Source: Neoechinorhynchus agilis
Lineage: Eukaryota; Animalia; Acanthocephala
Length of the DNA stretch: 64,000 nucleotides
Direction of reading: 5' to 3'
Assembly (NCBI GenBank): GCA_051530055.1
Contig: CM121342.1
Location: 7,696,691 to 7,760,690, forward strand
Part shown: piece by piece, positions 1-64,000 of the stretch
How positions within the stretch are numbered: the stretch's first letter is position 1
Layout of the letters: each line of letters opens with the position of its first letter
Made by a program: the position numbers and the translations under genes
Notes under the pieces: generated by a model
The model's database searches: none
What the model was told of the DNA's origin: nothing
What the model saw: only the letters and a program-made list of their open reading frames with translations

Positions 1-1638
1 AGGTGCCAGAATGAGAGCATAAGGTCCTTGATCAGCATCTTCTAGTCTCTCAATCTTTGGTAAAGATTGAATCCAAACGAAAAGAGGAATAAGAAATGCA
101 GCAGTCTTTCCCGATCCCGTTTCAGCTATTCCAATCACGTCTCTATTCTGTAAACCGATTGGAATAGCCTGTCGCTGAATAGGCGTCGGTTCATCATAAC
201 CAATACTTTTAATCACTTCCAATATATCTGCAGGAAGACCAGCTTCTGACCATTTTCTTACTGGATTAGGAATATTACCTCCTTTTGTACTTATATTGAA
301 GTCTTCACGGAATATGCGCCAATCCCGCTCGGTCATCTGAGACAATGATTTGTCTGTCCAATGACGTTCGTCATACTTTATTCTAGCTTCTCTATTTGCT
401 AATCGCTTAAGTCGAACACCTTCCTGATCTTTCTCTGCCTGAGTTCGTCGCTCTTCAAGCAACGATCCGTAGAATTCCGTCTGTGATTTGCGTTGAAGTT
501 TTAAATCAATCCCTGCAAAATGGCCACGACCATAGAATTGAATCGTGTGTCGGTCTTTGTAAAGTGGGTTGTAGTCCACGCTTGTATCCTCGTTTGTGTC
601 CCAGTCAAATACGAACTTACGATCGTTCAATCGGCGGCGTTTTCTCCTCTTTCTAATTGTATCCACACCAGAGTCTTAGAAAAAGCTGTTAATGAAATTT
701 GTCGCAAAATAGAAAGTATTTCTCGAGTTTGAATACAATTCGAATTAAAAATCCCAAAACTTCAGCTTGGTAAATGTTGACAAAATGGCCGTCCCATTTT
801 TAAAGTGATGTTCTCAATGGCGAATTGTAACGCACTCCAAGGCCTCAGCCTCCTTCTCAAGCACTGATTGTAAGTTTTTAAATATTGGAGTACTCGAAGG
901 AACAATTGGATAGGAATAAAGTGATATTGAAAATTAAAACAATTTTAGTTATTTTGTTTGGGATCGTCATTTCAGGAAGGGGGAAAGTATCTCCACCACA
1001 ATTCTAACTCTGTATTTTTGATGATGATGATGATGATCAGAATAGTGATTGATTTATTAATTTCCATTATTTCGTCGGACTTCAGGTTTCTTGCAAGTTT
1101 TCTACTATTCAAGCGCTTAAATGGGAATTAATAAATCAATCTCTATTCTTTTCAGTACCAAATATCGAATGATTTTCCCCGATGATTAAATTGAAAATTG
1201 CCTAGACCGAATAGACTTCAGTGCGTTCGCACCCAAGTAACGTTCTCTAATTGCAGCAGATTCCCTTCCTTTGTCTTCATTTGTTTTTAAATCTTCAAGA
1301 GTCGTTCTTTTTCCATCCCGTTTTCCACGACTAAGATCTCGAGCGTCCCCATCGTGCCTTGCCTCATTTAAATACCTTAGATGGCTAGCTCGTGCTTCTT
1401 CGATTTTTCTCCTTTGTTTATCCGCTTCCTCTTGCCGACGCTTCAAAGCTTCAGCCTCGCGTTCCGCTTTACTTAAAAATTTCGGTTTGGATTCCTCTTC
1501 CTCGAGTCGTTTTCTCCTTTCAACCATTTCATCAAGTGATAGAGGAACGCGTTTCTTCTTAGCGACGGGCTGATCATCCTTTTCCGCCGTTTTCATTTCA
1601 TCATCCGATGAATTTAATCCCTTTTTGCTCCGGTGCAT
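1..1638 (-). CDS. DDX23: DEAD-box splicing helicase DDX23/PRP28, 5' part (continues off the window start). Exon 1638-1233, GT-AG intron 1232-675, exon 674-<1
   Basis: Splicing at TTG G|GTGCGA...TTCTAAG|AC gives [44 protein letters not shown]...[13 protein letters not shown]...[35 protein letters not shown]...GPYALILAP. This has the Q motif, motif I and the PRP28-specific N-terminal segments. The ATG at 1638 is the first in-frame Met after an upstream stop. Confidence 0.95.
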
Positions 1639-1920
1639 CAATTCATCCAAATGCCTCGGTCTGCTTCACACTGCCACTCCAAAGAGTTTCTTCCGTGTCC
1701 TTCAAAATGACGTCACAATTGTTTACTTTTTATAGTGAGGCACAATCTTGTACGCATTTATCAAGGATGCTTATAGGTTTTCTTTACGATGCAAGATTGC
1801 TTCAATTTTTTTTGGTAATATAAAAATTGTTTGTATCTGGCGTGAAAATTAAAAGAATTTATTGATTTTGATATTCCGACAAACTGTTCTTCACAATGGT
1901 CTTTGGAAGCAGTTCCTTTT

Positions 1921-2053
1921 GTTGAAAAGATAATTCATTGTTATTTGTTGATAGGAGAGAGATAAATGAAATTAAGATTTTATTGGATATTTCGATCCAC
2001 TATCTCGGATCTAAAAATCTTAATTTCATTTATCTCTCTCCTATCAACAAATA
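1921..2053. mobile_element. Short palindromic Penelope-like pLTR insertion with truncated hammerhead; 12-bp target-site duplication
   Basis: Inverted arms 1942-1981 and 2014-2053; flanking direct repeat GCAGTTCCTTTT at 1909-1920 and 2054-2065; same family as 52506-52676. Confidence 0.75.
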
Positions 2054-2770
2054 GCAGTTCCTTTTATCAGATTGTTAATTACAGTGAATAAGATGGTGAA
2101 AAACGAGATAATTCGCGGCACCGAATGTAGTAAATCCTACGTAGACAAAACAAACAATTTGGAAAAAAAGAACACAAATATGCGCTCTGAGGAGAGGTAC
2201 CGATGCCAGTTCCGCGATAGTTAACCATTTTTAACCAGGCCACGTCGTGAATATCGACAAGGCGACCATTTTGACGCAAAATAATACCAAACGGGATCGC
2301 GCGCGCGCGTTATTATGGAAGCCATATTTATTCGCCACGCTGTTAACTGGGGAATAAGGCGGACTTTGAACTAAATCTAAGTACATTGTGAATGTAATCA
2401 TTCCTCTTGTGTGGATTTTTGACTATGATAAATGCCGAATATTGTGCCGAATCGGTCGCTCGTCACATTATACAAATGATCAAATTATAGGCTCTTTCTG
2501 GAATTGGTTTTATTAATGTTCAATAAGCTGAACCCTGGGTCCCAGGCAGCACCAGAGGCTTGAAAAGTTTTCTGTCTTCACTCTTGAAGTAAAAACTTAC
2601 AAGCAATGCTCGAAGAGGACCGCATGGGGTCGTAAATTTACAATAAATCAATCAATATCGCGAAAAGGTTGAGAGTAAAGTTGCGCTGATTGAAGTTCTA
2701 ACTTTACAATGAAAAATTTGAAACGTATTTTAGATGAAAAAGAAGAAGAGAGTTAGGATAATGAACTGAG

Positions 2771-2880
2771 ATGAGGAAACGCAGCGAGTGTGGTCTCGAC
2801 CACTGATGGGGGAGCGATGCCTCTTCTTCGTGGACGGTGTTGATTGTTGAAACGTTTTGTTGTTGTGTGTAAATGAAAGT
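2771..2880 (-). mobile_element. Penelope-like RT fragment, inverted paralog of 6869-6981
   Basis: Reverse complement matches 6869-6981 closely by eye; that region translates as FNNQYRPRRRGIALGSVVAATLA, resembling the PLE RT YxQxxGxAMGS motif. Confidence 0.55.
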
Positions 2881-5615
2881 GTTGCTTTCTAAAAAAGAAG
2901 TTCCCTATCTGGTCATAGCTTCAAAGAGTCAGCATTAATTACAGATTAATTTTTTATTATTCTTTCCTGTTTGGATAAAGTTGTTCTATTTCTTAAGCTA
3001 TAATGGGACTTCTATATGGGAAAATTAATTAAGAATTATTTACAATTCGCCTCCCTGATGTTTAACTTTAGAAATTAATGCAAGAATATTTTTCATCAAG
3101 TGAAACTTGTTGCTTGATGATAAAGAAGGAGATGAGGTGATCATAATTCCCGGATAGAAAATCTTTTATTAGGATATTTGAATGAGAAAGCCTCATTAGT
3201 CATCAAAAAAAGTTTTAGTTATTTTACATTTTGTGTGGCTTGGGCGAGATTTCCTCACTAAATACTTCAATTCAATAAAAAAAATTATACTGGATTGCTT
3301 TCACCACATTTCCATGAATTAAATATGTTTTATAGTTCAGATATCACGAAAAATGACAAAAGATATTTCATCCTTGCATTTCGTAAATTTTTTTCTTTTA
3401 TTTAATTTTTAAGGAGCAGTCAAGTTTCTAATAGACGTTTTGATGAATCCCCATAAAATTCATTAGATCATCTACTATTTACGCGTAATCTTGTGGTGAA
3501 ATTGTACCGTTATATTTTTATATTTCAGTCAAGTTTTTAATAATTGTTCTGAGAAATTAAATCCGTCGTATCTTTCATTCCATTATTCTATAAGTCTTCT
3601 CGTTTTTAATTGAAATCGTGACTACGTTTTTAAGAAGCATTTGTACTCGCTTAAATTAACTTTTATTTATTATTAAATTTACAATCCTGTGTAAAAATCG
3701 ACTCATTTCTTAAGCTAACGGTGAAGTTGTAGAAGAAAGGTTATGAATTTCGTACTTATTCTTAAACAATTGCAAATAAAGAATGGGTGTTTGAACCTAT
3801 TTAATAAAAAAAATTAAGTTGCTTGACGAAGAATATTTTAACTTTATAAAAAAATTAATCTATTTTTCCTTAAAAAATTATTCTCGTTTAATTGACTGTG
3901 ATGCTTCTTATCAAAAATTCTTCAGGTTTGATTGAAAAAATGGACTTACACAAAAAAATTTGCTTTAAACTTACATGGTAGCAAACTTACCGACAATTGT
4001 GCATGTTTTGCAAGACCTTGAAGAAGGAGAAAAACTTCGAAATATCAGTCAAAAATAAACATTTGTTTCAACCTCTTAACTTGCCAAAGTAACGACAATG
4101 AAAAAAGGAACATGCGGTTGAGAAATCATTCGAAAGTCCATCGACCGCTTTAATTTTAACTAAAAAATTACTTTTGAAGCTCAGTTTTTCGTTCACACAT
4201 TCTCAATTATCGATCACACGATCTACAGAATTATTCTACTCCTTTTTTTGTCATCCTGAAACTCCAACATCAAAAGATAATTTCTGCTTTTAGTACTTTA
4301 CCACCTCGGATTTAAATTGCCTAATTTATCACCGATATTTCATATTGGATAATTCCGACATTCGGGGTGGTATAACTACCAAAAGAAAGCATCCTTTCCC
4401 CCAATCTAGATAAATATGATTCTCGTGAACCTCGAAAGTTTCGAGCATAACATCAATGTGTATTTTAAACAATCACTCCTCATATCTCGCTATTATTGTT
4501 AAAATAAAAGCCTTTAAATATTTGCGTTAATTTCACATACCTTCGAACTGTTGTTACACGCGACATTAGTCAACTCGATTGCATTCACAGCGGTAGCAAT
4601 TGTATGATTATTCGCATTAGAAATTCGAACAATCATTAATTGTGATCGTTACATTTACTCATTTTCCTATTTTTTAACCTTGTTCACCAAACCATTCTCG
4701 ATGAGTTCGTCTTCATTTCTCAATTTGAGACTACTCCCTTATCGCCTCTTTGCCAGAGCGACCTTCACTTGTTGTTATGTCCTAATTCAATTCATAAAGG
4801 CGACAACAGCAATTTTTATATTTCCGTCAATGAAGTATATAAAAGTGGAACCCAAAGCATAATGTTGACGCTTTGTGCTATTTGTGCATTAATCATTCAT
4901 TGTTTTAATCTTTCTATTCGAGCGTCAAGGATGTGAGTAGAATTTTTAAGGTTCGTTGGGTACTCAAAACTCACTTGCACTTGTCGTCATTAAAGAAAAA
5001 TCTTAATAGCGAAGGTTAGAGCAAATCAATAAAAGTTAGAATCGTTATGGGGCTTTAAACGAAACGATAGTGACCCGACCAGAAGTGGTATCTAAAAACA
5101 ATTTCACATCATTGAGATGATCAATACTTCCGCTATCAAAGATGACATCGACATTGTTACAATTTTCGGTATGACTTCAATTTTAAACTCAACGAATTTA
5201 TGTTCAACTTTTCTTACGACGAATAATTTAAAACTAAGGCTCAAAATTAAAAAGTACTTTGAAAAACCTTTTAGAACACTATTTCTTAAACGAATATTTT
5301 ATTTCTATTTTTATGTGTTGTCAAAAGCTTTTGTTCCCGAAGAGAGCTCCTATTTTCAGTTTACTAATAGAAATTGTTTCCTCGTGGCCAAGAACGGTAT
5401 CAAATAATCTTTCATCTTAAAGAAAAACTAGTTAATGAAGAAGATGAATTGATGGGGTAAATTCCAAGATTTCACGCCATACTTTTTCGTCGACATTAAT
5501 ACACTCTGGATTTCCATACGCTAAGAAAACTCAAAAGCGTATAAAACTTAAGATTTAAACCATCTCTTAAAAAAAGTTAATTTTTTGTTGAAAATAGCTA
5601 AACATATGACGAAAC

Positions 5616-5796
5616 TATTGTTTAGAAGTCTTTACCCGCGGTAAATGATTATTTCGATTAAAAACGTTCTGCAAACTTCGTCGGGTTCATTACTCATCCA
5701 TTTGTATTTTAGAACTGATGATGAGCCCGACGAGGCTAGCAGAAATGTTTTTAATCGAAATAATCATTCCCCGCGGGTGAAGAATTCTAAACAATA
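5616..5796. mobile_element. Palindromic Penelope-like pLTR remnant with degenerate hammerheads
   Basis: Arms ~5616-5690 and ~5715-5796 are inverted; right arm has CTGATGA-T-GAGCC..GGCT..GAAATGT; same family at 11810-11888 and 17431-17520. Confidence 0.65.
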
Positions 5797-6099
5797 ATTC
5801 CTTTGCACATTCCTCCCGGTACCTAAAAAACTGTTTTCTCTTTCTCAATGTTTCCCGAAATCAGAATTTCAACTCGAATTGTGGTAATTGGAATAAATTC
5901 GCCATATTTTCATCGTTCAATAGACTCAAATGCGCACTTCAAAACTCCGTAGTCGACACGCAAAATTCAATTCTTAGTTCAGCACTGAATCACTGAGTGA
6001 TTGTCATCCATTTCAACGGTGGTAGAGCCTAAAAATGTGGAGTTGTTTGCAGGTTTTGAAATTGGAGGAGTCACTCTGACAGGAACGCCTACGATGCCA

Positions 6100-6354
6100 T
6101 TGTTCAAATGTCACGGTCTATTTCTTATTTAAGCAAGAGATTCAATGAAGAGCTTTGATATTACAAGTTCACTCGGCAAAACCATCATGCTTACCTTCTT
6201 GCTTCTCGGGCCGTTCTACTACCCGTACATTCTTGCTTTACGAGCATTGTTCACTGGTGGATACGTTGCGATCAATACCATCCAAGGGATTACGGCATTG
6301 CTAACCTTCCCGTCTGTTAGTTACGTCTCCGCTTTCTCAGGTGGCCAATACTGA
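6100..6354 (+). pseudogene. Possible degraded 7TM receptor C-terminal fragment
   Basis: Two hydrophobic segments (TIMLTFLLLGPFYYPYILAL; GITALLTFPSVSYVSAF) spaced like TM6/TM7 and bracketed by in-frame stops; no diagnostic motif. Confidence 0.2.
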
Positions 6355-6868
6355 GACCAAAAAACAACAATGATCTTGAAGTAAATCTTTATCTCAGTGC
6401 TAATGAAGGGAGAACTGGAAAAAATTGGATGGCCATTGTTCAAGATTTTAAATTGTATGTTTATCGTAGAAAGTCGAGAGAGAGAAGGAATTTGAACAGG
6501 GCTATTGATATACATGGAAATTAATATCACGTAAAAGCGTTTTTATATTGATTTAAAGTGTGATTTTCACCAACGATTGGAAAACGCTTTCGATCATTTC
6601 ATCCAAGTATTTTCAGGCTTGCCTTAATCTTTATTAGTTGGAAAAAAGAAGCATTTAGACAATTTCGAACATTAGTAAACGTTTACATCATAAAATACTT
6701 TCCGGATTTCTCGATTTTTCTTCTTTAAAGGGAGTGTAATACTTTTAAGGTAAATGTTCTATTTCTAAAGATCGAAAAACATTCTCGATAAAGATAAAAC
6801 ATTTTTAAAGCTTTTTCAGTTCTTTGGATCTCACAATTAGAGTCTATCATTCAAATTATTTTTTGATA

Positions 6869-7075
6869 CACTTTTCGTTACGCACACAACAACAAAACGT
6901 TTCAACAATCAATACCGTCCACGAAGAAGAGGCATCGCTCTCGGCTCAGTGGTCGCGGCCACACTCGCTGCGTTTCCTCATTGGATCGCGAGACCAATGG
7001 TTTGGCGCAGGAAGGTACCAGCTCTTGTATTTCCTGTCTTGGTCTGGAGTCTACTCGATAACCCTTATTAAAATT
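6869..7075 (+). mobile_element. Degenerate Penelope-like RT fragment
   Basis: Translation KRFNNQYRPRRRGIALGSVVAATLAAF resembles the PLE RT region FxFnnxyYxQxxGiAMGSpxxpxLA. Confidence 0.5.
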
Positions 7076-7784
7076 TAGCCTTACAACACAGAAATCTTTC
7101 TTTTGACCCAAACGATCAATCGATAACAACAATTGAGCCAAATAATTAAGATCGGTTCATCGCATTCGCAATATCTCACGAAAGAAGTTATTTACGCTTT
7201 ACGCCTACTGAATTTTATCAATTCTTAGGCATTCTGAAGTGTATTTAAGAATTTAATATTGTTGAAATTTTCAAATGGGATGTTAAACTCATGAATCACC
7301 AACGAAATCCTATTTGGAACTTCAATGTGATCTCCTTACATAAAATCGACAAATGCTCATTAGTTTCTGAATTTAATTTTGAGATAATTAAAGCGAATTA
7401 ACCTTTACAAATATTTATCGGTCTTTAATAATTGGATATTGCTGCGTGTTTTAATCAACTCCTATTTGAAGGGCAATAGATTTCTAGTAAATGATTGCAC
7501 TGTTCCTGATTTTTATAAACGGTTGTTGCTAAATTTGAACCTATTTGATAAGAGAAGTAAAAATCGGAAAAATATGATAAAACAACATTTTCTCTAAATA
7601 TAAATTTTTTGATTTCAATTTGATTAACTACAAATTTACTTGACCTGACTATTTTTGAAAAATATTAATTGTTAACAAGATTTAACTTTAAAAAATAAAA
7701 TTATGGAAAGCCTCTTTTCCCAACACCCTCATGTTTATTCCAGATTTATTACCGAACGGAAAATGGGTGTTTTATTTGTTTATT

Positions 7785-7823
7785 GCTTCAAATTTTCGAC
7801 GCCTTGCGTCTTCGTCAGGAAGC
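7785..7823 (-). ncRNA. Minimal type I hammerhead ribozyme (inverted copy)
   Basis: Exact reverse complement of 8504-8542. Confidence 0.85.
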
Positions 7824-8503
7824 TTTTCTTTGGTTGTCTGAAAAGGAATCAGAGGAGGGCAACGCTGTCCGTCAGCTCATCCCTCTTATTGAGCATCCCC
7901 TCTGCCTCGTTGTGTCCGTCCTTGCTGCTCGTAACCCCGCTCAATCCCACTACTTTCTCACGATTAATGCATAGCGCTTCGGCAATCGAGAGATCCACCG
8001 GATCGGATGCCTTGTGCATCACCTCAATCTCGAAGGCTGGGCTGGCACCAACGTGAGAGGTAGTCCATGGAGTCGATCGGTATGACGGAGCTGTCGGATT
8101 GCTGCGTAGATGTTGTGCCGGCTATGCAAGGACGAAGGACGGACAACGTCCTACGTTGGCAAGACGGAAAGAACATTACGTTCACGTGTGACGGAACACG
8201 TGCGTAATGCGCGCAATCCGACAGCTCCGTCATACCGGTCGACCCCATGGGCTACCCATTTCGCTACCTCTCACGTTGGTGCCAGCCCAGCCTTCGAGAT
8301 TGAGGTGATGCACAAGGCATCCGATCCGGTGGATCTCTCGATTGCCGAAGCGCTATGCATTAATCGTGAGAAAGTAGTGGGATTGAGCGGGGTTACGAGC
8401 AGCAAGGACGGACACAACGAGGCAGAGGGGATGCTCAATAAGAGGGATGAGCTGACGGACAGCGTTGCCCTCCTCTGATTCCTTTTCAGACAACCGAGGA
8501 AAA

Positions 8504-8542
8504 GCTTCCTGACGAAGACGCAAGGCGTCGAAAATTTGAAGC
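8504..8542 (+). ncRNA. Minimal type I hammerhead ribozyme in PLE pLTR
   Basis: GCTTC-CTGACGA-A-GACGC(AAG)GCGTC-GAAA-ATT-T-GAAGC: intact core, 5-bp stem I, 5-bp stem II, loopless palindromic stem III as in dimer-acting PLE hammerheads. Confidence 0.85.
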
Positions 8543-8687
8543 AATAAACAAATAAAACACCCATTTTCCGTTCGATAATAAATCTGGAACCTTAAAAAAT
8601 GCTTGATAAAATTCGAGCGATCGTGCCTCTGCTATCCATATTTCTTTTATTACCGCTAATCAATAAAAAAATTTGAGATAACTATCA

Positions 8688-11571
8688 ATGACCAGTCTAC
8701 ACAATCTCACATACATTCCACTTCCATCTTATTCAAACCTTTATTCGACGAAAAGCCTTAATAATCGCATAGCAATCGCCGTATCGGATGGACGGTTGAG
8801 GTGGATTTATACTCTCGGTGATACCTTAAATGATGTCGAATACGATCAACAGTTTAAAGATAGCCGTCTGTCGAAAGTAGTTATTAAGCAAAAGAATCTA
8901 CGAATCGCTCCTGAACTCAGTGATTTACGGATACTTTCTTTTGATATATTTGCCCGAAATGAAAGTACTGTAATGGTTGTTAATGTCCTTAGAGAAAATG
9001 AAGCTGGCGAAACTCATGAAATACAATTCTAAAAAACGGCATTTAGACATGGAATTCCATTCTTAAAGTTTATTTGTCGTTGAAACAATCTCACCGCAGA
9101 TTTACTCGAAGGAGAAACTATAGACACTGATCAGCCGTCGTCAATCATCTTTGATCCAGATAATAAAGATCAACCAAATGACCGTTTTTCTATCCCGAAA
9201 CGATCGCATTTTACCTTTGACAAAAGAGATGAATCATCAAAAACTCAAGGCGGAGATTGGTTATTCGTCGGTGTTTATTACTTTTTTTCACAAAATACCT
9301 AAAAGCAGCTTAAAATGGTTTTTGTTCCCTGTAAAGTTTTGCGTGATTATTGACGAAACGCACATTAAAATACTTGAAATCATTCTATGCAAAAGACAAT
9401 TCAAAATGGAGCTGTCTATTTGTCATTAACCTTTGAAAATAGAATCCTTTTGTTGTAGTCGGACCGGTAACAACAGGAGTAAAACTTACAGGAGATAAAC
9501 TTTACTGTCCAGCGAGGAAATGCAGTCAGCATTGAGATTGGACGTGATTTTAAATATTGAATAACTGAAATTACATTCTTAAAGCTCAAAAAAATCATTT
9601 AATAACACGAAATATTTTAAGGTCTTTAATTTCAAAAACTCAGCGTATTAATCATAAGGTTAAAAATTATTAAAAAAATCTTTTGAGTGACTTTTGCAAT
9701 AAACAGTCGACGATATATTCCCATTTTCTGTGATCACTCTCGACTATGGACCATCGGTAATGATGCACGGAAGGTTTGTAACCGTATGGAATACAAATAA
9801 GTTTTATTTCATGAAAAATATAGAAAGTCGAACAATTTGGTGTTTATGTCAAATGATATCTGTCCAAGCGAATTCGCTAATGAGGCAAATTTGCTTGTCA
9901 TTAGTGGGAATGACTACCGACTCCACACCTATACCAACGAGGTTGACGGACGATGGAATGAACGGGAGGTCGATGAAACGTTCTCCATACTAAAACATTT
10001 AAGAAAAGGAGTGTACGTATTACTGCTTTTACTACTGAAAAACAAGTCAACGATAATAGAGTACTGTCAATGGATTTTTTCACAGTGGAAAATCGGAATG
10101 TACATTTTGCTGCATTTGGATATGTGGATAATACAGTTCAGTTTGTTGCTTATCAAAAGGCGACGCAAGGTTTGTACGATGAAGGATTTTTTGAGGAGCA
10201 AATACTGATAAGCGCTTGGATTTTCTTCGGACGTATTTTAAGCGACCATTGAAAGATTTTTAAGCTTAACGACCTGCTTTTGAATGATTTATTTCATTGT
10301 TGAAAATAATTGATTTTTGATTTCTTATTGATTTAAACAAATTTATACTTTTTTTACGATACTTAAAGGGATTCTTTCAACAAAAAGAATTCGAAAAACA
10401 TCCACACCACCGCTCTGGATCGCTCAGCTACCGTCCTGGTGTATCGGTCGAAAGGACGGATGCAGTGTTCTCGCCCGTTGCAGAGTTAGACTAATGTTTT
10501 GTTGATAGCCAGTGATTCGTCTTAGTCTCTTAGACAATTGCGTGACCAGGTCCTGCGCGGCGGTACCAGACGATCCGAATGCCTGGACTCCAAAGTAATC
10601 GAAATAATGATAATCGAATTATTCATTTTTATGACTAAAAACTTGAAAATTGCTAGCCTGGAAAAGTTTAATCGAATTTTAAGAATCACAATTGTGTTAA
10701 ATTTTTATTTAAACTTGATAGATTTTGTTTGATATTTATTTTTTGAGCTTGTTTGTGGCGTAAAAATTGAAGGAATTTATTAAATCCGATGTTTCGGCAT
10801 AATATCGTGCCTTTATCAAGGTTGTAAATGTGTGCAGATTGTCACGACATTGTGCCTCCGAAATCAATAGGATTTAATAAATTCCTTTAATTCTTACTCC
10901 ATAAACAAGCATGAATAATTCAATCTTCAAACATTTATTTTTTCGCATGAAAATGACATTTTTGCAATAGTATCAGCAGTCACTGTTTTTAAACCCAGAA
11001 GTAATATTCAACCAAGTGATCTCCCTGTCCAGCATGGTTTCATCAGTAAAGATGTTCACATTTTGCCAAAACGACAAGAACCGCCTTAATCTCATTGCAG
11101 TGTGCCCACTTGGCGGTGCTTATTTATTCAGGTTTGGCACTCCGGTTATTCTCTTGACTATACAACTATTTTAGAAATATTAAATCGGATGAATTGGCCA
11201 ACGTCGATTCTCTTCCAAATCCCTGTCGAATACTCACATCATCATGTGCCGAAATGTTCACCGTTTCAACTCTCTACGACTACGATCTGGATGGACGAGT
11301 TGAGATCGCACTGGGAACTCAGGATGGGCGCTTAATGATATTTAAAACCGATTCTGAGGATGATAAAACCTCTTGGAAGTCAAGCGAAGCACTATATGTA
11401 CATACTGTGGCTAACGGTCCTGTACTGGAGATCAAGTCTTTGGATTTTACTTCTGACGGACTCAATGAACTTGTCGTTGCTTCAAGCGAAGGCATAAGTA
11501 TACTTCAAATCAATCTAAAATACGCGATCGATGTGATTACGGAAAGAGCTAAACTTTATTTGGATGTCTAG
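8688..11571 (+). CDS. KPTN: Kaptin (KICSTOR subunit), multi-exon; 5' exon boundaries uncertain
   Basis: Collinear matches to kaptin recalled from memory: SYSNLYS (SQSNVYG), RILSFDIF (EIVSIDTF), LLVISGNDYRLHTY (FLLSGNDPAIHLY), HFAAFGYVDNTV (LSALGCQSGYV), YDLDGRVEIALGT (VDLDGRPEVLVAT), LDFTSDGLNELVVAS (VDLTGDGLQELAVVS). Short GT-AG introns link most exons. Confidence 0.85.
10400..10620 (-). mobile_element. CRE-clade (RLE) non-LTR 3' fragment in a KPTN intron
   Basis: Translates HYFDYFGVQAFGSSGTAAQDLVTQLSKRLRRITG..QQNISLTLQR, homologous to the C-terminus of ORF 42468-43604. Confidence 0.8.
10770..10888. mobile_element. Degenerate palindromic PLE pLTR remnant in a KPTN intron
   Basis: Terminal inverted repeat AAGGAATTTATTAAATCC / GGATTTAATAAATTCCTT; minus strand CTTGATAA-AGGCA..TGCC-GAAAC is a decayed hammerhead. 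Confidence 0.55.
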
Positions 11572-11809
11572 TAGTGTGAAACGGAATGAACCAAAATAAA
11601 CCCCAAATTCAATCTGTAAATCTTTTCGACTGTTTCCGTACCTTTCTCATTTTTCGATGGCGGTGAATCATTTGAATTCATAAAGTGGTAAGATAAATTG
11701 GAAAATAAGTACAAAAACGCTAAAAGATGGGTGCCGATGGTATAAAAAAATTTAGAACTAATATTATGAGTATGTGAATGTCTAAGGTACAGGGGCAGAT
11801 GATTAGACT

Positions 11810-11888
11810 TATTGTTTAGGTCTTCACCCGGTAAATAATTTTTTCCATCAAAAACGTTTCGAACATTGTGGGGTTAATCATCAGTTTG
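11810..11888 (-). mobile_element. PLE pLTR remnant with near-intact hammerhead (11849-11888)
   Basis: CAAA-CTGATGA-TTAAC..GTTC-GAAAC-GT-T-TTTG; family of 5616 and 17431. Confidence 0.65.
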
Positions 11889-12157
11889 TGAGTCTAATAT
11901 TGTGACAATCCTTGGAGTCTCAAAGACACGCATCCGTGTTATGCAAATCTTTGGTTTGTCGAATTTTGCAATATTTTTAAGCTGAAATTGAGAACATCAG
12001 AATTAATAGACAGCTAACATGCAATCTTAAACGTAAAATTCATCTTTATGAGTAAATTCCACGTATCTCCCCTAAAATCTCCCAATTTGATTCAACAACA
12101 TAGAACTGGAAAACTGCGAAAAAAAGCAAGAACTTCAAGAGACTTGGAGAACAACAG

Positions 12158-12812
12158 CGTAACGTCCGTTCCTTACAACTAAAAGCAAATCCACGTACGT
12201 CTCGTGCATTAGAGAAACAACAACAAAGCGACGTCCGCCTTCAACAACTAAACGTGAGTACCGCCTGCGTTGTCATTGTACAAAGACTGCGATACGCCCC
12301 TTTGTCAATCCCTGTTAGAAAGATCTCATTCGTCGCGAAAGTAAAATAAACAATAACGTCTTAACGTCCGTTCCTTACAACTAAAAGCAAATCCACGTAC
12401 GTCTCGTGCATTAGAGAAACAACAACAAAGCGACGTCCGCCTTCAACAACTAAACGTGAGAGTACCGCTTGCGTTGTTATTGTACAAAGACTGCGATACG
12501 CCTTTTTATCAAGCCAAGTGAGAAAGATCTCATTCGTCGCGAAGGTAAAATAAACAATAACGTCTTAACGTCCGTTCCTTACAACTAAAAGCAAATCCAC
12601 GTACGTCTCGTGCATTAGAGAAACAACAACAACAAAGCGACGTCCGACTTCAACAACTAAACGTGAGTACCGCCTGCGTTGTCATTGTACAAAGACTGCG
12701 ATACGCCTTTTTATCAAGCCAAATGAGAAAGATTTCATTCGTCGCGAAAGTAAAATAAACAATAACGTCGTAACGTCCGTTCCTTACAACTAAAAGCAAA
12801 TCCACGTACGTC
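12158..12812. repeat. Outlier of the 204-bp satellite (~3.2 units)
   Basis: Near-identical to units of 27942-32189. Confidence 0.95.
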
Positions 12813-13252
12813 TTGAGCATTCTCGGTTCCATTGAAATAAGATTTAGTTGAATGACTAACAATAACCTTTAATTTTATTATCTTGAAGGTGTAGTATTGT
12901 AAGACTTGTCCAGTAATCGAAATCATTTTCGTCGATGAATTTTATTTGATTAAACACTGATGAAAATTTCTTTATATTTTCCTTTGTTTGTAAGTTTCCA
13001 GGTGGAATCGATTTCAATTGATTTCTCGTTATCTCGAGATTTTCAAGTCGAGGTGCTGCAACTAACAAGTTAGTGTCAAACGCTTTAGCTGATCCATCAG
13101 TGACAATAAATTCATATAATCTTGAATATTGGCCTTTATTTCTTAATAAATCGGTTACATTTGCGAGATAGGTAATATGGAGATAACGAAGATTTTTAAA
13201 CGATTCCATTTTGTCTACGGATTTTATTGGATTACCAACTATGTACAATTCT
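12813..13252 (-). pseudogene. Patchwork LRR gene fragment
   Basis: 12821-12864 is the LRR signal-peptide region; 12864-13252 is an internal C-type LRR segment (matches 40845-41231). The two pieces are in non-native order. Confidence 0.9.
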
Positions 13253-15513
13253 TCAACAAATATTGCGAATATTCTTTGAGTATCAAAGGTCGAATTTTGC
13301 AATATTTTTTAACTCGACATTGCAAATGGTAGAATTGCTTGATTGTTTACGTGCAATCTTCAAAGCAAATTCCATTTTTATGAGTAAATTTCACCCAATA
13401 AAACCATGTAAAAGTAATTGCAAATCGATAGTTAACCTGTTTATTGCGGTCCTTTAATTCTTTATTAGTATTTCTTCTAAAATCTTCCAACGTTATTCAA
13501 GATACTTCTATTGGCCACAAATTGCGACGTAATTGAACCTCTTTTTGTCAAGTGCTTATAAAATAAAATTGCAAGTTGTCACGGTGCTGAGATGAATGGC
13601 AATTTGCCTTCATTTCGGTTTTTGGTTCAATTAAGAATATCGGCAATTTGGGATCCTACAGTGCTTGAATAAAAAGTACTTTTCATCATAACACCGAAGT
13701 CTTTAATTTAGGAGCTTGTTTTAAAAGATTAAATGTTTACTGAATTGTTTTTATAACTAAATCACAACAAATCTCGGATAATCAAAAGTTTTCAACAAGT
13801 TGGAAACAAAAAGTACACATTATAGGCAAAACCCATTAATAATATAACCATTAAGAGTCGAATGGGACTTAAAGAGAGGGTATTACAAATGAAATCGATT
13901 ATAACTAATGGCTTTAGATTTGTTCAGATTTTCATGATGCCTCAAAAGAAATGCAACGATAAAAGATGGAATAAAATAGAGCAGAAAAGTATCCAATACT
14001 TCAGCAGACCAATAAACAGAATAATCCTATGACGTGGTGGATTAATCAGCCGCTAAGATTAATCGAGCAAAACATTGAAATAAAATCACTGATTTTCAGT
14101 TCAGATCTCGAAATAAATAGTATGACAAATTTTTCCAACTTTGAAACATTGAAATTCTTGATGCAGCTTAAAAACACCAGTCGCATATTCATGGATTCTT
14201 ATTGGTAGAAATGCAATTATTATCTAGTAAATAATAATTTATCAATCAGCATTTTCCAGAAATTGTTTTTTAATTATATAATGATTACGTAATATAATTA
14301 TACCACAAAACGAAACCCTTTCTGAGACGGTCACAAAAGCGAAAAAGCTATATTGCCCAAAAATGAATAACGATCAAAACGAAGATGAGCTAATGCAATC
14401 CGACCAAGAGAGCAGAGATGGGTCGTCTTATTTTCTCAGACCTGAACACCCCGAGGACAATGAAACGCTGGCTCATTTGAACGAAAATATCCCTGTAGCT
14501 GCTGCGTTTTTCGAGAATAGCTTGGTGCGTGTTATCGGTGCAATGGGTCCCTACCAATTTTACGTTTGGCCATTGAACGAAGCTGAATATAATTCAAATT
14601 TTCTCTATGAAATGAATGATTATTATTCTAGTCCCGCTAACCAGAATGACAATGACCATGGATCAGGAGATGAAATGACTATTCACGTTGTAGCTTATGG
14701 AGGGCAATATTACCGAGCTCGCATTTTAATTCGACAATATCGTCTTTATACCGTTTATTTGGTCGATTTCGGTATTACGGCAATCGTAGAAGAATGTTTC
14801 ATATTTACCTGCGAACCGCAATTTGCATTAGTGCCGGATATGGCATATCCATGCAGTCTAGAAGATGGCCAGTCGCCCTCAACGGGTTCAATTTTCGATG
14901 AAATTCTTTTTCGAGCAATTGTTCTTGGAAACGTATTTGAAGCTCAACTTTTATATGTCGATACGTTCGAATGGACACGAATTATTGTAAAACTTTGGAG
15001 AGTTCAAAGAATCGGGTACGAGTTTATTAGGATTGCAAACGACCTGGAAGTGCAAGATCAACGAATACCAATTAGAGCGTTGCTATTGGATGTACAAAAT
15101 GTGATAAGGCTTCGCTATCCAAATCTCCTTTCGTAAGATGGACAACAGATAAACCGAAGGTATTATCTTCGGACAAGTGAAGAATAACTAGACGATTTTT
15201 TGACGATTAACATTTTAATATATTCCAAATTATTTTATTTAATAAATATTAACGAATTGTTTTGCAGATCAATGGATACCTTTCCTTTTAATAAAATGAA
15301 GCAGTATGTTAAGGAGTTGGTTAGCAACAGAAGGAATACATCCATCACATTCGTTTGAGTAAATGTACAAATATTGATAAATTTATACAAATATTTAACA
15401 TATTTGGTTCCTTGTACGACCGCTCGATACACAATTATTTGGGAATAATTATTTTTATATTGCCTGAAAGATATTGTTTAGTATTTACGTTCCCAAATAA
15501 ATAAATTATTCTA
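13252..15513 (+). repeat. ~2.26-kb segmental duplication of 36698-38959 (spacer plus Tudor gene)
   Basis: Near-identical along its length by eye; the two 257-aa ORFs differ by one residue (Q/M). Confidence 0.95.
14363..15136 (+). CDS. Intronless single extended-Tudor-domain protein (257 aa)
   Basis: GGQYYRARIL..YTVYLVDFGITAIV..F..VPDMAYPCSL matches the Tudor consensus (WYRA..V.V.FVDYGN..LP.QA..C.L). Confidence 0.85.
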   Translation: MNNDQNEDELMQSDQESRDGSSYFLRPEHPEDNETLAHLNENIPVAAAFFENSLVRVIGAMGPYQFYVWPLNEAEYNSNFLYEMNDYYSSPANQNDNDHGSGDEMTIHVVAYGGQYYRARILIRQYRLYTVYLVDFGITAIVEECFIFTCEPQFALVPDMAYPCSLEDGQSPSTGSIFDEILFRAIVLGNVFEAQLLYVDTFEWTRIIVKLWRVQRIGYEFIRIANDLEVQDQRIPIRALLLDVQNVIRLRYPNLLS

Positions 15514-16752
15514 CGAGAATCAATGCCGAGCGGATGTATGATATATTGTTCAACCAATTTGGATTCCATAAAGTGGCTTGCCTCACTTCGTGCAATTTGG
15601 CTGCTTTAAGATACATGGCCGTGGATAATTGTGGAACTAATGATTGTGTCGTTGTAAAACAATGGTTCTCCTCTTTAGTCGGAATTTCAAATTTATCTTT
15701 TTTTTTGAAATTCGAATTTTTCGTGCGAACAATCACCATTTTTTTCCTTGATTCAATAAACTTTTCTAGCAGCGAACCACAAAAATTTATACTAAACGTT
15801 TAAGCTCTTTACTGAATGAATTTTTAGGCTTCATTTTTAAGCGTTAGAAACCGCTGAACTTACTGAAGTTTGGGTAAATACAATTAATTTTTTTATTTTC
15901 TTAGTGAAATGTCTTCATCAGTGAATATTCTTCATTATCTTCCTTGTGATTCTTTATTTATAGAATTCATTAAAGAACAAATAAGACACAGAACGTTTTT
16001 CCTACTTATTCATCTGGATAAATTTTTATCATTAAAATTGTATATGATTTGTTTGCACGGCAAATTTTTTTGCCGTAATAATGGTGAGCCAAATATATTC
16101 AAATTTTTTTATTAAGATTATTTATAAGTCCTCAATTTCATTTCGTCAATTGGACCTTTTAAAGGAAACATTTATTGTAAACGACATTAAAGAAAAGTCA
16201 TGTTTTGTCGCCTTGGACTTTAAAAATACAGCCAATTCGATTGACGACGATCAACTGATTAAAGTTTACAATATTCCGGATTTTATTACCCAATGCGAAG
16301 GTACATTGGAAGATTATGACGAAGAGGACAAAGATGGCAAGCGTCAAAAAGTCGTTCTGGACGTTGAACGATACACGATTCCCGAATTTTTGTTTCAGCC
16401 TTCGCTTATCGATATTGATCAAGCTGGAATCGCTGAGAGCACTGTTAATTGCATTAATCGATGTCCAGAAGATAAACGGCGCATCTTATTCGCAAATATT
16501 GTCCTGATTGGCGGGAACGCTAAGATTCCCGGTCTAATAGATCGTTTTGTTAAAGATCTTCGAGGTTTATGTCAAAGTCAATATACTGTCTGCGTGTTCA
16601 AACCGCAAGATCCCGATGAATACGCTTGGCATGGAGGTAAAATATTGACTGATCAAGAATTTCTGAAAAACCCAAAAGTTTTTGTTCGCAAAGATGATTA
16701 TTTGCGGTTGAGTTCTCGTGTTTTTAACGCTGAATGCTTTAATAAAATTTAA
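15505..16752 (+). pseudogene. ACTR6: ARP6 3' half, lacking its N-terminus; one conserved segment not found
   Basis: 15505-15655: STRINAERMYDILFNQFGFHKV..NLAALRY..DCVVV. 16120-16752: ISFRQLDLLKETFIVNDIKE..CFVA..ERYTIPEFLFQPS..NIVLIGGN..YAWHGGK. These follow ARP6 order and motifs. Confidence 0.9.
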
Positions 16753-17430
16753 GATAGTCTGGAACTACATGCCTTTTCTTTTCACTGACATTCATCAAGT
16801 GAAAAAACAATTAAAGGTTTCTCTATTCCAGTTATTTTCAACCTTGGGTTTGTTGGAATCGTTCGTATTACTAATTTCTTCATTAAAAATAGTTCATAGC
16901 AGCTTTCGACGGTACTTTTTGTACACTGAGAAACTCACTACACTTTAAGAAGCATTATCAAACATCCGAAAAGTGTTAAGCAAGGTTCTATAGTTCCGTG
17001 AAGAGATTTCAACTATTGTTCAGTCTGCCTTCACCACTCTCTAATAAACAGAATTTTCATAATGCAGCTCGTTTATTTGGCTGACTTTTTTTTGCTGAAG
17101 TCAAAGCTATGAATCTCAACCTACAAGGCAACAAAGTGTTGCCGATTTCATTTACAAGTTAACGTTGTACGAGTAGTTTGTAAAAAAAGCACCCCGTTAT
17201 GTTTGCAAAACTCCACTCTTTTTTGGAGGAGATGTGCCTACACTTGAATGGCATCCAAAAACACTTGTAAAACTATTTCCATGACTTTCTTCAGCCTAAG
17301 AAACACGTTTAGATGGTGACCGACTTTCACAATCTAAGAAAAGACATCGCGCACTGAAAACGGACATTCAGGAATGTGATCCAAAAGATATCGATATGTG
17401 CGAGGAGGTATCGGGGGGAAATGTGATTGG

Positions 17431-17520
17431 AATTATTGTTTAGAAGTCTTTACCCGCGGTAAATGATTATTTCGATTAAAAACGTTCTATGAACCTCGAA
17501 AGCGGTTCATCATCAGTTTG
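17431..17520 (-). mobile_element. PLE pLTR remnant with degenerate hammerhead
   Basis: First ~55 nt identical to the left arm at 5616; minus strand CAAA-CTGATGA-T-GAACC(GCTTTCGA)GGTTC..GAAC-GTTTT. Confidence 0.65.
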
Positions 17521-17618
17521 TTAGTAATAGTTGAGATAGATAAATCAAATATAACAAACGCATTTTCAAAACAATAAATTAAAAAATATTACATATTAAT
17601 CATTAAAATTTAATAGCA

Positions 17619-18419
17619 TCAATCGTCGTTATCGGTTGGATATCGATGACGGTGACGACGATTCCTAATCATGCTTGTCAACAAGCGATCTTGATCCTGT
17701 TGCGGTAGCAAGTTTATTGCAGTCCATAGCAAATCACAAATGGGTACTCGTCGAGATTCTTCTACCCGCTGTTGGTTGGCGTTTTTGATTAAGTCATAAC
17801 CCTCTTCCAGTACTCTCCAAAGTCTTACAACAGTTTGTGTCCATTGGAATGTATCGACATATAGAAGCTGGGCTTCGAATACATTTCCAAGAACAACATT
17901 TTGAAAAGTAGTTTCATCGCAGCTTATATCCGTGGGCAGCTGATCTTCTGTTAGGCTGCATAGATATGCCATATCCTGCATGGATGCAAATCGCGGTTCG
18001 CATATAAATATGGAACTTTCGTCTATGATCAAGTAACGACCAAAGTCGAACAAATAAACTGCCACCATCTTTGCGATATTAAAAAGGACTCGAGCTCTAA
18101 AGTACAGTCCACCATAATTGACTATGTAAGTTGTCGCAAAATTTTTACATTCTCTTTGAACATTGATCCGATTGCTTTGATTTGAATAATAATCATTTAT
18201 TTCATATAGCAATTCCCAGTTGGATTTAGTATGGTTCAATGGCCAAACGTAGAATCGGTAAGGACTTTCTGTTCGGACAACACGGACCATGCTGTTCTCG
18301 AAAAACGCAGCAGCGTCAGGAAGATTAGCGTTCAAATGAGCCAGCGTTTCATTGTCTTCGGGGTGTTCGGGCCTGAGAAAATAGGACGACCGATCTCTGC
18401 TCTCTTGGTCGGTATGCAT
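17619..18419 (-). CDS. Diverged intronless Tudor-domain paralog (266 aa)
   Basis: Shares the N-terminus DQESRD.SSYFLRPEHPEDNETLAHLN and the Tudor core GGLYFRARVL..VYLFDFG with 14363/37809; different C-terminus. Confidence 0.85.
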   Translation of the reverse strand: MHTDQESRDRSSYFLRPEHPEDNETLAHLNANLPDAAAFFENSMVRVVRTESPYRFYVWPLNHTKSNWELLYEINDYYSNQSNRINVQRECKNFATTYIVNYGGLYFRARVLFNIAKMVAVYLFDFGRYLIIDESSIFICEPRFASMQDMAYLCSLTEDQLPTDISCDETTFQNVVLGNVFEAQLLYVDTFQWTQTVVRLWRVLEEGYDLIKNANQQRVEESRRVPICDLLWTAINLLPQQDQDRLLTSMIRNRRHRHRYPTDNDD

Positions 18420-19429
18420 TAAGAACGATTTTTCGTCTTTGTTACCATCTCAAGAAGGGTGACCGTTGTGAAGTATAATTAGTTTACGTAATCATTATAT
18501 AATTCAAAATAAATACGTGAGAAGTGCTTATGTATTTACTAAATAATAAATACACTTCTACCAATAAGAATCTTCGAATAAGCGATTCGTGTTCACAAAT
18601 TTGGAATGGAAATTATTCAGGAGCTCCAAAATGAGACATTTTCACACCACTTTATGCATTAATAAAAACATTGCTATTTTTGAATGTTAGAAATTGACAG
18701 AATTTTTCGACATGGTTACAATACACAAATTTTTGCAGAAAAATTGTAAAGGCAAATTTAAATATATTTAAAACAGTTACTGGACTTCAAACTCTTTGTT
18801 CATGAGTTAGAACCTCTATGTTGCAAGAAAACGCTTTCTTCGTAAGATTGGTGGCGAAATAAACACTATGATTACTTTGTTTAAACAATTTGAATCGTAA
18901 ATCGTTCCCCTAAATTTTTTTGACTCGAGCAACCAAATTTAATTTTAGACATTCGCTTTCGAATATATTGATCGATGAAAAAATATTAACTATACAACCG
19001 GACCTGATATTGATGTTATTCGAGGTTGTAGAATTATGGCAACCTAGTTTAAATTGCGAGAAATTTCAAGCTGAAGTAATAAAATACCATTTGTGTTGAA
19101 AAAGTACATTCCTTTTACCTTCAGCAATATCGCCTATTGTGTCATTCAAATCGTCCAACTAAATCTGTTTTTTTTTCTTATCGCTTTTCGGGGCTATTGC
19201 TAAGTGCCAGTATCCGTTTATTTACATATTGATTTAATAATTCTGCTATCGTTTTGGGCCCGATCATACAAATCAATCAAAAGCTTCGAATGTCATAAGT
19301 CGGATTAAGAATTTCAAGGGTCGACAGCTTAAGCTACATTATTTCTAATTTTTTAAGGCGTCTAACTTTTATTATGCTTTCATATAAAATATTATTTCAA
19401 TTAGCGATATTCACTCAGAAATAGATTTA

Positions 19430-20885
19430 TATTGAAAATTTTCGGCCTTTTCGTTGGCCTTCTTCGGTCAGATCTACAATTTAAAAGAAACATTATCAAT
19501 TAGTTTATCCGGTGGGACTCATAGATTGAGTTTATTGTCAGCTTTGTTGCCAACAAAAGTACCTGTTTGCTGGATCATGATGGCTTCCATGGTCACTCTG
19601 TCGCGTCTTACGTCACTCCTCCCAAGAACTTCGACGCCGTCAAAATTGATCTCATGCCCATTGTCATTGATGTGGGACACTATTGCCGAGCTCACATCAG
19701 ACTTTTTGATAGCTGCTCTTCTGTGTTCAGCAATCCTTCTTTTTGGATTGTTCGTTTGTCCCACATATGACAGACTGCAATTCGAACATGGGATCTTATA
19801 GACACATCCAGCTGGAAGATCTTCATTCTTCGGTCCGAGTATTCCTTGGAGAGTCCTGCCCTTCCTACTATACGTAGTGAACACTTTGTCCTTATCGATT
19901 CGTCTTATCGGGGTTTATATTTTAGAGTTCCATTGATCACTGATGAATGGCGTCTCGATAAATTGCTTCTTTTCCTCCTGATTGTCTGTTCTCATCACAC
20001 GAACATATCGAGCTGCCTTCATACATTTCTCAATGTACATCCTTGAGTAACCACTCACTTTTAGTTTGTTGTAGATCCAATTTAATTCATATTTCAGTAG
20101 TACCTCATCCGAACAGTACCGAAATGCTCTGATGTACATCGACCTGGCTCTTGCCGATTTGTATCTGATCGGTTGTGCAGAGATCCATGGGATCACCATA
20201 TGTGGAACCCCTTGCTTCCTTTAAACCAACGTCATGAAACCATTGCCCGGAATGAGTGTTACTCGTACGTCCAAAAAAGGTAAATTACCATTTTCCTCCT
20301 CTTCCATTGTCCATTTTATATTTTGGTGGCAGCTATTTAGCTCTTTGACAAGTTGTATCGGTGAACTCCTATTGGGATCTAGGATAATGAACGTATCATC
20401 CACATATCTTAGCCAGAGATTCACACCATTCAACTTAGACAAATATTTATCCTCCCATGTTCTCATATATAGCTCCGCCAATACTGGGGACAATGGACTT
20501 CCCATCACCATCCCGTCCACCTGGTCAAAATTTTCATTTTCAAACAGAAAGTTTGAATATTATGTACAAAATTGAGGAAGCTGACGCCACTTAACAGCTG
20601 AGATCTTCCATTCTGAACAGTTTTTAACCAACAAGTTTGTGGCTAGCTCAATTACCTCTTTCACCGGTATCTTAGTAAATAAGGACGTTACATCTGCAGA
20701 AACCATGAGACCAGATTCGTTTGCATTCATCTTGTTCAATCGATCAATGAAATCTACTCCCGATTTAACCACATGATTTGATCGGGGTAGGAGCTGTTTA
20801 AGAAAACTCGCTAATTTCCTCGATAACTTATAATTATAAGAAGAGTGTGCAGCGATGATGGTTTGCTTGAAATTTTTCAGTCACT
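19430..20885 (-). mobile_element. 5'-truncated Penelope-like element (RT, GIY-YIG, pLTR hammerhead) with a few stops/frameshifts
   Basis: ADVTSLFTKIP, GMVMGSPLSPVLA, WLRYVDDTF, LPFLDV, GCVYKIPCSNCSLSYVGQT..RIAEH; hammerhead at 19433-19470. Confidence 0.95.
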
Positions 20886-21209
20886 GCAACAAAAAGAAAA
20901 AATCGGAAGAGTATTGAAACATCCTATTTACTTAATGTTGAATTGCATAAAAGGCATTCGATAATGAAATATCAACTTATTTTAATCACGATTTTGTCTA
21001 AATCAATTCGAACTATTTATTACATGCATGATCGATCTTCATTTATGCGAACGATATAGAAATCAAGATCGTCGATCCTGAGTGTAAAGATGAAATTTCT
21101 GTTATGTTTTTGCTATGATTTGCGGTGAGTCATTTCTTTGAGAACTTCAACATGTTTTACAAAGCAGATTTATTTTAGAAGCAGCAAAAACTTTTGTTAT
21201 CACACTCTC

Positions 21210-21650
21210 TTATTTTTTCCGTTTTTTTGAAAGACAACGTTGGTTAACGAACCAACCTTTGACAACTTTAAACGTAACTTTGAGACGTTCCGATATACTG
21301 TTCAATTCTTCTTTTGGCGGACTCTTGTTTACCTGATTAAAATAGGTGTAAAGAAACTCTTTTTGTTCCGCAGTGAATCTCGTCCGAGTTATCCTCCTGG
21401 GTTGCTTGTTTAACATGGGATAAGACGTCGGAGTTGGACAAAAAGTCGGTGTTCCCACCGATTGTTGTGTGTCTAAATTAACGGATTGAGATGTACTTAC
21501 GCAACCCTGGGTATAATAATCATGGTAGCACCAATCCACCGTATTTTTTTCATAATTTTGTTGACAGTTAAATTGGTACGATTGTTGGTATTGATAGCAA
21601 TATTCGCAGCCCATGCATTGTTGAACACCATTGAGTTGATACTGATTCAT
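21210..21650 (-). CDS. Divergent single-exon homeobox protein (146 aa)
   Basis: RRITRTRFTAEQKEFL..YF...P....L..ISERL.....VVKGWFVNQR retains R5, F8, L16, F20, W48, F49, N51, R53. Confidence 0.8.
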   Translation of the reverse strand: MNQYQLNGVQQCMGCEYCYQYQQSYQFNCQQNYEKNTVDWCYHDYYTQGCVSTSQSVNLDTQQSVGTPTFCPTPTSYPMLNKQPRRITRTRFTAEQKEFLYTYFNQVNKSPPKEELNSISERLKVTFKVVKGWFVNQRCLSKKRKK

Positions 21651-23221
21651 TTATAAAATTATCTAGCGCGATTCTGTTAGGAGTGACAATGAACCCTTCT
21701 TTTATCGGCAGCTCAAATTGTCGAAGCTCTTCGGTTCTCGATTCTAGCCGTGAAATCTGTTTTCGACATTCTGATTGGCTGAATAAAGTGCAATCTAACC
21801 AATATTAAAATTAAGGTCAATTCGATTTCCGGTGGAGGCAGTAGGGTGTAACTGAAGCGTTAATTATGTCCGAGTCTTAATAAAAGATTACTCATGGATA
21901 AATTGCTAAATGTATTGGAATTTGCATTCTATTTTACATTCTTCACAATAATTTTCATAAATAAAAATTAAAAAACCCTGTATTAGAAAATATCAAGCGT
22001 GATTTTTGTTATAAAATTATTAAAACATTTCGTTGAAAAATGATTCTAATATTTCACAAAAAGCGTGATTAATTTGCAAACGGATTATTGATTGAATCAC
22101 TTCCCGGATCCAAGATATCGGTTGGCTTTTTGCTTAAACGATAAAGCCGAGTAAGGGATGTTCCAACACTTAATTAATGTAGCCTGCTTGCCGAATTACA
22201 TAAGCGAATTAAAAAACATTTATATCCATAGAATAAGATGGAAATTTATCGTGATTATACAATAAGTTTCCGTCGCATTTTTATTGCATTGGAAAAATCA
22301 ATTTCTTGCAATGGTTTTGAAGTCATTTGATAATATTTGGACACAGTATAAAGCTCTTTATTTATTTATCTTCAATTCTTATCTCTGTGTTGACACGACA
22401 AAAACTTAAGTTAATAAAATATCAACGTTGAACTGAAATAGTTTAATACATTCAGCATTTACGTTTTAACTTATGTTAGATTTTTGTCCTTTTTACAATA
22501 TATCTACAAAAATGAATATCTATCTATTCGTATTTAGCTCTATCGAAAGTAGTTTAAACCGATGTCATTGGTAATATTTATCACCTAATTATCACCGCCA
22601 ATTTTAAGTTCCAATAAACTTTCCTCTGGCTCTATTTTTGGGTCGCAAAATCATTCGTTTCGACAGTGTGCTTAATGATTTAAAAAATTAATGTAAAACA
22701 ATTGCATTTAAACTTGAGTATATTACTTAATTTATCGTTTAAATTTTTGTACGTTTTATCGCTTAACCTGCGTTCTTAATTCTTAACGATATGCTGAGTA
22801 ATTATCACATTCCAATAATATTGTGGGATTCGTGAGAGGTTCCGTTGTATTGTCTTTAGATCATTGAACACTTTACAAACTCGTTGAAAGATGTTCATTA
22901 ACACTTTATTGGTTTGTTATCATCACTACTAAATAGGAGGAATGTTTTTGTACTTTATGATACACTCCCTTTTAAATCTGTGACATTTGGGAATTCAACT
23001 ATGAATTAAGGTTGCTTTTAAAGTTAAATTTGTATCAATATCTGTAAATATAGAACAGTTTTAGATTGCGATGAATCAAAAACTTAGCTTGGACGAATTC
23101 AGAAGGATTTTTGTGTAAGTGCAAACATTGTGTTCTGCTCTATATATTTAACGCTCCGCTGACCATGAAATTCTCATTATTCCTTAGCTTCTCGTCGAAC
23201 GCAACATCATAAATCAGCAAA

Positions 23222-23850
23222 TATGGATAAGCGAATCGACGATTCGAATGAGTCTAATTTCGATAAGCCGCGGGTTAGACGATGATACTCTTGCAAACCC
23301 TCATGTAGAATACCAAAGGATTTCCAGTTAAATAAAAATAAAAATGAAATTACAGCTATCATCCGCGAAGAAAAAATTTGGTTGGCCGAAGACGGTAAAA
23401 ATTTCTGCGATCAAAAAAGAAATTCCTAATGATCTTCACATGGCGGAATCAGAATTCGTAAAAGCTAAAGAGGATGGAACTTTTTAATTAAAGGATACAA
23501 AATATCCTGCTATTGAAGCAAAAGAATTGGTTCAACGAAGTGTTGTTAAAAAAAGCGAGATCCAAGAAAGAGAGTTTGAAAAGTTTAACAGTATCGACAA
23601 GTCATTACACAAATTGGACAATTGCAACCAGTGTTCCGAATTGATTGCATCCATTGCGAATTATCCATGGAGCAGTAAGAGTAAAGCTGCGAGCATTTTT
23701 TAGCGATAAAGCCACACAGACAGTCCAAGAACAAGAAATCGAAACAAATGAAAGGAGTGAATTTGAGCGAAGGTTTCATCCTTTTGAACAATCTCGTTGA
23801 ATTCTCGATTCTGACGTTCGAAAACCTATCACAGAACATTTAAGATTGAT
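23222..23850 (+). pseudogene. Coding-like relic of unknown family
   Basis: Long charged, protein-like stretches (e.g. AIEAKELVQRSVVKKSEIQEREFEKFNSIDKSLHKLDNCNQCSELIASI) interrupted by isolated stops and frameshifts; no motif recognised. Confidence 0.25.
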
Positions 23851-24590
23851 TCAAAAAGCGTGGTTTCGGACAGCATATCAGCAAAGTCGAATTAAAATGT
23901 GTATTTTTATACCTAAAGCGATCCTGTTTATCCATAGACAGACCCAACTGTCTGATATACAAACTCCTGTTCTCTCTTAACATTTTACCAGAACTGTTGC
24001 AGTGCTACACGAACTTTGAAACTCGAAAAATACCGTCGTTGGAAATTGCACATAAAAAATACAATAAAATTCGGCATTTATATCATTTAGAGCTCAGTCC
24101 GTAAATATAGATAGAGTCACAAAGAAGGTCTTGGATTATATCGATTGCAATATTAGAAAAAATTTTGACCTACAACGAACGAACCTTGTTGTTGGCGACA
24201 TGTGATCTTGCGACCGAACAAATTGTTAGTGATTTTAAAATATTAGCGAAAAAGATTTAAATTCGATCTTTCGTGATTTAATGAGTTTGCAGGTTGTGAT
24301 TTTCGTAATGTTTTCAGCTCGGCCAAATGAGCTCCAACAATTCGGTCGACAATATATAAGCAACACAGTGTTCTTATAATATTGATAAAGAATGCAAGGA
24401 AATCAGTGGAGTAAAATGTGAACCTTTTGATTTCAATCTGTTGCTTGCTCTTACCGTAAAATGAATACAACGATAAAACGTTTTAATAATACAATTCAAA
24501 CAATCTGTTTGAATTGATTTCGATATGAAAGCTGCGCGTACCGTAAAAGAAATCCAACGATAAAACGTTTTAATAATAGGATCATAAAAT

Positions 24591-24940
24591 TCAGTAATTA
24601 AAAGTTGCTTCAATTTTCATTCCTTCAACGATAATCTGTCCTAGCGATCTCATCATTGCGAAGCGATCAATATTAAAGTGTTGGACTAGATTGTTTGAAA
24701 CATTCAAGAAAACAAGATTCGACATTTTGATATCATACAGACTTCCCGGTATACTTCTAAGTTTGTTATCAGCAAGATTAAAAAATATAAGATTTTCCAA
24801 TCCGTCGAACGCATCGATGGGAAATGTACTGAGATCGTTTTGACTGAGATCGATAGCTTCCAACAGGCTAGCAGCTTCAAATGCTTTGGACTTTATATTG
24901 GTTATTATATTTGATTGGAGACTCAAATATTTAAGATTTA
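24591..24940 (-). pseudogene. Displaced 3' end of an LRR gene that complements copy D
   Basis: NLKYLSLQSN...KIEATFNY-stop; begins exactly where copy D is cut at 48803. Confidence 0.9.
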
Positions 24941-24962
24941 CAATTCAAACAATCTGTTTGAA

Positions 24963-25000
24963 GCACATTCACCGCCTCCCGCCAAATTCCAGCTTTTGAG
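24963..25000 (-). mobile_element. ~36-nt 3' terminus of the CRE-clade element
   Basis: CAAAAGCTGGAATTTGGCGGGAGGCGGTGAATGTG versus 43576-43610 CAAAAGCTGGAATTCGGCGGGAGGTGGTGAGTGTG. Confidence 0.85.
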
Positions 25001-26237
25001 CCGCCACGTGTTTAATTCTCTCACCGTTACCAGGTTTTGTTTTTTAGCGAGATAATCTGCGTAGCTCTTGGACCATCGATTTTCAAGGCGGCCAAAATGG
25101 ACTGCGGGACGAATGCCGGGCGAAGACCGAAGTACGCGAGAGCCAGGTAAGTGTTTGTCCTATTAAAGGTAACTGTTGATATGTTATTTCCTCGCAAAAT
25201 GACCGATGGAATGGAATACACGGGATAGTTTCTCGCAATCAAATCTCGAATTCGATTTTCGGACAAGTCGATGTATTCGAGTTTTTTATTGTTACGAAAA
25301 AGATTGCAATGGACATAGTTTAGTTGGTTGTAACTAATCGAGAAGATTTCCAGTAGACGATTATTTCTAAAACTGTCCGAATTGATCGTTGTTATTAGAT
25401 TATGATCAAGAAATATATCTCTCAAGCTTGTTAACTTCAAAAAAGCGTTTTTGTGCAAGTCTTTAATTTTATTATGAAGAAATTGGTGACATTTGCAAGA
25501 TAGGTAATATGGAGATAACGAAGATTTTTAAACGATTCAATTTTGTCTACGGATTTTATTGGATTACCAACTATGTATAATTCCTTAAGATTGTAAAAAG
25601 AGCTGCAATCTTGTGCAGATAAATGTTCAATCAAATTATAACTTAGATCCAGTACTTTTAGGTATCTTAGTCTGCTAATAACGTTTATACTTTCACTTGT
25701 GAGAATATTGTTCGATAAACGAAGTATCCTCAATAACGGCAATTGCTGTGGGAATTGGACAGGAATTACTGATATGTTATTGAAACTCAAACATAGTCCA
25801 ACAACTCTCTTAAGATCTTTAAAAGCGTCCTCTTGAATCTTATCAATTCCAGCTCTCTCAGTATCCAACTGTTTTACACCTCTGAATTTATAAAGTAAAG
25901 AACTGTTTAGTATTGGCGATCTGTATGATTTTTCCGATTCATGAGAGAAAGTTACTTTAACGACTTGGGGAAATAACGAGGCAGAATTTTCAGGAATATC
26001 TTTTAGATCGACATTATAAAATTCAAAATTTTCATGATTGCGTTGAGCAGATCGTAGTAAATTAGTAATCGATTTCATTCTGCCAACATCATCATTTTGG
26101 TAACATCGTATTCCAACGCCTGAGATCGGTTGACAGTGCGTTAACCCGCACTTCGGTTCTCTTCCACTCGGTTCCATTGAAATAAGATTTAGTTGAATGA
26201 CTAACAACAGAAAATTTAAATGAAACACTTTAAACAT
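25001..26237 (-). pseudogene. LRR gene copy A (frameshifting internal deletion near 25480; 3' end replaced)
   Basis: ATG at 26237; about 265 bp between LANVT and HNKIK missing relative to B and C; extra A at ~25045; 5' flank homologous to copy C. Confidence 0.9.
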
Positions 26238-26734
26238 TGCCTTTAAAAAACGACGACGAAAAATTTGCATGAGTAAAAATATGCGTGAAATCCTTAAAGA
26301 ATTAGTACAAGAGCAATACAACACTTTCTCCTGATGCGCGGAGAAAAAGCCAAATTTTACTTCTATCTCGGTAACTTTAGCGACTTCTAATTGACCAGAA
26401 TGATAATTTTCGGCTATGAATACGGTTATGTGAACCTTTCAATCCGAAGCGTAAATGAATTACAATTAAAAATTGTATCATTAATTCGGCTGGATTTGCC
26501 CAAGTTCAGACATTTAAAAAGGTAAAAGCAACCGATTTCCTTTTCAGTCTGCGACAAATTAAAAATTAATAAAGGAATGAAACTTTAACAAAAACTTTAA
26601 GAATCAGAATATTTTTCAGTTTTATTGTCGGCTTTAATCCTTACAAACAATTATTTTTCGTCTATACCGATCAAAAAGGATTATTGGATGTTTTTAAATA
26701 ACTTTTTTTAACACGAGAGATAAATTTTTAATAA

Positions 26735-27100
26735 ATCATTCACACCACCGTTCTGGATAACTGAGCTGCCGTCCTGGTTTAACGGTCGAAAACACGGAAC
26801 AGCAAGACTTATGTTTCGTAGCAGGAATGCTCCCGATATCGGATCGCCATTGATTCCTCTCAATCTCTTGGATAATTGGTTGACCAGGTCCTACGCCGCG
26901 GTATTAAACGATTTGAGTGTCTCGACCCGAAAAAGAACGAAATAATGATTTCGACCCCTGCATTTAATCTTTTTGCTATCCTCAGCGGCGGTTGCTACTC
27001 CCCTGGTTTAATAGGAACGAATGCAATGTTGCTGGCTGCGGACGTGTCCACGAACGTGGCGCCCGCCTTTAGTTCCCCGGCAGTTACCAATGAGATCTAA
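26735..27100 (-). mobile_element. Diverged CRE-clade RLE 3' fragment
   Basis: ATFVDTSAASNI..AEDSKKIKC..HYFVLFRVETLKSF..DLVNQLSKRLRGINGDPISGAFLLRNISLAV aligns to ORF 42468-43604. Confidence 0.85.
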
Positions 27101-27941
27101 TGCATCGCCATGACCAACTTATTCCTTCAGCCAAATTGAGTTGGGCTGAGCATAATAATTTGTATGGTTCCGAATTGGGATGTCTTCTCAGATTTTTAAT
27201 GGGAATAATTGTTTGTTCCTCTTGGATTTCGTTTAATTAATCCCTAGAGAGCTCTGTGGGAAGGTTAGACATAATCAGATTAACTTTCAAAGACATATCA
27301 ATAAATTTTGATGTTGAAGTCATTTAGCATTTGGACAAATAATTGTTTTTATGAAGATTGGTCAGCAGGTACCTGTTTCAGAGTAGTAATTAGATTACTC
27401 ATAGCACTGAACCATCCGGTACGAGCATGTACATCCCTCCGGATCCTCCGATACCTCCAGGAGGCGGGACTCATCAGTGAGTTTCCTCCCTTCAGCGGTA
27501 TTTCGTCCCGAACCAGGTCGGTGAGCTGTGCGCCAGGCCACACATCGAAATAATTGTTATTAAGTTCACAAAAAATTAACATTGTTGCAAACTTTGTGTT
27601 GAAACATTCTTTGTCTTTAAGTTTTAGGAATTTAGAAACCCCCAGTTGCTCTATCAGGTACTTTACAAATGTAGTTCTCCTTCCTGTTAGTCTTTTAAGG
27701 AGCTATGAAGCATTAGTATAGGAGGAACTTGTATGTTAACAAAATTTCTTCATAATGTCGACACAATCACTCAAGACAACTTATATCACACACACGGGAG
27801 CAAACAACTAACCGTTACTTTTTCTTCGTCGATGTATCAGTCCACAGTATTCGGTCAACGAAAGCCAGCGAAATCCGGAGGTCCTGGAGGTCTCATTGGT
27901 ATTGAAATCGGTTCCGAGCGCAAAAAAACCCACAAAAACCA

Positions 27942-30900
27942 TCGCAAAAAGTAAAAGCAACAACAACGTCGTAACGTCCGTTCTTACAACAAAAAGCAAA
28001 TCCACGAACGTCTCGCGCATTAGAGAAATAAACAACAAGGCGAGGTTTGCCTTCAACAACTAAACGTGAGAGTACCGCTTTCGCTGTTAATGCACAAAAA
28101 ACTGCGATACGCCTTTTTATACAGCAAAGTGAGAAGGATCTCATTCGTCGCGAAAGTAAAATAAACAATAACGTCGTAACGTCCGTTCCTTACAACTAAA
28201 AGCAAATCCACGTACGTCTCGTGCATTAGAGAAACAACAACAAAGCGACGTCCGCCTTCAACAACAAAACGTGAGAGTACCGCTTGCGTTGTCATTGTAC
28301 AAAGACTGCGATACGCCTTTTTATCAAGCCAAGTGAGAAAGATCTCATTCGTCGCGAAAGTAAAATAAACAATAACGTCTTAACGTCCGTTCCTTACAAC
28401 TAAAAGCAAATCCACGTACGTCTCGTGAATTAGAGAAACAACAACAAAGCGACGTCCGCCTTCAACAACTAAACGTGAGAGTACCGCTTTCGCTGTTAAT
28501 GAACAAAAAACTGCGATACGCCTTTTTATACAGCAAAGTGAGAAAGATCTCATTCGTCGCGAAAGTAAAATAAACAATAACGTCGTAACGTCCGTTCCTT
28601 ACAACTAAAAGCAAATCCACGTACGTCTCGTGCATTAGAGAAACAACAACAAAGCGACGTCCGCCTTCAACAACTAAACGTGAGAGTACCGCTTGCGTTG
28701 TTATTGTACAAAGACTGCGATACGCCTTTTTATCAAGCAAAGTGAGAAAGATCTCATTCGTCGCGAAAGTAAAATAAACAATAACGTCTTAACGTCCGTT
28801 CCTTACAACTAAAAGCAAATCCACGTACGTCTCGTGCATTAGAGAAACAACAACAAAGCGACGTCCGCCTTCAACAACTAAACGTGAGAGTACCGCCTGC
28901 GTTGTTATTGTACAAAGACTGCGATACGCCCTTTTGTCAATCCCTGTTAGAAAGATCTCATTCGTCGCGAAAGTAAAATAAACAATAACGTCTTAACGTC
29001 CGTTCCTTACAACTAAAAGCAAATCCACGTACGTCTCGTGCATTAGAGAAACAACAACAAAGCGACGTCCGCCTTCAACAACTAAACGTGAGAGTACCGC
29101 TTGCGTTGTCATTGTACAAAGACTGCGATACGCCTTTTTATCAAGCCAAGTGAGAAAGATCTCATTCGTCGCGAAAGTAAAATAAACAATAACGTCTTAA
29201 CGTCCGTTCCTTACAACTAAAAGCAAATCCACGTACGTCTCGTGCATTAGAGAAACAACAACAAAGCGACGTCCGCCTTCAACAACTAAACGTGAGAGTA
29301 CCGCTTGCGTTGTCATTGTACAAAGACTGCGATACGCCTTTTTATCAAGCCAAGTGAGAAAGATCTCATTCGTCGCGAAAGTAAAATAAACAATAACGTC
29401 TTAACGTCCGTTCCTTACAACTAAAAGCAAATCCACGTACGTCTCGTGCATTAGAGAAACAACAACAAAGCGACGTCCGCCTTCAACAACTAAACGTGAG
29501 AGTACCGCTTGCGTTGTTATTGTACAAAGACTGCGATACGCCCTTTTGTCAATCCATGTGAGAAAGATCTCATTCGTCGCGAAAGTAAAATAAACAATAA
29601 CGTCTTAACGTCCGTTCCTTACAACTAAAAGCAAATCCACGTACGTCTCGTGCATTAGAGAAACAACAACAAAGCGACGTCCGCCTTCAACAACTAAACG
29701 TGAGAGTACCGCTTGCGTTGTCATTGTACAAAGACTGCGATACGCCCCTTTGTCAATCCCTGTTAGAAAGATCTCATTCGTCGCGAAAGTAAAATAAACA
29801 ATAACGTCTTAACGTCCGTTCCTTACAACTAAAAGCAAATCCACGTACGTCTCGTGCATTAGAGAAACAACAACAAAGCGACGTCCGCCTTCAACAACAA
29901 AACGTGAGAGTACCGCTTGCGTTGTCATTGTACAAAGACTGCGATACGCCTTTTTATCAAGCCAAGTGAGAAAGATCTCATTCGTCGCGAAAGTAAAATA
30001 AACAATAACGTCTTAACGTCCGTTCCTTACAACTAAAAGCAAATCCACGTACGTCTCGTGCATTAGAGAAACAACAACAAAGCGACGTCCGCCTTCAACA
30101 ACTAAACGTGAGAGTACCGCTTGCGTTGTCATTGTACAAAGACTGCGATACGCCCCTTTGTCAATCCCTGTTAGAAAGATCTCATTCGTCGCGAAAGTAA
30201 AATAAACAATAACGTCTTAACGTCCGTTCCTTACAACTAAAAGCAAATCCACGTACGTCTCGTGCATTAGAGAAACAACAACAAAGCGACGTCCGCCTTC
30301 AACAACAAAACGTGAGAGTACCGCTTGCGTTGTCATTGTACAAAGACTGCGATACGCCCTTTTGTCAATCCATGTGAGAAAGATCTCATTCGTCGCGAAA
30401 GTAAAATAAACAATAACGTCTTAACGTCCGTTCCTTACAACTAAAAGCAAATCCACGTACGTCTCGTGAATTAGAGAAACAACAACAAAGCGACGTCCGC
30501 CTTCAACAACTAAACGTGAGAGTACCGCTTGCGTTGTCATTGTACAAAGACTGCGATACGCCCCTTTGTCAATCCCTGTTAGAAAGATCTCATTCGTCGC
30601 GAAAGTAAAATAAACAATAACGTCGTAACGTCCGTTCCTTACAACTAAAAGCAAATCCACGTACGTCTCGTGCATTAGAGAAACAACAACAAAGCGACGT
30701 CCGCCTTCAACAACTAAACGAGTACCGCTTGCGTTGTTATTGTACAAAGACTGCGATACGCCTTTTTATCAATCCATGTTAGAAAGATCTCATTCGTCGC
30801 GAAAGTAAAATAAACAATAACGTCTTAACGTCCGTTCCTTACAACTAAAAGCAAATCCACGTACGTCTCGTGCATTAGAGAAACAACAACAAAGCGACGT

Positions 30901-32189
30901 CCGCCTTCAACAACTAAACGTGAGAGTACCGCTTGCGTTGTTATTGTACAAAGACTGCGATACGCCCCTTTGTCAATCCCTGTTAGAAAGATCTCATTCG
31001 TCGCGAAAGTAAAATAAACAATAACGTCGTAACGTCCGTTCCTTACAACTAAAAGCAAATCCACGTACGTCTCGTGCATTAGAGAAACAACAACAAAGCG
31101 ACGTCCGCCTTCAACAACTAAACGTGAGAGTACCGCTTGCGTTGTTATTGTACAAAGACTGCGATACGCCCCTTTGTCAATCCCTGTTAGAAAGATCTCA
31201 TTCGTCGCGAAAGTAAAATAAACAATAACGTCTTAACGTCCGTTCCTTACAACTAAAAGCAAATCCACGTACGTCTCGTGCATTAGAGAAACAACAACAA
31301 AGCGACGTCCGCCTTCAACAAAACGTGAGAGTACCGCCTGCGTTGTTATTGTACAAAGACTGCGATACGCCCCTTTGTCAATCCCTGTTAGAAAGATCTC
31401 ATTCGTCGCGAAAGTAAAATAAACAATAACGTCTTAACGTCCGTTCCTTACAACTAAAAGCAAATCCACGTACGTCTCGTGCATTAGAGAAACAACAACA
31501 AAGCGACGTCCGCCTTCAACAACTAAACGTGAGAGTACCGCTTGCGTTGTCATTGTACAAAGACTGCGATACGCCCCTTTGTCAATCCCTGTTAGAAAGA
31601 TCTCATTCGTCGCGAAAGTAAAATAAACAATAACGTCTTAACGTCCGTTCCTTACAACTAAAAGCAAATCCACGTACGTCTCGTGCATTAGAGAAACAAC
31701 AACAAAGCGACGTCCGCCTTCAACAACTAAACGTGAGAGTACCGCCTGCGTTGTTATTGTACAAAGACTGCGATACGCCTTTTTATCAAGCCATGTGAGA
31801 AAGATCTCATTCGTCGCGAAAGTAAAATAAACAATAACGTCTTAACGTCCGTTCCTTACAACTAAAAGCAAATCCACGTACGTCTCGTGCATTAGAGAAA
31901 CAACAACAAAGCGACGTCCGCCTTCAACAACTAAACGTGAGAGTACCGCCTGCGTTGTTATTGTACAAAGACTGCGATACGCCCCTTTGTCAATCCCTGT
32001 TAGAAAGGTCTCATTCGTCGCGAAGGTAAAATAAACAATAACGTCGTAACGTCCGTTCCTTACAACTAAAAGCAAATCCACGTACGTCTCGTTCATTGGA
32101 GAAACAACAACAAAGCGACGTCCGCCTTCAACAACTAAACGTGAGAGTACCGCTTGCGTTGTTATTGTACAAAGACTGCGATACGCCCT
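27942..32189. repeat. Tandem satellite with a 204-bp unit (~21 copies) made of three diverged ~68-bp monomers
   Basis: AACAATAACG recurs at 28981, 29185 and 29389 (period 204); the leftmost units are more diverged. Confidence 0.97.
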
Positions 32190-33485
32190 CGCAAATCTCG
32201 GAGATTTCAGAGAAACAATTCTTAAACAATCTGTATCATAAATGTAGTACAGATTGTAAGATGATTTCTGCGGATGTCATTTCTCTTTTCACAAAGATAC
32301 CACTGGAGATCGCTATCCAATTTACTCTTCCTCTCTTACTCAAGAATGACGAAGGTTGGAATTTAGCCGCAAATATGTGGCACCAACTTATTACTATGTG
32401 GACTAAACACTCCAATTTCATGTTTGAAGACTCAAATTATGAGCCGATCAATGAGTTGCGATGGGGAGCCCACTTGCTCTTGTCTTAGCTGAACTGTACA
32501 TGAGAAAATTGGAATGAGAAAATCTATCTACGATAACGGGTGTCCAATTGTGGCAGCGGTATATTGACGACACATTTATTTGGATTGTTGAAGATGTTAA
32601 TGTGGATGTTTTTACCCATATTCTCAATTCAAAGGATACAAATGTACAGTGGACAGTAGATGCCGAAAAGGATCATAAGCTACCTTTCTTGGATATCGAA
32701 ATTGAGCGAACTGATATCTTTGCAACCAAAGTCTATCGGAAAGTCCGGATTCCTACTAATATCACTCCTTTCAACACGATGTCACCAATCTACGACAAGA
32801 TAAGCATCATGAGATAACTTTATTCGAGGGCTTATACATATTGTTCAACAAGCGAATGTTTGAATAAAGAGTCTAATCATCTAAACATGATGTTTAAAAC
32901 AATGGGATATCCAGCGAACATGATTAGGAGATATAGCATGTGGGCTAGGAGCAAAACAAAAAGAATAACGGACAAATCTTGAATTCACATTAGCGTCCCC
33001 TATGTCAGCGAAACGATACACGGTGATTTGAAGAGGATCATCAAGATGAAAACGCCAAAGGACAAGGACATCACAATATACACGAAGAACCCTTTAGGAT
33101 CATGGGACGGATACAAGAGATGTTAAGATGAGACCATAGAATTGTTCTTACGTTGGACAGACTAACGATATAGTCTGTAGAATTAAAGAACATCAATACA
33201 CACTTAGAAGGGAAAATGATGGAAGTTCTGCCGTACTCAATCATTTTGCCCATCATGGACACCTTATGGGTTTAGATGAAACTAAAATCATGGTTCGCAG
33301 TGACTTACGCGTATTGACAGGTCATCATGGAGGCCTTAATAATTCTACAATCAAAAACGGTGGAAGGCAACAAAGCGGACCACGTTTTGCAGATGAGAGT
33401 CGTGTAAATGTTTTTCCTAACCTTTCAGATCCAGATAAAGGCTATGGAATGAGGCGAAATATCGATTTTATAAATTTACATAATT
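32190..33485 (+). mobile_element. Degenerate 5'-truncated Penelope-like element fused to the satellite end
   Basis: ISADVISLFTKIP, WQRYIDDTF, LPFLDI, decayed RIKEH, decayed hammerhead near 33431-33475. Confidence 0.9.
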
Positions 33486-33589
33486 TTTGTCGTCATTACA
33501 CAACAATCATGAGCAGTTTCATTTATCAAAACAAAATTAGAAAAAAGTCTTAAGTTTAACCTCTACTTTAGTAATAATTATAGATAAGT

Positions 33590-34000
33590 TCATCCATTAA
33601 TGAAATTATTATCATCTTTATGTGCTTCGCAGGACGTTGTAGGCCTATTTTACCGCTTTTGGATTTCGGAATAAGGGAACGAATTACGATTTCATTTCTT
33701 GAGATGTTGGAGGGCTTCATTTGAAGGAAATCAGGGAAATATTGAAGAGTTGACAGAAAGTTTAGTTGACAGTTTGCGTGGAGTCTGAGATGAGGCAATG
33801 GCTGTAATTTGAGTGGGGCAGAGGATCTGATTGGTAGAGTCTCGGAAATGTTTCAGTTCAGAAAAAGACAAGCTTGGGGTGGAATAAGGATTGCGTTGAC
33901 CAACAGAGTCTTTGAAGGCCCACCACCATGTTGAATTGCAACGAAAGCTTTTGCGGGAGATTTATTTCGACGGATCTTAGATGTTTGACATTAAAGAAGT
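33590..34000 (-). mobile_element. Possible highly decayed LINE RT fragment
   Basis: SIFPDF..IVIRSLIPKSKSGKIGLQRP loosely resembles the G.FP..WK..vipIPK..yRP region. Confidence 0.3.
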
Positions 34001-34124
34001 TTTTGGGTATTCCAATGAATTTTTTGAGTTAGTAAAATGTTAACCTTTTGATTTCGATATGATAGCTGCGCGTACCGTAAAACGAATCCAACGATAAAAC
34101 GTTTTAATAATAGGATCTTAAAAT

Positions 34125-36053
34125 TCAGTAATTAAAAGTTGCTTTAATTTTCATTCCTTCGACGACTATCTGTCCAAGCGATCTCATCACTGCGAAGTGA
34201 TCAATATTAAAGTGCTGGACTAGATTGTTTGAAACATTCAAGAAAACAAGATTCGGCATTTTGATATCATAAAGGCTTCCTGGTATACTTCTAAGTTTGT
34301 TATCAGCAAGATTAAAAAATATAAGATTTTCCAATCCGTCGAACGCATCAACAGGAAATGTACTGAGATCGTTTTGACTGAGATCGATAGCTTCCAACAG
34401 GCTAGCAGCTTCAAATGCTTTTGACTTTATATTGGTTATTATATTTGATTGGAGACTCAAATATTTAAGATTGGATAAACCTGAAAAATCGGAAGGAGCA
34501 AGCATTGTTATTTGATTATTGCTCAAGTCCAGAGAAGTTAAAGTATTGATTGGTAGCCACATATTGATTTCTGTCACCGTTGTCATGTTTTTGTTTTTTA
34601 GCGAGATAATCTGTGTAGCTCTTGGACCATAGATTTTCAAGGCGGTTAAAATGGACTGCGGGACGAATTCCGAGCGAAGGCCGAAATATGCTAGATTCAA
34701 GTAAGTGTTTGTCCTATTGAAGGTAACTGTTGATATGTTATTTCCTCGCAAAATGACCGATGGAATGGAATACACGGGATAGTTTCTCGCAATCAAATCT
34801 CGAATTCGATTTTCGGACAAGTCGATGTATTCGAGTTTTTTATTGTTACGAAAAAGATTGCAATGGACATAGTTTAGTTGGTTGTAACTAATCGAGAAGA
34901 TTTCCAGTAGACGATTATTTCTAAAACTGTCCGAATTGATCGTTGTTATTAGATTATGATCAAGAAATATATCTCTCAAGCCTGTTAACTTCGAAAAAGC
35001 GTTTTTGTGGAAGCCGTTTATTTTATTATGAGGAAGACGGAGTATTGTAAGACTTGTCCAGTAATCGAAATCATTTTCGTCGATGAATTTTATTTGATTA
35101 AACACTAATGAAAATTTCTTTATATTTTCCTTTGTTTGTAAGTTTCCAGGTGGAATCGATTTCAATTGATTTCTCGTTATCTCAAGATTTTCAAGTCGAG
35201 GCGCTGCAACTAACAAGTTAGTGTCAAACGCTTTAGCTGATCCATCAGTGATAATAAATTCATATAACCTTGAATATTGGTCTTTATGGCTTAATAAATC
35301 GGTTACATTTGCGAGATAGGTAATATGGAGATAACGAAGATTTTTAAACGATTCCATTTTGTCTACGGATTTTATTGGATTACCAACTATGTACAATTCC
35401 TCAAGATTGTAAAAAGCGCTGTAGTCCTGTGCAGATAAATGTTCAATCAAATTATTATTTAAATCCAATACTTTTAGGTATCTTAGTCTGCTAATAACGT
35501 TTATACTTTCACTTGTGAGAATATTGTTCGATAAACGAAGTATCCTCAATAACGGCAATTGCTTTGGGAATTGGGTGGGAATTACTGATATGTTGTTGAA
35601 ACTCAAACTTAGTCGAAGAATTCTCATAAATTCTTTAAAAGCGTCTTCTTGAATCTTAACAATTCCAGCTCGCTCAATGTCCAACTGTCTCACACTTTTG
35701 AGTTTATGAAGTAAAGAATTGCTCAGTACTGACGATTTGTATGATTTTTCCGATTCATGAGCGAAAGTTACTTTAACAACTTGGGGAAATAACGAAGCGA
35801 AATTTTCAGGAATATCTTTTAGATCGACATTATAAAATTCAAAGTTTTCCTGACTGCGTTGAGCAGATCGTAATAAATTAGCAATCAATTCCACTCTCCC
35901 AACATCATCATTTTCGTAACATCGTATTCCAAAGCCTGAGATCGGTTGACAGTGCGTTAGCTCGCACTTCGGTTCTCTTCCACTCGGTTCCATTGAAATA
36001 AGATTTAGTTGAATGACTAACAATAGAATATTAAAATGAAACACTTTAAACAT
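34125..36053 (-). CDS. LRR protein copy B: intact, intronless, 642 aa, putative signal peptide, no TM or TIR domain
   Basis: 1929-bp ORF from MFKVFHFNILLLVIQL; many LxxLxLxxNxI repeats. Confidence 0.92.
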   Translation of the reverse strand: MFKVFHFNILLLVIQLNLISMEPSGREPKCELTHCQPISGFGIRCYENDDVGRVELIANLLRSAQRSQENFEFYNVDLKDIPENFASLFPQVVKVTFAHESEKSYKSSVLSNSLLHKLKSVRQLDIERAGIVKIQEDAFKEFMRILRLSLSFNNISVIPTQFPKQLPLLRILRLSNNILTSESINVISRLRYLKVLDLNNNLIEHLSAQDYSAFYNLEELYIVGNPIKSVDKMESFKNLRYLHITYLANVTDLLSHKDQYSRLYEFIITDGSAKAFDTNLLVAAPRLENLEITRNQLKSIPPGNLQTKENIKKFSLVFNQIKFIDENDFDYWTSLTILRLPHNKINGFHKNAFSKLTGLRDIFLDHNLITTINSDSFRNNRLLEIFSISYNQLNYVHCNLFRNNKKLEYIDLSENRIRDLIARNYPVYSIPSVILRGNNISTVTFNRTNTYLNLAYFGLRSEFVPQSILTALKIYGPRATQIISLKNKNMTTVTEINMWLPINTLTSLDLSNNQITMLAPSDFSGLSNLKYLSLQSNIITNIKSKAFEAASLLEAIDLSQNDLSTFPVDAFDGLENLIFFNLADNKLRSIPGSLYDIKMPNLVFLNVSNNLVQHFNIDHFAVMRSLGQIVVEGMKIKATFNY

Positions 36054-37808
36054 TGCGGCTAGAAAACGACGGCGAAAAAATAGAGACAACTCGTGTACAT
36101 TTATACATTTTGCATGAGTAAAAATATGCGTTAGATCCTTAAGGGATGAGTATAAGAGCAATACAACGCTCTTTTCACCGATGCGTGGAGAAAACGGCAA
36201 AATCTTGGTTTTACCTCGAAAACTTGAGTTACATTTAATAATTCGGAATTAGATAGACTTTGCGGTTGGGAAAAAGTATTATGTAAGACTGTCAATCTGA
36301 AACATAAAAAAGTGGAATCATTTATTCAGCCGAGAGCAAAAGTGAAAAGGATATATATAAATATCTAATTTGAGTTTGTACCTATGAGGAAATTTCGAGG
36401 CAGCTACTCAAGTACTTATTTTCGAACCTGAACTTTTTAGGTCACATAAATATTTCAAGCTTTTTTCCATAAATATTCACCTGAGGAATTGAATATGGTA
36501 TCGAAGATACGGTCTCTTAGCCTTTTCGACTTTTTCGCACTTTTCTGATCTCTTGATGACGTTGAAGCTTCCCAATATAGTAAGTTAGAAGATCAGTTGG
36601 AAAATTGATCTTCAGTGTAACATTTAATTTTTTTAAATTTTTTAATACCAATAAAGGAAAAATGGCAGAAAGATTGATGCAGCTCAAATAAAATTGGTTC
36701 AACAAATATTGCGAATATTCTTTGAGTATCAAAGGTCGAATTTTGCAATATTTTTTAACTCGACATTGCAAATGGTAGAATTGCTTAATTGTTTACGTGC
36801 AATCTTCAAAGCAAATTCCATTTTTATGAGTAAATTTCACCCAATAAAACCATGTAAAAGTAATTGCAAATCGATAGTTAACCTGTTTATTGTGGTCCTT
36901 AAATTCTTTATTAGTATTTCTTCTAAAATCTTCCAACGTTATTCAAGATACTTCTATTGGCCACAAATTGCGACGTAATTGAACCTCTTTTTGTCAAGTG
37001 CTTATAAAATAAAATTGCAAGTTGTCACGGTGCTGAGATGAATGGTAATTTGCCTTCATTTCGGGTTTTGGTTCAATTAAGAATATCGGCAATTTGGGAT
37101 CCTACAGTGCTTGAATAAAAAGTACTTTTCATCATAACACCGAAGTCTTTAATTTAGGAGCTTGTTTTAAAAGATTAAATGTTTACTGAATTGTTTTTAT
37201 AACTAAATCACAACAAATCTCGGATAATCAAAAGTTTTCAACAAGTTGGAAACAAAAAGTACACATTATAGGCAAAACCCATTAATAATATAACCATTAA
37301 GAGTCAAATGGGACTTAAAGAGAGGGTATTACAAATGAAATCGATTATAACTAATGGCTTTAGATTTGTTCAGATTTTCATGATGCCTCAAAAGAAATGC
37401 AACGATAAAAGATGGAATAAAATAGAGCAGAAAAGTATCCAATACTTCAGCAGACCAATAAACAGAATAATCCTATGACGTGGTGGATTAATCAGCCGCT
37501 AAGATTAATCGAGCAAAACATTGAAATAAAATCACTGATTTTCAGTTCAGATCTCGAAATAAATAGTATGACAAATTTTTCCAACTTTGAAACATTGAAA
37601 TTCTTGATGCAGCTTAAAAACACCAGTCGCATATTCATGGATTCTTATTGGTAGAAATGCAATTATTATCTAGTAAATAATAATTTATCAATCAGCATTT
37701 TCCAGAAATTGTTTTTTAATTATATAATGATTACGTAATATAATTATACCACAAAACGAAACCCTTTCTGAGAAGGTCACAAAAGCGAAAAAGCTATATT
37801 GCCCAAAA

Positions 37809-38582
37809 ATGAATAACGATCAAAACGAAGATGAGCTAATGCAATCCGACCAAGAGAGCAGAGATGGGTCGTCTTATTTTCTCAGACCTGAACACCCCGA
37901 GGACAATGAAACGCTGGCTCATTTGAACGAAAATATCCCTGTAGCTGCTGCGTTTTTCGAGAATAGCTTGGTGCGTGTTATCGGTGCAATGGGTCCCTAC
38001 CAATTTTACGTTTGGCCATTGAACGAAGCTGAATATAATTCAAATTTTCTCTATGAAATGAATGATTATTATTCTAGTCCCGCTAACCAGAATGACAATG
38101 ACCATGGATCAGGAGATGAAATGACTATTCACGTTGTAGCTTATGGAGGGCAATATTACCGAGCTCGCATTTTAATTCGACAATATCGTCTTTATACCGT
38201 TTATTTGGTCGATTTCGGTATTACGGCAATCGTAGAAGAATGTTTCATATTTACCTGCGAACCGCAATTTGCATTAGTGCCGGATATGGCATATCCATGC
38301 AGTCTAGAAGATGGCATGTCGCCCTCAACGGGTTCAATTTTCGATGAAATTCTTTTTCGAGCAATTGTTCTTGGAAACGTATTTGAAGCTCAACTTTTAT
38401 ATGTCGATACGTTCGAATGGACACGAATTATTGTAAAACTTTGGAGAGTTCAAAGAATCGGGTACGAGTTTATTAGGATTGCAAACGACCTGGAAGTGCA
38501 AGATCAACGAATACCAATTAGAGCGTTGCTATTGGATGTACAAAATGTGATAAGGCTTCGCTATCCAAATCTCCTTTCGTAA
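37809..38582 (+). CDS. Intronless single extended-Tudor-domain protein (257 aa)
   Basis: Nearly identical to 14363-15136. Confidence 0.85.
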   Translation: MNNDQNEDELMQSDQESRDGSSYFLRPEHPEDNETLAHLNENIPVAAAFFENSLVRVIGAMGPYQFYVWPLNEAEYNSNFLYEMNDYYSSPANQNDNDHGSGDEMTIHVVAYGGQYYRARILIRQYRLYTVYLVDFGITAIVEECFIFTCEPQFALVPDMAYPCSLEDGMSPSTGSIFDEILFRAIVLGNVFEAQLLYVDTFEWTRIIVKLWRVQRIGYEFIRIANDLEVQDQRIPIRALLLDVQNVIRLRYPNLLS

Positions 38583-39956
38583 GATGGACAACAGATAAAC
38601 CGAAGGTATTATCTTCGGACAAGTGAAGAATAACTAGACGATTTTTTGACGATTAACATTTTAATATATTCCAAATTATTTTATTTAATAAATATTAACG
38701 AATTGTTTTGCAGATCAATGGATACCTTTCCTTTTAATAAAATGAAGCAGTATGTTAAGGAGTTGGTTAGCAACAGAAGGAATACATCCATCACATTCGT
38801 TTGAGTAAATGTACAAATATTGATAAATTTATACAAATATTTAACATATTTGGTTCCTTGTACGACCGCTCGATACACAATTATTTGGGAATAATTATTT
38901 TTATATTGCCTGAAAGATATTGTTTAGTATTTACGTTCCCAAATAAATCAATTATTCTAAGTGCTTTCCACAACATTAAATATTTTTTAAATTGATCAGA
39001 AATTAACAAAAAAATTTCCATTACAAAACGCGCGAATAAAAAATGTCGAATCGAATTTGTCTAGTTCTAAATTCAGATTCACTTAAGTAATATTCGTTTC
39101 AACTAGTAAACAAAGATAAAGTCGAAAAAATTTACAAATGCTGCATATCGACAGTGACAAATTTCGGATATCTTTGCAAAAGTACGATTATGTTAAATTA
39201 AGGTACAAAGTTAATACTTTTAGTAAAAGACTTTGCATAAATGATGATTGGCTACCTCGATAAGAATGTTGCAAGTTTTCACCCACTTTTAGGTAAATAA
39301 GTGAATTTTCGTCACTCAAATGAAATAAATTACTCGAAGGACAACGAACGTATTTCTGACTAAATAAAGCGCGAGAAATATTTTTAATTTCTACGATCGT
39401 GGAATACCAATATTTTGTCATTTTAAAGCAATATTTTCTATAAGAAGTATAAAGATGATACGTAAATTAAATTCGGACTTATCATAGAGTGAGATCCTTA
39501 TATAAAGTAAGAAGTTTGAATAAACGCTAATAATTTCTGTAACTATTTCGATTACTTATAGGCGTACGTTGTCATTTAATTGCCCAAGCGATATTCATAG
39601 GAAAGTTGCAGTTTTCCTAGAAAAAATCGTATCCTGCTAGTTACAATAACTAGTAAATTTTAAGAATAAATTTTTTTGGGAAAGCCGATAGACATCATGG
39701 ACTCGAATTCGAACAGGAATTGGCGAGAAAAATAAACAACTTTTCAATCTAATACAACTCCTCATTCAGCTCGGCCAAATTAGATCAAACAATTCGCTCG
39801 AAAATATACAAGCAACACAGTATTCTTATAATATTAATAAAGAATGCAATGAAATCAGTGGAGTAAAATGTGAACCCTTTTTATTTCTATATGTTGCTTG
39901 CTCTTACCGTAAAAGAAATCCAACGATAAAAAGTTTTAATAATAGGATCATAAAAT

Positions 39957-41885
39957 TCAGTAATTATAAGTTGCTTTAATTTTCATTCCATTGACGACGA
40001 TCTGTCCAAGCGATCTCATCATTGCGAAGCGATCAATATTAAAGTGTTGGACTAGATTGTTTGAAACATTCAAGAAAACAAGATTCGACATTTTGATATC
40101 ATAAAGACTTCCCGGTATACTTCTAAGTTTGTTATCAGCAAGATTAAAAAATATAAGATTTTCCAATCCGTCGAACGCATCAACAGGAAATGTACTGAGA
40201 TCGTTTTGACTGAGATCGATAGCTTCCAACAGGCTAGCAGCTTCAAATGCTTTGGACTTTATATTGGTTATTATATTTGATTGGAGACTCAAATATTTAA
40301 GATTGGATAATCCTGAAAAATCGGAAGGAGCAAGCATTGTTATTTGATTATTGCTCAAGTCCAGAGAAGTTAAAGTATCGATTAGCAGCCACGTGCTTAA
40401 TTCTCTCACCGTTACCAGGTTTTGGTTTTTTAGCGAGATAATCTGCGTAGCTCTTGGACCATCGATTTTCAAGGCGGCCAAAATGGACTGCGGGACGAAT
40501 TCCGAGCGAAGACCGAAGTACGCGAGAGCCAAGTAAGTGTTTGTCCTATTAAAGGTAACTGTTGATATGTTATTTCCCCGTAAAACCACCGATGAAATGA
40601 AATACATGGGAGAATTTCTTGCAATCAAATCTCGAATTCGATTTTCGGACAAGTCGATATATCCCAGTTTTCTTGTATTCCGGAAAAGATTGCGATTGAC
40701 ATAATTTAGTTGGTTGTAACTAATCGAGAAGATTTCCAGTAGACCATTATTTCTAAAACTGTCCGAATTGATCGTTGTTATTAGATTATGATCAAGAAAT
40801 ATATCTCTTAAGTTGGTTAACTTTGAAAATGCGTTTTTGTGGAAACCTTTAATTTTATTATCTTGAAGATGTAGTATTGTAAGACTTGTCCAGTAATCGA
40901 AATCATTTTCGTCGATGAAATTTATTTGATTAAACGCCAATGAAAATTTCTTTATATTTTCCTTTGTTTGTAAGTTTCCAGGTGGAATCGATTTCAATTG
41001 ATTTCTCGTTATCTCGAGATTTTCAAGTCGAGGTGCTGCAACTAACAAGTTAGTGTCAAACGCTTTAGCTGATCCATCAGTGACAATAAATTCATATAAT
41101 CTTGAATATTGGCCTTTATTTCTTAATAAATCGGTTACATTTGCGAGATAGGTAATATGGAGATAACGAAGATTTTTAAACGATTCCATTTTGTCTACGG
41201 ATTTTATTGGATTACCAACTATGTACAATTCCTCAAGATTGTAAAAAGCGCTGTAGTCCTGTGCAGATAAATGTTCAATCAAATTATTATTTAAATCCAA
41301 TACTTTTAGGTATCTTAGTCTGCTAATAACGTTTATACTTTCACTTGTGAGAATATTGTTCGATAAACGAAGTATCCTCAATAACGGCAATTGCTTTGGG
41401 AATTGGGTGGGAATTACTGATATGTTGTTGAAACTCAAACTTAGTCGAAGAATTCTCTTAAATTCTTTAAAAGCGTCCTCTTGAATCTTATCAATTCCAG
41501 CTCTTTCAATGTCCAATTGTTTTACATCTCTGAATTTATAAAGTAAAGAACTGCTGAGTACTGGCGATTTGTATGACTTTTCCGATTCATGAGAGAAAGT
41601 TACTTTAACGACTTGGGGAAATAACGAGGCAAAATTTTCAGGAATATCTTTAAGATCGACATTATTAAATTCAAAATTTTCATGATTGCGTTGAGCCGAT
41701 CGTAATAAATTATTAATCGATTTCATTCTGCCAACATCATCATTTTGGTAACATCGTATTCCAACGCCTGAGATCGGTTGACAGTGCGTTAACCCGCACT
41801 TCGGTTCTCTTCCACTCGGTTCCATTGAATTAAGTTTTTGTTGAATGACTAACAACAGAATATTTAAATAAAACACTTTGAACAT
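39957..41885 (-). CDS. LRR protein copy C: intact, intronless, 642 aa
   Basis: 1929-bp ORF from MFKVFYLNILLLVIQ; paralog of B. Confidence 0.92.
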   Translation of the reverse strand: MFKVFYLNILLLVIQQKLNSMEPSGREPKCGLTHCQPISGVGIRCYQNDDVGRMKSINNLLRSAQRNHENFEFNNVDLKDIPENFASLFPQVVKVTFSHESEKSYKSPVLSSSLLYKFRDVKQLDIERAGIDKIQEDAFKEFKRILRLSLSFNNISVIPTQFPKQLPLLRILRLSNNILTSESINVISRLRYLKVLDLNNNLIEHLSAQDYSAFYNLEELYIVGNPIKSVDKMESFKNLRYLHITYLANVTDLLRNKGQYSRLYEFIVTDGSAKAFDTNLLVAAPRLENLEITRNQLKSIPPGNLQTKENIKKFSLAFNQINFIDENDFDYWTSLTILHLQDNKIKGFHKNAFSKLTNLRDIFLDHNLITTINSDSFRNNGLLEIFSISYNQLNYVNRNLFRNTRKLGYIDLSENRIRDLIARNSPMYFISSVVLRGNNISTVTFNRTNTYLALAYFGLRSEFVPQSILAALKIDGPRATQIISLKNQNLVTVRELSTWLLIDTLTSLDLSNNQITMLAPSDFSGLSNLKYLSLQSNIITNIKSKAFEAASLLEAIDLSQNDLSTFPVDAFDGLENLIFFNLADNKLRSIPGSLYDIKMSNLVFLNVSNNLVQHFNIDRFAMMRSLGQIVVNGMKIKATYNY

Positions 41886-42429
41886 TGCCTTTAAAAAACG
41901 ACGACGAAAAAATGGAGACAACTCGTGTACATTTGTACATTTGCATGAGTAAAAATATGCGTGAGATCTTTAAAGAATGAGTATAAGAGCAATACAACGC
42001 TCTTTCTCCCGCCAAATTTCTCTTCTATCTCGGTAACTTTAGCGACTTCTAATTGACCAGAATGATAATTTTCGGCCATGAATACAGTAATGTGAACCTT
42101 TCAATCGGAAGCGTAAATGAATTATAATTAAAAATGGCATCATTGTAAAAATAATCGATTTTTTTTCAGTCTGCGGCAAATTAAAATTTAATAGAGGAAT
42201 GAAACTTTAACAAAAAGTTTGAGAATTAGAATAATTTTTCAAATTTTGTCTCGACTTGAATCCTTAATAACAATTATTTTTCGTCTATATCGAACAAAAA
42301 AGGATTCCTAGATGTTGTTAAATAATTTTTTAACAAGCGAGATTAATTTTTATTAACATTTAATAAATAGACGTATTAATATTAATCGATTTCGAATTGT
42401 CGTATAAATGTAAATAAAACTTTTTATCC

Positions 42430-43610
42430 AATTTCTCATAAAGAACGCGCTCTTCATCCCCAAATTATTGTACAAGGTTCGCACAGCAACATTTTTCAAA
42501 CACAAAAAAGGATTGGCAAAGCTGGACGATAAGGTGAGGGCATGCCTTGAGCGTATTTTAAATGTCCAGCTCTCAGATGAAGCGTGGCGACAAGCTTCTT
42601 TGCCTGTGTCATCTGGGGGATTGGGAATTCGGGCACTAGTCGACCTTGCTTTGCCGGCCTTTCTTGGATCGTTTGAGGGGAGCTTACCAGTCTCGAAGAA
42701 CATTTTGAAGGAAAAGTTCTGTCTTGACCGGGATTTCGTGGTGGCGGTTGAGGAATGGTGCCAGCAGACAGGCGCTAACCATGTTCCCGTGAATGGCCTC
42801 AGACAGTCGATCAGGGACGGACCTCTTGTCGCGAGAGCTCACAACTCTCTACTTTCCGGTTCTCGTGATGGGGTCGTCCGAGCTAGACTGTTGGCAGTTT
42901 CAACACGAGAATCTGGGGCGTGGTTGGAGGCTGTTCCTCTGGCATCAGTGGGAACTCTTCTTACTGACGAGGTAACGAGGATCGCAATATCTTTAAGACT
43001 TGGTCTCCCGATATGCACGCCCCATCGCTGTCGATGTGGGTCTTTGGTTGATGCTTTCGGGCGACACGGTCTCGTCTGCAGAATGTCAGGAGGAAGGTTC
43101 TCACGCCATTCTGAAGTCAATAACGCAATTTCTCGGACGTTGAGAACGGCGAACTTCCTGAACATCCTGGAACCCGCCCACCTCTGTAGACTAGACGGCC
43201 GTAGGCCCGATGGAATTTCGGTCTTCCCGTGGCGGGAGGGCAAATGCCTTCTCTGGGACGCCACGTGTGTGGATACCCTCGCAGCCAGCAACATCCCCTA
43301 CTCCCTCGAAATCGCCGGCGGTGCCGCCAGTGCAGCGAAAGGGAGGAAAATACGGAAATATCTTCACTTATCGAGGGCTCACTATTTTGTCCCCTTTGGG
43401 GTAGAGACGTATGGAGCGTTCGGCAGCTCGGCACTCCCTCTGCTCCAGGATCTCTCGAAGAAATTGAGAGAGGCAACCGGAGACTCAAGAGCAGGCGTAT
43501 TCCTTCGACAAAATATCTCGCTAGCAGTACAACGGGACAATGCTGCCAGCGTGATGGCGACGGTCGAGGAAGGACAAAAGCTGGAATTCGGCGGGAGGTG
43601 GTGAGTGTGT
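42430..43610 (+). mobile_element. 5'-truncated CRE-clade non-LTR retrotransposon (thumb, zinc knuckle, restriction-like endonuclease)
   Basis: QASLPVSSGGLGIR; CRCG..DAFGRHGLVC; RRPDG..LLWD; KIRKY; VETYG; open to the stop at 43604. Confidence 0.9.
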
Positions 43611-43899
43611 TAATTGTCGAGAAATAAAGATTGATTGAATACATTTACAAGATAACCAGTTGTATTTCCACTTTTATTAAGTTATACCTCAAAAACTAAA
43701 AGCAATGAAGGGTTTTGACGAACTAAAATGCAAATTTTTGTACTTAAGGCTCACGGACTAGCCGGTTACATTTATTCTGTGCTGAATTGAAGGCTTTTCC
43801 ACGGCTGATAATTTTCTTTGGCTCTTATAACAACACTTTTTTGTTAATTGACAAAGAATAGAAACACTCGAGTTCTGATTGGATAAATGAATCCGGCTA

Positions 43900-44560
43900 T
43901 TTTTTTAATAATAATACGTTTATTGGTAAAAAATACAGAATAGGACCCATGTGCCTTTGGGCACTCGAATTAAAAGTTGTTCAAAAAAGTGTATCCGTTA
44001 GGATGGGATTATCCAGTGGAGGGATGTCCGTTCGGATGGGACTATCGAGTCAGGGGAGGTTCGTTAGAATGTGTCCGTCCGTTTGAGAACATCCGGTCGG
44101 GTTGGAAGGTCTACGTAGAGTTTGTGATTGATGTAGAAATATTTTTGTGTGTGATTTCGTTAGAGATTTAGGAGATGAAGAGCTGGGGTGGTGAATGGGT
44201 GATGAGGGTGAGATCGTAGGCATTTAAGAAAGGTCGTTTGAAAAATATTAAAGAGAGGTGGTGACAGTACAGCACCTTGAAGTACGCGTTTGGTGAGGGA
44301 TAAGCTGGTTTCTTAGAATTCCTCTTTAGTAGCTTTGTCTGCCCCTTTGAACCGTTAACGTTTTTCCCTTTGTACTTTTTGACTTCGATCAACTATTCAC
44401 TTTTAAGAACTTCAATTTCGAACTGAATAGCCACCGCTAATATATCCTTAACTGTGCTCATCGTTTCAATTAATAAGTCCTTTAGAGTTTCAGAAACTCA
44501 TTCAAAGCACTTTTTAGTGCAACATCAATAAGAGTAGAATACTTGGCCGATTCTCGTTTA
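43900..44560 (-). mobile_element. LINE 3' end with short poly(A) and ~31-bp internal tandem repeats
   Basis: Minus strand ends AATAAACGTATTATTATTAAAAAAA at ~43900; ORF relic LFKVLYCHHLSLIF; TCCGTT(A/C)GGATGGGA(T/C)TATC repeated at ~43997-44060. Confidence 0.5.
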
Positions 44561-44876
44561 CTGCTCATTGATTTTAGCAGAGAGAGTAAACGTTGACGAG
44601 AGATAGGACGTTTTTGAAGTGGATTACGCGTTTAATAAGGTTGGAATATCCGGTCGAGTGAGAAAGTTGGTGAATTGCTTCCGAGAAGATGTCACGGCCC
44701 GTAACACACAGCTGAGTATCACACGTAAATGAAAGATGAGTTTAGGGATCTGGGTTGTTTGCTTAAGGAAAATTATCTGCCACAAAAAAGACCTTCACTT
44801 CAACGCAGAATAAAAGACAAATAATGTGGCCAGAAAGACGCAGCTGATTTTTTTTAGTAATGAAATTCGTTGTCAG

Positions 44877-45656
44877 TGTGGCGGCGACTTCTTCCACTTG
44901 AATGACGGGCAGCCGGAAGAAGTTTCCTTGCTCCGAATGAAGGAGGGACAACAAGCATTTGACCAATGCTTGTTGTCCCTCCTTCATTCGGAGCAAGGAA
45001 GGAGGGACAACAAGCATTTGACCAATGTAGATATCACAATAAACTTCGTGTTCTTCACGTGACGCCGCCAAATTGGTGACCCAGACGAGACTGGCCTGGT
45101 CAGCGTCCTGACCAGGCCCAGCAACAACATTCAGGCCTTGCTCCTCCAATACCCTGCTGTCCTTACCTCGACGAGACCGGCCTGGTCAGCGTATTGATCA
45201 GGCCCAGCTGCCAGCAACACGCCGTCATCACACCGAGGTTCAACTCGGTTGCTCGACATAAGGCCCAGCGCAGCGTCGTGATACGCGGACCTCCTTGCTC
45301 AACCCAACGAGCCAAGCAGCGTTCGCCAATGTCACCGATGCCTCAACACTGGCAGTCGGTGCAGCCCACAAACAACGGACCAAAGACGGCACCTGGTGGT
45401 TCTATCCTTCAGCAGGAAGCTTCACTATGCCGAGACGCGACAAAGCAGCTTCGACAAGGAGCTTTCAGCCATATCCTTCAGCAAGGACGGAACGGATTAG
45501 TGCGGCGACACTGGAGGGAGGTATGTGGCGGCGACTTCCACGTGAATGACGGGCAACCGGAAGGAGTTTCCTTCCCCCGAATGAAGGAGGGACAACAAGC
45601 ATTTGACCAATGTAGATATCACAATAAACTTCGTCTCTTTCCGTGACGCCGCTAAA
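44877..45656 (+). mobile_element. TRIM-like internally deleted Ty3/gypsy element (probably CsRn1-like): LTR-PBS-pol relics-PPT-LTR with 4-bp TSD
   Basis: LTRs 44877-45072 and 45524-45656 both start TGTGGCGGCG and end CGCCGCYAAA. PBS-like TGGTGACCCAGACG at 45074; PPT GGAGGGAGG at 45513; TSD TCAG at 44873 and 45657; RNase H relics TDASTLAVGA and SFSRKLHYAETRQSSFDKELSAI. Confidence 0.85.
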
Positions 45657-45799
45657 TCAGGAGAAGCAGAAAATTCCGAAATCTATGCTAAAAATAAAAG
45701 TTTTTCACGTTGTTGATGCTTATGAATATTTTATGGAACTATCAAACGTCCGTTCAGAGGAAAGAGATAAACTGGCTCAATTTGAAAAATATTTTTTTC

Positions 45800-48225
45800 A
45801 GAAAGCCATCGGGGAAACCTGATGCCGACCCACGCCCGGATAAATGGGGAGGGTTGGCGGCAGGAAGGGCATCCGGCTGTAAAACATTTCGCCCCAATAA
45901 AACCGAAAATGAACAATCAAACGAGTACAAGACCTCGGTCTGGGCGTCGCCCGTAGCGAAAGAGGATCGATACGCTGTTTGTGGGGATTTCAATGGTCAT
46001 GTGGGAGCTGAGAACATAGGATGTCACCAAGTGCATGCTAGAAAAGGCTTCGGAAACAGAAATCAGGAGGGCGAATGTATTGTAAATTTCGCATTAGCAA
46101 ACGATTTGAGGATCGCAAATACATCTTTTCAGAAGCCGACGAGACAACTTGTCACATATAGTAGCGGTGGACGACAAACTCAAATCGACTACATTCTGTA
46201 TCCACAAAGTAAATGGAAAGAAGTTAGAGACTCAAAAATTGTTCTAGGAGAAATATGCACAACATAACATTGACCATTATTGATCGATCTTCGAATTCGA
46301 AACATCAATCGAAGAAAATATCAGACAAATCGCAAGATCAAATGGTGGCGCCTCGAAGAACCGCAAAGTCGAGAAAAGTTCAAGAAGATGGTGATCGGCA
46401 ATATAGATTATGACATCGTGGACCCTAATGTTTGGTGGATTAAAACAGCAGAGTTCATACGGTGCGCCGGAAGGGAAACTTTCGGACAGACCTCAGGGAG
46501 AAAAGGACCTAAAAGGACAACTTGGTGGTGGAACGATGCAGTCCGAATTGCAGTGACAGTCAAAAAAGAGGCCAAAAAGAAGATGGACCTTGATAGATCT
46601 GAAGAAAACAAGAAAATATACAAGGAGGCCAGAAGAAGAGCAAAGGTAGCGGTGTTGATTTCGAAGCAAGATGCAGAGGCGGCTTTCTATTCGAGGATAC
46701 AGGAGGATGAAGGAAATTCGTATGTATTCAAAGTTGCAAGAATCAAAGACCGAAAATCGAAGGACGTAACGAGTGTGAGGCAAGTCATATTTCGAACAAC
46801 TTCTGAATTCCGAAAATCCCGGGGGAAAAAGTGGAAATGAAATTTCGAACCAAGGATTTTTACAAACCATATCGAATAAGAAGTCAAGATAGCTCTTTCC
46901 AAAATGAAAAACGGCAAAGCGACTGGACCAGATGAAATACCTATAGATTTCTGGAAAGTCTTGGGGGATAATGCTATTCATTTATTGACTAAATTTGTAC
47001 GACATATCTTTGATGCTGAACGGATTCCAGACGAATGGAGGCGAAGCATTATGATCCCGATTTTCAAAAAAAGGGGGATGTCAGAGATTGCAACTGCTAC
47101 AGAAGAATCAAATTGATATGTCACACGATGAAGCTGTACGAGCGAATAATTGATCGACGCTTGCGGAGTGAAATATCAATATCTGAAATTCCGAGTAGCA
47201 TAGATGCAACATTTGCAATGAGGCAGTTGTACGAAAAGTGCTACGAAAAGCAGAAAGAGCTGCACAGTGTCTTCATTGACCTCAAAAAGTCCTACGACAC
47301 CGTCCCCGGAGATCTGATATGGATGTGCCTGAGCAGAAAATTCTGTCCAGCGGTATACGTTCGAGTAATACAAGATATGTACAAGGAATGCAAGGTAATA
47401 GTAAGAAGCCCGGTCGGAAACACGAGCGAATTCCCCGTGAAAGCTGGACTACATCAAGGATCAGCACTAAGTCCATATTTATTCGTGATAATCATGGACG
47501 TAATCAGCGAACCGTTAAATAGAGGTGCTCCATGGAATATTTTATTTGCTGATGGTATTGTATTGTCGAGCTGAACATGCCATGAACAAAAATGGAGATA
47601 GGCCTTGGAAGGAAATGGTCTACATATCTCGAAGGACAAAAACCGTCTATGTCTGACCGAAAAGCATTTGCTCACAAGATACGCAACTGAACAAAGCTGA
47701 AAACTTCAAATATCTGGGTTGATTCGTATCGAGGGAAAACGACATGACAGCCGAAATAAGAGTTAGGATTCAAAACGGATGGATGAAATGGAGAAGTCTC
47801 ACAGGGATCATTTGTGATAATAAGGTACCACTGATGATAAAAGGTCAAGTCTTTAAGACTGCGATACGACCAGTGATGATTTATGGCTCAGCCACATAAA
47901 AAGACTGCAGGTGACCGAGATGAATATGTTGCGATGGATGATCACCAGGAAAGACATAATCCCAAATAAATATATGCGTGGATCGACCAAGGTGGAGGAC
48001 GTGAAGGAAGTAATTCAGCAACGAAGGATCAAATGGAGCGAGAAAGTAAAAAATGGAACTCGGGACGCATATCCGAAATAGTGGCAATGGAGATTGAGGG
48101 AACAAGGAAACGGGGAAGACCCAAAAAAAGGTGGAAAGACGCAGATGATGAACTATGTTTGATTGTACATTTTTGTGCGACCCCGAAAAGGGATAAGCAC
48201 GAAGAAAGAAGCAAAAGAAATAATT
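45800..48225 (+). mobile_element. Degenerate RTE-clade LINE (APE plus RT)
   Basis: GDFNGHVG, QIDYIL, KATGPDEIP, YRRIKLICHTMKLYERIID, GLHQGSALSPYLF, LFADG, RKRGRPKKRWKD; multiple frameshifts; internal deletion in APE. Confidence 0.92.
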
Positions 48226-48419
48226 AAAACAGTTTCATATTCGCGCAGCATTTCTGCAACGATTCGTTGATATCAGAAAACTTACGAAAAGAAAGCAAAA
48301 CTCCTGATTAAACGGTTTCTTTCTTGGACTCTAAGACTAAATTTCTACCTTTAAGAATCACAGTTTTCGTAACCGACATTGAACTGTTTCGGTAGTCAAT
48401 CATTTTAAAGTGCTATAAA

Positions 48420-48803
48420 ATGAGTTATAAAGAAGAAACCAAAGCGAGCTGTCGATCTTTGTTTCCAAATTCGGCCGATAAAATAACCAATAAGAATAAC
48501 GTGATTGTGCTTGACAATGGAGCTTATTTCCTGAAATTCGGGTCTGCACTCTCTTCGAAGCCTCGAAAGCTTCCGAATTTCTTTGTTCGAACCCGGTCTC
48601 ATCCCCAAAAACATTTTATATCTCTGGATGATCTGGAGCGTTTGGATAAGACTTCAATGGTTTACTATCATTGTTTTTTGGAAGGATACCTTAGCGATTG
48701 GAATATTCAATCACACATTTGGCAGAAATTATTCGAAATTGAGCTGCAAAGATTAGAAATTGTTCCTGAAAATACTTCTATCGTCGTAACTGAACCGATT
48801 AAT
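48420..48803 (+). pseudogene. ACTR6: ARP6 5' half, cut after TEPIN and fused to antisense LRR copy D
   Basis: VIVLDNGAYFLKFG..LPN..EGYLSDWNIQSHIWQKLF..SIVVTEP matches the ARP6 N-terminus (LVLDNGAY, GYLVNWDVQ..VWDYLF, IIITEP). Confidence 0.92.
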
Positions 48804-50383
48804 AAAAAATCTGAAAAATCTTTAGGTTCAAGAATTGTTATTTGATTATTGTTCAAATCGAGAGAAGTTATAGTATTGGTTGTTAGCCACTTGTTTATTG
48901 TTCTCACCGTTGTCAGGGTTTGGTTTCTTAGCCAGATAATCTGCGTAGACTTTTTACCATAGATCTTCAAGGCGGTTAAAATGGACTGCGGGACGAATTC
49001 CGAGCGAAGACCGAAGTACGCGAGAGTTAGGTAAATGTTCGTCCTATTGAAGGTTACTGTTGATATGTTATTTCCTCGTAAAACGACCGATGGAATGGAA
49101 TACACGGGATAGTTTCTTGCAATCAAGTCTCGAATTTGATTTTCGGACAAGTCGATGTATTCGAGTTTTTTATTGTTACGAAAAAGATTGCAATGGACAT
49201 AGTTTAGTTGGTTGTAACTAATCGAGAAGATTTCCAGTAGACGATTATTCCTTAAACTGTTCGAGTTGATCGTTGTTATTAGATTATGATCAAGAAATAT
49301 ATCTCTCAAGCCTGTTAACTTCGAAAATGCGTTTTTGTGGAAGCCGTTTATTTTATTATGAGGAAGACGGAGTATTGTAAGACTTGTCCAGTAATCGAAA
49401 TCATTTTCGTCGATGAATTTTATTTGATTAAACGCTAATGAAAATTTCTTTATATTTTCCGTTGTTTGTAAGTTTCCAGGTGGAATCCATTTCAATTGAT
49501 TTCTCGTTATCTCGAGATTTTCAAGTCGAGGTGCTGCAGCTAACAAGTTAGTGTCAAACGCTTTAGCTGATCCATCAGTGACAATAAATTCATATAACCT
49601 TGAATATTGATCTTTATGGCTTAATAAATCGGTTACATTTGCGAGATAGGTAATATGGAGATAACGAAGATTTTTAAACGATTCCATTTTGTCTACGGAT
49701 TTTATTGGATTACCAACTATGTATAATTCCTTAAGAGGGTAAAAAGAGCTGCAATCTTGTGCAGATAAATGTTCAATCAAATTATTATTTAAATCCAATA
49801 CTTTTAGGTATCTTAGTTTTCTAACAACGTTTATACTTTCACTTGTGAGAATATTGTTCGATAAACGAAGCATCTCCAATAGCGGTAATTGCTGTGGGAA
49901 TTGGACAGGAATTACTGATATGTTGTTGAAACTCAAACTTAGTCGAACAACTCTCTTAAGATCTTTAAAAGCGTCTTCTTGAATCTTAACAATTCCAGCT
50001 CTCTCAATGTCCAACTGTTTTACACGTCTGAGTTTATAAAGTAAAGAACTGCTCAGTACTGACGATCTGCTTGACTTTTCCGATTCATGAGAGAAAGTTA
50101 CTTTAACTACTTTTGAAAAGACCAAAGCAAACTTTTCAGGAATATCTTTAAGATCGACATTATTAAATTCAAATATTTTCTGATTGTGTTGAGCAGATCG
50201 CAATAAATTAGTCATCGATTTCATTCTCCCAGCAGCATCATTTTCGTAACACCCTATTCCAAAGCCTAATATCGATTGACAGCGCGTTATTTTGATTTTC
50301 GATTCTCTTCCACTCGGTTCCATTGAAATAAGATTTAGTTGAATGACTAACCATAGAATATTTAAATCAAACACTGGAAACAT
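48803..50383 (-). pseudogene. LRR copy D, 3'-truncated at DFSDFL
   Basis: Open from the ATG at 50383; LRR homology stops at 48803, after which the frame reads into antisense ARP6. Confidence 0.92.
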
Positions 50384-50899
50384 TGCGGTTAAAAATGACG
50401 ACGAAAAAATGGAGACAACTAGTGTACATTTGTACACTACAAAGAGTAAAATAGGCGTAGGATGTTTAAAGAATGAGTATAAGAGCAATACAACGTTAGT
50501 TTTCCCGATGCGCGGTAAAAAAAGCCAATTTTTACTTTTATTTCGACAACTTGAGTTACATTTAGTAATTCGGAATTGGACTTTTCAGCTAGGAAAATGA
50601 AAATGTTAGACTGATAAATTATACTTTAAAATGGATTATTTGATTCAGCTCGGAGCTGTTAGGCCGAAGTTCCGACATTTTAAATTGCGAAAATGATGGA
50701 ATTATTAAGATTTTTTTAAATATTTTAATAAATAAAATTTTGGATTAGTAACACTGAACTTCGTTGTTCTAAGCCAGATTAATAAAAGGAACAAAATTGG
50801 ACAAGAATGTTTTAGAATATTCTAGTTTTTCATTTATAATCTGTGCAAAACAATTGTGATCACCACATCACACGAACTCGAATATTTAATAACTTACAA

Positions 50900-52390
50900 T
50901 CAAAGATGCCGAGGCCAAAGCGCCCAACCACCAAGCTCGTCCCATGTGACATGGACGATTGTCCGGTTACAACTCAAATATGCATCTCTGCTACTTGGGC
51001 AGCAGGCAGGAAATTCATTTGCGGTTTCTGTACTGCCGCCTTGCTCAAACCGTGTTCTCCGGTTTCCCCCCCCTTCCCAATACTAACCACTCCCAAACCC
51101 CCTAATCCCCAACCCCTTCCATCTTCAGTTTACCCACCCCAAACCTCCTCTTCTCCCTCGCTTCACTCGTTCCGAGCGCAAAAAAACCCACAAAAACCAG
51201 CGCTACGTGATTTTTTTTTGAAACTGAACAATGCGCGAATTTGTGCTTAGAATCTTTGCTTAGAAAGTTACATATTGTTTAAAAGTTCAGGAATAAATGC
51301 AGCAATAGATTATCTTCTTTGTTGAACTCAATCAATATATTATTGACTCCTTAATTATCTGAAAACCAGCACATCACAAATATACGAGTGGTGTATACTT
51401 CAAAACAAAAAGAGTTGACATTTGATAATACGAACGACATATAATGGCCGGGTTCGCATTTTGGGACTGCAGTTCGATAAAACGACCAAGCAGATTTTGG
51501 AATGTGTGCAAATTTTTCGCAAATTTGCGCTGACAATTGTTTGGATCATTTAAGACCCCCGGATCCTCCAGACGGACCGGGAACCTCTAAGGTCAGTAAT
51601 GGTGAAGGTAGAAATTTGTTAGATATAATTCCTAATTCCGGTTTTGATGGAGCTCTGGGTTCATCGCTTCCCATAATATCTCCGGGTTTGATGGAGATTT
51701 GGGAGCATCGCTGAAAAATAGGTATAATCTCCGACCAGTTAAAAAGGAAGGACTATATTTTTGTCATTAAAAATGAAGATCTGCTCAAAAAAGAAATTGG
51801 AATAAAAAATATCGCAAAAGAATTCGCCAAAGCTAATCCGAAAAATTCTAAGATTTTCAAAAGAATATTTCAATATTCTCATAAAATTGTCCTTTTTTCA
51901 GAAAAATATAAGAAGGATTTCCTGAAATGCCTATTTACCATTCCCTACTCAGATTTCGCCAGGAAATGCAACATCTTGATGCTAAAGGATAAAAAATATA
52001 TAAGAGATCAGTTGGGAATAATACTTTTAAAATACTTTAAGCCAAATTGCCAAATGCAATGTTGGGACAGACATTGACGATGCATGTAGAAGGGACGGGT
52101 TGCCGATCGGATTACTTGGTTTTAACGTCACCTTCGCAGTATTCAAGAATGAGATGGATGATTTTATAGGGTTGGGGGCACACGGCATACAAATGCGGTA
52201 AAAATGCAGCTGGCACTCACTGCAGTGGGGAGCACCGGTCCAGTAATTGCAAAAAACAAATCCTGTAGAAAATGTGTTAACTGCATTTTGATCCATAAGG
52301 CATACGATACCAGAGGCGAGGACGCAAAAAAGTATTTGAATTTTTTCATTAACAGTGGCGAGAGTAGGATAATGGAGACAAGGGATCAGT
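50900..52390. mobile_element. Jumble of probable LINE ORF1 fragments (half-PHD ORF +, PPDPPD ORF +, PHD-like ORF -)
   Basis: MPRPKRP..CDMDDC..RKFICGFC; LRPPDPPDGPG; FCNY..HCSECQLHFYRICMPC. Assignment is by motif resemblance only. Confidence 0.4.
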
Positions 52391-52505
52391 AAAATATATT
52401 TCTCAAAATCCTCATCAAGAGCCAGATTTGAAGTCCATCGAATTTTTATTCACTAAAGAAAATGAGGGCTTGAAAGAGGCGTTCAAAGTTTTTCAAAATA
52501 TTACG

Positions 52506-52676
52506 TTTTGTTGAAAAGATAATTCATTGTTATTTGTCGATAGGAGAGATAAATGAAATTAAGAATTTATTGTATATTTCGATCCACTATCTCGGATCTT
52601 CTTCAGCCGAGATAGTGGATCGAAATATCAAATCAATAAATCCTTAATTTCATTTATCTCTCCTATCGACAAATAA
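52506..52676. mobile_element. Short palindromic PLE pLTR insertion with hammerhead core; 11-bp TSD
   Basis: Minus 52569-52606 CTGAAGA-A-GATCC(GAGATAGT)GGATC-GAAA-TATA-C; flanking direct repeat CAAAATATTAC; same family as 1921-2053. Confidence 0.8.
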
Positions 52677-52699
52677 AAAATCAAAATATTACAAAGGGG

Positions 52700-53520
52700 C
52701 TTGGAGCTATTAGAAATGAGAATAAGGAATTGAAAAGTTCCTTAAAAAGCTTAATTAAACCCATAGAAAAGGTTAGAATGGGAGGGGGCGACGTTGAAGG
52801 TTGAGGAGGCATTAAAAAGAGCTTTGTCTATAGGGCCTGCCTCGTGCGAAAAAACAAATGGAACCCCCTAAAATTTTTTTAAACTTTGGAGATAAAAGGA
52901 GAAGAGATGGAGAGCTTTTTTGCTCTTTTGATGAAGATAACTGTTTTTGCTAATAGACTTTTAACGGAAGAGTTGATAAAAATTCTATGATTCTTACAGA
53001 GGAAGTCTACACCCCTGGAATGTGATCTAAAGTTGATATTAAGGAAATTTAAATTAGATGCTTATTCATTAATTAGGAGCTTCCTCGAGACCAAGGCTTA
53101 AGTAAGTGGAATAAAGAAAGTTTTGTTACTATTTACGACCAGATTGGCTTTCCTAAGTTCCGAAGACAAAGAATTCATAGAATTAGCTATATTATTAGTT
53201 AGGATTGAATATGTTTAGCTTTACAAAATAGAAATATATCATCCGCATAAACTAGCGGAAATATGGAAGAAGATTTCTTTAATTTGTAAAAATATATATG
53301 AGAACAATTAAGAATAAGGTGGACGAGAGGGGAGAGCCTTGAGGAACGCCATACCTAGAGAAAAATTTAGTGTGAGAAGGGTTCACCTCATAGTAAAATG
53401 ACTTAGATTCCATAAGATAGTTGATTTTGTAGATAAGATTTAGAGGAACTTTAAGATTAACTAAGGCCTCATAAAGGAAAGAGCGATCCAAGGCGTCAAA
53501 AACAAGCGAAAAGAATGTTT
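52700..53520 (-). mobile_element. Decayed non-LTR RT fragment
   Basis: GVPQGSPLSSTLF followed in order by PLVYADDIF. Confidence 0.8.
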
Positions 53521-53860
53521 CGTCCTTTTTTTCGAAGAGTTTTAAGTTGAAGAAGCGAAATACAACTCGGGCAGTGATTTTGCGCTCACAACAATTCCCA
53601 GTTCACAATCTTTGGCGGCAAGTGACTTTGTGTCAAATACTCATTTCCCCTCATCTCACTTGCAGCATTTATGGGAAGCATAAAAACACGTTTTGTTTGC
53701 TTAAAATTTATCCTTCAGCCTTATCTTGAATGAAAAAATAATTAACATTCTGAATACGGCACCACAAATTTTATGGATAAAAACTAAAAGCGCTCTCAAC
53801 TTTATGATAGAATTTTATTTTCAAATCCAACCAAAAGTAAAAACTTTTTGTTCCATTGTT

Positions 53861-53962
53861 TTCTATTTGGTTACTTTTCTTTACATTCACCACCTCCCAC
53901 CAAATTCCAGCTTTTGTCCTTCCTCGACCGTCGCCATCACGCTGGCAGCATTGCCCCGTTGT
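53861..53962 (-). mobile_element. ~100-bp CRE 3'-end insertion present only in duplication copy 1
   Basis: Matches 43530-43610; the empty site TTCCATT|TAAGCCGC is seen in copies 2 and 3. Confidence 0.9.
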
Positions 53963-53976
53963 AAGCCGCTTGACAT

Positions 53977-55665
53977 TCAAAGATCCTGTTCTCGATGTTC
54001 TATGGCATCATTCTCTTGACGATTTTCAGGATCTTTTGCCCAACTGCACTGTTCTCCGGATCCAAGAATACCGTAGATTGCGGAAGATAAGAACAGCGAT
54101 CCAGAATAGACTAATAAAACTGTCTTCCATTTTGAGGCTACATTTCGTGTTTCGAACTGACTAGCCAAGCGAGGGCGTTGGTGAAATGAAATTCCGCGAT
54201 GGCCGACATTGTATTTCCGATTCCGCATATTATTGCGGTTAACTGGCTTCCAATATCTGACACTGCACAAAGTAGCCCTCCTGCGAATGCCAAGTAGAAC
54301 TAAATAAACGAACGATAAGTTAAAGTAAAGATGGCAAAAATTTACATGAAGAATCCACAGAAGAGAAACAATACGACGGCTACGATTCTCCGTTCTGGCG
54401 GAACAAACGCAATCATCAGCATTGACAATCCGACAAGTAGAGAACCTGTTAAAAAATCAATAAACAAATGAATAAACGTTGTTTAACTAACTTCCTGATT
54501 GAAAGAATTTCCTACAGTTTGTTCTGGAAAGGACGCGGCCATTGATCAATTTGTCCGCGAAGTATCCATTAAGGATACTCCCGATTGTGCAAACAACATG
54601 GGGGAGAGCGGAATATAGGCCCATTTCCGAATAACTGTACTTGAGAGCATCCTTTAAGTATTGTGGAACGACCGTGTACGTGGCGTAGAGTCCGAAATCG
54701 TAAAACATCATCGTTAGGCACAATCCCCACACCTCTTTTGATTGAGCGATAGCTTTCCAGGGGATTGCATTGGACGCTGGCGTTGTATGGACCACGTTGC
54801 TTTCGATATAATTCAGTTCATGTTTGTTTATCCTTCTGCAGTTCTGCGGTGACCGCGAACCATATAGCATCCATAAAAGAAGCCAAACCAGTCCAATGAA
54901 TCCTAGATTATTACTTTCTTATACATAATTATTAGCTAGAATTACTTACCAAGAAGATAAAAAAAGAGTGCCCATCCACTAATGTAATATATGATCGTGT
55001 TGTTGATTTTGCAGAAAATGCCGCCCAAGTAGAGAGATACGACTGTTCCCATGGCCTGACTTGCTCCAACGAGGCCCATGTGGGTCGATCTTTCTTTAGG
55101 TGGAAACCAAGCGGCTGCTACACTGTACAGCGAAGGCCACGCAAGAGCTTGGCCAATTCCAGCCACAATGCGGGATGCCACCATTGTGCCGACGCCTTTG
55201 TTGGCGGCAAAGGGACAAATCAGGGTCGAAATTGTTGACATTGTCAAAGATATGGACAGTGTTCTATGGGCATCAGTCCTGGCAACGACATAGCCGCCAA
55301 CGAATTGAACGAGCGCGTATCCAATGTAGAAGGATCCCAGAATTATGCCGGTTCGGGTTTTCCAATCATAATAACCGTTTCCCTGTTATTCAAAAATCGA
55401 AAAATTGATAATAGAAGAAAACCGAATTTACCTTATCGTCCTTCACCATCCCAGTTATTGCTGAACTCAGTCCGTTTCTTTGAGCGTAGCAGGAGAATAT
55501 TGCGAAGCTAAGTAGAACTGTTATTCTTAACCGATATGAGTTAAGAAATAAAACTTAAGGAATTATTGATTTGGTATTAATAAGCAATAAAATACGTACT
55601 CCATTTTGGCCTCGAAACTTCAATTTGATCGAGCTCCAGTTCGAGTTTTGATTCAGCGTTCAATG
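53977..55665 (-). pseudogene. SLC17-family (sialin/VGLUT-like) MFS transporter, copy 1; start codon reads TTG, small indels in last exons
   Basis: CYAQRNGLSSAI, YDWKTRTGIILGSFYIGYALVQFVGG, AAWFPPKERS, YTVVPQYLKDAL, GLYSALPH, GIGNT; ~46-49-nt GT-AG introns. Confidence 0.85.
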
Positions 55666-57060
55666 TTCTGTCGAAAGTTTAACCACAGAGAAATTGCCAA
55701 AGATTATCCGTAGTGGCTGAACTTATCCACCCTGAGAGATACGCAAACTGGCGTCGAACTGTTTTTCAATCTGTGTACGAACACAGTCAACAAAATCCAT
55801 CTATATTTGTCAATAAAAATGCCAGTAAACAAATAATCGGCCGATATTTTTGTTGGTGTCTATGAGATCGCATAAAGAAATCGTGGATTAGTATCTTCGG
55901 TTGTCATTAGCAAACATAACTATAACAATTTTCTATTCGATAATCAAAGTAAATGGATTTTTTATAATTTAGTTGTGCGTTTTTTGGAGGTTGAATTCGA
56001 ACGCAAAACTAAAATGTGGATAATTAGACACCGAGAGTGATCGATAACATCTTCAACAGATTGTTGGAAAATTAAAAAGAAACGTGTTCATCATTTTAAA
56101 GACGCAAACTTAAATATTTTATTGCCACTTCTGCAAGGCTTCAATTATACCATGTCTGAAAAGTTACTTTGATTTACAAAACACCAAACAATGTGAATCA
56201 TTCACTTAAATCATCGTTGTAATGCCCACGGATTTTAGCATGAATTTAACAAAACAAGTATATTCTTTGACCATCTCCCGCTGGAATTAAGGTCTCTAGA
56301 CTTAAAGCAGCGATTTTCTTTAAATGATTCGAAAACACCTATGAAAACGAAAAGCTTACTGATCGTGTTAAAATCTCCAATAAAAATTTAATAGACGTAA
56401 ATGGATTAGTCTCTATGATTGGCATAAATAATGTTTTATGTTGGAAAAAAAATTACGAGAAGCCAAAAACTGTGATAACCTTAAAAATGTATATGTTATT
56501 GGAAAAAATCGTACAGTTTCGTAAATCAAATCGTCGATGATCGTCCTCTTGATGATCGAATATTAAATAATCACTTTTTATTTAGTATCAAGTGCTTTGT
56601 TTTTATATTAGGACAACAATAAAAACGAAAGTTATAATACGAAATCAATAACCCTTCAATTTCTATAATAAGTACAAAGAATGGACAGAACAAATCAAAG
56701 ATATTTGAAAACCGTAGAAATCATTGTCGTCATACTTTTAGCTTAATAATGTTAAAAAATGCTGAATAATGCGTATCAAATGTTCGACGAAGAAGATTAA
56801 TCTTAGAACTTCCTTATATAACTCTTCATTCCTGTGATTATTAAACTTTAATAATTTTATTTTAATGATCCGTGAAGTTTTTTAACGTAAATGTTCGCAT
56901 ATTTAATTCAAATGATGATGTGACCGACGAAAATATTTTTCATACTTAGCATTGAAATGTCGTAGTTCATTTCTCGTAGTCAAAATCATTATCTCCCGAC
57001 TTTGATGCTATGGAAATCGTTGAGATGAAACGGTCGATTTGATCAAGTTGATATTTTATA

Positions 57061-57570
57061 ATGAATAGTCGTGGTGAAGAAACCAATAGGAGAAAAGGAA
57101 AAAGATTGAAACGACGATTGCGAAAACAGCGGCGTGTCCGATTTTCGAAGCTTAGTTCCCAAAAAGCTCCTTTTTATGTAATTAACAGTTTATAATTACC
57201 TGAATTCTTAACAACGAACGTTGCAAACTCAACGAATGAAGGCAACAAAACTCACAAGGAAAAATGCACAACGCGATCGCGACTGTCTAAATTTTTTCAA
57301 CGTTTCAGATAAGCGAAAATACAGAGAACTCTTGTCAAGAAAAGAGTTTGTCATTGCAGATGAACTCTGCTCTGATGCCAGAGAAATTCTTCGGAAATAC
57401 AACATTTTTATGGTGAGTATTTTCATATATGTTTATTATTTTAAGAACTTGGAGATTAAGACTTCAAGTTTCCTTGAAGCGAAGTTTTTGAGTGAACGGT
57501 GGAGGGATGTCTCAAGGTCGAATTCGAGCTTTGAAATTACTTTGATGCAAAAGCAGTTGGAATAATTTTC
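57061..57570 (+). CDS. Small basic protein of unknown function (spliced); second copy at 61029-61526
   Basis: MNSRGEETNRRKGKRLKRRLRKQRRVRF...; clear 33-nt GTGAGT..TTAAG intron near 57414-57446; first intron acceptor unresolved. Confidence 0.45.
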
Positions 57571-57951
57571 GCAGTTTTTCAGTCGATTCGCTGGCAAGCG
57601 AAGAATAATGTTTCGTACTTTTTTCCGAAGAGTTTTAAGTTGAAGAAGCGAAACACAACTCGGGCAGTGATTCTGCGCTCACAACAATTCCCAGCGGCAA
57701 GTGACTTTGTTTCAAAGACTCATTTCCCCTCATCTCACTTGCAGCATTTATGGGAAGCATAAAAACACGTTTTGTTTGCTTAAAATTTATCCTTCAGCCT
57801 TATCTTGAATGAAAAAATAATTAACATTCTGAATACGGCACCACAAATTTTATGGAGAAAAACTAAAAGCGCTCTCAACTTTATGATAGAATTTTATTTT
57901 CAAATCCAACCAAAAGTAAAAACTTTTTGTTCCATTTAAGCCGCTTGACAT

Positions 57952-59627
57952 TCAAAGATCCTGTTCTCGATGTTCTATGGCATCATTCTCTTGACGATTT
58001 TCAGGATCTTTTGCCCAACTGCACTGTTCTCCGGATCCAAGAATACCGTAGATTGCGGAAGATAAGAACAGCGATCCAGAATAGACCATTAAAACTGTCT
58101 TCCATTTTGAGGCTACATTTCGTGTTTCTGAACCGACTATTGTCGAGGGAAGTGTTGGTGAAATGAAACCCGCGATGGCCGACATTGTATTTCCGATTCC
58201 GTATATTATTGCGGAATAATTGCCTCCAATATCTGACACTGCAACAAAGTAGCCTCCTGCGAATGCCATAGAACTAAATAAACGAACGATAAGTTAAAAT
58301 AAAGATGGCAAAAATTTACATGAAGAATCCACAGAAGAGAAACAATACGACGGCTACGATTCTCCGTTCTGGCGGAACAAACGCAATCATCAGCATTGAC
58401 AATCCGACAAGTAGAGAACCTGTTAAAAGATCAATAAACAAATGAATAAACGTTGTTTAACTAACTTCCTGATTGAAAGAATTTCCTACAGTTTGTTCTG
58501 GAAAGGACGCGGCCATTGATCAATTTGTCCGCGAAGTATCCATTAAGGATACTCCCGATTGTGCAAACAACATGGGGGAGAGCGGAATATAGGCCCATTT
58601 CCGAATAACTGTACTTGAGAGCATCCTTTAAGTATTGTGGAACGACCGTGTACGTGGCGTAGAGTCCGAAATCGTAAAACATCATCGTTAGGCACAATCC
58701 CCACACCTCTTTTGATTGAGCGATAGCTTTCCAGGGGATTGCATTGGACGCTGGCGTTGTATGGACCACGTTGCTTTCAATATAATTCAGTTCATGTTTG
58801 TTTATCCTTCTGCAGTTCTGCGGTGACCGCGAACCATATAGCATCCATAAAAGAAGCCAAACCAGTCCAATGAATCCTAGATTATTACTTTTTTATACAT
58901 AATTATTAGCTAGAATACTTACTGCTAAAGATAAAAAAAGAGTGCCCATCCACTAAATGTATATGATCGTGTTGTTGATTTTGCAGAAAATGCCGCCCAA
59001 GTAGAGAGATACGACTGTTCCCATGGCCTGGCTTGCTCCAACGAGGCCCATGTGGGTCGATCTTTCTTTAGGTGGAAACCAATCGGCTGCTACACTGTAC
59101 AGCGAAGGCCACGCAAGAGCTTGGCCAATTCCAGCCACAATGCGGGATGCTACCATTGTGCCGACGCCTTGTTGGCGGCAAAGGGACAAATCAGGTCGAA
59201 ATTGTTGACATTGTCAAAGATAGCGGACAGTGTTCTATGCACTGGCCGTCCTGGCAACGACATAGCCGCCAACGAATTGAACGAGCGCGTATCCAATGGT
59301 ATATCCCAGAATTATGCCGGTTCAGTTCTTCCTAACCAAGTAACAATCGTTTCCTGTTATTCAAAAATCGAAAAATTGATAACAGAAGAAAACCGAATTT
59401 ACCTTATCGTCTCACTATCCCAGTTATTGCTGAACTCAGTCTGCTTTGAGCGCAGTGTGAGTAATACGCAAGCTAAGAGAACTGTTATTCTTAACCGATA
59501 TGAGTTAAGAAATAAAACTTAAGGAATTATTGATTTGGTATTAATAAGCAATAAAATACGTACTCCATTTTGGCCTCGAAACTTCAATTTGATCGAGCTC
59601 CAGTTCGAGTTTTGATTCAGCGTTCAT
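57952..59627 (-). pseudogene. SLC17-family transporter, copy 2; has ATG but several indels
   Basis: Paralog of copy 1; frameshifts around 58915-58960 and 59160-59340. Confidence 0.8.
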
Positions 59628-61028
59628 TGTTCTGTCGAAAGTTTAACCACAGAGAAATTGCCAAAGATTATCCGTAGTGGCTGAACTTATCCACCCTGAG
59701 AGATACGCAAACTGGCGTCGAACTGTTTTTCAATCTGTGTACGAACACAGTCAACAAAATCCATCTATATTTGTCAATAAAAATGCCAGTAAACAAATAA
59801 TCGGCCGATATTTTTGTTGGTGTCTATGAGATCGCATAAAGAAATCGTGGATTAGTATCTTCGGTTGTCATTAGCAAACATAACTATAATAATTTTCTAT
59901 TCGATAATCAAAGTAAATGGATTTTTTATAATTTAGTTGTGCGTTTTTTGGAGGTTGAATTCGAACGCAAAACTAAAATGTGGATAATTAGACACCGAGA
60001 GTGATCGATAACATCTTCAATAGATTGTTGGAAAATTAAAAGAAACACGTGTTCATCATTTTAAAGACGCAAACTTAAATATTTTATTGCCACTCTCAAA
60101 AAAGGTTTACACTATACCATGTCTGAAAAGTTACTTTGATTTACAAAACACCAAACAATGTGAATTATCTACTACAACCCACGTTGTAATGCTCAAGATT
60201 TCAGCACGAATTCTAACAAAACAAGTATATTCTTTGACTATCTCTCGCCGAATTAAGGTTCTAGACTTAAAGCAGCGATTTTCTTTAAATGATTCGAAAA
60301 CACCTATGAAAACGAAAAGCTTACTGATCGTGTTAAAATCTCCAATAAAAATTTAAAAGACGTAAATGGATTAGTCTCTATGATTGGCATAAATAATGTT
60401 TTATGTTGGAAAAAAAATTACGAGAAGCCAAAAACTGTGATAATCTTAAAAATTTATATGTTATTGGAAAAAATCGTACAGTTTCGTAAATCAAATCGTT
60501 TACGATTTCGTCCTCTCGATGATCGAATATTAAATAATCACTTTTTATTTAGTATCAAGTGCTTTGTTTTTATATTAGGACAACAATAAAAACGAAAGTT
60601 ATAATACGAAATCAATAACCCTTCAATTTCTATAATAAGTACAAAGAATGGACAGAACAAATCAAAGATATTTGAAAACCGTAGAAATCATTGTCGTCAT
60701 ACTTTTAGCTTAATAATGTTAAAAAATGCTGAATAATGCGAATCAAATGTTCGACGATGGAGATTAATCTTAGAACTTCCTTATATAACTCTTCATTTCT
60801 GTGATTATTAAACTTCAATAATTTTATTTTAATGATCCGTGAAGTTTTTTAACGTAAATGTTCGCATATTTAATTCAAATGATGATGTGACCGACGAAAA
60901 TATTTTTCATACTTAGCATTGAAATGTCGTAGTTCATTTCTCGTAGTCAAAATCATTATCTCCCGACTTTGATGCTATGGAAATCGTTGAGATGAAACGG
61001 TCGATTTGATCAAGTTGATATTTTATAA

Positions 61029-61526
61029 TGAATAGTCGTGGTGAAGAAACCAATAGGAGAAAAGGAAAAAGATTGAACCAACGATTGCGAAAACTGCGGC
61101 GTGTCCGATTTTCGAAGCTTAGTTCCCAAAAAGCTCCTTTTTATGTAATTAACAGTTTATAATTACCTGAATTATTAACAACAAACGTTGCAAACTCAAC
61201 GAATGAAGGCAACAAAACTCACAAGGAAAAATGCACAACGCGATCGCGACTGTCTAAATTTTTTCAACGTTTCAGATAAGCGAAAATACAGAGAACTCTT
61301 GTCAAGAAAAGAGTTTGCCATTGCTGATGATCTCTGCTCTGATGCCAGAGAAATTCTTCGGAAATACAACATTTTTATGGTGAGTATTTTCATATGTGTT
61401 TATTATTTTAAGAACTTGGAGATTAAGACTTCAAGTTTCCTTGAAGCGAAGTTTTTGAGTGAACGGTGGAGGGATGTCCTGAAGGTCGAATCTGGAGCTT
61501 TGAATTATATTTTTGATGCAAAATAG
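61029..61526 (+). CDS. Second copy of the small basic protein
   Basis: Paralog of 57061-57570 with a different C-terminus. Confidence 0.4.
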
Positions 61527-61904
61527 TTGGAATAATCGTAGTTTTTCAGTCGATTCGCTGGCAAGCGAAGAATAATGTTTCGTACTTTTTTCCGAAGAGT
61601 TTTAAGTTGAAGAAGCGAAACACAACTCGGGCAGTGATTCTGCGCTCACAACAATTCCCAGCGGCAAGTGACTTTGTGTCAAATACTCATTTCCCCTCAT
61701 CTCACTTGCAGCATTTATGGGAAGCATAAAAACACGTTTTGTTTGCTTAAAATTTGTCCTTCAGCCTTATCTTGAATGAAAAAATAATTAACATTCTGAA
61801 TACGGCACCACAAATTTTATGGAGAAAAACTAAAAGCGCTCTCAACTTTATGATAGAATTTTATTTTCAAATCCAACCAAAAGTAAAAACTTTTTGTTCC
61901 ATTT

Positions 61905-63590
61905 AAGCCGCTTGACATTCAAAGATCCTGTTCTCGATGTTCTATGGCATATTCTCTTGACGATTTTCAGGATCTTTTGCCTAACTGCACTGTTCTCCGG
62001 ATCCAAGAATACCGTAGATTGCGGAAGATAAGAACAGCGATCCAGAATAGACCATTAAAACTGTCTTCCATTTTGAGGCTACATTTCGTGTTTCTGAACC
62101 GACTATTGCCGAGGGAAGTGTTGGTGAAATGAAACCCGCGATGGCCGACATTGTATTTCCGATTCCGTATATTATTGCGGAATAATTGCCTCCAATATCT
62201 GACACTGCAACAAAGTAGCCTCCTGCGAATGCCATAGAACTAAATAAACGAACGATAAGTTAAAGTAAAGATGGCAAAGATTTACATGAAGAATCCACAG
62301 AAGAGAAACAATACGACGGCTACGATTCTCCGTTCTGGCGGAACAAACGCAATCATCAGCATTGACAATCCGACAAGTAGAGAACCTGTTAAAAAATCAA
62401 TAAGCAAATGAATAAACGTTGTTTAACTAATCTCCTGATTACAATTACAGTTTGTTCTGGGAAAGGACGCGGCCATTGATCAATTTGTCCGCGAAGTATC
62501 CACAAGGATACTCCTGATTGTGCAAACAACATGGGGGAGGGCGGAATATAGGCCCATTTCCGAATAACTGTACTTGAGAGCACCTTAAGTATTGTGGAAC
62601 GACCGTGTACGTGGCGTAGAGTCCGAAATCGTAAAACATCATCGTTAGGCACAATCCCCACACCTCTTTTGATTGAGCGATAGCTTTCCAGGGGATTGCA
62701 TTGGACGCTGGCGTTGTATGGACCACGTTGCTTTCAATATAATTCAGTTCATGTTTGTTTATCCTTCTGCAGTTCTGCGGTGACCGCGAACCATATAGCA
62801 TCCATAAAAGAAGCCAAACCAGTCCAATGAATCCTAGATTATTACTTTTTTATACATAATTATTAGCTAGAATTACTTACCAAGAAGATAAAAAAAGAGT
62901 GCCCATCCACTAATGTAATATATGATCGTGTTGTTGATTTTGCAGAAAATGCCGCCCAAGTAGAGAGATACGACTGTTCCCATGGCCTTGCTTGCTCCAA
63001 CGAGGCCCATGTGGGTCGATCTTTCTTTAGGTGGAAACCAAGCGGCTGCTACACTGTACAGCGAAGGCCACGCAAGCGCTTGGCCAATTCCAGCCACAAT
63101 GCGGGATGCCACCATTGTGCCGACGCCTTTGTTGGCGGCAAAGGGACAAATCAGGGTCGAAATTGTTGACATTGTCAAAGATATGGACAGTGTTCTATGG
63201 GCATCAGTCCTGGCAACGACATAGCCGCCAACGAATTGAACGAGCGCGTATCCAATGTAGAAGGATCCCAGAATTATGCCGGTTCGGGTTTTCCAATCAT
63301 AATAACCGTTTCCCTGTTATTCAAAAGTCGAAAAATTGATAATAGAAGAAAACCGAATTTACCTTATCGTCCTTCACCATCCCAGTTATTGCTGAACTCA
63401 GTCCGTTTATTTGAGCGTAGCAGGAGAATATTGCGAAGCTAAGTAGAACTGTTATTCTTAACCGATATGAGTTAAGAAATAAAACTTAAGGAATTATTGA
63501 TTTGGTATTAATAAGCAATAAAATACGTACTCCATTTTGGCCTCGAAACTTCAATTTGATCGAGCTCCAGTTCGAGCTTTGATTCAGTGT
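61905..63590 (-). pseudogene. SLC17-family transporter, copy 3; indels and altered 5' end
   Basis: Paralog of copies 1 and 2; frameshifts near 61945 and 62430-62590. Confidence 0.8.
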
Positions 63591-64000
63591 TCTGGCTTGT
63601 CTCCCGCCGAAAGTTTAACTACAGAGAAATTGCCAAGATTGTCTGCAGTGGCTGGAACTTCATTCACCCTGAGAGATACGCAACTGGCGTCGAATCGTTT
63701 TTCAATCTGTGTACGAACACAGTCAACAAAATCCATCTATATTTGTCAATAAAAATGCCAGTAAACAAATAATCGGCCGATATTTTTGTTGGTGTCTATG
63801 AGATCGCATAAAGAAATCGTGGATTAGTATCTTCGGTTGTTATTAGCAAACATAACTATAACAATTTTCTATTCGATAATCAAAGTAAATGGATTTTTTA
63901 TAATTTTTATTCTGAGTTTTAGCCTATAATCCCCGCCAGGCCAAAGAATTTCGAAAGCATCTATCCAGGGAGGCCCAAATAGACTATACTTTCCGTTTCG

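Follow-up and report, generated by a model that had tools for sequence, protein, structure and literature searches.

The closest described systems are complex rearrangements (chromothripsis- or chromoplexy-like; MMBIR/FoSTeS; polymerase-theta end joining), intrachromosomal insertional translocations (shifts), reintegrated extrachromosomal circular DNAs and the scrambled genes of ciliates (Oxytricha-type). The locus analysed here resembles the first of these in its three breakpoints within ~36 kb, its microhomologies of 3-4 nt, its filler copied from a few kb to ~25 kb away and its conserved orientation; it differs in that one filler reaches 2.26 kb, that the DNA comes from a wild pooled sample and not from a tumour or patient genome, and that the change is either balanced or a gain. 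Like a shift, it would combine excision, rejoining of the donor and nearby reinsertion in the same orientation, with the 3′ half of a gene now upstream of its 5′ half; unlike a shift, it has an extra deletion and filler at the insertion site, and its population frequency appears high for the disruption of an SWR1/SRCAP subunit gene. As with a reintegrated circle, the stretch 15514-48805 shows the ancestral order in circularly permuted form, but a circularisation junction was not found here, and the satellite phases at 12821 and 27948 are offset by 76 of 204. Ciliate scrambled genes likewise have segments in non-canonical order on one strand, whereas here there are no pointer repeats, the pieces carry filler and decay, and intact DNA is probably present in the bulk DNA.

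The window is a 64,000-nt stretch of Neoechinorhynchus agilis (GCA_051530055.1, contig CM121342.1), and all positions are in window numbering. The assembly is a MaSuRCA hybrid, mainly from a ~50-worm pool, that was passed through purge_dups (PMC12690905), which makes the presence of a minority haplotype in the reference plausible; it combines ONT and Illumina reads from pools, was reordered with instaGRAAL and, after purge_dups, was Hi-C scaffolded and gap-closed. The DNA runs were X3 (pooled DNA) and X8, both from whole-worm or pooled sources, and the RNA runs were X10 and X11 (contigs from single worms); reads and contigs were placed on the window across 12830-17200.

A split ARP6 gene and a continuous ARP6 mRNA

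The preliminary description, made from the letters alone, had reported ARP6 cut in two with its halves reversed and both on the + strand, and PDB, Pfam and tblastn matches bear this out. The 5′ part (48420-48805, +) begins with the ATG and covers the initial 386 nt of exon 1, i.e. codons 1-128 and two letters, and its frame continues into foreign letters up to a stop at 48843-48845; the remainder lies upstream, as the rest of exon 1 (15514-15656, +; RINAERMYDILF...DCVVV) and the remainder of exon 2 (16126-16752, +; stop at 16750-16752). In particular, the 128 amino acids encoded at 48420-48803 match residues 3-98 of human ARP6 (PDB 6igm_G; E = 6.5e-10), the next-best PDB match being Arp1 (E = 0.0025), and the Pfam Actin family (PF00022) matches both the 5′ part (E = 9.6e-12) and the 3′ part (E = 2.1e-27). 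A 49-aa piece at 15510-15656 is 52% identical to residues 57-110 of P0001 (tblastn; E = 1.4e-12), the closest homologue found, whose named relatives are actin-related protein 6, and the 209 aa of the last coding block (16123-16749) match residues 185-382 of 6igm_G at E = 3.3e-32 and actin at 5e-26. By these comparisons, both parts resemble ARP6 more closely than they do actin or the other Arps, and the gene is ARP6, by family a SWR1/SRCAP subunit. No further ARP6 pieces were found in the window by tblastn. Public collections yielded neither an intact ARP6 protein nor an intact ARP6 locus from this worm: the best representative match is P0001, 48% identical, a homolog search returned nothing closer, and an exact-product look-up gave no record in a collection from which the species seems absent.

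A continuous ARP6 mRNA (...TEPIN-NPR-INAERMY...) is present in single-worm RNA contigs, and the full-length message is what the preliminary description had proposed looking for. Two contigs, X11 record 14 (1,354 nt at depth 102) and X10 record 5 (937 nt at depth 122), link ...CCGATTAATAATC to 15514 and align along 15514-15656; the contigs read ...GAACCGATTAATAATC followed directly by CGAGA..., the ARP6 letters stop at 48805, up to which the contig tail ...CTATCGTCGTAACTGAACCGATTAATAATC agrees with the 5′ part, and they restart at 15514. The peptide across the join is TEPINNPRINAERMY. The two halves are complementary, as had been proposed, but the residues ST in the earlier join do not belong to ARP6: TCTA (15510-15513) is part of a neighbouring Tudor-gene copy, and the true limits are 48805 and 15514. 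Between the halves, the window lacks only the letters TC. Further downstream, X11 record 14 has 108 extra letters between 15656 and 16126, the same letters are carried by the loose ends of X10 at both positions, and RNA depth over the remainder of exon 2 is 100-175. The intact coding sequence is 1,263 nt long (421 codons, in frame). The mRNA contigs encode the complete fold with its DxGxxxTH phosphate loop; the window copy does not.

The assembled 3′ part is now without a promoter and has decayed. X3 DNA contig record 22 has 212 extra letters at 16125/16126, and the corresponding 212-bp deletion in the window takes the intron tail, the splice acceptor and 108 coding nt, or 36 codons (DTGYSFTHI...VGGATLTDHL), which are the first of exon 2 and are the letters that the X11 mRNA contig shows in between. 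This 108-nt block is absent from the rest of the window by exact and half-length search and by tblastn. The intron remnant occupies 15657-16125 (+; X10 record 6 and X11 record 15, with loose ends at 16126), and in other DNA and RNA the intron extends beyond this remnant by a further ~104 nt, beginning with GTT(A/G)GATGCAAAG.... Moreover, the window differs from the mRNA and X3 at four sites, all of which change the amino acid (N/H at 15594, T/I at 16229, N/T at 16235 and T/S at 16289); H at 15594 agrees with P0001, and the window-type letters at these four sites make up 17-45% of X8 reads.

The depth of the DNA contigs points to a second, unbroken form. In X3, k-mer depth is 169 at the rearranged junction versus 398 over the ARP6 3′ part (42%), which leaves a depth of ~229 for another left neighbour. 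Record 22, which carries the 3′ part at depth 398, breaks off 5 nt to the left of 15514; the letters TAATC are common to the rearranged and unbroken forms and the next letter differs, so that the contig ends at their exact point of divergence, from which we infer an unbroken DNA form. Its exon 1 (...ATTAATAATCCGAGA...) is deduced from contig depth and branching, while the intact transcripts are seen directly, and the functional mRNA would come from an unbroken ARP6 coexisting in the same worm DNA pools. Thus, the case of an intact ARP6 that supplies the transcripts, for which the preliminary description had allowed, largely applies, directly for the transcripts and by deduction for the DNA. 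What the window holds is either a broken copy of ARP6 or a variant haplotype, and not scrambled pieces from which a gene is put together.

The unbroken ARP6 may lie on other chromosomes that keep the ancestral arrangement, or it may coexist with an additional copy of the 9.4-kb segment described below; the two options are about equally likely. Over the ARP6 3′ part, depth is ~48x in X8, where at most 33x is expected (1,523 Mb of reads over a 46.2-Mb genome), and 398 in X3, where at most ~270 is expected if X3 is the 15.6-Gb library of PMC9523657. These depths fall between the allele and extra-copy options, each of which fits within a factor of ~1.5.

Break pairs and copied filler

The left junction, between the Tudor copy and the ARP6 3′ part, is real: an X3 contig at depth 169 has 15503A and ATC behind 15513, and the same letters occur in 9 X8 reads that all start at different positions. 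In this ATC allele, with three extra letters in X3 and X8, no ARP6 letter is lost and the junction has a microhomology of 3 nt (TAA). On its left, self-BLAST and junction views resolve a filler chain (12822-15513, +) with 43 nt identical to LRR 35983-36025 (100%), 393 nt from LRR-3 40844-41236 (98.5%) and 2,262 nt from the Tudor gene block 36698-38959 (99.56%); it is adjoined on the left by 3.3 units of a 204-bp satellite (12150-12821). The sources are thus LRR-2 (34031-36330, -), Tudor gene B2 (36698-38959, +) and LRR-3 (39862-42356, -).

A second pair of breaks lies in LRR-4. At the donor site (48802-48809; assembled sequence, aligned with LRR-2 and LRR-3), the ARP6 5′ part abuts the interior of LRR-4 at 48805/48806 with a 4-nt microhomology, ATAA; the paralogs read ..AAGATTGGATAA(A/T)CCTG.. 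where the window reads ..CCGATTAATAAAAAATCTG.. LRR-4 (48806-50649, -; Pfam LRR_8, E = 2e-39) is 88.9% identical to 34477-36330 and 40313-42011 and is without its own 3′ end, its minus-strand frame running into antisense ARP6 (ORF 48707-50488). The missing 3′ end and 3′ flank lie at 24313-24938 (-; stop at 24591-24593): homology to LRR-2 and LRR-3 ends at ..TTTAAGATT, at 24938, and picks up again at 48806, and joining 24938 to 48806 gives an open frame of 676 aa that ends in ..ATFNY*, like the paralogs. The 9,425-bp segment between these limits (S2, 15514-24938) therefore has ends that complement both sides of 48805/48806, and besides the ARP6 3′ part it contains a Tudor paralog (17619-18419, -) and a homeobox ORF (21210-21650, -), identified by Pfam hits, as well as the LRR-4 3′ flank and 3′ end.

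To the right of S2, the assembled sequence has a filler patch (24939-25002), consisting of a 23-nt hairpin copy of 24491-24513 (exact repeat 24491/24940) and then ~34 nt that resemble a retroelement end and match 53883-53916 and the reverse complement of 43575-43608. The body of LRR-1 follows (25003-26734, -; alignment and Pfam LRR_8); ~525 bp of its own 3′ end are absent, which marks the insertion site. Overall, the clustered breakpoints are the ARP6 pair (48805/15514, 0-2 nt lost), the LRR-4 pair (24938/48806, 2-6 nt lost, frame kept) and the LRR-1 insertion site. Each of the three junctions has a 3-4 nt microhomology (TAA, ATAA, TCAA) or templated filler, and all five fillers (43, 393, 2,262, 23 and ~34 nt) have sources inside the window.

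Proposed event and alternatives

The assembled haplotype probably carries a local three-break rearrangement, with an unbroken ARP6 supplying the mRNA. The ancestral order would have been LRR-1, 204-bp satellite, LRR-2, Tudor B2, LRR-3, retroelement, ARP6, Tudor paralog, homeobox gene and LRR-4, with an ARP6 of two exons and 421 codons. In the order of events that we infer, break 1 would have separated codons 129 and 130 of ARP6 exon 1 and break 2 would have fallen in LRR-4, freeing the 9.4-kb piece between them (now 15514-24938); the donor ends would have rejoined at ATAA to create the ARP6-5′/LRR-4 fusion at 48805/48806, and the piece would have re-entered 23.9 kb upstream, in its original orientation, at a third break in LRR-1, with filler copied in at the left (43 + 393 + 2,262 nt) and right (23 + ~34 nt) insertion junctions. 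End joining or template switching at double-strand breaks would account for this pattern, although 2,262 nt is long for a templated insertion of the polymerase-theta type. The multi-breakpoint event that was suggested at the outset thus agrees with the break in exon 1, the microhomology and the templated filler. A circle opened inside ARP6, suggested alongside it, is topologically equivalent, but the second complementary break pair in LRR-4 (24938/48806) gives a simpler cut-and-reinsert and makes the circle unnecessary. Two points weigh against the proposed rearrangement. An ARP6-null at a frequency of ~0.4 in 50 wild worms, if a simple allele, would be difficult to explain for a gene of such importance; if the segment is instead present as an additional copy, something more must account for the clean deletion at the donor site of the assembly.

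That frequency would cause no difficulty if the 9.4-kb segment had been copied into LRR-1 and the donor ARP6 were intact on every chromosome, since no common null allele is then required. The near-identical copies would have been collapsed or purged, producing a false ARP6-5′/LRR-4 join, and we consider this combination of duplication and artefact unlikely, if not negligibly so. The ARP6 3′ part is at ~1.5x the genome expectation in both X3 and X8, X8 reads at the Tudor sites 13600 and 13619 have B1:B2 letters at 34:30 and 32:25, as fits a fixed B1 copy, and purge_dups cuts duplicated blocks at alignment boundaries, with Hi-C scaffolding and gap closing coming afterwards. However, the 48805/48806 join looks biological, with one ATAA copy kept and 6 nt lost relative to a blunt excision; software is unlikely to have removed exactly the repeat with a clean gap closure, and the window contains no N run. 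Further, the B2-type ends in X3 have a depth of 397 versus 398 for the ARP6 3′ part, which two copies of S2 with a single one of B2 do not predict unless other Tudor copies add depth. It is far less credible that the chromosome does not exist and that the reversed order arose from wrong joins among repeats (the 99.56% Tudor duplicate, the LRR paralogs and the satellite). A hybrid of pooled ONT and Illumina data reordered by instaGRAAL could contain such joins, and the assembled G at 15873 is backed by 0 of 35 X8 reads, but the Tudor-copy/ARP6 junction occurs in an X3 contig and in X8 reads, an X3 contig is continuous from 15509 to 17123, and two independent breakpoint pairs complement each other within 0-6 nt with the LRR frame kept, unlike chance misjoins.

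We give almost no weight to programmed repair, in which ARP6 would be present in the germline in scrambled form alone and the gene or mRNA would be restored by trans-splicing or by rearrangement of somatic DNA. Whole-worm DNA does hold the broken and, by deduction, the unbroken form at roughly comparable depth, which a mixture of germline and soma could mimic. Trans-splicing, raised earlier as a more speculative reading, is contradicted by the lack of splice signals at both breaks, as there is no GT after 48805 (..AATAA/AAAATC..) and no AG before 15514 (..TTCTA/CGAGA..). The companion idea of a scrambled germline arrangement finds no support, given the 108 nt of mRNA that are absent from the window and the branching of the X3 contig at 15514. 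The TC in the mRNA is likewise missing from the assembled copy, the junctions consist of copied filler and not pointer repeats, and the assembled copy has decayed like a pseudogene. Animals are not known to have an unscrambling system.

Consequences and neighbouring repeats

At this locus, the reference holds a broken ARP6 and a truncated LRR gene, while the species expresses an intact 421-codon ARP6, and surveys of gene loss in acanthocephalans could mis-score ARP6 as lost or fragmented. The locus would also be a clean natural case of a segment relocated through three breaks, with templated filler, in a parasite whose genome is small (46 Mb). Its interest would rise only if a haplotype null for ARP6 turned out to be both common and balanced among the worms of this population. 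We think it rather improbable that a rearranged chromosome without a working ARP6 persists at ~40% in wild worms or, less likely still, that germline and soma differ; a true null at ~40% would imply a balanced structural polymorphism, e.g. a heterozygote-only or sex-tied one.

Three other origins were considered and set aside. A tandem duplication seen from its middle is contradicted by the flanks, which are not ARP6 and have no second 5′ or 3′ ARP6 piece over 15 kb in either direction. The 76-of-204 phase offset does not support the insertion of the segment into a satellite array that was once continuous; the larger array (27948-32189, 20.8 units) lies inside segment S1. Transposon insertion into ARP6 with reshuffling does not fit the neighbours of the breaks, which are the interiors of a Tudor copy and an LRR gene and not element ends. 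The non-LTR retroelement of the window (42400-48200, +), with endonuclease and reverse transcriptase ORFs (Pfam Exo_endo_phos_2 and RVT_1, the latter at E = 1.5e-18), ends ~200 bp upstream of the ARP6 start codon.

ARP6 parts and the expressed gene

Within the gap-free, AT-rich animal DNA of the window, the 5′ part of ARP6 is located at 48420-48803 (+ strand, 128 residues) and matches residues 3-98 of human ARP6 (structure entry 6igm_G) with an E of 6.5e-10. A middle piece at 15510-15656 (+ strand) aligns to residues 57-110 of P0001, a 345-aa partial ARP6 that is the nearest relative found (48% identical), and the last block at 16123-16749 (+ strand) matches ARP6 residues 185-382 with an E of 3.3e-32. 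Each of the two large parts satisfies the Pfam Actin model, and no further ARP6 pieces are found in the window. The matches confirm the split gene of the preliminary description: both parts are on one strand, with the 3′ part 33 kb upstream of the 5′ part.

Reads and contigs were compared over 12830-17200, using a WGS run (X8), a DNA contig set (X3) and two single-worm RNA contig sets (X10 and X11). The RNA contigs contain an unbroken, spliced ARP6 mRNA, the full-length transcript that the preliminary description had proposed to look for; an expressed, intact ARP6 exists in the species. In particular, the RNA contigs read ...CTATCGTCGTAACTGAACCGATTAATAATC to the left of 15514, which is the window's 5′ part to 48805 plus TC, and the correct junction peptide is TEPIN-NPR-INAERMY; the ST previously placed at the junction stems from TCTA (15510-15513), which is part of the adjoining Tudor-gene copy. 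In the mRNA, 108 additional letters (GACACCGGTTATTCC...GGTGGTGCCACTTTAACGGATCACCTA) lie between 15656 and 16126 and encode DTGYSFTHI...VGGATLTDHL, the phosphate-binding loop region, also present in P0001; a window-wide search of these letters found neither the 108-nt block nor the intron tail before it. Summed, the coding lengths of the mRNA give 421 in-frame codons (1,263 nt).

Structure of the rearrangement

The reference haplotype carries a real and well-defined structural rearrangement, which disrupts ARP6. The sequences flanking the breaks are not transposon ends. To the left of 15514 is a chain of copied filler pieces, in this order: 43 nt identical to leucine-rich-repeat (LRR) sequence at 35983-36025, 393 nt that are 98.5% identical to the gene LRR-3 (40844-41236), and 2,262 nt that are 99.56% identical to the Tudor gene block at 36698-38959, with 3.3 units of a 204-bp satellite preceding the chain. 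To the right of 48805, LRR-4 (- strand, 88.9% identical to its paralogs) is cut internally in the assembly. The sequence at 24313-24938 is homologous to LRR-2 and LRR-3 in their 3′ flank and 3′ end. This homology stops at ..TTTAAGATT (24938), and LRR-4 picks up within the few letters that follow in the alignment with the paralogs; joining 24938 to 48806 yields a single open frame of 676 aa, closed by the natural ..ATFNY stop. Thus, through the ARP6 and LRR-4 joins, the 9,425 bp segment at 15514-24938 complements both sides of 48805/48806 at its two ends.

From these joins, the history with the fewest assumptions is that 15514-24938 was excised at 48805/48806 and put back upstream. The donor ends would have been rejoined via the microhomology ATAA, and the excised segment would have been reinserted 23.9 kb upstream within LRR-1, from whose own 3′ end about 525 bp would have been lost. 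The 33-kb circle of the preliminary description captures the same permutation as seen from the opposite side, though a circle is not needed. As assembled, the right insertion junction contains a 64-nt patch, composed of a 23-nt hairpin copy of 24491-24513 and about 34 nt resembling a retroelement end.

At 24419-24513, in the sequence flanking the relocated LRR end on its 3′ side, about 66 bp are locally duplicated; next comes the palindromic 23-mer ACAATTCAAACAATCTGTTTGAA, which recurs at 24940 as junction filler. Further, the LRR-4 frame (48707-50488, minus strand) has lost its own stop codon and therefore reads 99 nt into antisense ARP6; chimeric transcripts that fuse LRR-4 to an antisense-ARP6 tail may exist.

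Two probable DNA forms: allele or extra copy

The published 46.2 Mb assembly is a MaSuRCA hybrid of ONT and Illumina reads from a pool of about 50 worms, supplemented with Illumina reads and a small amount of HiFi data from individual females; it then went through purge_dups, instaGRAAL Hi-C scaffolding and gap closing. The RNA came from 74 sexed worms, each sequenced individually (PRJNA1223661; PMC12690905). An older Illumina library has 52 million read pairs from 50 pooled worms (PMC9523657 supplement; PMC12256650), and is probably the source of X3.

The DNA contigs point to two forms that diverge at 15514. One X3 contig (record 22; 1,828 nt, depth 398) stops 5 nt to the left of 15514, while a second, with a depth of 169, has the A of the Tudor copy at 15503 and, behind 15513, an ATC, and reads ...ATTATTCTAATCCGAGA; the unbroken gene is expected to read ...ATTAATAATCCGAGA. 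The letters TAATCCGAGA are common to the rearranged and unbroken forms, and the next letter, which differs, is exactly where the 398-depth contig stops. Accordingly, the rearranged junction takes about 42% of the ARP6 3′ depth, and the remaining 58% or so must continue into a different left neighbour, where such fractions, coming from pooled worms, are population fractions and not genotypes. In X8, the letter of the upstream Tudor copy (13252-15513) is found at 15503 in 27 of 94 reads and the ATC form in 9 reads, compared to a depth of about 53 immediately to the right of the junction (estimated from depth bins), so that here, too, the link to the Tudor copy accounts for only about half. There is no GT after 48805 and no AG before 15514. 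Together with the intact mRNA and the two probable DNA forms, these absent splice signals make the previously suggested trans-splicing neither required nor plausible.

The assembled copy has also decayed. Record 22 has the order 15514-16126, 212 additional letters, and 16126-17123, indicating a 212-bp deletion in the assembled copy that takes out a splice acceptor and 36 codons; the ATC at the junction is missing as well. The window differs from the mRNA and X3 at 15594, 16229, 16235 and 16289, all four mismatches being amino-acid-changing, and its letters at these sites occur in only 17-45% of X8 reads. At 15594, the expressed form has H, as in P0001. The G at 15873 is found in 0 of 35 WGS reads, with all DNA and RNA contigs having A, and probably reflects a consensus error of the reference sequence.

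Whether the broken ARP6 is an allele or an extra copy is about evenly balanced. As an allele, it would be an ARP6-null haplotype with a frequency of about 0.4 in the wild pool, which is hard to accept without balancing selection; if it is an extra copy, the assembly's clean deletion at the donor site calls for an explanation. In X8 and X3 alike, the ARP6 3′ part is covered about 1.5 times as deeply as expected for the genome, which lies between the two options. The near 1:1 ratios at Tudor sites 13600 and 13619 in X8 favour a fixed copy, whereas in X3 the ends of the downstream Tudor type equal the ARP6 3′ part in depth, favouring a simple allele. The finding is ordinary in kind and serves as an annotation warning; its interest is modest unless the null haplotype turns out to be balanced.

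Neighbouring genes and repeats

The Tudor-domain gene (257-aa ORF) occurs twice, at 13252-15513 and 36698-38959, with 99.56% identity, and is expressed (RNA contig depth of about 100). The DNA depth of the Tudor block rises about two-fold to the right of about 13900, which suggests more near-identical partial copies elsewhere in the genome. An old relic at 11613-12095, 70-80% identical to the gene's upstream region and start and collinear with 36513-36946, adjoins the smaller array of the 204-bp satellite on its left. The satellite forms two arrays, at 12160-12821 (3.3 units) and 27948-32189 (20.8 units), with 94-96% internal identity and beginning at nearly equal repeat phase.

A non-LTR retroelement at 42400-48200, whose endonuclease-like and reverse-transcriptase ORFs are split over several frames, stops about 200 bp before the ARP6 start codon, and its end sequence recurs at 53883-53960. 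At 53962-63906, reaching near the window end, about 2.5 copies of a roughly 3,975-bp unit stand in tandem, with identities of 95.6-96.1%. Finally, an ORF at 8110-8478 weakly resembles a GIY-YIG nuclease (E 0.0018) and may come from a Penelope-like element, and another at 11194-11571 resembles beta-propellers of the BBS7/BBS2 type (E 3.8e-6).

What the first reader, a model, noticed from the sequence alone, without database searches (positions are those of the whole stretch)
24591..50383. LRR copy D and its missing 3' end, 24 kb away, rejoin to exactly 1,929 bp
Seen: D (minus) stops at ...GAT TTT TCA GAT TTT TTA (48803), and the fragment at 24940 starts TA AAT CTT AAA TAT. Overlapping the shared TA gives DFSDFLNLKYLSLQ in register with DFSGLSNLKYLSLQ of B and C. 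The length is 1581+350-2 = 1929 bp, identical to intact B (34125-36053) and C (39957-41885). The junction at 48803 therefore joins broken ends of two different genes, and both partners lie within this window. Inference: one complex event with nearly lossless breaks produced the present order.
Basis: partly seen in the sequence, partly recalled or inferred. Interest (0 to 1): 0.82.

Follow-up and report, generated by a model that had tools for sequence, protein, structure and literature searches.

The report
Two genes broken and reshuffled together
In this thorny-headed worm genome, one LRR gene and the housekeeping gene ARP6 were each cut in two and rejoined in the wrong order within 35 kb. 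The joints are partly patched with the tail of a jumping element. This is a known kind of accident, and the sequencing reads do not yet confirm it.

Summary
Copy D (minus strand, ATG at 50383) loses family homology at 48807, which is CDS position 1577. The fragment at 24938-24591 resumes at CDS position 1582. The two edges are 4 nt apart, so the sum is 1,925 bp plus 4 letters that cannot be assigned. Exactly 1,929 bp is possible but not provable.

The fragment is not A's own 3' end. It is a 425-bp insert (24514-24938) between two identical 24-nt copies of a retroelement's 3' terminus. After the second copy, an A-type 3' UTR and flank resume.

D's junction partner is the first 129 codons of ARP6 (48420-48806, plus strand). 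The rest of ARP6 starts codon-exact at 15513/15514. Placing 15514-24940 between 48806 and 48807 would make both reading frames continuous.

I read this as a multi-break cut-and-paste rearrangement, probably linked to retroelement endonuclease and reverse transcriptase. One independent DNA run shows the empty site with a single 24-mer and none of the insert's private letters, so the insert is polymorphic. Junctions 15513 and 48806 were not tested with reads, and the assembly comes from about 50 pooled worms. This is a new example of a known kind.

The parts
48807..50383 (-). LRR copy D: CDS positions 1-1577, cut off at its 3' end. GenBank annotates it as a 558-aa protein that reads on into antisense ARP6.
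48420..48806 (+). ARP6 (actin-related protein 6) start codon through codon 129. It ends ...ATT AAT AAA and abuts D head-on.
   Evidence: Pfam Actin 1.9e-12. Best PDB match is ARP6 chain 6igm_G, 5.8e-10. tblastn of ARP6 homologues covers aa 1-104.
15513..16752 (+). Rest of ARP6: one exon from (A)CG AGA ATC... to about 15671, an intron, then about 16018-16752. It begins exactly where a 99.6% copy of 36698-38959 ends.
   Evidence: tblastn covers aa ~113-410. Pfam Actin positions 224-397, 2.3e-27. Alignment with X at the break shows conserved spacing. Sequence.
24514..24938 (-). The fragment: LRR CDS positions 1582-1929 plus 77 nt of B-type 3' UTR. It carries 7 letters found in none of the six family members compared (B, C, L001, L003, L004, L005).
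24939..24962 (-). 24-nt repeat copy 1 (TTCAAACAGATTGTTTGAATTGTA), the 3' terminus of a retroelement, with a 7-bp hairpin stem.
24490..24513 (-). 24-nt repeat copy 2, identical to copy 1.
   Evidence: The 24-mer occurs exactly twice in the window; 0 expected by chance.
24963..24998 (-). A further 36 nt of the same retroelement tail (CAAAAGCTGG...GTGAATGTGC).
   Evidence: It matches 43575-43609 (91%) and 53883-53916 (94%). DNA depth is about 30 times single-copy, and an RNA contig runs on into canonical element sequence.
24999..26237 (-). LRR copy A body: CDS to about position 1494. It is a pseudogene with an internal 259-bp deletion.
24313..24489 (-). A/C-type 3' UTR (from UTR+17) and downstream flank, resuming after repeat copy 2. 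Its first 63 nt duplicate the fragment's UTR but differ at 12 of 63 positions.
   Evidence: 94% to L001, 91% to C, 68% to B.
12150..15513 (+). Patchwork left of the ARP6 3' half: 204-bp satellite (672 bp); 43 bp of LRR 5' CDS (100% to B); 393 bp of LRR middle (98.5% to C); 2,262 bp that are 99.6% identical to 36698-38959.
   Evidence: RNA contigs carry the 12864 junction.
42356..43645 (+). 5'-truncated retroelement of the same family, with a 378-aa ORF. It sits where C's upstream homology to A and L001 stops, and its 3' end faces the block that carries ARP6's 5' half.

Best explanation
**What it is.** This is the scar of a germline multi-break, cut-and-paste rearrangement inside an LRR gene cluster of Neoechinorhynchus agilis.

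**The breaks.** Breaks fell in ARP6 between codons 129 and 130, in LRR copy D at CDS positions 1578-1581, and at copy A. The fragments were rejoined in the same orientation but in the wrong order.
- ARP6's 5' half now abuts D's body (48806|48807).
- ARP6's 3' half abuts an unrelated patchwork (15513|15514).
- D's severed 3' end (425 bp) sits beside A's truncated body.

**Favoured geometry.** A had already lost its own 3' end to a 58-nt retroelement-tail insertion. ARP6 and A were convergent neighbours. In the event, the block carrying ARP6's 5' half moved into D's break. A shard of D running exactly from that break was then captured at a staggered cut in A's element tail, which duplicated 24 nt as a target-site duplication.

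**Likely agent.** The breaks and short reverse-transcribed fillers probably come from the endonuclease and reverse transcriptase of a non-LTR retroelement that is active in this genome. The other joints were sealed by end joining, with 0-5 nt of microhomology.

**Consequences on this haplotype.** ARP6 is split, D is truncated, and the pseudogene A carries D's last LRRs.

**Shown:** the anatomy, the two complementary gene halves, the repeat around the insert, and the empty-site contig.

**Inferred:** that it was a single event, the role of the retroelement enzymes, and which block moved.

**Confidence.** The figure of 0.6 is for the general claim: D's severed 3' end was relocated in a multi-break rearrangement that also split ARP6. 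The favoured geometry alone is about 0.5.
For: 1. D's homology edge (CDS 1577) and the fragment's edge (CDS 1582) are 4 nt apart.
2. The ARP6 halves are complementary to the codon. Reading TEPINK + (A)CG + RINAERMYDILF gives the 7-residue spacing seen in 14 ARP6 homologues.
3. The fragment is foreign to A.
   - It is bracketed by two identical 24-mers that occur nowhere else in the window.
   - Its UTR is B-type, while the UTR and flank after the second 24-mer are A/C-type.
   - A's 5' flank groups with C, L001, L003 and L004 (87-92%), and so does that 3' flank (88-94% to L001, C and L004, though only 77% to L003). D's 5' flank is nearest B.
4. No annotated paralogue supplies the fragment. The best protein match is 110/115, and it has 7 private DNA letters.
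5. DNA run X1 differs from the assembly at unique sites. It has a contig reading A-type UTR, one 24-mer, then element tail. It shows none of the private letters at the three covered sites and no contig over 24601-24633. This is the empty-site pattern of an insertion with a target-site duplication.
6. The 58-nt tail belongs to a repeat of about 30 copies whose other copies end at the same 3' terminus. Its orientation is what priming from the adjoining DNA end would give.
7. D's break lies in TTTTTT/AAA, and all other breaks are in A/T-rich sites.
8. L1 ORF2p-made breaks at distant loci are known to be ligated into rearrangements and to tether fragments (PMC11702581).
Against: - No read-level support was obtained for 15513|15514 or 48806|48807, and none for the insert-bearing allele itself. 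Only short Logan contigs of 23000-27000 could be laid.
- The assembly is a hybrid of Illumina and Nanopore data from a pool of about 50 worms.
- The favoured geometry needs about six breaks with no inverted fragment. It leaves the original left neighbour of the ARP6 5' block unknown.
- D's shard landed, in the right orientation, at the homologous part of a paralogue. That is itself roughly a 1% coincidence unless something guided it.
- If X1 carries an unrearranged chromosome, its intact D should show the fragment's private letters, and it does not.
- The family is a gene-conversion mosaic, which weakens all arguments based on sequence type.
Confidence: 0.6

Rival explanations
1. Simple three-break block exchange. 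ARP6 and D were convergent neighbours. The 9.4-kb block 15514-24940, running from ARP6's 3' half to D's 3' end, was cut out, and its donor site was resealed as 48806|48807. The block was inserted between the Tudor-region copy (15513) and A's body, with a freshly reverse-transcribed 58-nt element tail as filler and about 1.4 kb lost. On this view the second 24-mer and the duplicated UTR were already in D's UTR, and the empty-site allele arose later by deletion between the two 24-mers. This is a variant geometry of the general claim in the best explanation, not an alternative to it.
For: It needs the fewest breaks. One re-ordering makes both frames continuous. It puts A directly beside a Tudor-region copy, as C and the L001 locus are arranged. 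The absence of the fragment's private letters in X1 follows directly if X1 carries the deletion derivative.
Against: D would then have a B-like 5' flank and a B-type UTR followed by an A/C-type UTR and flank. A 63-nt target duplication whose copies differ at 12 of 63 positions would be needed, plus gene conversion. A precise 449-bp deletion would have to be common enough to be the only allele seen in X1. The break in A would lie within about 85 nt of the homologous position of D's break for no stated reason.
Confidence: 0.2
2. Coincidence. The fragment is A's own 3' end, or comes from some other paralogue. It is flanked by two separate short retroelement-tail insertions. D lost its 3' end independently in the ARP6 rearrangement, and that piece is gone.
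For: The fragment lies where A's 3' end should be and in the right orientation. B-to-A gene conversion is evident from a 200/200 identical tract and could explain the B-type UTR. The window was selected because of the coincidence. No private letters of the fragment were seen in X1.
Against: The edges match within 4 nt, about 0.5% by chance. Two independent insertions would have to carry identical 24-mers. The duplicated UTR copies are of different lineage types. The empty-site contig has exactly one 24-mer. A-type flank resumes after the second 24-mer.
Confidence: 0.12
3. Assembly artefact. The order, or the insert-bearing allele, is a chimera produced by hybrid assembly of pooled haplotypes and paralogues and by Hi-C re-ordering.
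For: The assembly used a pool of about 50 worms, R9.4 Nanopore reads, MaSuRCA/Flye, purge_dups and Hi-C scaffolding. The insert-bearing allele and junctions 15513 and 48806 have no independent confirmation.
Against: The junctions lie in unique coding sequence, not in repeats. There are no Ns in the window. None of the three junctions coincides with a DpnII or HinfI site, read directly; the nearest are a HinfI site 4 nt from 15513|15514 and one about 20 nt from 24940|24941. Three artefactual joins would not produce two codon-level complementary gene halves plus an exact 24-nt duplication.
Confidence: 0.1

Closest known systems
LINE-1 ORF2p-induced chromosomal rearrangements (Mendez-Dorantes et al. 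2024, PMC11702581)
   Same: Breaks made by a retroelement endonuclease at separate loci are ligated to each other. Short reverse-transcribed element 3' ends sit at the joints. Target sequence is deleted or duplicated, and fragments can be tethered or shattered.
   Different: That work is experimental and cancer-related, in human cells, with poly(A)-tailed L1. Here the case is a germline, polymorphic variant in an acanthocephalan. The element ends in a hairpin without poly(A), only 24-58 nt of it is present, and enzyme involvement is inferred from anatomy alone.
Germline chromothripsis-like or balanced complex rearrangements, and three-break intrachromosomal insertions ('shifts') (from my own knowledge of the human cytogenomics literature)
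   Same: Several simultaneous breaks. The outcome is copy-neutral, with small losses and blunt or microhomology joints. Broken genes have their halves lying apart.
   Different: The scale is only about 35 kb. No fragment is inverted. Retroelement tails serve as fillers. One shard is flanked by a 24-nt duplication.
Retroelement-insertion-associated deletions with template switching (SVA at NF1, PMC4229983)
   Same: A truncated retroelement insertion marks the boundary of a large non-recurrent deletion or rearrangement.
   Different: Those cases are deletions only. Here the removed pieces are re-used elsewhere.
Interlocus gene conversion or non-allelic homologous recombination in tandem LRR families
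   Same: Paralogues exchange 3' ends and chimeric copies arise. This family is visibly a conversion mosaic.
   Different: The joints here are non-homologous. They are offset by about 85 nt and filled with foreign sequence, which homologous exchange does not produce.

Membership tests
Retroelement (TPRT/endonuclease)-associated rearrangement | The 3' terminus of a non-LTR element lies at the joint, oriented so that the adjoining DNA end could have primed it. | tested here: met
   The 58-nt tail (24998-24941) ends against the fragment, and the 24-mer (24513-24490) ends against the A-type UTR. Other genomic copies end at the same terminus.
Retroelement (TPRT/endonuclease)-associated rearrangement | The element is an autonomous non-LTR retrotransposon with endonuclease and reverse transcriptase. 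| tested here: inconclusive
   The tail matches the end of the 42356-43609 copy. That copy's 378-aa ORF has no Pfam hit. Its nearest ESM Atlas cluster, which is not shown to be a relative, has a model that superposes on RVT_1-bearing proteins. A neighbouring degenerate LINE has EEP and RVT_1 domains, but it is not shown to be the same family.
Retroelement (TPRT/endonuclease)-associated rearrangement | A target-site duplication around the inserted DNA, and an empty site with one copy. | tested here: met
   Exact 24-nt direct repeat. The X1 contig reads UTR, one 24-mer, then element tail. A precise deletion between the repeats would look the same.
Retroelement (TPRT/endonuclease)-associated rearrangement | An endonuclease target motif at the breaks. 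| tested here: inconclusive
   D's break lies in TTTTTT/AAA and the other breaks are A/T-rich. The genome is 65% A+T, and this element's site preference is unknown.
Balanced multi-break cut-and-paste rearrangement | Each broken gene's two halves are present once, and one re-ordering makes them complementary. | tested here: met
   ARP6 is exact to the codon; D is exact to 0-4 nt. All are single copies within the window. Genome-wide copy number was not tested.
Balanced multi-break cut-and-paste rearrangement | Each novel junction is spanned by independent reads. | tested here: inconclusive
   Only 23000-27000 could be laid, and only with short contigs. They show the empty-site allele and do not show the insert-bearing one. 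Junctions 15513 and 48806 were not examined.
Processed (RNA-mediated) retrocopy of an LRR mRNA | A poly(A) tail, or an end at the mRNA's 3' end. | tested here: not met
   There is no A-run at 24514. B-type transcripts run well beyond UTR+77.
Homologous exchange (gene conversion or NAHR) between A and D | The junction lies inside shared homology, with no foreign letters. | tested here: not met
   About 85 nt of gene are missing, with 58 nt of element tail between A's body and the fragment.
ARP6 (ACTR6) | An actin fold, with ARP6 as the best match among actin-related proteins. | tested here: met
   Pfam Actin on both halves. The best PDB hit is ARP6 chain 6igm_G. The 44 full-length (350-500 aa) proteins recovered with the 5' half align to both pieces.

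The most novel reading that the evidence does not exclude
A retroelement's endonuclease and reverse transcriptase cut several sites in a parasite's LRR gene cluster in one germline event. It then pasted a chromosomal DNA shard, the last LRRs of one paralogue, into another paralogue with a target-site duplication. That would be DNA-level 'exon shuffling' by a LINE, caught while still polymorphic, and at the cost of splitting the conserved chromatin gene ARP6.
Probability: 0.25. Interest if true: 0.6.

Novelty: new member of a known kind. Interest (0 to 1): 0.45.

Why it matters
If reads confirm it, this would be a rare natural, germline, still-segregating example of a small complex rearrangement in which every piece can be traced. 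Two genes are cut, all four halves are recovered, and retroelement tails and a target-site duplication sit at the joints.

It would show how non-LTR elements can reshuffle a fast-evolving LRR family in a parasite beyond simple insertion. It would also flag a haplotype on which ARP6, a conserved subunit of the H2A.Z-depositing remodeller (from my own knowledge), is split. That bears on claims of gene loss in acanthocephalans.

It also warns annotators: the 558-aa 'protein' of copy D is a truncated gene that reads into antisense ARP6.

Tried and rejected
- **Fragment as A's own 3' end.** BLAST first suggested one continuous A alignment. Base-level reading showed the replaced stretch, the two 24-mers and the resumed UTR, so I rejected this as the main reading.
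- **Other paralogues as donor.** Sixteen family proteins and four fetched loci (L001, L003-L005) were compared. None matches the fragment exactly, and none has the 24-mer or the element tail in its UTR.
- **Divergence jump at the break as a test of D origin.** This is uninformative. The 100 nt before the break are hypervariable in all copies, and the 100 nt after are conserved in all.
- **Tandem duplication followed by deletions, NAHR duplication product, and purely replicative template switching.** Each needs the same breakpoints to be re-used by independent events, so I rejected them on parsimony.
- **Hi-C re-ordering at restriction sites.** No junction coincides with a DpnII or HinfI site (read).
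- **A second ARP6 copy.** A search with the 3' ORF returned nothing at E<=1e-10. A blank from this word-based search says little.
- **Exact-protein look-ups of junction-spanning ORFs in public assemblies.** Nothing is on record.
- **Hairpin stability.** A 7-bp stem is predicted, but the tail as a whole folds no better than shuffles (z = -0.43).
- **Reads.** Only short Logan contigs were available, many cross-mapped from paralogues. They could not test junctions 15513 and 48806.

They were aligned as separate rows.
Full report
**Source of the sequence.** The LRR proteins of the window match only "hypothetical proteins" of Neoechinorhynchus agilis, an acanthocephalan parasite of fish. Copy D lies on CM121342.1 at about 7.74 Mb of assembly GCA_051530055.1. 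The family has about 16 members, and outside this species identity is 29% or less. According to its authors, the assembly is a MaSuRCA hybrid of Illumina and R9.4 Nanopore reads from a pool of about 50 worms. It also used data from single females and was scaffolded with Hi-C (PMC12690905). That limits how far any single-haplotype reading can be trusted.

**The observation.** There are four LRR copies on the minus strand. B (34125-36053) and C (39957-41885) are intact at 1,929 bp. D starts at 50383 and is collinear with B and C down to 48807, where it reads ...GATTTTTCAGATTT and then loses all similarity. The fragment matches B and C from AATCTTAAAT at 24938, through the stop at 24591, to 24514, which is 77 nt into the 3' UTR.

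In gene coordinates D ends at 1577 and the fragment starts at 1582. However, the four bridging letters are ambiguous. Those at 48803-48806 are equally the reverse complement of ARP6 codons AAT-AAA. The TA at 24939-24940 is equally the end of a 24-nt repeat. Two independent edges would fall this close about 0.5% of the time.

**The fragment is not A's own 3' end.** Read on the minus strand, the order is as follows:

| Element | Coordinates |
|---|---|
| A's body | to about 24999 (CDS ~1494) |
| Retroelement tail, 36 nt | 24998-24963 |
| 24-mer TTCAAACAGATTGTTTGAATTGTA | 24962-24939 |
| The fragment | 24938-24514 |
| The same 24-mer | 24513-24490 |
| LRR 3' UTR restarting at UTR+17, plus 114 nt of flank | 24489-24313 |

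The 24-mer occurs exactly twice in the window, and none is expected by chance. The restarted UTR duplicates 63 nt of the fragment's UTR but belongs to a different lineage. The fragment's UTR is of the type seen only in B. The restarted UTR and flank are of the type seen in C, L001 and L004.

The flank comparison gives the same split:

| Compared sequence | Identity |
|---|---|
| A's 5' flank vs C, L001, L003, L004 | 87-92% |
| A's 5' flank vs D | 69% |
| A's 5' flank vs B | 75% |
| D's 5' flank vs B (its nearest) | 78% |
| 3' flank 24313-24489 vs L001 | 94% |
| 3' flank 24313-24489 vs C | 91% |
| 3' flank 24313-24489 vs B | 68% |

So the flank after the second 24-mer goes with A, and the fragment goes with a B/D-type gene. 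No annotated paralogue supplies the fragment. The best protein match is 110/115, and it has seven DNA letters found in none of the six copies compared (B, C, L001, L003, L004, L005).

**The fillers.** The 58 nt next to A's body match the 3' end of a repeated element. The match is 91% to 43575-43609, at the end of a 5'-truncated copy with a 378-aa ORF, and 94% to 53883-53916. The ORF has no Pfam hit. Its nearest ESM Atlas cluster, which is not shown to be a relative, has a model that superposes on RVT_1-bearing proteins. In DNA run X1 this stretch has about 30 times single-copy depth. Contigs from other loci end at the same terminus, and an RNA contig runs on into canonical element sequence. 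The last 19 nt form a 7-bp hairpin, but the tail as a whole folds no better than shuffles.

**The other broken gene.** The plus-strand sequence abutting D (48420-48806) encodes 129 codons of an actin-family protein. Its best solved relative is ARP6. I used full-length ARP6 homologues from a library-wide search as tblastn queries. They locate the rest of the gene at 15525-15671 and 16018-16743 on the same strand, with Pfam Actin positions 224-397.

The 3' half begins exactly where a 99.6% copy of 36698-38959 stops. Reading ...CCG ATT AAT AAA | (A)CG AGA ATC AAT GCC... gives TEPINK-T-RINAERMYDILF. In an alignment made with X at the break, this has the same 7-residue spacing as 14 homologues. The ARP6 break is therefore exact to the codon, with at most 1 nt of overlap at either new joint.

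**Geometry.** Three junctions matter: 15513|15514, 24938-40|24941 and 48806|48807. Placing 15514-24940 between 48806 and 48807 makes both ARP6 and D continuous. All pieces keep their strand. I considered two histories.

*(a) Block exchange.* ARP6 and D were convergent neighbours. The 9.4-kb block between their breaks was cut out and inserted next to A's body, with a freshly made element tail as filler and about 1.4 kb lost.

*(b) Fragmented history.* ARP6 and A were the convergent neighbours, and A already carried the 58-nt tail in place of its 3' end. The block with ARP6's 5' half was moved into D's break. There a 1.3-kb copy of the same element family (42356-43645) bridges it to C's truncated upstream region. 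A 425-bp shard of D, ending exactly at that break, was captured at a staggered cut in A's element tail, duplicating 24 nt.

**Evidence between the two.** Flank typing and the UTR types fit (b). So does the only read-level evidence I could get, from DNA run X1.
- X1 differs from the assembly at unique sites 23936 and 24345, so it is another individual or haplotype.
- X1 has a contig that runs from the A-type UTR through one 24-mer into GCACATTCA, the element tail. That is the site without the fragment.
- At the three private sites that X1 covers (24642, 24738, 24816), only the paralogue letters appear.
- No X1 contig lies on 24601-24633.

One repeat copy at an empty site is the classical signature of an insertion with a target-site duplication. 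A precise deletion between the 24-mers would look the same, and that is what (a) requires.

One point speaks against (b). An unrearranged X1 should carry an intact D with the fragment's private letters, and it shows none. I put (b) at about 0.5, (a) at 0.2, coincidence at 0.12 and artefact at 0.1.

**Mechanism.** The 48806|48807 joint allows up to 5 nt of microhomology (TAAAA). The 15513|15514 joint allows 1 nt. D's break lies in TTTTTT/AAA, and the other breaks are A/T-rich. In each case the element tail's 3' end faces the DNA end that could have primed reverse transcription. This matches what L1 ORF2p is reported to do in human cells: it makes breaks that are ligated across loci, with complex local rearrangements and tethered fragments (PMC11702581). 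That retroelement enzymes made these particular breaks is inference.

**Background instability.** The family is a gene-conversion mosaic. For example, A and B are identical over 200 nt while their neighbouring segments differ by 8-15%. Left of 15513 lies a patchwork of recent copies from the A-C interval. One of its internal joints also appears in RNA contigs of two other runs, so at least that part is not private to the assembly. A paralogous locus 470 kb away (L001) shows a simpler layout: R-flank, A-type upstream region, LRR gene, flank, Tudor gene.

**Limits.** Only one stretch could be laid on reads, and only as short contigs that cross-map among paralogues. Junctions 15513 and 48806, and the insert-bearing allele itself, remain unconfirmed. 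No second haplotype or sister-species sequence was available to polarise the history.

**Verdict.** The locus records a multi-break rearrangement that also split ARP6. It is a good new example of a known kind of event, not a new kind.

Noticed in passing
window 27948-32188 and 12150-12821: A satellite with a period of about 204 bp. There are roughly 21 copies between A and B, with units 91-98% alike, and a 3.3-copy piece next to the LRR patchwork.
   Followed up: partly
window 12822-15513: A patchwork of recent copies in scrambled order: 43 bp of LRR 5' CDS, then 393 bp of LRR middle, then 2,262 bp of the B-C intergenic region with a second Tudor gene. The joints have 0-3 nt of microhomology. 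The 12864 joint is also present in RNA contigs of runs X3 and X4.
   Followed up: partly
window 53503-63906: A tandem repeat of about 3,975 bp, 95-96% alike, with 2.6 copies. This region is annotated with MFS/sugar-transporter genes.
   Followed up: no
window 19454-20772 (minus strand): Degenerate Penelope-like retroelement: GIY-YIG endonuclease and reverse-transcriptase ORF fragments.
   Followed up: partly
window 21213-21650 (minus) and 17622-18419 (minus): A homeodomain gene, and a diverged Tudor-domain paralogue about 70% identical to the Tudor gene at 37809-38582. Both lie between ARP6's 3' half and copy A.
   Followed up: no
window 25477-25481: Copy A lacks 259 bp (B coordinates 35035-35293) and is broken into three ORFs, so it is a pseudogene independently of its 3' end.
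   Followed up: partly
window 25100-25300 vs 34775-34975: A and B are identical over 200 nt (CDS 1079-1279), while neighbouring segments differ by 8-15%. This is a recent interlocus gene-conversion tract.
   Followed up: partly
window 48707-50488: The public annotation gives D as a 558-aa protein. Its last ~33 residues are antisense ARP6, not LRR sequence.
   Followed up: yes
window 7738-8589: An inverted repeat or palindrome of about 850 bp, with arms 88% complementary.
   Followed up: no
window 23114-23188: An RNA contig of run X4 skips 73 nt with GT..AG ends. This points to a spliced, unannotated transcript in the region between the homeobox gene and copy A.
   Followed up: no
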